A DNA stretch of 64,000 bases from Octopus sinensis (taxonomy: Eukaryota). The stretch's first letter is position 1. Every line of letters starts with the position of its first letter. The DNA is taken from positions 96,410,001 through 96,474,000 of the forward strand of contig NC_042997.1 of NCBI RefSeq assembly GCF_006345805.1, written 5' to 3'. A program made the translations under genes and the position numbers. This document shows, one piece after another, positions 1-64,000 of this stretch. Below the pieces are notes generated by a model. That model did no database searches and had not been told where the DNA came from. It saw only the letters and a list, made by a program, of their open reading frames with translations.

Positions 1-205
1 ACAGGATACTTACCGACTCGTCTGGAGTAAAGAATGACTGAACTTGGGGTTTGGGGGATAGAATGCCAGTCCTCAATTCATAAGCTACAAATGATCACGA
101 TATCCAGGATTATAAAAATCTGCATGACTTTCTTCAGATGCTTAAATCATTATACGTTGCTTCACAACCTTGCTACCAAGTCTGTGGCTGGTCAAACTTT
201 ACTCT
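1..205 (+). mobile_element. 3' end of a decayed REL-type (R4/NeSL-like) non-LTR retrotransposon
   Basis: The frame reads GYLPTRLE*RMTELGVWG..IHKLQMITISRIIKICMTFF, like the C-terminal tail after IVGALG in REL elements; a (TACA)n run follows. Confidence 0.4.
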
Positions 206-228
206 AAATTAAAAAGTCAATGACAAGA

Positions 229-378
229 TATACATACATACATACATAAATACATACATACATACACATACAGACACGTATGCATACATATATACATACA
301 TGCATACATACATACATACATACATACATACATACATACATACATACATACATACATACATACATACATACATGCACA
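229..378. repeat. (TACA)n microsatellite
   Basis: Direct reading; explains the spurious ORFs at 204-434. Confidence 0.95.
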
Positions 379-2580
379 CATGTCTTTGCATTAATCAGTA
401 TTAGGTTTCCACCATAATGATTTGTTTCTAACAACTGATGTTAGTTTTCTGATTTGTATGAACTCAGATTTTATTTCAATATTCTTACGTATCAACTTGG
501 TATGTGTTTGTTCGTTGCCATCATGTTAACTGCTGATGATATGGATTTTGCTGTGAGGCATCTTCGACATATGTAAGGTGATGTCTGCTTGAATCTTGAT
601 AAATAATTCTGTATTAGAATTTCTACAGGGGCGTTTATGGCATTTTTCTTTATCTTTCTTTTTTTTTCTTTTTTTTTTTTGCTACTATATCTTTCTTTGG
701 GAAAACTTTTCTTACAGAACTTGTTTTAGAATTCATCAATTCTTCAATGAAGTTTAGACTATACCACAATTATATCAGCAACTTTCAATTATAGTTTTAT
801 TTGATTGAATGTTTGAAGAATTCTTGTTGCGGGTCAACATCGATTGCAACTTATATATATAAGTCAATTTTGAAAGAGTTAAGATTCAGAAAGTTTCTCA
901 CATATCAGAGCGCTGACACTATAAATATGACAAATGTATGAGTCAGACATACATTAATTCTTCTCGTGCTTGAAGTAAACTTGTTGGTATTCAGAATCAA
1001 AGGACTATACTTCATAGATTGCGCACGTACAACACTGATCACAGTGTTATTAAATTACAATGAAAATCCGTTCGATACTAGCGTTTATTCGTCTGAATAT
1101 ATATTCTTTCACGTAGATAAAGTTAATTGATTCACGTAATCTATTAGATAGAAGAGGTAACGTTTGAAGATGTCATTTCCAGATACTTATATCAAACTAT
1201 TCATCTTGTTGATTCCTAAATTTTACTTTTACTACTGACATTATTAAATCGAAGCTACTAGCAAATAATATTAGGAGCTAAGAGAACTCAGTTATACAAA
1301 TGACTTGTAACATATAGATTAAGATTTAGTTTCTCTGAAATGCTCTCTAACTCAATGAACTACAATGTTAGACAATCAACAGTAAAGATTTTCGAAAAAC
1401 CTTCTATACGTATCCTAAAATATGAAATACAGATTAAAAGTAATCATTATTTCAAAGTTGAGTTGCCATAAGATTGGAAGTTGATAAGCAAAAACTAAAA
1501 CAGAAACTAGTTCTTTTGAAACTATCGCACTCATATTTTTTGTTACTATAGTTAACACAAAACGACACTCCGATAAATAATGAAACAACGTGAGATATAT
1601 GATATCTATTTATCACCATTTTCACTGTTATATAAACGCAAGAGATTTTTTTCTGATTTTGCATGGAAATCTAGTATGTACGAAATTTTTAAAGATAATT
1701 ATACTGAATACGAAGCAAAAATATAAATGCATTCAGACACTAAATAAAAATGAACATAATATTTTATGCATTTATAGCCAATTACGTTTACGAAAGAAAG
1801 TGATTAGCTCTCATAATATGAAGCATTAAATTTGAAGTTAATCCTTTCATTAATATGAGGATGTTGCCCGATTCTTCTGTTCTATATTTGATCCTATTGT
1901 TATCAAAATAGCCTATTGAATTAATTCTATCGTGTATCAGACATTTGTACGGGCAAACATGAATACACAATCAACACTTTACTTTGTAAAAATATACTCC
2001 CTATGGTTTTAAGTGTGAGAAATGTTTCATTCATATCAGCAAGACGCTTATAAGATCGAGTAGCCAAATGGTTCATTATAGATCTTTACTTAATGAGAGC
2101 ATCATTAGTGTTGTATAAACATTGTTTTGCAAGATTTCATTGTATTGTTTAGGTTCTTCAACCAATCTAGTTGATCAAAAGAAAGTAGTTATATTGCAAC
2201 TGTTCTTCCACAAATGGTACAAATACAAATAATTATTTATTTCAGTTTGAATGAAAATATTAAATTGATGTAAGTCGGGAAAGAACGAAAAATTAACCAG
2301 TTTGGGTATTTTAATAACTGTAGTGTATATTTAACTTGTGCCCCATAATCAGGATGATGATCTTTCAAGTAAATTGATTTCATCCGACGTCGAACAATTT
2401 TGAGATTTCTTGTATTGAAGATATAAATACTTGAATCAGTACTTCAGTATTTCTTTTTTTTTGTGCCAACTAAAACTTTGCATACAGAAGAAAATGAATT
2501 AAGCTCTGTCTGTTCAGAAATATGCGAGTAACTGTACCTCGTCAAGCCCGTCTATCGTAGTGAGGTGTCAATTTTTACAG

Positions 2581-2722
2581 AAACGTACTGATGAGAGGTT
2601 AGCTGCCTGAGAATTAGGGGTTTAATCGGAGATACGATGCAGTTTAACTGGATACGAATCAAAATTATCGATTAGATATATGCGCTATGATCGGATACGA
2701 CCCAACCGTGCATCGTCAACAG
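2581..2722 (+). other. Possible exon (tttttacag| ... cag|gtaaca)
   Basis: Unique, higher-GC island bounded by canonical splice signals; no recognisable protein. Confidence 0.2.
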
Positions 2723-3592
2723 GTAACAAACGAAAGAAAAATATGAGTTTACAATCATTTTATAAAGGAAAGGTAAAAGTTTTGACTTGCTTACATTCAT
2801 CAGGCAATCTTAAACTACTGAGGATAAAAATAATTATTTAGCAAAATTTTATGATATCTTCACGTTTGCTTAATTGTAATTCATCATAAAGTGTTATTTT
2901 ATTCATATGCAAATGCGATTCTGTTATTTTTGCTGCTAACATTAGTGTTTTTCATGAGACAATTCAAAGCAATAACTTTATTGATTTGAACTGCAGCAAG
3001 CTGTCTAGTCTAAAAATAGTGTGCCTACAGTGAAGATGAAACATTTAAATCATCCGTGTATATGTACCACTTAGTAACATAGATAAGTGGTGTAACGGTT
3101 ACTAGTATTGTGACATTGACATGCATTCGGTAACGCTTGTCTGTAGGAAAAGTACTTGTAATCGCATAACAAACAGTGTAGCGAAAGATTATTCTACGAT
3201 CCACTTAAGGATGGTTGAACGAAGCGTAATCAAATGCAAACACTTAAAATTAGCATCGCTTAAGATAGAGAGAGAGAGAGAGAGAGAGCTGGAGGGAGAG
3301 AGAGAGACAGACAGATAGATAGAATTCGAAAGTGTGCTGGGACGCACAAGTTACTTGAAACTTTTGGATCGATGAACCGTTCCACACTCCTCTTCTATAT
3401 CCTATAACCCTTGAAAACAACCCTAATATCACTGGATAGGCTAACAATCGGAATTACAACCATGTTATATAAACGTTTTTGCGATTAATACAGAGGTGCC
3501 AATCGGATCAGGGAAACTCGTATATGCTAAATACAAATTAAAAATATCTACTACCATTTCTGAATTTCTGATATATATGTGTATATATATAT

Positions 3593-3774
3593 ATTCTTTT
3601 ATTCTTTTAATTGTTTTAGTCAGACTGTGGCTATGCTTCTGCACTGTCTTTTGTCGAGAAAGCCTATGACTTATTCTATCGGTCACTTTTGCTGAATCAC
3701 TATGTTGCGGGAACGTAAACATACCAGCATCGGCTGTGAAGCGATGTTGGAGGGACAAATACAGACACACCAAT

Positions 3775-3807
<33 letters not shown>

Positions 3808-3962
3808 CATATATAAGTGACAAGCTCCTTTCACTTTCCGTCGGCCTGAGGCTATAGTAGAGGATACTTGCCCAAGGTGCTACGCAGTGGACTGTACCCT
3901 GAACCATGTGAGGAACCATGTGGTAAGCAAGCTACTTGCTACACACCCACTTCTCCTACGCC
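3593..3962 (-). mobile_element. tRNA-derived SINE, family A (CORE-like), diverged and internally deleted
   Basis: Reverse-complement match to the 62677-63090 copy (acttgcccaagg, gaaccatgtg, ttattctatcggtc). Confidence 0.85.
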
Positions 3963-4528
3963 TATATGTGTGTGTGTGTGTGTGTGTATAATTATAAGGT
4001 GTGTTATGAGCAGTTATAGGATATAATCCTATATAAACTAAACTAACCATTAAAGATGGGGTAGAGAATATGTTTCAAATGATAACACCAACAAGAAACA
4101 TGGAAAAAACTAAATTATAATCATATAATTATAATCATAATTAAATTAAAATAACTGAGTATTACCATTCTCCTCAGTGCAAAAGATAGAGAAAACATCA
4201 GGAAAGGTGGTAACAGAAGAATATTACAGCGGACCATATTGGGTCTGTGTCAGATGACTCAGTTGGATATTCATAAAGTGATTGTGTAAGATGAAATATA
4301 AGAACACGGTTCGGTAGTGTTGAGTCTACTTGTGTAAGGACTAAAGCTGATTTGGCTAACGGATGTTTTGAAATATAAATAGGAAACATCGAAGTAAAAT
4401 TATCACTATATGAGTATAATTAAGGTGGTGAAAAAATATTCCATATAGTGTGTTTATCCTAAGGGGAAAATTTATTATATTAATATATGTATACATGCAC
4501 ACATACAAATCATACACACACACATATA

Positions 4529-4574
<46 letters not shown>

Positions 4575-5439
4575 AACATACATATACATACACATACGAA
4601 TTTCCCCGTATACATATACATATAAACAAAATTAAAAAAATTATGCACACACATATATTATACGCATAAGTGGATGTAATCGTACATAAATGTGTGTAAC
4701 CATGCACGTATGCACAAGTGTATACATATACATTCATACAAATACATACACATATTCCCGTATACGTACACACACATATATATTTATATACATATATACA
4801 AAAAGACAAATATCCACACATATATATTATACACATAAGTGCACGTACGCGAACATAAACGTGTATATACGTATACATAAGTGTTTACATATAAATAATA
4901 AGCGTCCAATGGGACATCATAGCTATGAGTGGTGTGCAACGAAGAAGTATTCACAAGAGAGAATGGGGAAAAAATTAAAAGAGAAATAGTTTTGTAAATG
5001 AAGAATATCTAGGATAAGAAGTATAGGTAAATTAATGTGGTTTTATATAACTAACTAGAAAATCGAAAGGCATGAAAATAATAAATTTGTATAATATCAT
5101 AGGGGTAGTATGCTTCTTTATGGTAAGATAGCATTATATTCGTTTGTAAGAAAAACAGGTATAGTTGCCAATATCATAGAATTGAGGGAGAGAAAGAAAG
5201 AAAAATTACTTCCTACCGTTATAATATAAGTCTTCAAAAGTAATTCGCAATGGTAAAAAATTTCATCATTTATTCATGGGTTAGAGATTTATAGTGGAGG
5301 GGAGATAATGCTAAGTACAATTTCAGAAAATATTATATAATCTGTACTCGTGCTTCGTACTTTTTGCCCGCCTAATAGCTCCACGAGCGATATGGTCAAA
5401 ATAAACACCGCAGTGAATGATGAAACATATAAATTTATA

Positions 5440-5697
5440 AATAAGGATAATATTGATATTTAAATATCGATCTTATCAAGTGGCCAGCATGGGAATAAGT
5501 ACCATACAAAGGTAATAATTATTTAAAACTATAAATTAGGGTATCTGAGAGATACCACCATGCTGACATAGCAGTCAAAACCCTGACCCAAAAGCCACCT
5601 TAAATGTTCATATAGTTTTATATAATGATTACCTATGTATGATATTTATTCCTAAGCTGGCCACTTGATAAGATTGATATTTAAATATCGATATAAT

Positions 5698-5703
<6 letters not shown>
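5440..5703. repeat. Fold-back element, ~95 bp imperfect arms (5440-5533 / 5611-5703) with ~75 bp spacer
   Basis: tcttatcaagtggccagc pairs with gctggccacttgataaga; gatatttaaatatc occurs in both arms. Confidence 0.85.
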
Positions 5704-5741
<38 letters not shown>

Positions 5742-5863
5742 TATACTATTGCAAGTACGGAATTAAAATAGGATTTGATGTAAACTGTGCTAGGTATGTT
5801 AGAAATATAAAAAAGAAATAAGTATCAAGAAATAGATAACGAAATGTAATATTATCGTGATCA

Positions 5864-5915
<52 letters not shown>

Positions 5916-6487
5916 ACATATTCATGCATAAACATATATATGTGCACATACACACATATCCATGGATATACACACATACATATATGGAAGCATATGCAGG
6001 TATTAATGGACATATGTATACGTATATACAAATGTATATCAATAACACAAGTAATAGTTAAAATATCAAATAGATTGGTAAAAAGTTGATTATGATAATA
6101 ATAATATAAGTAGTAGTAACTATAATAGGTGAAAGAAGTATATTGTGAAAAATTTACAACATACAAGAACATATTGTGAAAAATTTACAACATACAAAAA
6201 AATGCATCTATATGTGTGTCGAAAACTTTGACTAAAAATATATTGAGTAAGAGGGGAAGAAAAGTGAATTTCTGGTAAAAACTATATAATTATTTAAAGA
6301 AAGTGTGAAAGGGTCTTATAATATTAGTTGACGGGGAATAACATATGAATGACTAGGTAGTGTAAGGTAGATAATATAGAGAGTACAGATGATAGAAATC
6401 ATATGTAAAAAGGTAGTAATTATGTAGAGGGAGGTATTATACGAAGAACTAAATTATGAGGAGGAGTAATATATATATATATATATA

Positions 6488-6537
<50 letters not shown>

Positions 6538-6569
6538 ATATATATATATATGTATCTATATATATATTA

Positions 6570-9500
6570 CATCCTTGCCAGAAAAAGGGAAAGATGGCTG
6601 CTTATAAATGCCAAAACCTTCCCAGGCGAAGAATGCACCCCACAACATAGACTGGTAGTTAGTGACTTTAGGATCAGGACTAGAGGGCGACTAGAGACGA
6701 CCAACATGGAGAAGAAGGTCTGGAAGCTTAAAGACCATGCGAATGACAGAGATTTAGAGATATGTTACTTGAAGCCTTTGACGAAGTGGAATGGGTATAG
6801 CTACACATGGGGTAGAAGACAACTGGACGTTTCTGAGGGACAACCTGCTGAAGCCGCTGACCAGATCTGTGGCTGGTGCAAAGTCCCCTTAAGACCCAAA
6901 TAACGTGGTGGTGGAACAATATTGTTGACAGGGCTATTAGACAAAAGAAACAGGCTTGGAAGGCTGGAAGAACGGTGGTAGCAGGAAGGGTATCAGACTG
7001 CCAGAAGGGAAGCTAGGAGACAGGTCTATCTAGCCAGAGGGGAAGCAGATAAGAGAAAATTTGCCAATGTCCTGCGCCGTGAGGATGAAAGACTTGAGGT
7101 ATTTCGTGTTGCAAGACAGTGTGTGAGAGAGAATCGTGATGTGGTAGGAGAGAAATGTGTTCGCATGGAGGATGGTTCACTTGCGCTAAATGAGGATGCA
7201 AGAGAGAAGCTTGGAGACGCCACTATGAAAGGTTGCTGAATGAGGAAAATGAATGGGATAAAGAGAGTCTGCTGCCGAATGTTGACCCTACAGAGGGACC
7301 AGCTATCCGAGTTGATAGTTCCGTGGTAGCTAAGGCAATTAGAAGCATGAAGACAGGGAAAGCCCCAGGCCCATCAGGAATTACTGCAGAGATGCTCAAA
7401 ATATCTGGCAGTGTCGGCTATAACCTAGTCACCCGTATAGTCAACCAGGTGATACACGAAGGAGTCATACCCAATGACTGGTGCAGCAGCATACTAGTCA
7501 ACTGCTACAAAGGTAAAGGTGATGCCCTAGATACAAATAATTACAGAGGTATCAACTGTTGGATCAAGTAATGAAGGTTACGGAGAGGGTCATAGCCCAA
7601 CTAATTAGAGAGAGAGTTAGTTTAGATGAGATGCAGTTTGGGTTCGTGCCAGGGAAAAGTACCACTGATGCTATATTCCTGGTAAGGCAGCTGCAGGAGA
7701 AATACCTAGCCAAAGATAAGCCCCTGTACCTGGCTTTCGTTGACATGGAGAAAGCTTTTGATAGGGTCCCCCGATCCCTTATCTGGTGGTCAATGAGGAA
7801 GCTAGGGATAGATGAATGGCTGGTGAGGACTGTGCAAGCCATGTACAGAGATGCCGTAAGTAAGGTTAGGGTTGGCAACATGTACACAGAAGAATTCAAA
7901 GTAGAGGTTGGGGTCCACCAGGGTTCAGTACTCAGCCCCCTCCTATTTATCATAGTACTCCAGGCAATTACGGAGGAATTCAAGACAGGCTGTCCCTGGG
8001 AGCTCCTCTACGCTGACGACCTTGCTCTTATTGCTGAGTCACTATCAGAACTGGAGGAGAAGTTCCAGGTGTGGAAGGAGGGTTTAGAATCAAGGGCCTT
8101 AGAGTCAACCTAGCTAAAACCAAAGTACTAATAAGTAGAAAGGTAGACAATCCACAAATATCTTCAGGAAGATGGCCCTGCTCGATCTGTAGAAAAGGTG
8201 TAGGTAGAAACTCTATAAGATGTACCCAGTGTAAGCTATGGACACATAAGAGGTGCAGCAATGTCAAAGGTAGGCTAACTGGAAGATAGTTTTTGTATGT
8301 GGCAGATGCTCGGGAGCATTAACCTCCGAAAATCTGCAGAAAACAACTTCCGTCACTTTCCAGGGGAAAAACTAGAAGTAGTTGATAGCTTCCGTTATCT
8401 AGGTGACCAAGTCAGTAGTGGGGGTGGGTGCGCTGAAAGTGTAACTGCTAGAATAAGAATAGCCTGGGCAAAGTTTAGGGAGCTCTTACCTCTGCTGGTG
8501 ATTAAGGCCTCTCGCTCAGAGTAAAAGGCAGACTGTATGATGCGTGTGTACGAACAGCCATGCTACATGGCAGCGAAACATGGGCCGTGACTGCTGAGGA
8601 CATGCGTAAGCTCGTGAGGAATGAAGCCAGTATGCTCCGATGGATGTGTAATGTCAGTGTACATACTCGACAGAGCGTTAGCACCTTGAGAGAAATGTTG
8701 TACCTAAGAAGCATCAGTTGTGGTGTGCAAGAGAGACGATTGCGCTGGTATGGTCATGTGGCGAGAATGGATGAAGATGGGTGTGTGAGAAAGTGCCAAT
8801 CCCTAGCAGTTGAGGGAACCCGTGGAAGAGGTAGACCCAGGAAAACCTGGGACGAGGTGGTGAAGCACGACCTTCGAACTTTAGGCCTCACTGAGGAAAT
8901 GACCAGCGACCGAGACCTTTGGAAATATTCTGTACGTGAAGAACCAGGCAGGACAAGTGAGCCCAGCCCACTTATGAATGCCTTTCCTCCCTTGGACACA
9001 AAGACCGGTTGAGGCAAGCGAAGTCGATATAGAACCTCATCCGACGACAGACACCCATGCCAACCCCCCATGCTTGCGAAGACATGTTGGGGCAATCGAA
9101 ATCGAAACGAATTGAACCAGCCAGGATCCCTGGCCTGGTGGTACGTAAAAAGCACTATCCGACTCGTGCCGTGGCACGTAAAATACTCCAATGCGACCGT
9201 ACAACAGGCACCCATGCCAACCCCCCTTTGCTTGTGAAGACTGTTGGGGCAAGCGAATCGAAATCGAATTGAACCAGCCAGGATCCCTGGTCTGGTGGTA
9301 CGTAAAAAGCACTATCCGACTCGCTCGCGGGCCGTGGCACGTAAAATACTCCAATGCGACCGTACGACAGGCACCCATGCCAACCCCCCTTTGCTTGTGA
9401 AGACATGTTGGGGCAAGCGAAATCGAAATCGAATTGAACCAGCCAGGATCCCTGGTCTGGTGGTACGTAAAAAGCACTATCCGACTCGTGGCCGATGCCA

Positions 9501-9780
9501 GCACCGCCTCGACTGGCTTCCGTGCCGGTGGCACATAAAATACACCAATCTGACCGTGGCCGTTGCCAGCCCCGCCTGGCACCTGTGCAGGTGGCACGTA
9601 AAAAGCACCCCCTACACTCACGGAGTGGTTGGCGTTAGGAAGGGCATCCAGCTGTAGAAACATTGCCAGATTAGACTGGAGCCTGGTGCAGCCTTCTGGC
9701 TTCCCAGAACCCTGGTCGAACCGTCCAACCCATGCTAGCATGGAGAACGGACGTTAAACGACGATGATGATGATGATGAT
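6570..9780 (+). mobile_element. RTE-clade LINE, 5'-truncated and frameshifted (APE end, RT, PHD insert, C-terminus, 3' UTR, (GAT)n tail)
   Basis: APE C-terminal motif ILARK..QHRLVVSDF; RT motifs GKAPGPSGI, QFGFVPGKST, FVDMEKAFD, GVHQGSVLSP, LYADD; RTE C-terminus RRLRWYGHVARM..RGRGRPRKTW; tail gatgatgat at ~9763-9780. Confidence 0.96.
9044..9493 (+). repeat. ~160 bp tandem repeat (about 2.8 units) in the RTE 3' UTR
   Basis: Units start near 9044, 9201 and 9364 (caggcacccatgccaacccccc..., gaaccagccaggatccctgg). Confidence 0.93.
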
Positions 9781-9961
9781 GTACATACATATATATATAG
9801 TATATATATATAACATGCTACATATATATATATATATATACATATATATATTATATATATATATATATTATATATATATAATATATATATATATATATTA
9901 CGGAGTTGTTGTACTCGCATAGCAAGTGATTCGATCTGAGATCGTGTGGGCTGGAACGAAA

Positions 9962-10261
9962 ACAATTGCAGCGTGAAGGTGTTTTGTAAGCCTTTAAGAA
10001 CACACGAAAGCCCGGTCGATTCACTTCAACATTTAAGTTTAATTTGTCAAAATATTTTCGTCGCTAAAATCCGCGACCTGTTCACTGACAAAATCCGTGC
10101 TGCATCTGATTCTTGTATGCATCCGATTTTTGTCAGTGAACAGGTCGCGGATTTTAGCAGACCAAAATATTTTGACAAATTAAACTTAAATGTTGAAGTG
10201 AATCGAACGGCTTTTGTGTGTTTCTTAAATGGCTTATAAACACCTTTCACGCTGCAATTGT
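9962..10261. mobile_element. Fold-back element (~135 bp arms) with a hammerhead-like motif in each arm; putative Penelope-derived
   Basis: Arms 9962-10095 and 10125-10261 are reverse complements. Confidence 0.85.
10043..10092 (-). ncRNA. Minimal type-I hammerhead ribozyme motif, G3:C8 variant (second copy on + at 10129-10179)
   Basis: TTTGTCA-GTGAACA-G-GTCGC-GGATTTTA-GCGAC-GAA-A-ATAT-T-T-TGACAAA: 7 bp stem I, 5 bp stem II, palindromic vestigial stem III. Confidence 0.6.
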
Positions 10262-10262
10262 G

Positions 10263-10480
10263 TACTCTTTTACTCTCTTACTTGTTTCAGTCATTTGACT
10301 GCGGCCATGCTGGAGCACCGCCTTTAGTCGAGCTAATCGACCCCTGACTTATTCTTTGTAAGCCCAGTACTTATTCTATCGGTCTCTTTGCCGAACCGCT
10401 AAGTGACGGGGACGTAAACACCCAGCATCGGTTGTCAAGCAATGCTAGGGGGACAAACACAGGCACACTAACACACACAC
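10263..10480 (-). mobile_element. SINE family A, 3' half
   Basis: tactcttttactc...cagtcatttgactgcggccatgctggagcaccgcc, near-identical to the reverse complement of the 63000-63090 region. Confidence 0.92.
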
Positions 10481-10562
10481 ACATATATATATATATATAC
10501 ATATCTATAATATATATATACATATATATATATAATATATACATAATATATATATATTATAC

Positions 10563-10600
<38 letters not shown>

Positions 10601-10750
10601 CTATAATATATATATAATATATATATATTAATATATATATATAATATATAAATCCGTAATAGAAGGGTGAAATTAATTAATTTGGAAAAATTATCAATTA
10701 CCCAAGTAGTCTTCGGCATGTAAAAGCCTCATTCGAGGAAAATTTAAGTA

Positions 10751-10985
10751 ATACTAAGCAATAAGGGTTTAGCAACGAGTCCTTACCACATACCGAATTT
10801 AGAAATAGCAGTCAAGGGTTATAGCTATTTCTTCTACTAAAACCTCGCGATCGTTCCAGCACACGATCGTTCCAGCACACGATCTCAGATCCCTTTTTAG
10901 TAGAAGAAATAGCTATACCCTTTGACTGCTATTTCTAAATTCGGTATGTGGTAAGGCAACTCGTGCTAACCTTATTGCTTAGTAT
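10751..10985. repeat. Fold-back element, ~90 bp arms; spacer holds a 16 bp tandem duplication
   Basis: ccacataccgaatttagaaatagcagtcaa pairs with ttgactgctatttctaaattcggtatgtgg; gatcgttccagcacac x2 in the spacer. Confidence 0.9.
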
Positions 10986-12033
10986 ATATATAATATATAA
11001 TATATATATACATATATATATACATATATACATATATATATACAATATATATACATATATACATATATATATATAATATATATATATCTATAATATATAT
11101 ATATATCAGTTAATGCAGCACATGTGAACAGCTAGATGGGAAAATATCGGACATATAATTAGCCATATGTCTGCTGTTTATACTTGCACGGAAATATAGT
11201 CGTACACACAAGCACGCATACACTCGCACACATACACACACATACACAGAGATGCAAATACGCGCGCGCGCACATAGACACGAACTTACACAAAATCGCA
11301 AGTCTTTAGACTTGCCTCAAAAAAGAAAGATTGAGATTTTAAGTAGCAAATATCAGCTATGGACAGAGATGATAGACATAATCATTAACAAATAAACTGT
11401 AGGTGAAACAGAGTAGTGTGAACAGATTAACTGGGAGTGGAATAAGGAAATATTGAAAAATAGGTTGGAAATAATTAAGGATGCTCACTTTGATAGCAAG
11501 GACCATTCCGAAACAAAAATAGAAAGTTCAATATTAAAACAAGGATAGCAAACAGAATACTTATTCTTAGTAACACCCATGTACAATTGTTAGCAAAACT
11601 ATCCAGAAATTTTGCAGCCATACAGTTATCTATGCCAATTCTGTTATTGGGCGGCTCTTTGATAGCGACATTCATGCCGTCAGGAACTGTAGAATGTACT
11701 CGGCAACGCAATATTTTACAATAAAATATAATATATTACAGAGCAATATAACGCAGTACAATATGATATGATTAATATAATATGATTAATATACAATAAT
11801 GTAATTAATATGATATAATACAATTAATACGATATAATATAATTACAATGTTATCCGTTATATGATGAGCAAATCTGGGAGTATACTACTGTGCCATGCG
11901 TAATATCAGAAAAATGGCATACACAAAATAATTTAACTAATATCAGATTTCTTTGTGCTTATACAAAAATGACAAAAGGTAATTTAAATTTAATTTTTTA
12001 AAAAATCAATATTTATTAACATTTTTTCTTTAG

Positions 12034-12115
12034 AGACGGCGAGCTTCCAAAATATATTGCAGGCCGAACAAAATGCTTAGCGAAGTTCTGGGTTCAAATG
12101 TCTTTCATTCCACAG
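12034..12115 (+). mobile_element. SINE family B fragment
   Basis: ggcgagct...aaatgcttagcg...gttctgggttcaaat resembles the head at 61388. Confidence 0.5.
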
Positions 12116-12451
12116 TTGCTGGTATTTTGCAACAATTTGAAACCTATATTTATTAAATTTATTTGAGAGTACAATGTGCCTTCCAGATGTTTAAAAATCA
12201 TTTCGGGACAGACATATATTAATACAAAACCCTAGTTTTCTTTAAAATAGAACTTCGAACTTCAGTGCACTTGTTGTAGCGTTCCAGTCACTTCTTGAAG
12301 GCCCCATGGAAATCCATCTCCACCCCGTATATATATGTCTGTGTGTGTGTGAGAGAGAGAAAGAGAGAGAGAGAGAGAGATAGTATGTGTTCGCCTATCT
12401 GTAAGAGGATGCATATATACATGTATATTTGTGTGAATGTATGCGTACATG

Positions 12452-12533
<82 letters not shown>

Positions 12534-13095
12534 GTACGTGTATGTGCACGCAGCGCATTTGCTATGGTGTATCTGTATATAATCGTGCGTCTATATTTAC
12601 AAACATACATTTCTGAGTATGACTGTTTTCTAACTTATCTAACACGAAAATGTTTCTTTGTTTCCATTTGAAGCGAATATATTTTTATTTTTGTTTTATT
12701 TGTCTCTACATATTTTCTTTATAGAGACTTATGCAAAACATTGTATTACACTTTCAACAGTTTAGATGCATTTCAGTTGCCGATTTTCGTTTTTATTACA
12801 CTAATTTCATTGTTTTTCATATAATCTCTTAAATTTGATATGCTTTAAATTACTCTATTTCGCTTTTGGATTTGGTTTGCAAGATTCTTTGTGTTAAATA
12901 CTAAGGCACTAAAAGAGAATGCCTCTCCCCAGACACAACAGAATTAAATTCTTCTGTTCATACGTTTATAATTGACTCATTCGCCCTCTCTGCCTATAGC
13001 CTTGCCTATCACCTTTTCCCCTAAGCTTCCTTTTTCCTATCACATTCTACCACTACTTACTCTGCCCACGTTAATCACCTTCTACTCCGCTCTCT

Positions 13096-13134
<39 letters not shown>

Positions 13135-14193
13135 TCCCCTCTCTTTCTGTCTCTCTCTTTTCTAACGATCTTCTTTACCGCTACCCATTTTCCCCTCTCA
13201 CTGATACACCCTCTATTTTGTTTTATGACTTTTATTCCTACATGTTAACACTTTGTCCTTTTCTGACCTCTTGCTTTTTCATTCCTCACTCACTTTTCCT
13301 CTCTCTCTAATTCCTTCATTTACTACATCTCCTCCTCTGTCTCTGGGATTCTTTCTCTTTTACTCTGTTTGTAGCATTCTTTACTCATTACGTTTCACCA
13401 AACTAAGTATATGCACTCCTCTTGCAACTCTTATGTTAACACTCTCTGCATTTATTTTTTAATTCTCTCCCACTTCTTTGTGTACGATGTAAAGCGTGAC
13501 TGGAGAAGTCAATGAGCAAACTAACTTTTATATCGGCTATTGTATTTTACTAATAACGCCATGTGACACATTCGGGGATCATGCCAAATACAAATACCGA
13601 ATGAAAAATGTTGAGTGGAATTATCCTCAATGATTTTCTGATATCCTTTATCAAATTTTTGCATACAAGCTTTGGAATCTTCAATACAAAATCTAAAATC
13701 AAAAATAGAAATCAAATTAAAGTGGGCATAGAATGTAGCTCTTTCTTTTGAGTGTACAGTAACGGTAGGACAAGTGCTGTTAGTGTTGATGTAACTGCAC
13801 ACGTTAGGGTTCTCTCTCATTGTAGTTTGACTCTTGTAGTTATGTGAAATGCATCTGTTCCTGTTTGATAGTCGTGTGAATTCAGGTTGATGGTGTAGTG
13901 AATAGGATGTGTAGTTACAGTTGATTAGAGGAAGGAGTATGCAGAAATCTGCAGGTACAGGATATAACATTTGAAGTACCAAGTGCATTTAGTTGGATTG
14001 TGGTAGATTGCATTGGTAGCAGAGTTTGTTAAATACGCTGCTATAGTCCTGACAATGTACACGTAGAAAATATTGCCAGTGAGGAAAAAGAAGGGGAGAG
14101 AAATAAAAGAAACAAGAGAGAACAACAATAATGTAAAGATGGTGATAGAAATGTTGATAAATTAACTTAACCTAAGTCTTATTCCGCTTACAG

Positions 14194-14230
14194 GAAGAAT
14201 TACACCCGAACTGGAATGTGTTTCTTGCAC
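14194..14230 (+). other. Possible 37-nt exon (cttacag| ... |gtaagc)
   Basis: Good acceptor and donor, branch-point-like cttaac upstream, open in all three frames; unverified. Confidence 0.25.
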
Positions 14231-14879
14231 GTAAGCGAGTAGAAAAAGTTTCATCCCTCAGGTTTTGGATATTGGCCGGAAAGGTGACAATATTCAACTC
14301 TTTCATTCCATACTTTTGCACTTACTTCTGCTTCCATTGTAAAATTTCACTTTCTCTTCGTTATATTCAATGGAGTACTCCTCTCTCGCCTTTCCTTTCA
14401 ATCGTTAGATCTATTCTGGAGCGAAGGGAAATTTTGTTTCTTTGTATATGCTCTTACGAAGAAAGAAAACTGAATCTTTTGGTTTATATTCATACAGATG
14501 ATGATGATGATGCATTGAATACGTTTTATTATGATTTTAAAATATTGGTACCTATGTTACCTAGACAACTTTAATTAATATTAGTCGTGTTTATGTTATA
14601 TTAGCCGTGTTATGTTTTGTGGAGAAATTAATCTTAATTAGGGTTAAAAAACAACAAGTTATGTTTGTATTTTATTTATTCTCGCATTAGTAACTCCAGT
14701 GTAATTAACTCTATCATCGATTCACTTTTAACATATACTGAATTCTATTAAATCTATTGTATATGAGTTTTATTAGTGACCGGCCGTCACTAATTTTACG
14801 TTATATCGAAAACTTTTATTAATTATTGATACTAATACTAAATTTGTATTAATTTTAATCTTCATGTCAATTTGTCTAA

Positions 14880-15300
14880 ACATGGTAATTTCTAGATTGC
14901 TCTACTAATCTATATCGTGCCCTCTAATATGTTCCTTTATCTCTTGAAAGATATCTCAAGATAGTTACATGTCAGCTTAAAGTCTTATGCCTAATTTACA
15001 TCTCAGTATATACAATGAAATATGCAGAACTGATACGATACTCATGTTCTGCCAAAATTATTAACTAGCGCAGCATAGGCTTCGTTTCTATGTTTCTTGA
15101 TCCAAAATAAATCTTCATAATATATCATAATATTATATAGATGACGGTAATAGTTATAATAGTAAAACTTTTACCAAATCTTAGTGTAATGAGAAGCAGA
15201 TATCTACATATTAGAGGTTGAATTGATATCAAACTCAATTAATCTATATCTAAAGAATTTTTGATATATTAAATCTCTGAAATTAACTACGCTTACAATG
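14880..15300 (+). mobile_element. Highly decayed Penelope-like RT relic
   Basis: gaaatatgcagaactg (EICEL-like) followed by ttatatagatgacggt (LYRDDG-like); many lesions. Confidence 0.3.
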
Positions 15301-16403
15301 TTGAATTTTTTTCTGGCTAACTGTATTTCCTATAGTGTTGCCATTATGTTCTGTAAGTGAAATCTATGATCTACATGTGTTGATACACCGGAAGGGAGCG
15401 CCTTCGTGGTCTGTGTTTTAAAAAGGCTAAGCTTTTACTTAGAAACTTTCTGTGTGGAAGAGACTTTTTAAAAATACTTTTTTTTATGCGTTTATCAAAT
15501 TTATTCCCACTTAAATATGGTTTTTCAGTTTGAACAAAGTATATTGTAGTAGTACAAGAGAAATTCTCATATTGACTTTGAATGCAAAATAGATTCTTGT
15601 TTATATCGCTAGCGGAGGAGAAATATCCTTAACAGCCCCAGCGCCGAGACTACCAGAACACGTAATTTCGATCATCCTTGGTTTTGTTAATGATAGAATC
15701 ATCAAACCGTAGAGGTAGCAACGTATCACCTCAAGGCCAGTATGTAGTACCATAAATTTCATTTGAATAGTTGGTTTTATCGCCAGAGACGAACTGATGT
15801 CTAGTGATTTTAAATTAGCTTTCCGTTTATTATTGAAAGCTATTCGCGTGGTTATTGAATTTGTTATATCTTTAGAAGATTCAAAATGTTTGTCATAAGT
15901 TTTTCCGTTATTTTCTGTTTTGTTTTTTTTTCTTTCGTTTCCTCTGATGATTAATGAAATTGACTTGGCTGTATATAGACGCGCTGAGTCAATTTTTTCT
16001 AGTGAAACAACTAAATTAATCATGGACCTAGGCACCAATATGTCTTGATATGTTGCCTGATGGAAAGAATTCTTGCTTAATACGGATTCTTTTTTAAGAT
16101 CGAACATTCCTGAGGCCTTCCCTTTTCATTTCGTGCAGCAGTGTAGGCTCGTTTAAAGTACAAGAACGTCTCTCAAGTGCTACAAGTATACATAATTTGG
16201 TACTAAAGAACGCGGTAGGTAAGAGCGACGACATCACCATAGTAGAGCCGAATTAATTATTTTGACTAAAAATATATCCTGTTACAGGAGTCAGAGAGAT
16301 TCCTGGCCAAATAACAGGAAATTGGTTACGTGGAAGAATTAAACGCCATTGCATATATTGTTTACATATGTGTATGTTATACACACACATATATATATAT
16401 GTA

Positions 16404-16473
<70 letters not shown>

Positions 16474-16504
16474 GTGTCTGTATGTATGTATGTATGTTTG
16501 TTCG

Positions 16505-16995
16505 TATGTATGATGGACTCTCCCGTCGGTTTCGTCGTATAGGCTCCGACAACATGCCCTTTCTTTGTCAGTCACAATGCTTATGTGGAATGTGTCATTT
16601 CAGTCCTGCCAATGATGTGCAAAGAAGGTCACATGTGTTGCAAGTATGAGGATTACACGTCAGTGTAGGTGGTATATTTGCAGCCGCTTTTCTCCTTTGC
16701 TTTGCACCCTGAAACCTGTTAATACTGGTGGCAACAACATTTTTAATAACATTTTTCTGCAACTTTCTCCATTTTGTTCGTACCCAGGTTTTTCGCTCAA
16801 AGTTGTTCTGCGCTATCTTCATCTCTAAGCGGTTATGCTTCAGCTTGTGCTTATATCTGAGACGTGGTCGACCAACATTCCTGTACCCACTCTCAAGCTG
16901 AATGTACATGAGGACTTTGGGTATTCTTTTGCTACTCATTCTGACGACATGGCTAACCCAACGCAATTGTGACTGTATAACAAAGCTCTCAGGAA
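16505..16995 (-). mobile_element. RTE (BovB-like) LINE 3' fragment
   Basis: QSQLRWVSHVVRMSSKRIPKVLMY..GYRNVGRPRLRYK..CNTCDLLCTSLAGL (terminal Zn finger); short 3' UTR running into (TACA)n. Confidence 0.9.
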
Positions 16996-17048
16996 CCTCT
17001 CAATTCCACTAATTCCATCACACACACACACATATACACACACGCAGA

Positions 17049-17088
<40 letters not shown>

Positions 17089-18102
17089 GTGTGTGTATGT
17101 ATGTATGTATGTATGTATGTACGTGTGTATGCAAGCGTGTACCTGCGAGTAAATATATATGTGAGTTTATGTTTATATGTATATATGTATATATGTATAT
17201 ATATGTATATATATATGTATATATACATTAGAAAACCTCGCTAAGATAAGTATTTATTTATATTTAAGATCTTTAAATTGTAAATTTTTATATTTTATAA
17301 GTCTTTGGTGTAATAATATTTTCCTTGTATAAATATCGTTGTTTATGTAATGATCTAATTATCGTAATTTTCTATATTATTAGATATTAAATTTAAGTTT
17401 ATTCGTAAGATACTACTTAGCGATAGATTTGTTGTCTGATAGTAAGTATATGAGGTGACTAAAGTTAGGCTTTTGTATATACATGTATTAATAGTATTAA
17501 TTGTAGTTTTAAATTTCTTATAATTAAAATTAGATAAACTTTGATAAACTTAGATATGTTTCGACTAAAGATTGGTCCAGGCCATGTCTAACTTAATAGC
17601 ATAACTTAGTTATTGTCTTTTTAAATTGATATTCGCTAGTTATTCCCATTGATAATTATATTTATAGTATTTATAGTAATTATTCGATATTATATAACTA
17701 CGAATTGATTATTTCTATAAGTATTTTACATAAGATTTCCACAAGTTCGTTTAAGTTTGTGTTGTTTGTATTTTTGAAATTAGCTATTTCATCTTTAAAT
17801 ATGAAAAATTAATTTATTAGGTTTTTATTATATGTGCATATATATTTATTTATAGAGATGATTTTAGATCTTAATTATAATACATTTATATATTTTCATT
17901 GATAATTTATATATAATAGTCATTTTTTTTATATTTATGTAATTAGATATAGACTATTACTGATTTTAGACTATTGGTGGGTTTCCTACCTTATAAATTA
18001 AAATTAATATTTAACATTATAATCGATTTTGATATAATCATAATTGTTAAGTTTTAAGTTTCTAGTTTGATAATAGAGTTTATTATAAGTAAAATTATTA
18101 TT

Positions 18103-18514
18103 ACTCTTTTACTCTCTTTTAGTCTTTTACTTGTTTCAGTCATTTGACTGCGGCCATGCTAGAGCACCGCCTTTAGTCGAGCATATCGACCCCGGGACTT
18201 ATTCTTTGTAAGCCTAGTACTTATTCTATCGGTCTCTTTTGCCGAACCGGTAAGTGACGGGGACGTAAACACACCAGCATCGGTTGTCAAGCAATGCTAG
18301 GGGGACTAACACAGAGATACAAACATACACACACACTTATATATATATATACATATATACGACAGGCTTCTTTCAGTTTCCGTCTACCAAATCCACTCAC
18401 AAGGCATTGGTCGGCCCGGGCTATAGCAGAAGACACTTGCCCAAGATGTCACGCAGTGGGACTGAACCCCGAACCATGTGGTTGGTTAGCAGCTACTACC
18501 ACACAGCCACTCCT
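18103..18514 (-). mobile_element. SINE family A, full length
   Basis: Near-identical reverse complement of 62677-63090. Confidence 0.95.
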
Positions 18515-18809
18515 ATATATATATTATATATAATATATATATAATATATATCTATATATGTGTGTGGTGTGTGTGTATATATATATATATACATGTATAT
18601 ATTATATTTATATATATAATATAATATATATATATATATATATTTTTAAATAGATGAATGAAATATCCTATGTTTATCGTCAACATGGAACATTTCGTTT
18701 AACCGAAACCTGAGGTAGCAAATTCACGTCAGAAACACGGTTGAAGCGACCTGTCAAGGGTAGAAACTCCGGGTTCATGTGCAGAAAATTTGTGTGTTGT
18801 ATATGATAA

Positions 18810-19185
18810 ATGAAAATGAAAGAATGGAGTCGAACGAAGATGTTAACAAAATTCCTTTACTATCGACATATGTTTCGAAGACAACATGTTTACATTCCAA
18901 AGGAATAAAGGGTGCATTATGCAATCTTCTCATCTTCCTACTATCTATCTTTGACGTCAATTCTTCTAACGGTATTTTTAAAAAACACTCGTTTTGTTTA
19001 CCATGTAGGCAGTCATCGAAATTTTTGTTTGTCTTGTAGTCGAGAGAGGCTCCCTTTGTTTCCTGAGAAGAAGATTGCATAATGCACCCTTTATTCCTTT
19101 GGAGTGAAATGATGTTGTCTTCGAAACATATGTCGAGAGTAAAGGAATTTTGTAACATCTTCGTTCGACTCCATTCTTTCATTTA

Positions 19186-19190
<5 letters not shown>
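18810..19190. mobile_element. Fold-back element (~125 bp arms, ~130 bp spacer) with a hammerhead-like motif in each arm
   Basis: Arms 18810-18932 and 19064-19190. Right arm CTGAGAA-GAAGA..TCTTC-GAAA-CATATG-TC; left arm reverse complement gives ..GATGA-GAAGA, so the consensus is CTGATGA. Confidence 0.85.
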
Positions 19191-19261
<71 letters not shown>

Positions 19262-19958
19262 TATATACATATATGCATACATACATGCATACATAAACAC
19301 AGTGAGGTATATAACACGTTGCCTAAATACCAATCTTGTGAAATAAGGCTTCTCAAACCAGAAAGGAAAAAGCTGTTTCGAAGACTACAGATCCAATCTA
19401 CCACTGGAACTGTAAAAATCTATAAAACTTCCCAGAAGTGTATCACTTAAGTATATATGAGCATGTGTTGAAATAAAACTGAATAATGACATACATATAG
19501 ACGTACCTACTTACACGTGCATATAGCTGTGGTTTAGGAGAAAGTAAATGAAACATAAGGCTTTAGTGATAGGTAGCGAAATGAAGTCAGTTTTATTCTT
19601 TATGATACAAATTGGTGCTAAGTGGTAAAGGGAAGGCAACGACGTGTGTTGGGACAAGTCATGAACTTGAAATAAGATACTAGAGATGAGAAAAGCGGAA
19701 GTATTATGTAGGTCATTTCACCTATTTTGATTTATCTATCGATATCGATATCGATGCCACTGTATGTGTGTTTTTGTACGTGTATGTGTATGTATATGTG
19801 GATGTGCTTATGTGTGTGTGTGTGGATGTGCTTATGTGTGTGTATGTGTGTGTGCAATAACACTCACTCAGCATGTACGCTTATCGCACGAAATCGAGAA
19901 GTCATGATAGTTATGCATTGGGTTAATATGCTATGGACTTCCCCCTCTCTCTCTCGCC

Positions 19959-20003
<45 letters not shown>

Positions 20004-20102
20004 AAATACCCCAAAAGAAGAACAACCAACACAATAAACAACAATGTGAAGACGTGGTACATTTAAAGTATTAGCAAACGCTCAGGGAAGGAAAGGGAGA
20101 TG

Positions 20103-20137
20103 GTTTAACGTTTCGAGTAACGGGCTTCTTCAGAAAC
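20103..20137 (-). ncRNA. Minimal hammerhead ribozyme motif within a short Penelope-like terminal repeat (~20000-20200)
   Basis: GTTT-CTGAAGA-AGCCCGTTACTC-GAAA-CG-TT-AAAC: intact core, 4 bp stem I, palindromic stem III, weak stem II. Confidence 0.55.
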
Positions 20138-20339
20138 AGAGTAAAGTGCAATAATAGGGAAGACGGGGGAAGAATATAGCATGTGGTTACATTTTGAAAT
20201 GCCATATATATATATATATATACGTGTATACATACACATATATATATATGTGTGTGAAAGAATGTGTGAGAGTATGCATCTATGTATATATAAATGTATA
20301 TAGGAAAACCATGCTACATTAAGTGGACAACAAATACGT

Positions 20340-21215
20340 AGCATGGATCTGCTTCTCTAGGTACCGACTGCAGACCCACCGACTTCTAGTTGCTCCTGTC
20401 ACCGCTTCGTACTCCCTTAGAGCAGCACCGACCATCTCGATTACTATTACGTCGTCTGCGTAAAGCGACAAGAACGTTCTGCATCCTAGATCACGCCCGA
20501 TGCTCATTCAAAAATTCAGCTTCTGCAGCAATGGCGCGAGAGTCAGTTTGTACAGAAGAGGTAAGAATAAACATCCTTGACTGACCGAACGAGCGACGCT
20601 AAACGATTCCGATATGTGGCCATATACCTTGACCTTGGAACAGATGTCGCTGTACAGTGCAGCGATCCAGCCTCTAAAAACCGAAACTTGCTACCACGAG
20701 AACAGCTTCTAAATTGTGGTGGTCGATCCTATTAAATGCTTTCGACTGATCTAAATTGATAGACACGCACACATACACATGCACGCACACACACATATAC
20801 ACATACGGGCACACACATGCGTGAACACCTTCATCTCCATCTACATATGCACAGGAGCACACGCACAAGCGCTCGCCCACACAAATGTGCACGTATACCT
20901 AAATGCACATGCACGGGTGCACATGTACATGGGTGACCATATCCAATTGATGTGTTTCGTCTCGAAGGTCACGAAGTCTCCAGAGAAAGCGCAGCAGAGA
21001 AGTGGAGTTCTCTCTGTCTTTGAATCTAAATAAATGCAAGTATCTTCCCTCGAAGACATTGGCTAGTCATACCATCAGACGGTGTAAGCGTAGCTCTGTA
21101 TAATGCAGCCTTTACGAGACAGGATCCTCCTAGAGGACAAGTGGTGGGGTCTCGCCAGTTGCCTGTTGGGATTGCGGGTTGTGTAGGTGCGTCTTTAAGC
21201 CTATTGATGCGTGCG
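20340..21215 (-). mobile_element. L1/Tx1-clade LINE RT relic, interrupted by a CA-rich microsatellite
   Basis: INLDQSKAFNRIDH and LSLYADDV..LREYEAVTGA motifs. Confidence 0.75.
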
Positions 21216-21219
21216 ATAT

Positions 21220-21264
<45 letters not shown>

Positions 21265-21281
21265 CAGGGAGAGATAGATAT

Positions 21282-21283
<2 letters not shown>

Positions 21284-21376
<93 letters not shown>
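21284..21376. repeat. (GATA)n microsatellite
   Basis: Direct reading. Confidence 0.97.
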
Positions 21377-22177
21377 CGTCTTTTTTGCTCTCTGACCATC
21401 GAGCTGTGTATCTATTTACCTATTTATCACTTTATCACTCTCCCTCTCTCTCTCTAGTCTTTTCTTTATAACCATCCATTCACGCGTTTATATCTCCCCA
21501 TCAATAATCTTAAATCAATTCATAGTTAATCAAAATTCCTTAATGTGCAACTAGCTTCAGTATCAGGAAATTCTCTCTTTTGTGCGGATGAATGTGTCTA
21601 GTGTTCTGTTATACAATAACGTGCATCTCTTATTTCTTTTATCCATTACACACGACTCTTCTTTTCGTCCATAAATACCTTACATTTAGACACGTTTTTC
21701 CATCCATTTTCTGGTTATCTTTTACCTTCTCTCACTTTATATTTTCGTCTTTGTCTCAGTCTGCTTCTCTGTCTGCTTCTCTCTCTCGCTCTCTCTCTCT
21801 CTCTATCTCTCTCAACATCTGTGTCTTTGCTTAGCTTACTGTCACTGTCTCTGTCTCTCTGTCTCTCTGTCTCTCACCCTCTCTTTCCTTTTAATTGTCT
21901 AAGTCACTCTGCATCAAACGCTGTTCTGTGAAAATCAGGCATCGATTCATTGGCATCGTAATTCAAATTTGACCTAAATTAGTTACAGTTGTGTTACCGT
22001 AAATGTGCATGCATTGATTTACTAATGTGAAAAAAACGGCATATATATATATATATATATATACATACACATATATATATATATATATATATACATGTAT
22101 ATATATATATACATATATAAGTATATATATATAGACACACACACACACGTACGCGCATATATATCTATATGTATGTG

Positions 22178-22260
<83 letters not shown>

Positions 22261-22722
22261 ATATACATGTATACACATGCTCACATACATATATGAACAA
22301 ACATTTATACACGCACACATTTTTCTGTGGGAAAGTCATTTTTGTCAATTAACTATACACAAAAATCTCTCACGTACACCGTTTCTCCGTATTAGAACGA
22401 AGAGTAATTAAAATGTCAGTATTCTTATCAATTACCAAATATCACCTTGCACTTTTGAGATCTTGTCACTGACACAGTTCCACAATATCGCTGAATGTAT
22501 GTTAAATTCCAATGAATTTATGCAACTTCCCAGGTGTAAAAATTTCATTGAAGTTTTCATAATTACGCGAGATGTATTATCTTCTCTGACAACTATGAAA
22601 TCAATAATATATTTTTAAACCGTTTTTTCTGTAACTAACAGTTATTTGGTGTGGAATTTCTCCCCTTTTTGGCTCTCTGCATATGTCTGTATATGTTGCA
22701 TAAATGTATATACGTACTATGT

Positions 22723-23150
22723 ATACGAGGGTGGGCTGAAAAAGTTCCTGAGACTAGAGATGTAAAACTTTGCATGCATTAATTTCATATCTTCTTTTTA
22801 ACAACTGCATTATTTCTTTCCAGGTAAACTAACATCAGGCTGTCCAGAGACAACTTCAAATGTGACTTGTAGGCACTTCTTTTGAAAATGAACTCACTTT
22901 GGCAGCGTGCAGTTATCAGGTACCTGCAGAAAATGGTTTAGTCCACAAGGACATTCATGCCAAATTGGTTACTACATTATAGGAAGACCCTCCAGTTCTC
23001 ATCAAATGCGAGCAGCTGAATTTAGGAGGGGAAGGGAGAGTCTTAATAATGATCCAAAGCTGGACGTCCTGCAACTCCTACCACCGAGGAATACATTGAT
23101 CGTGTTCCCTACTTAGTCGTCGATGACAGGTGATTGACTATAAATCAAAC
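22723..23150 (+). mobile_element. Mariner 5' fragment (TIR plus HTH region)
   Basis: TA-CGAGGGTGGGCTGAAAAAGTTC terminus; RAVIRYLQK..KDIHAKLV and FRRGRESLNNDPK. Confidence 0.8.
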
Positions 23151-23179
23151 AGCGATAATTTATATATATATATATATAT

Positions 23180-24071
23180 GAGATTAGTGGAGGGGAGGTA
23201 CGACGGCTAGCTCGGAGCGAACCTGGACGTCGACGAGGAATACCTGACCCACCTGTTCAGGACGACTTTCGGGCCAGGAACCATGGACAACTTCCAGAGA
23301 TCCCTGGCCTGGCAGTGCTATCGAGAAGCGCTACCCATTCGGGATAAGCTCTATAGACACGGCTCGAGAAACACGGGGCCGACCTGCCCGAGAAGCGGTC
23401 AGAGCGACGAAACCATTCTGCATGCACTCGTGCAATGTCCAACAATTTCCGACCTGTGGGCTTATATCGAACGACTCCTGTCACGTGTGGGACGAGTCGG
23501 TTTATCAGCCGAGTCTATCGACAATATTGTCACGCCTCCTTCCTTCAAACGGGAGGGAAGAGCTATTTTCATCATTCTTGTGGCTATGGCGAAAGAATGT
23601 ATCTGGTGGACGCATCTGAAAGGATTGGAGACAAACACTTTCCGCTCTGGTCAATCTCTCATCAACTTCTTCAAGTATCACTTGAAAAGGCAAGTGAGAG
23701 TTGAGAGGCAAGTTTTGTCTAGCGACTGTTTCAAAAAATAGATGGGTGAATGTAACAAGGATGGCACGTATGACTGACGAAGCCACCTTGAGCATAATCC
23801 TATGAACCCGAAAAAAATTAAAACAGAGTGTTACTTACTTGCAAACAAATGTGTTAACATGTGACATTATTGTCCGAGGTTACCGTGGTTTTTTCCGTAG
23901 GCTTTTCTTTCCACGGATAAAACTTATCTGCTTCCCCCTTTACACTTTACATCATGACATTTCTGTGATACACGATCCCTATTGATCGAAAACCTACCCC
24001 CCCTTTTTTCTCCCCAAAAAGAAAAGCTCTACTTTGTAATCTGTGTGCAGCCCTGTGTAGCTAATAAAGAA
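23180..24071 (+). mobile_element. L1/Tx1-clade LINE 3' fragment (zf-RVT/CCHC)
   Basis: LAWQCYREALPIRDKL..TCPRSGQSDETILHALVQCP; ends with aataaagaaa before a microsatellite. Confidence 0.85.
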
Positions 24072-24152
<81 letters not shown>

Positions 24153-25215
24153 GCATGTATATATGTATGTACACTCAAACATATATTTCTCAAAAAAAGA
24201 ACTCCATTCTTTTGCAAATTACACAGGAAATTATGAATCTCCCGTCATAATTTTTCCTAAGAAAACCTACGAATAAATATTTTTTGTTCTGTATTAAATA
24301 TTCATAAATGACCTTCTGCATAATTAGAAATGGCATGCATTAATCTATCACTCTTTATACCTCTATCTCTCACCTAATACATTACCAGCCTCTACGACTT
24401 ACAAATGCTATCCACTTCAGTTTCCTCTAATCCATTATTTCAGTAAACAGATGAATGATTATTTTCTTAGTCACTTTTGTATTCCTTTTATAATCAATAA
24501 GTTTTCCATGAATGAATAACGTATAATTTTTGCAAAGTTTAGCAAGCAAGGCAGCGTCAGCATTCTGTCATTGTTTTTACCTCTATCTCACAGGCTGCTT
24601 CCCCCTGCCTGTCAGTCTATCTCAATATATGTATTGATGCATTTACATATACACCTAGACAAGCACTCACAAAGACAAATGCACGCTTTTTACTCAAGTT
24701 ATCATGCTACAATTTTGGAAAATACGAATATAATTCTTTTGAAAACATCAGTAAAAATTGGAACGAAAATGACGAATTTGTCTTGTTTTTCAAAACCTAA
24801 ATATATATCTATTTTCTATTTCTGTTCAACTTAACAGTTAACTTCTTTACAATACTACTAAGGTGTCCACACACAGTCAGTTGTATGTTGTTATCAGTAG
24901 AGCTGGAAATCTATCAGACTTAAAGACTTTTGCGACTGAGCGTGTATTTACTATAATAAAAAGAATTTGCCTGACATCCCACTAAATTAGATAAGAAATT
25001 CACAAAAATTATTGTATATTCAGACATTGTGTGTCACAATTTATTCTTTGGGTATATAATGTTACATACAGAAATATAACATAAAAACTAATATGAAATT
25101 TGCTGTATTAAACGATTCTTTCAGTTCGATATGGTTTTTACTTAACTCTTTGTTGGATACATACCTAAAACTAAGAACATACACCAATGGGTCAAGATGG
25201 ATTTGGTATTAAACC

Positions 25216-25558
25216 TTATTTTATACAACGTTCGTTTCGACCCGTTCTGCTATATTCCTTTGTGTTCGACTCTGTTCAACAAGTGTTGCGTCTATTTTGC
25301 AGTCTGGGTCTCGTCAGGTACATTCATTGATGCAGTTGTGTCTCACTAAAGATCTAGAGTGTCGGCTACCATGTTGTTATATGCCCGTCTTATAACAACA
25401 TGGCAGCCGGCATTCAAGATATTTAATGTGACACAAAGTTATCTATGGATGTACCTGATGAGACCCAGACTGCAAAATAGATGCAACACTTGTTGAACAG
25501 AGTCGAATGCATAAACAACAATTGCAGGACAGGTCGAAGCGAACGTTGTAAAGAATAA
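25216..25558. mobile_element. Fold-back element (~165 bp arms, ~10 nt loop) with a hammerhead motif in each arm
   Basis: catgttgttata-tgcccgtct-tataacaacatg at the centre; arms pair throughout. Confidence 0.92.
25222..25323 (-). ncRNA. Type-I hammerhead ribozyme motif with extended stem II
   Basis: TGTAC-CTGACGA-GACCC-(~63 nt structured insert)-GGGTC-GAA-ACG-AA-CGT-T-GTATA; the right-arm copy (25449-25552, +) has CTGATGA but GAAG. Confidence 0.7.
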
Positions 25559-26069
25559 TTCCTTAAGGATAATTATGGATTGTAAATTATTTAGACAATA
25601 CATTTTAGTCAATGACAATTGTTAGAAAACGATATACAGTGAATAAGAAATATTGAATTTCTAAATCTCTCGTAGAGAGATTGTCTCCCCTTCGTATATG
25701 TATATAAGGACACAGGGAAAAAATGTGTCAAAGCTATCAGGAGGCGTTCGATGCTCCTAGGGCTATACAGCGGTGGTGTACCCCCTACTGTCACGTTCTT
25801 GTTAGATTGACAGTATACAACCATTCTATCGACACACAGTGAGCTCTTTACTATTACGCTATATTACAACTGAATAGTAGAACAATTAAATATTACATGC
25901 GGCATAACTACAGATTTCTGCCCGCTCCACCCCGAATTTGGATGATCATAGCTTTCAGAAAAATGGATATTTTTTGAATGAAAGTTTTCTACGAATATGT
26001 GTTATGTCATGTAGATTCAGAATATACAAAGTTTTAATAAACCTTTTTCTGGTGATATCTGAAATGAAC

Positions 26070-26206
26070 TTTAGCAAAGCATATTAAACAACGCTAATAA
26101 GACATTAAAAAGCATAAATATAAACAAGATTATGTCGGTTTTATAGATATTTGAAAATGATGATGCTATGATGCTAGGTGTTTCTATTATTTTGTCCGAC
26201 CCCTGT
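26070..26206 (-). mobile_element. Tc1-like element left end (same family as 28788-31912)
   Basis: ggtgtttctattattttgtccgacccctg is the reverse complement of the 28788 TIR, and the adjacent sequence matches too. Confidence 0.8.
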
Positions 26207-26219
26207 GAATATATATATA

Positions 26220-26267
<48 letters not shown>

Positions 26268-26277
26268 GGGAGAGGGT

Positions 26278-26432
26278 GTCCACCACCTCTGCTTGACAGC
26301 CGATGTTGTATTGTCTAAGTCCTCGAATATTTGGAATTAGACTTAGTACCTGTCGATTCATTCGACCAAACCCTTCAAAGTGGTAACCCAGCATGGTCGC
26401 AGTTCAATGACTGAAGCAAGTAAAAAATAAAA
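26278..26432 (+). mobile_element. SINE family A 3' fragment
   Basis: gcttgacagccgatg...ccagcatggtcgcagttcaatgactgaagcaagtaaaa. Confidence 0.8.
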
Positions 26433-27101
26433 CATTTATATAAGAATGTACGGATGTATATATACGTTTAAAAATAAATGCTGACATATGTAAATGATTT
26501 TTATTATATTTATACATTTATATAGTATAGATACGCATAGAAATACATATATGTGAAAGGGAAAACAGACATATGCACGCGCTTGTATTTGTGTCTATGA
26601 ATTAAACGGAATATATGTGTAAAGTATTCGCGTAGGCATGCTTATCATTGAGGAATCGTTAGACAAACTGAACCCAGTTCACTTGAACAGAAACAAAACA
26701 CAAATATAAGATTATGCTTTGAGCTGACTTTTCAAAACATTTTAGTTACAGACGTATTAGATATGCAAATATCTTGCAGCAAAAACACTACGTGCAAGTA
26801 ACTTATTGTTTTGGATATAAGAAAATGATGGCATATGGCCGAGTGTTTTAGGATGCTGCAAGCATGAGATCGTGATTTCATCTTCTGGACCTGGAGGTAC
26901 TTCGTGCAAACACGTTTCATGTCGCTCTGCTCTACAACGACTTCGATACCTTATGCGCGGTACACTGTGTACCTGTTCAGACGATTTGACAGAGGGAACT
27001 AATGTACAGCACATATACTTCAGCTCTATAAACTAATCATTTGTGCTGCTTCTTCAGTAAGGAATTGCATAATACCTCCTATCCAGGAATACCGGAGACC
27101 A

Positions 27102-27155
<54 letters not shown>

Positions 27156-27156
27156 A

Positions 27157-27205
<49 letters not shown>

Positions 27206-27210
<5 letters not shown>

Positions 27211-28306
27211 ATAAGAGTAAATAATTTCTATAAAGGCTTTTAAAAAAACCCAATTATTTACTGGTAGAATTCGGTATGTAAATATAGCCGATTACCGGCA
27301 GGAACTTCTGTAAAGTTCAGTATATATATTGTATATAAGAAAAAGGGACAGGCAAACAGGTTGCTTGACCGCATACCGAAAAAATAGAAATAGCAGTCAA
27401 GAATGCTTATTTCTATCAAAGTTGGACTCCAGGTACGACAAACCCTGTAATTCACATATGCAAAACAGAAGGAATAGATAACGAAAACGAAGTCTGGTGG
27501 TTATCTGTGAACATCATGTTTCTGGATTATAAACATATTGAATATATATTTCATATATATTTTTTATATATATTTCATATACATTGCATATATATTTCAC
27601 ATCCTTCTTCAGCACAGCTTTCCATTGAAAAAGATTTATCATAGATTTATCAAATGCTACGTACCTCAAACCTTCTGACCATGCGACATCAAAATATTTG
27701 AAGAAAGTGAGCAAAAGCTAAACCTACATAGACGTTTGAATTCGTAAATCTTCCCTCCAAAATTTTGCCATGCGCACTACAAAAATAGTTCCATAAGATT
27801 GGGAACTATTGGGTTGTCATAATGGAGTGAAAAATCCAAATAGTAATATAATAATAAGAGTAAATAATTTCTATAAAGGCTTTTAAAAAAACCCCAATTA
27901 TTTACTGGTAGAATTCGGTATGTAAATATAGCCGATTACCGGCAGGAACTTCTGTAAAGTTCAGTATATATATTGTATATAAGAAAAAGGGACAGGCAAA
28001 CAGGTTGCTTGACCGCATACCGAAAAAATAGAAATAGCAGTCAAGAATGCTTATTTCTATCAAAGTTGGACTCCAGGTACGACAAACCCTGTAATTCACA
28101 TATGCAAAACAGAAGGAATAGATAACGAAAACGAAGTCTGGTGGTTATCTGTGAACATCATGTTTCTGGATTATAAACATATTGAATATATATTTCATAT
28201 ACATTGCATATATATTTCACATCCTTCTTCAGCACAGCTTTCCATTGAAAAAGATTTATCATAGATTTATCAAATGCTACGTACCTCAAACCTTCTGACC
28301 ATGCGA
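27206..28306 (+). repeat. Direct repeat pair (27206-27686 and 27849-28306) separated by ~160 bp of unique sequence
   Basis: Essentially identical copies apart from a 24 bp indel; duplicated ORFs at 27258 and 27902. Confidence 0.95.
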
Positions 28307-28368
28307 TATACATATACAGACACACACATACATATATATGTATATATATATACATATATGCATATTGT

Positions 28369-28775
28369 TGCAGTTGTGGCTGTATGGTAAGCAGCTTTCT
28401 TCCCAGCCACATGGCTCCGGATTTAGTCCCAGTGCGTGCCACCTTGGGCTAGTGTCTTCTACTATAGCCATGCACCGACCAAAGCCTCCTTAGTGGATTT
28501 GGTAGACAGAAACTGAAACAAGCCTATCGTATATGTGTGTGTATGTGTGTGTGTTTGTACGTGTGTGTTTCTGTGTGTGTTGTCCCCCCTATCCCCATCA
28601 CTGCTTGACAACCGGTGTTGGTGTGTTTACGCCCCGTAAACTAATGGCTCGGCAAAAACGACCGATAGAATAAGTACTAGACTTAAGAAATAAGACTTGG
28701 AGTCGATCTCTTAGACTAAAAGAACCAGTGTTCCAGCATAGCCGCAATCAAATGACTGAAACCAGTAAAAGAATA
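28369..28775 (+). mobile_element. SINE family A, diverged full-length copy
   Basis: gtggctgtatggtaag head, cttgggc core, aatgactgaaaccagtaaaa tail. Confidence 0.9.
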
Positions 28776-28897
28776 TATTTATACATACAGGGGTAGGACA
28801 AAATAATGGAAACACCTAGCATCATAATTTTGAAATATCTCTAAAACCGTCAAAAGCTTGTTTATGTTTTTTTTTATTTATCGTTAGTGTTGCTTAA

Positions 28898-31300
28898 CCC
28901 TTGGGATACCAGAGAAAATGTATGTCACTAATTACCAACTTGGTCTAAAGGGCCCAGTATTTTTCTTTTAATTAAATTTTATTCACTCTACCACTATTTC
29001 TTAGCTACATTATATATGCTACCAGGTGAATGAAGAATCACTGTTTCTCACAAATTTTCATTAGAAAAAAATACAGCTTACAGAATATTTTATGAACTAA
29101 AAAAATTACAAAAGTACAGAATCACAGCTCCTCATAGCAGTGAATGCAGACATGGATATTACAATTCTTACATGTAGTACGAGTTAGTTTTCCTGTCTTT
29201 TTTGAGGCTACACAAAGAACATCCATTTTGCTTTGGCTGAAGAATCTTGTTTGGTTGAGAAATGTTAACGGGACAAGAAGATTGTTTACTCTCTTTACTC
29301 TTTTAAATGTTGCAGTCATTTGACTGCGGCCATGCTGGAGTACCGCCTTTAGTCGAGCAAATAGACCCCAGGACTTATTCTTTGTAAGCCTAGTACTTAT
29401 TTTATCGGTCTCTTTTGCCGAACCGCTAAGTTACGGGATGTAAACACACCAGCATCGGTTGTCAAGCGATGTCGAGGGGGGGTACAAACACAGACACACA
29501 AACACAGACACACAAATATTATATATACCGTCTACTAAATCCACTCACAAGCCTTTAGTCGGCCCAGGCTATAGTAGAAGACACTTGCCCAATGTGCCAC
29601 GCAGTGGGATGAACCCGGAACCATGTGGTTGGTAAGCAAGCTACGTACCACACAGCCACTCCTGCTGTCATGTTCTTGTTTAGCATTAACTCCAGCAAGT
29701 TCCATTCCTAGCTGAACTAGGCACTGTCTTCTTGAAACTTAGCAATTGAAGCTGTTTAGCAATTATAAAAGCACTTATATCAATCATGTTGTAGAATATA
29801 ACCATAGACCATAGTTGAGTCATTCTTTCGCAAGTGTATGTCCTTACCATCTTATCTAAGGTATCTATTCCTCCTTTTGATTTGTTGTAACGTAATAACT
29901 CCAGGTTTCTTTTCAACAATTTTTGAATCAATTGAAGACTGAGAGTGCTTTGTACGCATAAATATGACTACATAATTTTCTTGGAACAACAAGACAGGAT
30001 CATAAAATCCTTTTTTGAAATCCAAATATTGTGCTGTTGACAACAATTTTTCCACTTGTGAAAGCACTTGTAAGTTCAACTCTGTTCTTTCTAATTGTTC
30101 CAACTAAAGTAGTTTTCTTGCTAAGCAGCTTTCGAGCCAATCCTAGACTTGTAAATGAATTGTCATAAGTTACATTGCGACCAATATTTTCAAGTTCTTT
30201 TACTAGGTTTTCAACAACTCTTGAAACTTGATTTGTCTTTCTCCCTTTTACTGTGTCTTTTCCAGAGTAGATTTGCATTTTCCAGGCTTAAGATGTTTCA
30301 CTGTTGCATATTGCCCACATTTTAAATACTTCTCTTATGGACTCCAATTTATGATCACTTCTCGTTTTTCGTCTTGCACTAGCATCATCAAAGCACAATA
30401 CTTGTAAAATCTGTTGAAATCTTCCACGGATTATAATTTTGTTGAGTACTGGGCGGCCATCTTCTTGGCTCCCTAACTGTGTGACATTTTCATGTTTAGA
30501 TTTATAAACACATATAGAAATAATCAGTCCAATAAATTTCTTTAGCTCAGAGTGATCAATCTCCTTCCATTTATCTTTGTGAACAACCTGACTTTCAACA
30601 TTTGTCCATTTACGAATTACTTCAAGAAGGTTCTGGCGCATAAAGATAGTAAAACATGTTAAAATGCTACCGCTAGATCATTTAGCAAAACGGGACGGCC
30701 TACATTTTTGGCGCATAATATTGCAAGATGAAGTTCTTACTGCTGTTTGAGTAAGAGGATTAGAATGCCAAACTTCTTGTCTGTTTCTAGAAACATATTG
30801 CTCATTCATAATTGGGTGGCTAGCAGATAATTGTTTTTGAGTATCTTCATCATCTCATGACACAGAACTTAAACTGTCTAGCACGCAATCACTTTCACCA
30901 TCATTTTCAGTGCAATAGAAAGAATCAATACAATATTCTTCCAATTCTTCATCCAATTCCAATAGCCCTTTCGATATTTGGTCTTCATTCAAGTTTTCAC
31001 GTCTATGTATATTGGAAAGTACAACTGAAATATATAAAGATATTGATAATTCACATATTTATACTCTCCTGAAAGATGATGGAAAATATTGTAAGAATTG
31101 CGTCATCACATAGAAATTTTGCATCACCCTATAACCTAGCAGATCGAAGGTGATGCAATGCCACAGAAATTTATTGGAATATTTTCATAATTTTTTCCTA
31201 TTTCATCTAAAATTCAGCAAATAAATTGCACACAATTTAATCTACTTTCAAAACAACTTTCAAAAACAAACGTTGCAAAGTGTTTAGAGTGTAGTAAAAA
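28898..31300 (-). mobile_element. piggyBac transposon (PGBD4-like transposase pseudogene), one end lost
   Basis: TTAA|CCCTT terminus at 28894-28902; GRNVTYDNSFTS..TLVGTIRKNR, YNKSKGGIDTLDKMVRTY, IFYNMIDISA and C-terminal CKNCNIHVCIHC. Confidence 0.92.
29287..29665 (-). mobile_element. SINE family A inserted in the piggyBac ORF
   Basis: Reverse-complement match; separates the catalytic region from the Cys-rich tail. Confidence 0.93.
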
Positions 31301-31931
31301 CCTACAGAATTGATCCCTAGAGCACTGGAAGAATGGTATTTTCTCGGACGAGTCATCCTTTACCTTATTTCCGACCACACGCTGGAGTATACGTGTGAAG
31401 ACAGCCAAAAGAAGCATTTGACCCAGATTGCATTCTTCCAATAGGTGAAGATGTAGGAGGATCTGTGATGATCTAGCATTTTATCTGATCAAATTCATCC
31501 TATTGGTTGCATAACCGGTTCTGGAGGGAAACACGATCTTTGGGGATGATAATGTACCAGTTCACACTTCACACAGCTAAAGTTGTTACTGAATGGAACG
31601 AGGAACATTCATATGAAGTTGGACATCTAATCTGGCCACCACAGTCCCCAGATCTCAATATTATTGAACATTTATGGTGCATTTTAGAAAAACAAGTAAA
31701 GAATCGATATCCTCCACCATCATCACTACAAGAACTGGAGACTGTTTTAGCTGAAGAATAGACAAAAATTCCTTTGAAAACAGCTCAAGCTCTGTGCGAC
31801 ACCATAACTCGTAGAATTCAAGCTGTAATTACTGCTAAAGGTTGTTCTACTCCATATTAAAATAAATTTGTTTGCAATTTTAAGGTGTTTCCATTATTTT
31901 TTCCAACCCCTGTACATGCATACATGCATAT

Positions 31932-31977
<46 letters not shown>

Positions 31978-32173
31978 AAAGTTTGTTTGGTAAAGCACGT
32001 GGGTGAATATATAAGAAAATAGTAAAGACCGGTATTTCTTTAAAAAGTATAAAATTATGTCATTTTAAGGAAAGGAAAAAAAATTTTTCCAATATTCTCC
32101 AGACATTTTGACGCAAATATATATATTTTTTAACATTTAAGCCTTCTGTCGTTTTTTTACTCTTTACTATTTT

Positions 32174-32215
<42 letters not shown>

Positions 32216-35200
32216 TCTGACTCTCTCTCTATGTATATATTTCTGTGGGAGCGCGTATGTGTATCTATATGATGGTATGATGGGACGAAAAAGAGATACT
32301 TAAGTCTACACTTATATTTAATCTGCATAATGAATCGAAAGCTGAAAGAAGATATGTTTAATTTCGTTAAACGATATACCATAAAATAGAAACAAAAGAA
32401 GAAGATAGGATTTTGTGTTTATTGACTTGTTCTTGCTTGATATGCATATAGTATTTGAAAGAGTGCAATATCGTGTCTGTGTGTTTGTATGTTTCCGTTT
32501 TTCTCTGTTTGTGATATATCCATACAAGTGGGAGCCGCATGTTGTAAGGCAGGAAAAAGTTTGACGCGCATAAGTCTAGAAGCGAATGTAGATTGTAGGT
32601 GTGATAAAAACAGCGCAATTTTTGTAAGAGAGACGGGTTACGAGTTGAATTCAAGAGGACAGTTTCGAGGAGAGATGGTCAAATAGCTATTGTTTATGGA
32701 TTTGCTGCGTGTTATGTACGAAGCGTGCTTTGTTGCTAAACATTGTATTTTTTCAGCAGGTAACCTTCTGTTGATTTTGAACATTCCTAAATTCCAGAAT
32801 TTAGCAGGGTCCCTTTTTTTACATAGACATATCCAAATATCTTTCATTACAGAAAGATATAAATATTTCCTGCTAAAAAACACCTAAGAAATTTTGAATT
32901 TTACTTTTTTGAAATTATATTTATGCCGAACTATATGAACCATTGATTTAGAAAACTAAATGCTTTTCTATAATTGCTTTACTAACAAAAGCACATTTAA
33001 CTTTAATTGCAAGTAGTTAAAGTAATTTAACTTTTAAGTACAAGTAATTTGAACACAATATATTCTTGAGTTTCACCTGAATTCTTATCACTAGCATTGC
33101 CTAAATTCCCAGTAAATAAAATTAAAATCTCTAGCTATAAGAATGAAAATTTAATAAAATCTGTTATCAAGTTAAAACCAAAATGAATGCAGGTAAGTAT
33201 ATCAGTTAAGGAGCTCACTTCGAAACTTCTAATTCCCGTTTTGATCTTGCTGCGCAGCATTTTGAGCCAGTATTGCATGATACCCACATATCAACCAGTC
33301 TTACAAGTGAAATTTATTACATGTAAACTGCTTCCTTTTCTTGGTAACAGACTAAACGCGTTACTTTTAAACAGCACCATCTAGGATCTTGCCTGACTTT
33401 AGTGAAGTCTCTCTTCTGAATGATCCCGACTAATCACCGGTTTGCCGAAAAGAAAAGAGACTGGAGAAAATCATAGAAAGCATCAGTGCCGCTTCTCTCT
33501 ATCTAGGTCATGAAAATTATAACAAAAATAAATATTATCAAATAATTCTCTCAAGCACAAATGGTCGATCTGAAATCTAGAATATATGCGTCGTGTAAAA
33601 TATTTTAGTTGATTCAGTTAAATTAGATTTGAATGTATATTAGTCTCAATACTCTTTATGACGAGAAGAGTAAAAGAAAATAGTAATATATAATGTGTAC
33701 GTTACAGCATTCACTCATAATAAACGATCATTCATAATAATAGTAGTGATGATTTTATGATAGATCAATAAGTCGGTATTAAATATGGATCGCATTTAAC
33801 AATTCCATATCGACGACAGTAGTAGTTTTATTAAAAAATTGATTTTACAAAAAAATTCGAATAAATAGCATCAATAATGTTTTGTTTGCTTTTAAGAGGG
33901 AAACGAAGAAACGTATTTTCGAGACCCTATACCACGCCATATTTACAGGATTGATTCCCCTCGAGTAAAATATTCAGGAACAGATATCGGATATTGAGTT
34001 AAACCTTGAATTTCACCTATTGCGGAGTTACCAAAGGATATTAATAGATTTTGATATCATCCTGAATACAATGGCTCAACATTTCCAACGATTTATCAAA
34101 CACTAACTCATTTTAACTATATTCTTTTCTAAGTATGACTGACCCAAATATTTCTAATTTAATTTTTTTTTATTGATATTAGTAACTACACGATGAAACA
34201 TATTCAAATAGTTTCACAGCAAAAGTTTAACCGATGCAAACTATCAATAATTGGATATATGCTTATTTAATTTTACTGCTGATTGAAAAGAGACGTATTT
34301 AATGAATCATAACACGACAGGATGATTTTCTTGCAGATCAGTTGAACTTCATGTCTTTAAATTGATTGCGGAAACAATATGTTTGTTGTCAAAAGCTTAA
34401 AAACGATAATGATTAATGAACATAAAGAAGATAATTCACATTACTTTCTATAAAATTTCTTCGAGCAAAATATAAATGATACACTATTAAGAATATTCTC
34501 AAAATTCATAAGCATTCACTGAAGCCATCGGCTGATTTTCTCGAATTTTGCAAATATATAATATATTGGATCGATTATATATGATACCAGCTTCATTAGA
34601 ATCATATTTAGATTATATCTGACCGAGGGAAGAGTATTCCTTGTTCACTTTATGATTTGAACAGTCTTTTCTGGGTGAACGATCGAGTGCCAGCTCAATT
34701 TTATATCAAGAATTTCTTTTTCTTTTTTGTTTCTCTTTAGCTAGTATAGAATGGTAAAAACAGCGTATGTAGATGCAGGTGTCCATTGATTATTTCTTTC
34801 ATCATTTCAGCAAATACTTGAACAATAGACCAAATATTATTAATTGCGGTATCTACACCTGCTCATGTAGTTTTCAGATTGTAATGATTTAGAAACTTTA
34901 GTAAAAGGAAGAAGAAATGGAAGACATGACTGAATAAGAAGATGGTAAAGTTAAACAAAAAGACAGAAACGAAAGCATTTTGGGAAGAGGAGATTAAAAA
35001 AGTAAAGAAAACATCAAATATAAACTGAAGAAGAGAAAATGACATATTTATAAATAATTGCAGATGAAATTTTTCAGTATATTCCTAGGACTTTATTATG
35101 CGCAACGGACGTCCCTGGAAAAAGATTGAAATATGTCAGTCTCTCGTTCTTTCCAAGTCTCTTTGCGAGACATGGATGCGAAATTAAAGCGGAATCCGAA

Positions 35201-36200
35201 AAGCATATCTTTAGCAAATTGGATGATCATTGATATTAATCCTCATTGATTCGCATTAGTCACGCGAGATTTCCGTTAGTTACGAAGTCTTCCCTACCAC
35301 CACTTTCGTTTTTAAAATGGGGATTATATTAAATATTATTGTCACAGTCTCATTGAGTCTAAAACAACTACTATATGATCATGGCTGCAATGCCTTTCTT
35401 CATAGGAATAGGCAACGAGAATGGCATCGTGATAAAAGCGACATTCATATATGTTTTCCTCTACACCCTAACTACTGATATACTTATGAATATTGACTTT
35501 TCATTCTTCGGTATGGAATACCTCCAGTTATAAAAGTAAAGAATATAGCAAATTGTGAACCCCTCGTTACCTGGTAATAGAATGACTAGGTTACTCTTAG
35601 ACATCACTACTCCAAAATATACTGCATCACTTGTAGAATAGTCTTTAAGTTTATGATGGAAACGTTTATTTCACATCGGCACACTCTATCTCTCTATAGA
35701 TATACGATTGGCTTTATATTTGAGCAATATATCTAGCAGTCACTGGATAAAATTCACAAGTTCTTTACTAGTTTCACGGTCATTCTCAGGCCAAGGAAAA
35801 TTAACTGTTAATGACTCCGTACATGAACGTGTTACAAGCTAGAATAAGTTACCTGTGAATTAGTGTGCAGGGAGGTGTGATTTAATTTTACTTGATGTAT
35901 TGCTAGAGCATTCTTACCATGTAAGAATATTTAAAGAGAGGAAATGGGTGATATACAGAGACAGATGCAGACATGAAAACAATTATAAGTGAAAAACAAG
36001 CCATCGGAGTGCGATGCATACCCTGCGCTCAGATAATTATTTTCGTAAATTATAGTGTGGCTTACAACGCGTTGCTTACCCAAGCTTTTTAATTGAGTTA
36101 CTTTTTTATTCTTTTTTAAGTATCACCATTATAGGCATGTATACTCCGGTGAAATTAAGAAATCAACTCGTAAATAAGCGAAACCTTCGAATCAATCACT

Positions 36201-36202
<2 letters not shown>

Positions 36203-36234
<32 letters not shown>

Positions 36235-38165
36235 CACACACACACACAGAGGCACACACACAGGCACACACACACACACTCACACATACACAAACACAGT
36301 CGCGTATCTAAGTATGTATTTCTGCGTGAATGCATATATGTGCCCACACGTGTCCACCCGCATAGGTACACCATGATCTATACACACGAAGACAATGGTC
36401 GATTCATATGAAAAAGAAAGTAACCAAAAGAACACTTGCGTATCTGGAAATTCTTAAGTTGGATCTTTGAATTTATTTTATTTTATTTTTAAAGATAATC
36501 AAACCAAATGCTGGTCATTTTCAATCACTCAACTAATGAGTATTTCTGTCAAATGTAGTGAAAATCCGTTCAGCCGTTTTCCAGTAACTTGTGAATATAA
36601 TAACAAAGACGAGTGATTACAATTCTCTGCTTTCGCTTACTCACGAAGGGTAGTATATCTTTAAAACAATTCAAGACAGAAACTAATTGTCATAGAATGG
36701 AAAATTCGTCATTTTCTCTTTTTTTGTTTTTGTTGCAGCAAGTAAATCTAACGGGGTTACCCCTTGTCTAGTTCTGTACACTGCAGAGAAAACTCTGAAA
36801 CCAGCATAGTTGCTCATATTAAGGTTACTATTTCTACAGCATTATCACCCATAATATATCAGTATCTCTTATGATAGCTTCATACAGATGAGTAATTTTC
36901 TTTATCGTAGAAATGGTTTATATGTGTATATGTATATGCACATTTATGTAGGCATATGGATATGAATGTAAGCGAATAGACATACAGACTGGTAGGTACA
37001 TAGATTATATGAACAGACAAGTGCACATACACAAATGAAGACTGTAACATATGCCCATATATATACACACACACACACACACTTCACTCACAGAAGGATA
37101 CATGGAGACACACGTCAACACATATGGAGATACACTTCCATACATACAAACACAGTACATAGTTGCAAAATACCCATACTTACACACACACACACCACAC
37201 ACACACACACACACACAGAGGCACACACACAGGCACACACACACACACTCACACATACACAAACACAGTCGCGTATCTAAGTATGTATTTCTGCGTGAAT
37301 GCATATATGTGCCCACACGTGTCCACCCGCATAGGTACACCATGATCTATACACACGAAGACAATGGTCGATTCATATGAAAAAGAAAGTAACCAAAAGA
37401 ACACTTGCGTATCTGGAAATTCTTAAGTTGGATCTTTGAATTTATTTTATTTTATTTTTAAAGATAATCAAACCAAATGCTGGTCATTTTCAATCACTCA
37501 ACTAATGAGTATTTCTGTCAAATGTAGTGAAAATCCGTTCAGCCGTTTTCCAGTAACTTGTGAATATAATAACAAAGACGAGTGATTACAATTCTCTGCT
37601 TTCGCTTACTCACGAAGGGTAGTATATCTTTAAAACAATTCAAGACAGAAACTAATTGTCATAGAATGGAAAATTCGTCATTTTCTCTTTTTTTGTTTTT
37701 GTTGCAGCAAGTAAATCTAACGGGGTTACCCCTTGTCTAGTTCTGTACACTGCAGAGAAAACTCTGAAACCAGCATAGTTGCTCATATTAAGGTTACTAT
37801 TTCTACAGCATTATCACCCATAATATATCAGTATCTCTTATGATAGCTTCATACAGATGAGTAATTTTCTTTATCGTAGAAATGGTTTATATGTGTATAT
37901 GTATATGCACATTTATGTAGGCATATGGATATGAATGTAAGCGAATAGACATACAGACTGGTAGGTACATAGATTATATGAACAGACAAGTGCACATACA
38001 CAAATGAAGACTGTAACATATGCCCATATATATACACACACACACACTTCACTCACAGAAGGATACATGGAGACACACGTCAACACATATGGAGATACAC
38101 TTCCATACATACAAACACAGTACATAGTTGCAAAATACCCATACTTACACACACACACACACACA
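36203..38165 (+). repeat. ~968 bp near-perfect tandem duplication with breakpoints in (CA)n tracts
   Basis: cgcgtatctaag at 36301 recurs at 37270; identity runs to atacttacacac at ~37185 and ~38150. Confidence 0.96.
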
Positions 38166-38599
38166 CACTCAGACATGCACACACAAGGAAACAGACTTGC
38201 ACTCACAAACGCATGTAAACACACACACACATACAGACATAAAAACACACAAACACGGACACAGAAACACATGAACGTGTAGGCATAATACATACATACA
38301 AATGTACATAGATACATACATTTATACGTACGCATACACATACATACATGCATACTCACACATGCAAGCATACATACATATATTTATACATGTGTATGCG
38401 CACACACACTGACACACGCACATACGAGGAAACAAAAAAGAACGCAGCTTCAATAGCGGACAGAGTCAACAAGTATTGAAAAGGCTGCAAGGCGCAACGA
38501 AAATTTTAGAAAAATGATAAGTAAATGAGTGGAAATTTTACCGATGTGTGTGTTAAATTATAAGGCACTAAAAGAGGATAACTCTCCCCAGACACAACA

Positions 38600-38654
<55 letters not shown>

Positions 38655-38656
<2 letters not shown>

Positions 38657-39073
38657 CGCAGGAGTGGCTGTGTGGTAAGTAGCTTGCTAACCAGCCACAT
38701 GGTTCCGGGTTCAGTCCCACTGCGTGGCATCTTGGGCAAGTGTCTTCTGCTATAGCCCCGGGCTGACCAATGCCTTGTGAGTGGATTTGGTAGACGGAAG
38801 CTGAAAGAAGCCTGTCGTATATATGTATATATATATGTATGTGTGTGTGTGTTTGTGTGTCTGTGTTTGTCCCCCTAGCATTGCTTGACAACCGATGCTG
38901 GTGTGTTTACGTCCCCGTAACTTAGCGGTTCGGCAAAAGAGACCGATAAAATAAGTACTGGGCTTATAAAGAATAAGTCCCGGGGTCGAGTTGCTCGACT
39001 AAAGGCGGCGCTCCAGCATGGCCGCAGTCGAATGACTGAAACAAGTAAAAGAGTAAAGAGTAAAGAGAGAGTA
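38655..39073 (+). mobile_element. SINE family A, full length, young
   Basis: A box TGGCTGTGTGG, B box GGTTCAGTCCC, cttgggcaagt core, internal (TA)(TG) tract, (AAAGAGT)n tail. Confidence 0.96.
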
Positions 39074-39101
39074 TATATACTTATATACATATATTTATAT
39101 G

Positions 39102-39135
<34 letters not shown>

Positions 39136-39185
39136 TATAATATATATATATATAATATATATATATGTATATATATATATATATG

Positions 39186-39248
<63 letters not shown>

Positions 39249-40827
39249 TATATATATATAAAACACTCGTTCTATTTTTGTTCCCATACAGATGTATACA
39301 AATATGTGTTTACTAATAATGTACGAGTATCTTTTACGAGCAACTTCTCATGCGTAAATCATAACTGAAAAACATTTGTATTCCTTCCTGATTATCACTA
39401 TTTTGACCCATATCAATAATCCTTTATTTATTCATTTTTACTTCAATGTGCCTCTATTCAATTGTATATTCAATTCTCATTTACTCACGCGTTTATGCTT
39501 TTGCTTGTATTAAATGTATCAAGTAAATTTAAAGGATGTATAACTAGCATCCATATTTTAAATTTTTATGTATATTAACATCGTAACGGTTCGGTAAATA
39601 TATTCTAAACTTTACTATGCTACATCTTTTATTCGTAGCATGAATTCGGATAAATTGCAGGCTTCAGTTTCTGTCCAATTTCTCAATGCCATTTTCCTCA
39701 AGCCACATATATTCTGATGCTTTCATCATTGATTCCTTTTCTACTGTCATCCAATTTATCACTACAGGAGATGTTTTATTCAGATCAGTTCTTTCGGTTT
39801 TTTTAAACATGTTTTCATTCTTTCTTTAATGGAATCTTCTTTATAATATATTCCATTTATTTTAACAAAGATGAATGTATACAGTTATTCGTGTTACAGT
39901 CTACTTCGGTGATAGAATTAAAGTAGTGATTGAAATATTATCTTGAATCAGAATTAGATCGAAGCACTTGGTAGGGAAGAAATGATTAATTTTAGAGAAC
40001 TTCCGAGCATTAGCATAGTGAAAAATTACTACTGCTTTCAACTACCTAAAAATACATGTAATGAATCCTCTGAGTTAAAAATATAGTTGACATGAAATTA
40101 ATTTGTGCAAGTAACAGGATATGAGTAACCTACCCTTGCTTAGTTAGCTACCGCAATAACAACATTCTTGCTTAATATTGAATTCAGTTGTTAAACGATA
40201 GTGCGAAAAATTCCTAATTCATGATTTTCATTGTAGGAAACATTCCGAAATGAATATCCAGGTCATCCTTTCAATACGTCGGCCAGATTTCTGACATTTG
40301 GTCATAAAACAATGTATGAAACGATTGTAGAAGAATTGTTCCGCAGTTTTATGAGTGCAGCAAATTGGCTATTCTGTCGATTCTCTTCAACAATAACCCG
40401 GAAAGATTTTTCTCTTATCGATTGCATATAATGAAGTATTTCTAAATATTTATAGTTTGTATTTATATTTTGTGATATGATTGTCAACGTTTTACTGACT
40501 GACAATGTTAAGATCTGAATGATTATTGTGTGTTGTTATTTCGTGATAATCGAGTTTGGTCTCCATTATATCTTTGTCTGTTATCGAATCCCTTGTGATA
40601 CTAATAAGCGCTATCACAGTCACATTATTGGTGCTTTCATTACCGCCATTGACTCGATGGAACTAAAAACGTGGTCCTTTACAATATTTGCGAACTCGAT
40701 GCAGCTTGATATTGGACTCCTGTTACTAAGGGATATTCTGACATTAGTTGTAATAGTTCTATGATTACACGTTTTCAATTTGAATCTAAGTTTTACTGCA
40801 GCCTTCCAAACGTTTTACTGACACAGA

Positions 40828-41185
40828 CGCCGGCGACGCTATGTGCGAAGAAGCTTGCTTCCCAGCCACATAGTTCCGGATTCAGTCCCACTGCGTGGAA
40901 ACTTGGGCATGTGTCTTCAACTATAGCTTTGGCCAACCAAAGCTTTGTGAGTGGATTTGATAGCCGGAAACTGACACTAGCATCTCTTTATCGCTTGACT
41001 ACCACTTGGCATCAGGTATTGCTGTGTTTACGTGCTCGTTACTTAGCGGTTTGGCAAAATAAACCGACAGAAAAAGTACCAGTCTTAAATGAATCACTGG
41101 GGTCGATTCACTCGACTTAAATACCCCAAGGCAGTGCGCCAATATGGCTACAGCCCAATAACTGAAACAAAGAAACGAAAATATA
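40828..41185 (+). mobile_element. SINE family A, old copy
   Basis: ttccggattcagtcccactgcgtgg...gagtggattt...cttagcggtttggcaaaa. Confidence 0.85.
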
Positions 41186-42089
41186 AATCTACTTGCTAAC
41201 ACCTCATATTGGCCAATTGCATTCTATCCACTGACATTTCTAAATATGAGAAATTCACCAACATTTAAGTTTTCCTTTGTGGTTTATGCATATATCTCGA
41301 ACTCTTTACCTCATACCTAAGAGACGAAATGTCTCACGTACACCTGATGAAAGCAAGTATTTCATATAGTTAACTATTTAAGTTTATTTCAACTCATAAG
41401 TATTCATTACATTCTCGCCTAAGATCTATAAAATCTTTAATCGACTACAGTATTAAATTTTATGTAAACTTTAAGTATAAAACTTTAATATGGCTTCAAT
41501 GGGACTGGACTCGATGAATAATTTGGCCGTAACAACGTACCACGTACATTGTGTTTTTACGATATATCGATTGTAATATCATGTTTACTGCTACCAAATG
41601 ATGATCGCCTTGGACGTTATAGGAGATTAGTCTACTTTGAATTTCATTCACACGTAATTGTATATCTTTCTATTTCTGTATATAAATTAATTGAATGTCG
41701 ACTATCCTTTTCTGTTCATTCCATATGTTTTTAACAACTCCGCAGAAATTCGATGTTAATAAATAATATTTCTGGGTAATTAAAGAAAAGGGAGAAGAAA
41801 CATGAAAAACTCCATATATAAATTACACGGAATGTTTACCATGCGGAATATCTAAATATTTCGGTGACTATTCAGCTCATTAGCTGTTGTTGAAATAGAT
41901 AACAGTCATATGTTAAGCCATTCATCATACGATTATATGCAATATCCAAAATAAAGACAAACTTTTTAAACAGCGCCCCACTCGCTCTATGTAATATGCA
42001 AGCAGTCGCAGTGCTATATATGGGTGATTGATTTTAATCCTAACGATAACCGCGTCATGTCTTATTTAGTTTACTATGTGATTTATCGC

Positions 42090-42350
42090 AACTGCGATAA
42101 TGAAGATTCTGGAAGAGCAAAATGTTAACTGTAAATTCTCTTTCAAATTGGAGAATATTTTACTATGCTATTTCTGATGGTGAAAGAGACCTACAGGAAG
42201 AAACGTTTGACCTACAATATCCGGAAACAAAAGACAACCGCTGAAATCGATCCCAAGTCAGGACGCCCTTCCATGAGAAGGATCGGCATTCACGTTACAA
42301 AAAGACATCTTGTAATCAGTGTAATTCATTGCTTCACTGTCCGGATGATT
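42090..42350 (+). mobile_element. Mariner transposase N-terminal relic
   Basis: MVKETY..EIDPKSGRPS, similar to the mariner DxxRSGRP motif. Confidence 0.6.
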
Positions 42351-42644
42351 TGCATTGGTGTCCTTCTTTATAATATCACCTAACCTCTTGCCTTAACCCA
42401 CCGCACAGTCTTATCTCATCTCTGTAGTAGTAGTTATAGAATTGCATGCAGTACATGAAGCTCTGTGCATGTGTTTTTAATTTCATAATCTTTGCACAGT
42501 GGGGAGATACCAATCATTATCCTAACTAAATCGGGCTCTAAACATGTTTATGTCTACATTGCGTGATAAAGCTGAGTTATTGTGAACCACATACTGAGAG
42601 ACCATTGGTTTTGTATTGAAGGGGTGGGAGCGGAGTCGTTGAAA

Positions 42645-42817
42645 TTTCGAACATCAATGAACAAATAAAATAATTTGCCATCCGTGTTTGAAAAATTATA
42701 GTGTATAGATATAATATGTGCTGTCTTCAATGTTCCATAAATATATATTAATTGTAGCGCCCTTGCTCATGAGAATACGGATGGCAAATTATTTTATTTG
42801 TTGAGTGATGCTCGAAA
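42645..42817. mobile_element. MITE-like element with ~45 bp inverted termini
   Basis: aacaaataaaataatttgccatccgt pairs with acggatggcaaattattttatttgtt. Confidence 0.7.
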
Positions 42818-43060
42818 CCTAGGTTCATGTGGTAACTATTGAAAATGTTTTTGATTTTTCATCCCCTTGGAAATTACTCTTAACCGTGGTTTGGGCTTTG
42901 ACTGCTCCGTTTATCATGTAAGGTGTCCTGTTAGGCACACCTTTTTTGTGTATAAATATACACTAATTTTATATGAAAAATATGTTTTTATTGACTCTTT
43001 TATGCATGCTAGCCATTTTCCTATCCTATACACGCACGCACACACACACACACACACACA

Positions 43061-43136
<76 letters not shown>

Positions 43137-43174
43137 CGAAGTGTACAGCTCTATATTCCTATTAGGGCCGATGT

Positions 43175-43249
43175 TACCAATGTTTCGCACCAGGGATTTA
43201 CTGAGTTCGGTAACAATCCGATTATGTAACCCTGCATTCATCAGAGTCA
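43175..43249 (-). ncRNA. Degenerate hammerhead-like motif between microsatellites
   Basis: CTGATGA-ATGCAGGG..(TCGG/CCGA)..CCCTGGTGC-GAAA-CA-TT; stems imperfect. Confidence 0.4.
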
Positions 43250-43279
43250 GCCGATATGGAATAAAATACGGCGACTGCT

Positions 43280-43478
<199 letters not shown>

Positions 43479-44074
43479 TGGGCACCTCGAAAGTTCGTTG
43501 GTGGTAAGTTGTTCAATTTTAATAATACAGCTTCCACGAATCTTCGAAATCATTCTCTCATAAAAGTTTTATTCTTTTCTCTGTACACGCATAATTAGTT
43601 CCTTCTTCAGAGAATGCCTGTTGATTACAGTGTTATTTGTAAAATATCTCCATGCCCACTATTCTGTAAAATTATTCAGTCTATTCCCATGTTACTATTT
43701 TGGTAGGTATTATCCGCATGCGGTATATTATTTCTAATTTTAGTTTTAAATCAATTATGACATATATATGACATAAGTATCACTTTTATCATACTGGTAT
43801 GAAGCCTCTCAATTGTTTCAATTGATATTTCAAAATGGTCATATATACGAAACTACTAGGGGATGCTGAAATATTCCTAGCTTTAAGAGTATCGCGAAGG
43901 GCGAGTTCGAAGCCCAAAATTTCAAGTACTATTACAGAGCTTAGAAAAACTGAAGGACCACTGCAATAAGTGTGTGAATCTGAAAGAGTAAATTTTTTGA
44001 ATAAAATCATAATTAACTAATAATCGTGTATTTTCTTTTATCGAATGCTAGGAACTTTTCAGCACCCCCTCGTA

Positions 44075-44378
44075 TTAAATGGCATTCCGTCGGTAAAGAC
44101 GACGTGGGTTCTGGTTGATCTGATCAACGCAACATACTCTTCGGGAAATTAAGGTGCAAGTGACTGAACATTCCACGGAGACCCGTGCCCCTAACGCAAT
44201 TCAGCATGACACAGAATGTGACAAGTCGGCTCTTCGAATTACAGATACATTTCATTTTTGCCAGCTGAGTGCACTGAAGCAACGTGAAATAAAGTGTTTT
44301 GCTCAAAGACACAACGTGCTGCCGGGATTCGAGCTCACGACTTTACGATTGTGAGCTGATTGCCGTAACCACTAAGCT
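44075..44378 (-). mobile_element. tRNA-derived SINE, family C (V/CORE-like central domain)
   Basis: Reverse complement reads gcttagtggtta (A box), gagctcgaatccc (B box), then gttgtgtctttgagcaaaacacttt. Confidence 0.8.
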
Positions 44379-44682
44379 TTTCCCCCATTACTTTTGAACC
44401 GATCCATCAAAAAGCTCGAAAAGCTGATGAACTATAACACCACCATCCTATATGTCATATTCTATTTCAGAAAATATCCGACTAGATAGCGACTGATTCT
44501 GGAAGGAAAAGCTTCCGTGGATCACTGGGCCATCCGCTTTCATGGAATAATATGAAGGAATTTATATCTAAATCTCGTTTTGAATTCTACATTTGGATTC
44601 TACTTTTTGTTGAAAGCTATATTTACAAATTAACATCGATTAGATGTTTCATTCACTAACAATATTTTACAATGATATTAAG

Positions 44683-44895
44683 TTGGTGAGCAGGCCGAAC
44701 CGTTAGCACGCAGGGCAAACTGATAGGGGCTATTTCTTTAGTCTTTATGTTCTGAGGTGAAATTCGGCCGACATCAACTTTACCTTTCATTCTTTCGGGA
44801 CAGATAAGGTAAGCAGCAGTACAGCACTGGCGTCGATTGAATCGGCTCCCCACACCACCACCAGAACTTGTTGGCCTTCTACTAACATTTGTATA
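44683..44895 (+). mobile_element. SINE family B, diverged
   Basis: ggtgagcaggccgaaccgttagcacg...ctttacctttcattctttcggg matches 61490-61730. Confidence 0.8.
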
Positions 44896-45549
44896 CAATA
44901 TTTTATGAAGATATATGGAAAATATAACTTAATGTCTGTTAAGATAAAAGAACACGGAATTCTGTCTGAGATTTTTGATAAAGAAATGTTATTAAAGAAT
45001 AGTTCGAAGCTTATTGTTCTTAGATTATGTATGATAGTAGTCGCTGTTGTATGTTTCTTCATGTTAGATGATCACTTTGTGCTGTTGCCGCCGCCATCCT
45101 TTGTTTTCGTCTTGTCACAGCTCTGTGGTCAGCTGCTCGTTTTGCTATTGTCTTTTGACCGCCGTGTCTGTGTCCTGTCTGCTATCTGCAGGAAAATTCA
45201 TTTTATTATATTGACATAATAGGCTGTATATAAATTTGTAAAATACTTTGCTTTGATTTAAGAGTGGGCAGGCACAAATAATATGATTAAGTGTTGAACA
45301 AAAAAACAACTATTTTCTCAACATTATTTGCTTTTAGCGTGCTTTTTAAGTGTTTTGGAGCTTCCTAGCTGGAATGTTATGAGATCCAGCGCAACAAAGC
45401 ACCTTTACAAGTTTGCCTAATTTCGTGTCAATAGTTTTATCAGCCATTGACCATGTAATGCCTTTCCTTGGCAACACCTTTCTCATACTTCACTTCAATT
45501 TTTAATTCTATGAAGTTTCTGCTCTACTTTATCCACGTTACTAGCATCA

Positions 45550-46400
45550 TAAAGATATATTTTATGATATAAGGTAATATAGTTATATTTCATTGTCACC
45601 TTTTCATACTTGAGTGTAGTAATTTATCCAGCTCATTAATTTTTATATATCAAATATTTTATCGTCTTCTGTTTTGCTATCTAATACGATACTGGTGTTT
45701 TTGTATTTATTTCAAATCCTTCAAGTATAATGAGTGCATCTTTTCTAAATTGAAATTCCTGTCAATTTTAATATTGAAGATGAAAACATTTACTGTATAC
45801 TTGAAATATAATATTAAGCTTGTCATTAAAACTGGAGTATATAACAATGATACTATAGTTGATATAAAAACCCTTCTCTGGGGCATTGGAGTATTTCAAA
45901 ATATTGTAATTACATTCATGAGTAATTCAATCACGATTGAATGACAGAGCTTATTTTGATCAATAAATACACATACAAGTTTTTTGCGTGCTTTTGTAGT
46001 ATATCGACCTCCTTATTAATGAGAAGTAAATCAATAACGTCCTGTAGGACTTGGACATGGGTAGGGATCTACAGAAAGTATTGTTCCTTGAATACCTTAT
46101 TATTTCTACAGGACAATAATGTATAGAGTGGTTTTTAACTTATAAATTTTCACCAAAATAAATGCTAGGTTATAAAAGGTTATTAGGTAAAATGAGAAAC
46201 ATTTATACTCGTTGATATATTTTTTTAGAAAATTTCAAATTGCCGACGTTATTCTAAGATAGTCTCAAACAATTACCTACAATTAAGCATTATAAATGAA
46301 TTTTCAGTTTATCAATTGATAGTCCTGTAATCAGCTATTAATTTTGTTATACCTCATTATCGATCCAAAATGGATTTTGCAAACTCGGTTTTAGTGCAAT
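45550..46400 (-). mobile_element. Decayed Penelope-like GIY-YIG region relic
   Basis: Scattered reverse-strand peptides (NVGNLKF, LNIIFQVY, KYKNTS) in the expected order. Confidence 0.3.
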
Positions 46401-46999
46401 ATATATCGTACCAACGTCTATATTGTTATTGTTTAATCAATGCTCTGTAAACCATTGTTACGCTCATTTACAGAAATATCAGATATTTTACTCTAAATTT
46501 TAAGGCGGATATTCTTATATTCTCTATTTGACAATATATCTTGTTTGCACTTATTTATTTCCCACAAAAATAATTACATATTATCATCAACCTCGCCTGC
46601 GTATTTAAAGTAGTTTTGTAACCATTTATTTTATGTTAATTTTTCACTATATTGACCATGCATGACACACATGATATAATGTTAAATATATAGCAATGAT
46701 AATTAAATTACTTTTGTTATTATAAATTTGACTGATTTTGCGCAATTGCAACTATGAAAGTGCGGGGAAAAATTATTTAGTTTAAAAAAATAATAATAAA
46801 TATGAAAAAGGAAGGGAAATGTTTAACATATATTCCCTAAGAAATATCCATTACGCCAATAGGCCAACTCTAAAAACTTAGCCTTGCTTCTAGGGATTCT
46901 CATTTACATAATAATTGAAAAACTTTTTGAAGATGGCCAATGAAATAGAAGTGTTAGTGCGGTGCATTAGCAACATCTAAATAAATCATGTAAAATACC

Positions 47000-48700
47000 A
47001 AACGTGAAGCAACAGAAATTGTCTGTTGGGTGCACGTAACAAAAGATGCAGTCCAGCAAGAAAGAATTTGGTTAATGGCCAAGCGCGACGGTCGTGTAAT
47101 TTGTGATTCTAAACAGTAGAGAACGTTGTTACGACAGCATCCCGCTTGCTGAACTGATTTCGGAAAGCAGAGGTCTTGATATAGTAGGTTCTCGCGTCTA
47201 TCTCGGCAGTTTGCAGCGGCTATCGGAAAGGGAACTTGAGTTGTGCGAGAAGCCGATTATAGCTGATAGACTAACAAATGCCAGAGCTGCTGTGTGCAAG
47301 GTAAAATTAAAGGATTGTATTATCTTTACTATAACCTCTACTTCCGCGTGCTTGATTTTCCCACTCTTGTTTTGGCAAATGTCTACTGCAGCTGACAAGA
47401 TACTAGGAAAAGCATGTCTCCAACAGATAAACAGGATCCAATGGGGAATATGGTGACACTGCTGAAGAAGAACCTGAACAAAAGGTTGGGACTGAAAAGT
47501 TCAGATTCATGATTTTGATAAACACAAAGTAAAAGATTTCAGCAAAGGTGGCTGTCACTTATTGGTTATGTAGTAGGAGATGTGCAAACATGGGCGATAC
47601 TCGGCAGGTCTATTCACGACAACCTCCATCATAGAGCGTCAAACAGATCTACACTTTGCAAGGCACTGGTCAATTTGTACTGGTCCAAAGCATTTGGCAA
47701 GGTTGTATATCGCTAGAGGCAACTAATCTGTGGTCAAATTAAACAACTGTCTCTATTAAACTCGGTCTGCTCAGGATTTTCCCTCTCTTTTATAATGTGG
47801 CTCTGGAACCTTTACGGCGGCGGATAGAAAGTTTGATCGGAACCTGTATACACAGACGACGTCGCTTCCATGCGTTCGAATACTTCGGATACAGAAATGA
47901 TCATATTATATGGAGAAAATAATAGTAATGTATAGGTCCATACACAAACAGGAACAAGCTCGAGACTCGTCTATGTTACCTAGTAGCAATTCCTGTCGTT
48001 AGACTGGACAATCGGTGAAATTTATCAGAATCTGGGTAGATTAGTCTCTTCTGAAGGAGTTCCAGATTGGGAACTATAGACAACTCTTCAAAGTCCTTTG
48101 CATGACAGTATTACCGTGAGGGTGTTTATCTGCTGGAGACATGCTTTTCACACATGGGAGCGCCAACGGTCAAACCTGTCCGAGACGAGTGCAGGGGTAC
48201 GAAAACCTTCTGCACTGCATCATTCAGTTTACTAGTGATTTGCAGATTTGTGTGGAACGGCTGCTGTCATACGTAGCACGAAACCCGGTGTTCGCTGGAT
48301 GTGTAGTAGAAATCGACGCGCCAACGTCCTTTGGGAAGTAAGGGAGATAACTCTTTCTTTGCTTCGTAGCTGTTTCAATAAAGGTTGTTGTGGACTCGTC
48401 AAAAAATATTTGAAGACAGGTACTTTACCTCTCTCACCATCTTCTCGAAATACTACTTGACGAAGACGGTGAAGCTGAAGAGAGGGGCACTGCCTTCTAG
48501 TGTGTTTGCCGAACACTATATGAAAACGGATACACTAGTGAGTCAAAGAGGGCCTACCATTGTGTATTTTCCTATGTAACAGTAAAGACAACTGAGAGTG
48601 GGCATCTTCGACTTTATGGGAACAACTGAGCTATGGAAATTAATTTGCATGAGATTTTTCCCGAGTTGCTCGAGGTGAAACGCCCTGATATTTGAGGAAT
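47000..48700 (+). mobile_element. Heavily degraded L1/Tx1-like LINE
   Basis: SKAF-, VALEPL-, YTDDV- and CPR..ENLLHCIIQ-like remnants, collinear with the 20340 and 23180 fragments. Confidence 0.6.
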
Positions 48701-48848
48701 TATTATTTTATTAAATTATATTCTTATATATTTAACCATACCCATATTGTTGTTGATTCCACTTCGATCGGTGTTAACCCCACATTCTGTGTTGCGATTT
48801 GTCCTGTCTTATTGTCCACAATATTTTGAGACACTGTGGCCAATAAAA

Positions 48849-48879
48849 ATTATTATTATTATATTATTATTATTATTAT

Positions 48880-48925
<46 letters not shown>

Positions 48926-49043
48926 GGTGGTGGTTGTGGTGGTGGTGGTGGTGGCGGTGGTAGTGGTGGTGGTCATGGTGGTGATGGTGGTGGTGATGGT
49001 GGTAGTAGTAGTAGCATAAATAATAATGATGATGGTGATGATT

Positions 49044-49095
<52 letters not shown>
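48849..49095. repeat. Compound trinucleotide microsatellite (TAT)(TAG)(TGG)(TAA)
   Basis: Direct reading. Confidence 0.95.
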
Positions 49096-49096
<1 letters not shown>

Positions 49097-49311
49097 TTGC
49101 TTGTCATTTGTTTGACCTTAACCAGTTGAGCATGTGGCTGAGGATATGTGCATCTCTGATCACGAGCAAAAGTAGTGGCGGAACATAATAGCCATGTGTT
49201 GAGAGGAATTCTTCGGAGTTTGAATGCTTCACCTCTGGGAACATGGGTGTTTCATTCAACATTCTTAAACAACCCATATTCAAGGACTAATTCAGCGATC
49301 ATGAAGGACTA

Positions 49312-49714
49312 TTCAGAGATCATGAAGACAAAAAATGCTTTCTAATTGATGTATCAATACCGGCAGATGACAACGCGTCTCTAAAAGAAATGGAGAAACT
49401 TTGAAAATACAAAGACCTGGAAACAGAGGTAACCAGAATGTGGAATCTAAAAACAGAAACAATTCCTATCATAGTAGGTGCATTAGGCATGATAAAAAAA
49501 TATTCAGACAAATACATAACAAAAACACCAGGACTTACAAACACATATAACATACAGAAAATTGCACTACTAGGCACTGCACACATCCTACGCAGAACAC
49601 TTTCCATACAATAACCATCAGAGCATCACAACAAATCACAGCACATAACTGTGCGACAGGCATACAGAGCTGCGCTCGGTAATGAAGTGAAAGCACGCCA
49701 TAAAAATGAAACTA

Positions 49715-49720
<6 letters not shown>
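49312..49720 (+). mobile_element. R4/Dong-clade REL retrotransposon 3' fragment (family 1)
   Basis: KCFLIDVSIPADDN..K*KYKDLETEVTRMWNLKTETIPIIVGALG..AHILRRTLS*; ends in (AAT)n. Confidence 0.9.
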
Positions 49721-49787
<67 letters not shown>

Positions 49788-49790
<3 letters not shown>

Positions 49791-51096
49791 GAACTCCAAC
49801 GCTTGGACAGGAAGACAAGAAAGTTACTGACATCCAAGAGCATGCACCACCCTAAGGCAGATGTAGACCGCTTGTACCTACCTAGAAGCAGCGGGGGGAG
49901 AGGAATGATGCAATCAGAGCTGTGCTATAAGACCTCTACTGTAGGAATGAACAGGTACCTATCTAGTACAAAGGACTGGATGCTGCGACTTGTGTGCGAA
50001 CACGAAAGCAGCAAAAAGCTGCATTCTATTGTCAAGGAAGCTTATAAGTTCGAAAGGGAACTAGACATTAACCTTGAATCAGATGAAGAGCCGGAAACCA
50101 CTGCTACCAAGCAAGCAAAGCGAATCAAGCAGACTGCAAAACAGAACGAGCAGAATCAAATTGAGAGGCGGTGGAGCCAGAAGCCCCTGCATGGACAATA
50201 TATTCTCCGAAGCCAAAATGCTGATGTAGACCAAGCAACAACCCATCAGTGGCTGAAGAGCTCTGGATTGAAAGCAGAGACTGAAGGTTTCATAATGGCA
50301 GCACAAGATCAAAGCTTGTTTACCAGAAATTACCAGGCTAACGTTCTCCGAAACGGTACTGACCCTAAATGCAGATTCTGCGACACATTTGACGAAACGA
50401 TAGACCATCTCGTTTCGGGATGTCCTGTGCTGACACCAAACGAATACAAAAATCGCCACGATAGGGTAGGACAGTATATACATTGGAAGATATGTAAACA
50501 CTACAAATCCGACACTCCTGCTAACTGGTATGAACACCATCCTCAGCCAGTTGTTGAAGGTAAAGATGTCACCATCCTCTGGGATTTTCCAGTCAACACG
50601 GACAGAACGATCAAGGCTAATCGACCAGACATAATTGTTAAAGACAGGGAAGAAAATACCTGCAGACTAATAGAAGTAAGCGTCCCCACTGATAAAAATG
50701 TATCTGTTAAGGAATTTGACAAACTTAGTAAATATAAGGACCTGGAAATCGAAATACAGAGGATGTGGAATCTTAAAACAAAAACTGTTCCTGTTATTGT
50801 AGGTGCCCTAGGTATGATAAAAAAGGGACGTCAGAAACACCTAGACAATATCCCTGGAAAACCATGTCTCAAGGAAATCCAAAAGATTGTGCTAACAAGT
50901 ACTGCCCACATCCTTAGAAAAACCCTATCAATGTAAATGTTTGTGTTTGCATTACATGGAGATATATCTCCACTTCCCCTCCCCAAGCTTTCAGCTATAT
51001 TTCAACAACTCTTAACCTTCACTTGCCCTAGGGCGCTGGGTGTACCCCGGCAGGTGATTGCATCAAACATGCAGATTAAAAGTAAATGACAATGAC

Positions 51097-51100
<4 letters not shown>
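49788..51100 (+). mobile_element. R4/Dong-clade REL retrotransposon, 5'-truncated, uninterrupted 382-aa C-terminal ORF (49788-50936)
   Basis: DRLYLPRSSGGRG; CCHC knuckle CRFC..ETIDHLVSGC; RHD; REL nuclease RPDII..LIEVSVP..KLSKY; IVGALG; flanked by (AAT)n on both sides. Confidence 0.95.
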
Positions 51101-51127
<27 letters not shown>

Positions 51128-51654
51128 GCAACAACAACAATATGAACAACAATAGCATCAAAAACAAAAACTGTTACATTGTTGTCACTGACGTTGTGTT
51201 GTTATCTCCGGAATTATAAGGGTGTAACATCGACTCACTATATTACAACGTCATTCATTATATGAACTAGCAAAAGTTGAAAATTCTAATGTTAATGATG
51301 TTTGATATTCATGACGAAAACAGAAGCAAAATAAAAACAGTCAGTATTTCTTTGATTAGGTAGGACAGACTTACTTTTCTTTCACCAGTTGAAAGTATTT
51401 TTATTTTTTATTAAATATCAAGAATCTTGACGCTTGGGAAATGATGAAAATTGTTAATCCATGGCGACAGACATAAAATCGTTAACGGTAAAACTGCCAG
51501 CTGCTCTGAAAAGATTTGCCAAGGTGAAAATGACATTTCTGAGGATTTTTTTCAGAAATATAGTATAGTTTTTATTCTGATAAACTAAGACTATAGTACA
51601 AACACAGTAGTGAAGGTTTAAAACGGCGCTGTTAGAAGCTACAATAATGATGGT

Positions 51655-51790
51655 AATATCCTTTTCTACTCGAGGTAGGAGGTCTGAATGTTGTGGGGAG
51701 GGGGCCAGACGATTAGATCGACTCCAGTACGCAACTGTTACATAATTTGTCGACCCCGAAAAGATGAAAGGCAAAGTCGACCTCAGTGGA
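51655..51790 (-). mobile_element. SINE family B 3' fragment
   Basis: cgaccccgaaaagatgaaaggcaaagtcgacctc matches 61609-61642. Confidence 0.8.
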
Positions 51791-53717
51791 TAATGATGGT
51801 AACATTAGCAAGAGTAACAGCAGAATCAGTTCCAGCAACAGTTACAATAATGACAAAGAGGCAAAAAAAAAGATATCAAGTGAAAGATGGAAAAAGTAAA
51901 ACCTGCAGAGAATGTCAGCGATATGTTGAGTAATATTACCATCAAATGCAACGACGCGAATTACAACATGACAAACAGCAAAAACAATGAAAATGCATTT
52001 TCATTATCAATAACAACAATTACAAAAGCAAATGTAATACTAAAGAATGTAACTAATTTGCAAGAGCCGCCAACACCGGGCTGAACACACGTTCTATTTG
52101 GAAAGTGAATACATTACGCAAATTAAGGATTATATCATGAGAACTCGGGGTTAATACTGCTTGCAGAGGCCGAACTGAATCAATCTGAAACACTTTCATT
52201 CATAAGTTAATATCTAACCTTCTTAAGTAGAAAAGTGCCGGACAATGTGTTCCGTTAATTGGTGAGCCAGGAGAATGAAACAGTACTGAGATAGTGAAAG
52301 CTTGGTTTCAAAGGTTGGAATTAATGAAAAAAAAAGGCCCTAATTCAAATCTTAAATGATTATTATTCTTCAAATGTCATAATTGTTTATGTAACATCAG
52401 ATATGGATGGCTGCGTTTCATTACGATAGGAGAACAATTTAGGTGGTGGATAATGGATTCCAGGTCTTTTTTCCCCGAGTGGTAATTGAGAACTGGAAGG
52501 AGATTCAGTTCTGAATCACACACTAAAACATCTTCAATCTCAAGGCCAGCTTCTAATTGAAGGCTTGCATATGATGTAGCTAATATTACAAGGCAGAAGA
52601 AACAGAAAATTTTTCCTCGGTTGTTCAAACCATGTATGGAATTTCTATCCGCTTCTAAAGCAGTGTGCGAAAAATGTCGCATACCATTACCATAATAATA
52701 GCAATAACAATATCAACAAAATAAGCATAATACAATGGCGACCACATCGACAAAATAAAAGCAAAAAAATAATAATGTTGAATTTATCTTCCCATAAAAA
52801 ACCCCATCGAAGAGTCCTCGCTACCAAACAAAATTATGAACCACCTATAGGCACTACTATATCTTTGTAATCCTCGAAAACATGGTCTACAAACGAAGTT
52901 AAACTGGATATAGTCCATTTGATCGAGTCTAAATCGAGAAAGAGATCTCAAATTACGGAAACATCTGTAATATTAAAGTTTCACAGAAGTCAGTGAGTGT
53001 CAGAGATACTGACTGGTAGGGATAAAATAAGGACATGAAGGAAACAACAGAAGTAATAACAAAAGCAGGAGCAGCATAAACCCTAAACAGAACGAAAGAA
53101 TCAACATCAAGAACACAGGTAGTCAGAAACTTTGAATAGGGTCAGAGTTCACAAAAAATAAGAGTTTGGGATCTTGATAGTATTCAAAACTTAACAAAAA
53201 TTGGAAACAAGTCGGCTCAAAATCAATGTTTCTAAGTACAATAAGTCATGGACGATTGTCATGACAGCAGCAATATTTTGTTATAATATAGAGAAGACAA
53301 TCATTTCGTTTTACTGATTACCTTAAAAGATACGAGGACATTTTAATTAGACTCTAAATAAGTGATTCTCAACTATTTTTTACCTATGGACATTTTTATT
53401 CCTACTTTAGTTGATTGGGCTCTCATTGCCGTTCAACGTTTAAAACATTTTTATATTCATATATTAGGAATTGCATAAAATACTTCAAATATTTTGTGCA
53501 TCATAGAAGTATTGCTAATCTATTGCACATAAATTTTAACAACCAAGTCTTATACGGCCCCAAGGGCCATATGGACCCCAGTTGAGAGCTACTTCTCTAA
53601 ATGATCCTTTGTCGAATCAGCATTCAATGCTCATGGAATGGGCATGTTGCAACCGTTTCTTAAATGTGGAAAATGCTTTATCCAATGAAAAGTCTGCGTA
53701 GTTAGAAGCGAGTGATG

Positions 53718-53748
53718 AAAGTTATTCACACATGTACACACACACACT

Positions 53749-53809
<61 letters not shown>

Positions 53810-54889
53810 ATTTCACATGCGCTGCTTATAATCAGCTCTGCGTGACATTTAGAGGCACCCTGCAATTTTTTGTTTCGAGACTCCATCTGTGATGGGTAGA
53901 AGCAAATATGTATTTCGTTGAAGTATCGCAGGAGACACAATCTATTCAATTTCATACATATGAGTACGGCTCTTCAGTCTCAGTTTGCCGAATTGTTAAA
54001 TTGGATCAACAGACAGAAAATACTGAACAATTTAATCGATGAACGATTCGCAGTGGAAGACACAAAGCTCTGTGGAAATCCAGTCTTGACATTTGAAATA
54101 CCAAATACTTTTGAGTGTGTGTGCGAAAGAATATCATAGCGAGAGAAGACCTATTAAATACTACAAATTACTTTAACTGTGTCTTGCCATTGATACAACG
54201 GAGTAGGAGTTTTGATGCTACCGAAGAAAAGGCAAAAACCAGTAGATATTTGATAATAACAGTCGTCAATCTAGGTTATGCTAAGGCTTGTATTATTTTT
54301 ATTAATGGTTTCTTCTTCGTGATTAGCAGGATCTGCTAGTTATAGCTATCTTTTTCAGGCAGCGTTTTGATACTGTGGTTTTATATGTAATATACCATTG
54401 CTCTTAACATAAGCTAACAGGTTATTTTTCTGAAAGTATAAAAGTGTTTCGTATGCTGTCAACAAGTAGTTTAGAGGCCATAAATTACGAACATCTCTGG
54501 GATTTGGGTTTGAAAAATTAATGTTGGATTCCCTTTCAGTAGCAAACACGATGATTCTAGAATGCTCATTAGTTCATTCAATGTTCTTAGTAAGGTGCTT
54601 CCGCCAGAAATTTAGAACTTTTCAAGTTAAAATACTATAGATTTTGTTCTTGTTTTTATGTTCCGTATCGGTTACGATGGACCATATTTTCGATACTACT
54701 ACACACACAGACACACACACGCATACATGCACGCACGCGCACAAGCACATACACACACAGAAAGTTATTCACACATGTACACACAGAAACTGACACATAC
54801 ACACACACACACATTAGACATGCGCTGCTTATAATCAGCTCCGCGTGACATTTAGAGGCACCCTGCAACTTTTTGTTTCGAGACTCCAT
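53718..54889 (+). repeat. Dispersed direct repeat of ~130-170 bp (53718-53887 and 54762-54889)
   Basis: catgcgctgcttataatcagctcYgcgtgacatttagaggcaccctgcaa..cgagactccatc occurs twice. Confidence 0.9.
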
Positions 54890-56399
54890 CCCTTTAATCA
54901 AAATTCATAATCTACACACCTTTTATTCATAGCTATCCTAAAGAATATCGTTAAAAGCACAACAAATTAAATTTATTTAGGTCTATTACAAATTGTAATA
55001 AGTAAAACTTCTAGATATGAATAGAAGAGCACTTTTATAATCCAGGCAAGTTTCGAAGACAAACAGGGCGCACTTTGCGCTTCGCGAAATCAGTTAGGAA
55101 TAATCAAGCTGAGAGCTAAGTTCGTGTTCAATAGATATCATAAGCAATCCACAAATTCTGGTACACGCTCGTGGTGCAATGTAATATGTTTACAAGAACG
55201 TTTGCAGGTATAATGTATTACTATCTTATTTCCTGAAATTTTCAGTTAACATATATAGTTTAATACTTGTTCAACATCTTAGCCAAAGTAAATAGCTGAC
55301 TTATCTACATACTTTGATCTTAACATGGAGCCCTTCAACTGCAGAGGCCCCCTGCAGTCGCAGAGGTTGCAGGGGCTTAGCAATGGCCCTGCTTATAATG
55401 TCTTACCGATATTTCGGTGTTTGCTTATTTCTTATTTGAGTCTTTTCAAAATTATAAGAATTTTGTCTCCATTTTGTTATTTAAGTATTATTTTTCAATT
55501 TTATTTATTATTATATTTATATAATGCTTGATTAGGGTTTGGCTGCAGATGTAACTCTATTAAATGTGGGCTGAGTTATCTTGGTACTATCGCAACTACT
55601 GAAGAGATTACTTCATTCAAACTGTTGATAGTATGCACATCGATTCCATGCACATAATTTCATGTCGGTTTCTATCCCAAATGTGAATTCTTTCGTAGCG
55701 TCTAAGTGTCTATATATTCTTTTGCATTTGAAGCAAGATCGCTAGTTGATTAAAGATTACTGATGTTGCAGTGTTTTCTTATTTAATACGTGTAATATAC
55801 TAATTATCAGTTGTACATACTCGGCTTGCTCAGTTTTTTTTTATTATTTTATGGTAATCAAAACGTTCATTCCATCATGACGAATGGTTCTCCTATATGC
55901 TAATTGCATTTACACCCCTGTAGAATACTGTTTAAAAAAATGTTTTGCATGAAAATCATAACTAATTCCTGCTCTAATTCAGAAAATATGTCTCGGATGC
56001 ATATCTGAGGAATCGTTCAAAACCAGTTTCATACGATACTTATTTATCTTTGGTTATAACGATTCTGCCAGAAATGTTTCAGATTCTACGGAAAACTAAC
56101 TTTAATTCAGGTTAAAATGTGATTCAGCTAGGGGAAAATTTTTAGTATGAAACGGTAAATATTAACTCAGTTTCACCAAATAGAGTGTCCTTTTAAACAG
56201 TGTGTAATATTTTGAGCCCATGATGGAACTTTCAATTTATGTTGACAAATTTCTTTAATATCTGATGCTCCGAACATACTATCAGTGAAGATTTTATTTT
56301 CATAACTTTCTTCTTTACATTCGGAGTTAAATTTCCTCTGGGGTTAAGTTCAATTTTCCTCATTTCGGGGTCGATGTAAACGTCTAGACCTATCCTTTC

Positions 56400-57480
56400 G
56401 AATTTCCGACCTTGTGCATTTAGAAAAGAAAGAGAAAACCCTTATTAGTGGTAGTGTTCTTAATGCACTTGTTTTAATTACATGGCCAAAAACTTGTTTA
56501 TTTCAATTTCAGCGTCATTGTATTTTAATTTCTCCACCTCCTTCTGGCTATTGTTTCTATCAAAATATAGGAAAAAATAAGCGTATCAATAATTTCATTT
56601 CACTATTTGATGATTGTGTCTGGATGGATTCAAGTAATTTTCTTGTCTGACATGATTGTGTAAACAACATAACATTGTCATATACGATGTTCTTTGTGTG
56701 ATAACAATATCTGCTCACTCTTGACTTCAAATGTCAATTTATTGATATATCATATAATTTGCAGAACTGCTGATACGATCGTTTCTGTAAATATAATTTG
56801 TCTTAGCAACCACTTGGCAGTATACTTGGATTTGGCAAAATTAGATACAATATGGATGTTGAACTGATGGCATAATCTGTGATTGATGTCAGCATGCCTT
56901 TCATTAAATGTTTTACTTTTTAGCTGCGTATGGTTCTGCATTGGTCGTGTGTTGTAAAATCAAACCCGATGTTTTTGCTTTTAAACAAAGAGCATCTGAC
57001 CACTATTGATTTTTGTCATAGCGTACAATGTCTATTCGTATTAGTCTACTCGTGCAGGATATTAGCTCTGAAGTTAATTTTGTCTTCATTCCTCAGAATA
57101 TTTTCGAATTCTTTTGTAATTTTGTTTTTATATCTTAAAATGTTTCCATACTTCAATCCTGATCTAAACATTTTCTTTGGTAGAGTTATTTTCCATCTTA
57201 TATTTTATTTTTCACTTATATATCGTGAAAATATATTTTTTCATGATTCTTTATTAAAGTTACATAGCTGGCTTCTAAATATTTTTCTTGCTGCTTCTTA
57301 TTTTGTAGTAGTTTTATATTTGTATCGTACACCGCCTTCTTTGGTTGGTATATTCGTTCTAAACCAATTTTAATGTCATATCTTCGAAGAAATTTCGGAA
57401 ATTTTCAACTTTTTTTGCTATTGAAGCAGTTCAATTCAAATTGAGGGCTAAAGTATGTGTTTCTACTATTATATTTCAAT
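56400..57480 (-). mobile_element. Decayed Penelope-like element (linker plus GIY-YIG region)
   Basis: Reverse-strand remnants in order: WF.., NIPTKEG, HCTL.KSIV, KTFNERHADI..KYTAKWLL (compare TFKERY..H..IKWSIL). Confidence 0.5.
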
Positions 57481-57550
57481 CATTAAGTTACGTTTCCATA
57501 TTTGTTTGACATTTTTTATAATTTACCTTTCTGTGCATTGGATTTTATCA

Positions 57551-57599
<49 letters not shown>

Positions 57600-57611
57600 T
57601 CATATATATAT

Positions 57612-58257
57612 AATGATGAACGGAAGAAAATGGAGAATTATGGATGTTTAAATAATTTATTTGTATGGTTTAATGAGGTTGAAAGTCTTTTATAAAAACA
57701 ATGCAAATGAATTATAAATTATAAAACTATAAAAGAAATGGCAGATGCCAAATATCTACATATATGTTTCGATTCATGCCCCTAAATGACTGGTAATTTT
57801 AGGCATTTGGGTAAGGTCTCACTAAGAATTGGTCATGATTTTCTACTATATGGAGCAGAATTTCATCAGAGCGTTATGGGCTTATACTAGAAAAGTTAAC
57901 ACAATACATATGTTCTAACTTCTTAAACTTATTAATAATTCGTTTGCATCTTTCACGAAATATGTTAACATTTGTAGTATAAGATCATAAAACACTGTTG
58001 AGATTCTGTCTCATATAATTGAAAATGATGACCAATTTTTAGTATAAGACTCTATCCAAATACTTAGAATTAGTAATCACCTAGGGGCATGAAGCGAAAT
58101 ATATATGTAAGTTTTTGGCATCTGCAATTTCTTTTAGAGCTTTATAATGTATAATTTGTGTGTATTGCTTTTATAAAAAAAAACTTTCAACCTCATTTTA
58201 TCATACAAATAGATGATTTAAACATCTTTAATTCTCCATGTTCTTCCTTTCATCATT
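57612..58257. mobile_element. Large fold-back element (~290 bp arms, ~60 bp spacer) with a hammerhead-like motif in each arm
   Basis: Arms 57612-57902 and 57962-58257. Left arm reverse complement: CTGATGA-AATTC..GAATC-GAAA-CATATATG-TA. Right arm: CTGTTGA-GATTC..GAAGC-GAAA-TATATATG-TA. Confidence 0.85.
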
Positions 58258-58394
58258 AGTAACAATATGTATGACTATAATAATGGTCATATCGCCGAGA
58301 CTTTCTCCTTATATGATAGTGATTAAGCACATACATTTTTGGGTTATTTAACCCCTAATGAGAATATGACATCCTCGAAGTGACTGTATATACA

Positions 58395-58431
<37 letters not shown>

Positions 58432-58879
58432 ATCTATAATTTTTCCAGTCTGCGGAGAAATGGGTAAAATTCGCCCTATTTATAATTATACTGTATGTTA
58501 TATATATAAATATATATATATATATATGAATGTATGTATGTATTTATGTATGAATGTATGTATATATTTATGTATGCATGTATGCATGTTTGCATGTATA
58601 TATTTTCATGACAATTTCTGGATTAATATTCCGAATTCTATTTTAATGTGTAACATTTCGTTTGAAGCTTTTGTTAATATCCCCCATTTTATAGTAGCTC
58701 TTGTGTATTTGCCTTATCTCATATATCTTCTTATATTTTGAATATATATATGAACAACATTTACTAGTAGTTTAAACTGAATAATCCCTCTGAATATTTT
58801 CTAGTTATGATGTACTTTTTCTCCGTAGCATATGTAGTTCACTTGATTATTTTCAACAGATTTATAGAACAAATGTTAG

Positions 58880-59230
58880 GTAAATGCACTGGGGAAATAT
58901 TGACATTCCCTGGAAGGATATCTCTGCTCATGAATATACGATTCATTTTAATTATCTTTCCGACATTTGATTGTGAACTGTTGCATTATCCTGGGGCAGG
59001 AGCCCTAACCTTTTCCAGCGAAATTTCTTCTTGCACGTCCTCAGAGCGGCCACAAAGTATACTTTGATAACTGCCAATTGAGATGTTGCTCTTGCTGTCG
59101 AAAAAGTGAATCATCGTGAGATTCCAGTTGACTTGATATTCCTGGCCTCTTGTGCCAGCGAAAAACAGATGCTCGCCTCAGACAAGTTTTGCAATAAGCA
59201 TTGTGAAGCGCTTCAAAAGTTTCTGCATCG
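58880..59230 (-). mobile_element. Mariner catalytic-domain relic
   Basis: Reverse-strand LLPQDNATVH (second D of the mariner triad). Confidence 0.5.
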
Positions 59231-59832
59231 TTTTTACCTAGTTTACTGATGTTGTTGCTTTGCTTTTTAACGGTGAATGATTGATATATTCCATTATTTG
59301 AATACTGTCAAATATTTTCTGACAATCTAGGCCATAGTAAAGTATATTTTCTTGTTTCTACTGTATTCTTTCGAAGCTCTGTTCACAACTATTTGCAATA
59401 TACATTCACACATTCTTTCCTAGCACCATATTTTTTTCTTTTGGTAGTATATTATTATCAAAGTGAATAACTCGTTGAGTAAGGATATAAAAGTTTACTA
59501 TGTTATTGGCAGGGAAGATATATTTCTACAATTTGTAATCACCTGTATGCTTCTCTGAGAATTAATGTTGTTTTTCCTCCAGCACTCAATCACATTTGGG
59601 TTCTGGTCTGCTTCCGATGTATTTGAAAAAGTTTATATACACCTATGGGTACTGGTCAAGAACTTCAGCTGGAAACAGGGACCTAATCAATACTTGATGC
59701 ATATCAACTACTTGCAAAACTTTACCTTGTCGGACAAAAGGCCCAGTAGCATTTATTCTAGGTCTTGACGTTGTGAATTCAAATACCGGCGTGGCCAGCT
59801 TCTTCTTTCAGTCATACGGGATTGATAATATA

Positions 59833-60249
59833 TATATTGTATTGGCCAGAAAGTCCGTTCACTTTTTGTCGACAATAAACATCAACACTCTAATAAGTAG
59901 CTTACTTCAATCTGTACATTGCGAATGTGCACTCGTTAGATACTTGACACTTCAACGTAGTATGACACGAAGATGCGATGAAACAGGTTGTATTTTGTGT
60001 GCTTGGGATCACCCTGAAAACAGAGAACCAAAACGAACACATCATAATTTTATATACCTAAGAGGCAAGTGAACGCCGACATCTGCAGGAAGGTATATAT
60101 TGTACACGGAGAGGATGCTGTTACGGAACCTGAGTGCCAGAAATAGTTTCAAGATTTCGATCAGGAAACTATTTGGCTCAAGATGCACCTTGGTCCAGGC
60201 GTATGACTGAGATGGACAGTGACAACATGAAGGTGTTAGTCGACACCAA

Positions 60250-60250
<1 letters not shown>
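59833..60250 (+). mobile_element. Mariner (Mos1-like) 5' fragment
   Basis: TIR-like tattgtattggccagaaagtccgt; VHGEDAVTE.ECQ..RFRSGNY..QDAPWSRR..DSDNMKVLV. Confidence 0.8.
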
Positions 60251-60318
<68 letters not shown>

Positions 60319-60338
60319 CAGCAGCAGTAGTAGTAGTG

Positions 60339-60392
<54 letters not shown>
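60250..60392. repeat. (TAG)n microsatellite
   Basis: Direct reading. Confidence 0.97.
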
Positions 60393-61387
60393 TGTCTAAA
60401 ATTGATAACATATATTACAAACTGTAATATATTGGAGATCATTAAATCATACGTACTAATTTCGATATGAAACTTTAGTCTAATTAAAATAAATTGCTTA
60501 CCATTATATTCTTGTGCTTCTACGTAAATATTGTTATTTTCTCCTACTGCAGGATATTTGTATGAAAATTTGATGATATCTCATTGTATTGTTGGTGGCG
60601 CCGATTCTGGTACTGGCTACAGTGCATGGTTGTAAGGGTCTGTATTATTGTAGTACCGGTTGTAGTGGTGGTGGTTCTGTTGGTGATAGTAGTGCTGGTG
60701 TGTAGCTTAGGTGGTGAAAGTTTGTTGGCACAAAACGTTGATATAATTCTGCAACTGATATTTTCCCGTTGTGTGTGTGTGCTGTGTGTGTGTGTGTGTG
60801 TGTGTGTGCGTTGTTGTTGTTGTTTTTTCATATTTAATCAGTCTCACTGAAATCATACCATGAATAGGAAAGGAAATAATAACGAGAAGGAAATATTTTT
60901 TTTGATTTTGTAAAATATTATTCAAAACAGTAAAAAACGTTAAGAAAAGCATGAATGGAAAGAAAACGAAATAAAATTGTTTGCAATATAATAAAAACTC
61001 GAAAACTAAAACCATAAAAAAATCGTTAATGTATTGAAGGTCAAACTGCTTCCCATTCATGGCGTCATTCTTGCTTTCTTTCTGTCGCTAGTGAGTCGGG
61101 AAAATGGTCGTACAATCATAAGACACTTAACGAAGTCACGAAAAATCAAAGTTTTATATAATGTTTATTATTAATTAGGTTCCCAAAGATTCACAACGGA
61201 TCTGACTGTGTTTGTTTTTGCCTTTAATATAACAGCATTTTACGTCTTGATTCCATAATATCGGTGCAATTATATATAGATAAAATAGTGTGTAGATGTT
61301 TGTTTGTTGTCATTGTTGTTTATGTCTATTTCAACGAAGGTTATGTGGACGTATGTTCTAACTGTGACGATACTCTGTTATTTATAA

Positions 61388-61461
61388 GGCGGCGAGCTGG
61401 CAGAATCGTTAGCTCTCCGGGCGAAATGCTTAGCGGTATTTCGCCTGCCGTTACATTCTGC
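61388..61461 (+). mobile_element. SINE family B head
   Basis: ggcggcgagctggcagaatcgttagc..ccgggcgaaatgcttagcggtatttcg. Confidence 0.85.
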
Positions 61462-61494
61462 AGAATTTGAAACCAGAACGTACCGGTAAACAAA

Positions 61495-61730
61495 ATACCT
61501 ATTTCTTTACTACCCACAACGGGCTAAACACAGAGAGGACAAACAAGGACAGACAAACAGATTAAGTCGATTATATCGACCCCAGTGCTTAACTGGTACT
61601 TATTAAATCGACCACGAAAGGATGAAAGGCAAAGTCGACCTCGGCGGAATTTGAACTCAGAACGTAGCGGCAGACGAAATACCGCTAAGCATTTCGCCCA
61701 GCGTGCTAACGATTGTGCCAGCTCGCCCCG
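61495..61730 (-). mobile_element. SINE family B, full length (Meta-like central domain)
   Basis: Reverse complement: head, B box gagttcaaattcc, then gactttgcctttcatcctttcg..aagtaccag. Confidence 0.9.
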
Positions 61731-61812
61731 CGTTCACTTAATAATAATAAACACCCACACACACATACGCACACATGCACACACAAACAAACACATACAC
61801 ACAAAACACACA

Positions 61813-61867
<55 letters not shown>

Positions 61868-62627
61868 TCACATACAAACATCACAAATATATACATATAA
61901 GTTGATGTACATGTGATTGAAATGTTTATGAATGCGTTTGTATTTGAATATGTATGTATGAGAGTGAACGTCATTTCAAGTAGTTTATGTTTTCTCAGTA
62001 TATATAAGATGAGATGTTAGCAAATATAGGCACAGCTACAGAGTCCGATATAATTTAAACACTCATACTTTTCGAATTATTCTCTTCCCTGAGAGCAACT
62101 TCTTTTAATATTGAAGTTGGATTCCTTCCATCAACATCAATTTAAACTGCTTTTCTCATCCACAAATTCTTAAGTATTGGCACGGTCCCTAGACGACATG
62201 ATTGCAAGATTTGTCATTTCGTCTCAATAATTTAATACCATATACATAAATAACAAATATTTTAAATTGCCTGAAGTATTTCAAAAATGCTGACATTGCT
62301 CTACAGACATGTTTGTAAACATATTTTTCATCTAAATTTTAATTTGTCTACATTTTGATTATTGGAAGTATGGTCTATTTATATATCTACAATGTTTTTT
62401 GGTGTTGATTTTGTCCCACTTAAATACGTAAGACTAACGGGGAAATGTTTGGGCTATATTGAGATTAAAAATCAAATTTAAATATTTCTTACAAGTGAAT
62501 CATATGCATCAATATAAACAGTGGTATTTCATTTTCCTTAACAAATATACATAGATACATAGACACACACACATACACACACACACACACACACTCACGC
62601 ATACAAACGCACACACACACACACACA

Positions 62628-62676
<49 letters not shown>

Positions 62677-63090
62677 GGCGCAGGAGTGGCTGTGTGGTAA
62701 GTAGCTTGCTAACCAACCACATGGTTCCGGGTTCAGTCCCACTGCGTGGCATCTTGGGCAAGTGTCTTCTGCTATAGCCCCGGGCCGACCAATGCCTTGT
62801 GAGTGGATTTGGTAGACGGAAACTGAAAGAAGCCTGTCGTATATATGTATATATATATATGTATGTGTGTGTGTCTGTGTTTGTTCCTCTAGCATTGCTT
62901 GACGACCGATGCTGGTGTGTTTACGTCCCCGTTACTTAGCGGTTCGGCAAAAAGAGACCGATAGAATAAGTACTGGGCTTACAAAAAAAAAGAATAAATC
63001 CCGGGGTCGAGTTGCTCGACTAAAGGCGGTGCTCCAGCATGGCCGCAGTCAAATGACTGAAACAAGTAAAAGAGTAAAGAGTAAAGAGTA
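62677..63090 (+). mobile_element. SINE family A, full length, young
   Basis: Same structure as, and near-identical to, 38655-39073. Confidence 0.96.
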
Positions 63091-63113
63091 TATATATATA
63101 CATATATATATAC

Positions 63114-63155
<42 letters not shown>

Positions 63156-63516
63156 TTATGTATGCATGTGTATATGTATATATGAATGATGTATATATCT
63201 TGTGTATATTCACGAGCAAACTATAGACGTATTGTTGGGAGAGAAGTATGCATTTATGAAAAGCACTGAATATACTTCAAAAAAATATCTTCATCAAATT
63301 AATTGGCAACACATTTATCTGCGAATAGACCTCCGTTGTATGATAGCTGACGTAAGTTTGTGAAAACAGTAGCTGAGGCAAATAAAAAAAAAACATGTGC
63401 GTGCACACGTAATACATACGTACATGTAAGCATGCATATGTGTATGTGTGTATCTCTATGTGTGTGTAGGTGTGTGACTGTGTTTGTGTATATATGAATA
63501 TATATAAATATATATA

Positions 63517-63547
<31 letters not shown>

Positions 63548-64000
63548 CAATAATATAAATAATATATAAATATATGCATATATACATACATATATGTACA
63601 TACCTACATATATATGTATATATATATATATGCATACATGCGTACAGGACATTAAAAAGACGTTGAACACAATGAGAAACGAAAACAAAAGCAAAAACAT
63701 AGAAACGAACTTTTTTTCGGACAACGAAAAAAACAAACAGAGAAACGAGACATACAACGTAAAGAATATTCTCCTTCTGCAGTTGTCTCTATTTCAACTA
63801 CTCCACAGGGCGAAGGCAAGGACAAGACGCGACTTCGTTGAAACAATCCTTCCCGCAAAACAAATCAAATCAAATTTGGGATTTTTTGCAGAGGGTGAAA
63901 GTGGTAACAAGAGCAGGACAATGAGATCAAAACAATAAACACAATAAAAAAGTAAAAGCAGTAAAAGACAGAACAATGAGAACAAAACAGTAAAAGCAAA

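Follow-up and report, generated by a model that had tools for sequence, protein, structure and literature searches.

A conserved folded module in three non-coding retrozyme families of Octopus sinensis may be a handle for a Penelope-type reverse transcriptase

The window analyzed here, a 64,000-nt stretch of the Octopus sinensis genome, contains insertions of three non-coding repeat families, designated A (644 nt), B (~598 nt), and C (~482 nt). All three families are inserted into (TA)n as tandem copies and head-to-head arms. Their longest open reading frames (ORFs) span 51 to 107 amino acids, and their GC contents are 0.32 to 0.35; all three are young, run to thousands of copies, and look active. 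The family A insertion occupies positions 27203 to 28309 on the minus strand and comprises a complete 644-nt unit (27203-27846) and, before it in the sense direction, a second unit truncated at its 5' end (27846-28309). The insertion has its fixed sense 3' end at 27203, adjoining (TA)n at ~27100-27202. At all 12 family A loci examined, one end was fixed at unit position 1 to 3 beside a TA-type microsatellite and the other end was variable; copies of the unit, both tandem and inverted, were 94 to 100% identical.

Family B, which forms tandem arrays with a period of ~598 nt, is represented in the window by a two-armed insertion. The left arm (10650-10842, minus strand) is the 3'-terminal ~190 nt of the unit, comprising the whole of the module described below without a hammerhead, and it runs as far as the 3' end of the unit, where it adjoins (TA)n. 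The right arm (10890-10985, plus strand), inverted head-to-head, carries the 5' strand of helix P0, P5, the 14-mer, the 5' strand of P1, and P2, and stops beside (TA)n at an internal site (...TTGCTTAGTAT). Between the arms lies a 52-nt spacer (10843-10889) that contains a 16-nt tandem. Family C is present as its 3'-terminal 187 nt (5427-5613, minus strand), with the module and without a hammerhead, and as an inverted arm of 107 nt (5611-5717, plus strand) that is 88% complementary to 5427-5533 and whose end adjoins (TA)n at ~5701-5745. In a manual tally of listed genome places, close inverted pairs were always head-to-head (19 of 19 among the listed 17-mer matches and 17 of 17 among the listed 14-mer matches). 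Partial upstream copies often kept just the motif region. The insertions thus combine partial tandems, adjacent inverted 5'-truncated copies, and AT-rich or (TA)n targets, and tandem and head-to-head arms in (TA)n are the footprint of Penelope-like elements.

A sequence-only reading of the window had singled out ATAGCAGTCAA, exact on the plus strand at 5568, 10805, 27390, and 28034, together with stems at 5485/5558, 10712/10788, and 27270/27371 (repeated at +644) that enclose ~65 to 92 nt. We confirmed all of these and found a fifth exact copy of ATAGCAGTCAA, inverted on the minus strand at 10922-10932. With up to one mismatch allowed, the window held 6 matches compared to a shuffle mean of 2.49, a count of 6 being reached in 4 of 100 shuffles. 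ATAGCAGTCAA is part of an invariant 14-mer whose minus-strand form is UUGACUGCUAUUUC (27387-27400, minus strand, the plus-strand complement of which contains ATAGCAGTCAA). Other copies are at 28031-28044 and 10802-10815 (both minus) and 10922-10935 (plus), and the family C copy at 5565-5578 (minus) has one change, TATGTC. The 14-mer occurs 12,905 times in the 2.72-Gb genome, compared to 11 times for a control, and a 17-mer has 798 exact copies compared to 0 for its control. The three repeats are dissimilar, as had been noted: the only significant alignment between A and B covers 82 nt surrounding the motif (72%, E 5.5e-8), and the exact 14-mer is the only sequence that C has in common with either. 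Old individual copies accumulate changes in the motif.

In each family there is also a type I hammerhead motif, which lies 100 to 125 nt upstream of the 14-mer and on the strand not used in the sequence-only reading; in the window, hammerhead motif and module lie on the same (minus) strand. The core CUGANGA...GAAA...UH is present, and the arrangement of helices I, II, and III is that of type I. A type I descriptor scan of the window gave 3 matches, all on the minus strand and 2 of them in family A, and none in 30 shuffles; the descriptor also matched the B, C, and A2 loci. In family A copy 1, the motif (27505-27618, minus strand; predicted cut after 27510) consists of helix I GCUGUG/CACAG, core CUGAAGA, a long helix II insert, GAAA, and a short helix III, and the partial family A copy has its own motif at 28149-28238 (minus strand; predicted cut after 28154). 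The Rfam model Hammerhead_1 (RF00163) scored 22 bits on family B (E 0.011 in 651 nt), below the gathering score of 34. Families A and C had no Rfam match, probably due to the long helix II insert. This insert measures 25 to 83 nt across the families, and an A·A mismatch lies at the base of helix II in A and C. Cervera and de la Pena in 2014 and Lunse et al. in 2017 reportedly described the minimal type I hammerheads of Penelope-like elements. The octopus motifs resemble these in their type I topology, very short helix III, and short loop that is in part palindromic (ACGUACGU in family B), and differ from them in the long helix II insert and, in A and C, the A·A mismatch at its base.

The presence of a hammerhead motif in each family places A, B, and C among the animal non-LTR retrozymes, a known class of non-coding, low-GC tandem repeats with one hammerhead motif per unit. 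In the accessible parts of two accounts (Cervera and de la Pena 2020, PMC7229834; Li, Clavereau and Pollet 2026 preprint, 10.64898/2026.07.22.740005), such retrozymes are likewise low-GC tandems that are strongly self-paired and carry a single type I hammerhead motif in each unit, and are thought to be moved by Penelope-like elements; the preprint relates them to Penelope pLTRs. Unlike these retrozymes, which are mostly 150 to 450 nt, the octopus units measure 482 to 644 nt and contain the helix II insert. They also have a folded module of 160 to 190 nt with an invariant 14-mer, common to three families that otherwise cannot be aligned, and the same parts of the two sources describe no such module for animal retrozymes. 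The motif was absent from seven other hammerhead loci of the genome and is therefore not general to such elements. As far as the accessible part of Craig et al. (2021, PMC8557442) describes them, Penelope-like elements resemble the octopus units in targeting (TA)n, in forming partial tandems (pLTRs), and in having inverted, 5'-truncated copies next to them, whereas units A, B, and C have no ORF; the Naiads in that account share the (TA)n preference but are without canonical hammerheads, one of which each octopus unit carries.

The stem noted earlier (P1) proved to be one helix of a larger fold that consists of an outer stem, P0, the 14-mer region, and a multi-hairpin P1 domain. The (A/G)GT(A/G)G that had been seen before the stem is present, but it is one strand of P0. 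In family A copy 1, the module spans 27261 to 27420 on the minus strand, with P0 at 27411-27420/27261-27269, P5 at 27405-27416/27384-27394, P1 at 27371-27380/27270-27279, P2 at 27346-27370, P3b at 27302-27318, and P4 at 27287-27299; the second copy (27905-28064) lies 644 nt further on. P1 of family B is at 10788-10797/10712-10721 (minus). The family C module (minus) has P0 at 5594-5601/5478-5484, P1 at 5558-5567/5485-5492, P2 at 5540-5556, P4 at 5500-5514, and a tail hairpin at 5446-5477. A structure model built from family A did not find family C, and the homology of the family C helices was judged by manual reading. The two strands of a proposed AGTCAAG/CTTGAC pseudoknot are complementary in subfamily A1 but not, as judged by manual sequence reading, in A2, D, B, or C.

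The structure is best supported on the minus strand, opposite to the strand on which it had been read. On the latter, the stem has a C·A mismatch at the second locus and ends in a wobble in family A. Compensatory changes keep the fold, and the G·U intermediates among them pair only on the hammerhead strand. Across the families (48 instances), P1 pair 4 appears as G-C, G·U, and A-U and pair 6 as U-A, U·G, and C-G, while P0 follows the series GUAG/CUAC, GUGG/CUAC, and GUGG/CCAC. The compensatory changes first reported for the stem itself are clear between C and A/B and not elsewhere. In an alignment of 22 distinct A/B/D rows that was fitted to the structure and includes related, non-independent copies, 88.3% of cells pair compared to 34 to 40% with slid partners, and 17 pairs change on both sides compared to 2 to 9 when slid, the observed value being reached in 0 of 500 shuffles; the alignment has 49 G·U cells versus 17 A·C cells. 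Counting against the minus strand, pair 10 of P1 in family A is a C·A mismatch, which on the opposite strand would become a wobble.

These pairing patterns bear on whether the conserved region acts as DNA. The 14-mer and its surroundings might be an internal promoter or transcription-factor site of a pLTR-like region that drives the downstream unit. Partial upstream copies commonly retain this region and little else, and the available portions of several reports place promoters in Penelope pLTRs and plant retrozyme LTRs (PMC11167929; PMC9695139, PMC12029980). We regard this explanation as quite unlikely because compensatory changes with one-strand G·U intermediates indicate selection on a single-stranded fold, although a promoter role of the 14-mer could coexist with an RNA role of the stems. 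It is improbable, too, that the module has no function and is the least diverged remnant of a common ancestor. A and B are clearly homologous within it, and old copies do gain motif changes, but the exact 14-mer survives in C although nothing else aligns, paired positions change together, and the families themselves are young and look active.

Being a conserved junction of several helices with an invariant stretch, the module might instead be a new self-cleaving or self-ligating ribozyme, as the sequence-only reading had entertained. Rfam gave no match for the motif at E up to 10 in 27150-27950 or at E up to 1 in the B and C loci, and the Rfam ribozymes (twister, pistol, hatchet, HDV-like, and hairpin) had no match at gathering score in the window. 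However, a canonical type I hammerhead core is present in every unit, on the other strand, and insertion ends map to no single site in the motif. Moreover, the 14-mer forms a loop plus the 3' strand of a hairpin in A and B but a hairpin strand plus a single strand in C, which argues against a shared catalytic core. We therefore consider a new ribozyme highly improbable. The other function offered in that reading, a recognition structure for a reverse transcriptase (RT) or endonuclease, fits the evidence, the role itself being inferred.

The arms of insertions meet (TA)n at either of two sites: the inner one falls within the P1 domain, the other ~90 to 120 nt further downstream. Both classes of ends are present in all three families. 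In a set of 30 arms sampled in genome order, 12 alignments stop at the unit 3' end and 17 at the inner site, with 1 unclear; each of 7 two-armed insertions has one arm at each end site, and a separate survey of arm ends agreed. The inner site in family A is a UA-rich stretch just 3' of P2 (27320-27339, minus strand), at which arms of other copies end next to (TA)n at unit positions 515 to 526. The end sites lie 126 to 307 nt from the predicted hammerhead cut. Since both are UA-rich and adjoin (TA)n, the junctions can be placed only approximately, and the same arm ends could have come from microhomology or from slippage at a later time.

The fold might alternatively reflect the dense self-pairing of retrozymes in general, serving stability or host-ligase circularization, with the 14-mer kept for some other purpose. 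The whole hammerhead-to-hammerhead monomer is indeed strongly structured (-179.5 kcal/mol, z -8.1, with P5 and P1 retained), and metazoan retrozyme circRNAs are called highly self-paired in the accessible part of one account (PMC7229834). This alternative appears unlikely: the rest of the unit is unalignable between families, yet the module keeps its helices, their order, and the exact 14-mer, and general self-pairing explains neither that invariance nor the location of both arm ends in or near the module.

A Penelope element of Anolis offers a parallel to the two end sites (Frangieh et al. 2024, PMC11167929). Its reverse transcription begins internally, at two neighboring sites within a stem-loop that lies downstream of the hammerhead; both DNA strands are cut and then extended, and the protein-binding motif maps to the region immediately downstream of the ribozyme. 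The two systems have in common two start or end sites in a structured region downstream of the hammerhead and AT-rich targets, and the use of both target strands by the Anolis element fits the octopus head-to-head arms. They differ in that reverse transcription in Anolis starts in AC-rich sequence without homology to the target, 85 to 92 nt from the cut and at two sites 30 to 40 nt apart (PMC11167929), whereas the octopus sites are UA-rich, resemble the target (TA)n, and are spaced ~90 to 120 nt apart at the greater distances from the predicted cut given above. Binding was tested in the Anolis system.

We propose that the motif belongs to a conserved folded region, located between the hammerhead motif and the 3' end in three non-coding retrozyme families, that likely serves as a binding and start handle for a Penelope-type RT, a reading to which we give about an even chance. 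It is favored because the module is the only part common to otherwise unalignable families, because compensatory changes maintain it, because it contains or abuts both arm-end places, and because Anolis Penelope starts reverse transcription at two internal sites downstream of its hammerhead. The two arm-end places would be start sites of reverse transcription; the enzyme would recognize the 14-mer and the junction ~50 to 80 nt upstream of the inner site, and extension of both cut target strands would produce the head-to-head arms.

The suggested link to Penelope was right in kind, but no Penelope ORF carrying the module was found. By their sequence, units A, B, and C are non-autonomous, with no long ORF and no similarity to Penelope ORFs. 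The genome contains ORFs with RVT_1 followed by GIY-YIG that end in (TA)n, which are candidate enzymes. We found no autonomous Penelope element with the 14-mer or the module in the genome, and neither occurred within 1.5 kb of any of 20 GIY-YIG loci. Comparison of the units with 27 Penelope or hammerhead loci gave no meaningful similarity, the two matches being ~30 nt long (E ~3e-4).

The R2 3' untranslated region and the stringent LINE/SINE pairs have recognition structures for RT. By analogy, unrelated non-autonomous families here would likewise present one folded module near the RT start, but to an enzyme of the Penelope type, which is telomerase-like, and with an internal start rather than one at the RNA 3' end. 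A handle near an internal start might also be likened to telomerase RNA, in which a TERT-binding junction lies near the template. A broader version of the proposal, possible but doubtful, is that the three-way junction and 14-mer are the template-choice handle of telomerase-like Penelope RTs, 50 to 80 nt upstream of the start, and that retrozymes spread by this handle and not by the hammerhead.

Knowledge of how Penelope-like RTs select their RNA comes from in vitro work on a single vertebrate element, and the module may also bear on how protein-free retrozymes are mobilized. The module is a small, concrete RNA element that can be mutated in binding and priming assays, with natural compensatory variants usable as controls. 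The conserved non-ribozyme part of retrozymes can thus be more informative than the hammerhead itself.

The motif ATAGCAGTCAA was confirmed on the plus strand at 5568, 10805, 27390, and 28034, where the sequence-only reading had placed it, and the associated stems were found in their places with the sequence quoted for them. A fifth exact copy, missing from that reading's list, lies on the minus strand at 10922 to 10932. When up to one mismatch was allowed, the window contained 6 matches against 2.49 expected, a number reached by 4 of 100 shuffles. All of the motif regions folded better than their own shuffles on both strands, with z-scores on the plus strand of −4.6 at loci 1 and 3 and −1.6 at locus 2, and of −2.8 to −3.6 on the minus strand.

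Genome-wide counts revealed that the motif belongs to abundant repeats. A 17-mer around it occurs 798 times in the 2.72-Gb genome (13,516 contigs), versus 0 for the control, and the 14-mer TTGACTGCTATTTC (window minus strand) occurs 12,905 times, versus 11 for the control. Three families carry the 14-mer. The family A unit is 644 nt (27203 to 27846 in the window, at locus 3), and scoring 40 of 1312 candidates yielded 134 matches; full-length copies are 94 to 100% identical and are arranged both in tandem and inverted. Family B, represented at locus 2, forms arrays with a period of approximately 598 nt. Family C (locus 1) has more than 3000 candidates, a typical match being 187 nt (5427 to 5613 in the window), and its unit is approximately 482 nt in locus L047. 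The longest ORFs in A, B, and C units are 51 to 107 amino acids, with a GC content of 0.32 to 0.35, and the odd 17-mer contexts at L013, L026, and L027 are without ORFs. These families may already be catalogued in Dfam or Repbase.

The direction in which the repeats are read was deduced from their insertions. All 12 family A loci examined share a fixed end, at unit position 1 to 3 (plus-strand reading), beside a TA-type microsatellite; their other end is variable, extends past the limits of the unit, or gives way to an inverted segment. One fixed end and one variable end form the pattern of target-primed reverse transcription, indicating that the window minus strand is the sense strand. Because the single fixed end, the variable other end, and tandems longer than the unit argue for reverse transcription, a MITE or foldback DNA transposon was set aside. 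By manual count, close inverted pairs are head-to-head in sense terms in 19 of 19 cases among the 17-mer matches listed and 17 of 17 among the 14-mer matches listed. The accessible text of Craig et al. (PMC8557442) describes (TA)n-directed, tandem and inverted insertions of exactly this kind for Penelope-like elements.

An undescribed ribozyme had been proposed at the motif. No family reached its gathering score in an Rfam scan of the window, and no Rfam ribozyme matched the motif region; the ribozyme predicted in these units is instead a hammerhead located elsewhere in the unit. Hammerhead_1 gave a weak full-length match to the family B sense strand (22 bits against a gathering score of 34; E value, 0.011), and the sense strands of A, C, and subfamily A2 show the same arrangement: helix I, CUGAAGA or CUGAUGA, a long helix II insert, GAAA, a helix III of 2 to 3 bp, and U plus H. 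A type I hammerhead descriptor that we wrote for the scan matched the window three times, always on the minus strand, and had no match in 30 window shuffles. The family A motifs have predicted cuts after 27510 and 28154, and the descriptor also matched B (4 of 5 units of L016), C (L047, L048, L050, and L052), and A2 (L006). A hammerhead on the plus strand using GAAAUAGCAGUC was rejected, as there is no CUGANGA partner there. The third type I motif of the window, at 25227 to 25317 (CUGACGA ... GAAAC; predicted cut after 25227), belongs to a different element; an inverted copy lies at about 25450 to 25560, approximately 150 nt upstream in sense, with no 14-mer nearby.

The predicted type I hammerhead motifs in A, B, and C units identify these families as animal non-LTR retrozymes or Penelope-type nonautonomous elements, a known class as set out in the accessible portions of PMC7229834 and 10.64898/2026.07.22.740005. 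The elements are new members of that class. The genome contains ORFs with RVT_1 plus a C-terminal GIY-YIG domain that end in (TA)n. For the linkage of the motif to Penelope ORFs raised in the sequence-only reading, 20 GIY-YIG loci were examined, and 0 of them carry the folded module that contains the motif. It is also absent from 7 other hammerhead loci of the genome, and similarity searches of the A, B, and C units against GIY-YIG loci, hammerhead loci, and ORFs found no partner. A young Penelope family (L063, L064, and L073; G000 C10, C6, and C13) has ORFs of up to 883 amino acids with RVT_1 plus GIY-YIG and a (TA)n end; approximately 75 nt from that end is a hammerhead-like motif with UUGAUAA for CUGAUGA, two core positions being changed.

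Other elements were also observed in the window. Broken non-LTR retrotransposon ORFs at 6460 to 9012 (plus strand; RVT_1 at 7541 to 8113, E value 3e-25) lie on the strand opposite to the retrozyme sense and are apparently unrelated to the retrozymes. Stop-free frames at 8754 to 9753 (minus strand) contain recurring peptide words (…IVLFTYHQ.RDPGWFNS…), which suggests that the DNA immediately downstream of the LINE fragment is tandemly repeated. ORFs at 49719 to 50936 and 23211 to 23741 (both plus strand), with weak zf-RVT matches (E values, 6e-4 and 2e-6), are likely LINE remnants. A 44-nt inverted repeat (28732 to 28775 and 29296 to 29339; 84% complementary) contains in its arm CCAGCATGGCCGCAGTCAAATGACTG, which resembles the family C words CAGCATGG and GCAGTCAA; it probably belongs to another abundant repeat.

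The module lies between the hammerhead motif and the unit 3′ end. Along the sense strand, the outer stem P0 is followed by a hairpin region containing the invariant UUGACUGCUAUUUC, by P1, which is the stem originally noted, and by P2 directly after the P1 5′ strand; downstream of P2 are variable hairpins, P4, the P1 3′ strand adjoining the P0 3′ strand, a tail hairpin, and the unit 3′ end. The previously described (A/G)GT(A/G)G beside the stem on the plus strand is the P0 3′ strand (CUAC or CCAC) read on the other strand. A tRNA-derived SINE head was rejected, since a B box is missing and the pentamer forms one strand of a stem, as was a 3′ splice site at the 14-mer, where AG follows in family C only. 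A and B align significantly in the module only (82 nt, 72%, E value 5.5e-8), and C shares with each just the exact 14-mer; mere shared ancestry is one rival account of the module. R1, a covariance model built from family A-type copies, recovers A and B but not C, and its weak match at 32693 to 32890 is without the motif.

When RNAalifold was run on a plain MAFFT alignment of 11 modules, the misalignment of family C left it with only 4 predicted pairs; we therefore used a model-fitted alignment for A, B, and D and manual tables for C. With 26 A/B/D matches, of which 22 rows are distinct, aligned to a model from five A-type copies, 88.3% of alignment cells pair, versus 34 to 40% with slid partners, and 17 pairs change on both sides, versus 2 to 9 (observed value reached in 0 of 500 shuffles), figures that are inflated by the fit to the model and the kinship of the copies. 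G·U cells outnumber A·C cells by 49 to 17, which favors the sense strand; a DNA-level promoter is another rival reading of the module. In tables of 48 distinct full P1 instances, pair 4 is G-C in A and B, A-U in C, and G·U in one C copy (L045), whose G-bearing 5′ strand recurs in further C copies. Pair 6 is U-A in A, U·G in all 16 B, and C-G in C. At pair 10, family A has C·A, the sole point favoring the other strand, whereas B has U-A and C has G-C. P0 occurs as GUAG/CUAC, GUGG/CUAC, and GUGG/CCAC. The whole 644-nt monomer folds at −179.5 kcal/mol (z-score of −8.1, 20 shuffles) with P5, which accompanies the 14-mer, and P1 persisting; general retrozyme self-pairing is a third rival. Least likely is that the module is a new ribozyme. 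Two points speak against a catalytic core: the local structure around the 14-mer in A/B is not the one seen in C, and the AGTCAAG/CTTGAC pseudoknot suggested earlier is complementary in subfamily A1 alone.

Four runs presumed to be RNA yielded contigs that span parts of unit A but carry no information on strand, ends, or circles. In two of these runs (X3 and X6, with a related organism label), contigs of depth 56 and 579 share just 27355 to 27400, the 46-nt module core, and differ in their flanks; they come from a related family that is represented in the assembly by one copy (L084) with a decayed hammerhead core.

Repeat arms end at two sites, both beside (TA)n: site 1 is the unit 3′ end, and site 2 is UA-rich and internal, lying within the P1 domain immediately 3′ of P2. 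In unit positions, inner ends fall at 463 to 467 and 493 to 526 in A (the 515-to-526 cluster being site 2), 482 to 499 in B, and 417 to 432 in C, and site 1 at 640 to 644, 591 to 596, and 520, respectively. Thirty arms were taken by exact 14-mer in genome order: site 1 is the endpoint of 12 alignments and site 2 of 17, with 1 unclear. In 7 of 7 two-armed insertions, one arm goes to site 1 and the other to site 2. At locus 2, the left arm runs to site 1 (10650) and the right arm to site 2 (10985); two exact copies of the 16-mer CGATCGTTCCAGCACA, at 10848 to 10879, occupy the spacer between these arms. The sense-strand layout is alike in the three families: 100 to 125 nt from the predicted hammerhead cut to the 14-mer, about 50 to 80 nt from there to site 2, and about 90 to 120 nt from site 2 to site 1.

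Searches of the accessible literature on retrozymes and Penelope-like elements found no counterpart of a conserved junction with an invariant 14-mer that recurs in families that cannot be aligned and is linked to both end sites, and the motif strings matched only unrelated primer sequences there. For an Anolis Penelope element, Frangieh et al. (PMC11167929) mapped the protein-binding motif to a position just downstream of the hammerhead and showed that reverse transcription begins at two neighboring internal sites within a stem-loop, 85 to 92 nt past the hammerhead cut. There, each of the two target strands is cut and extended, and what lies between the two starts is the genomic "tail". The octopus module holds the same place and has the same two-site, two-arm footprint. 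By this analogy, our preferred reading, at about even odds, is that the module would be where a Penelope-type reverse transcriptase binds and starts.
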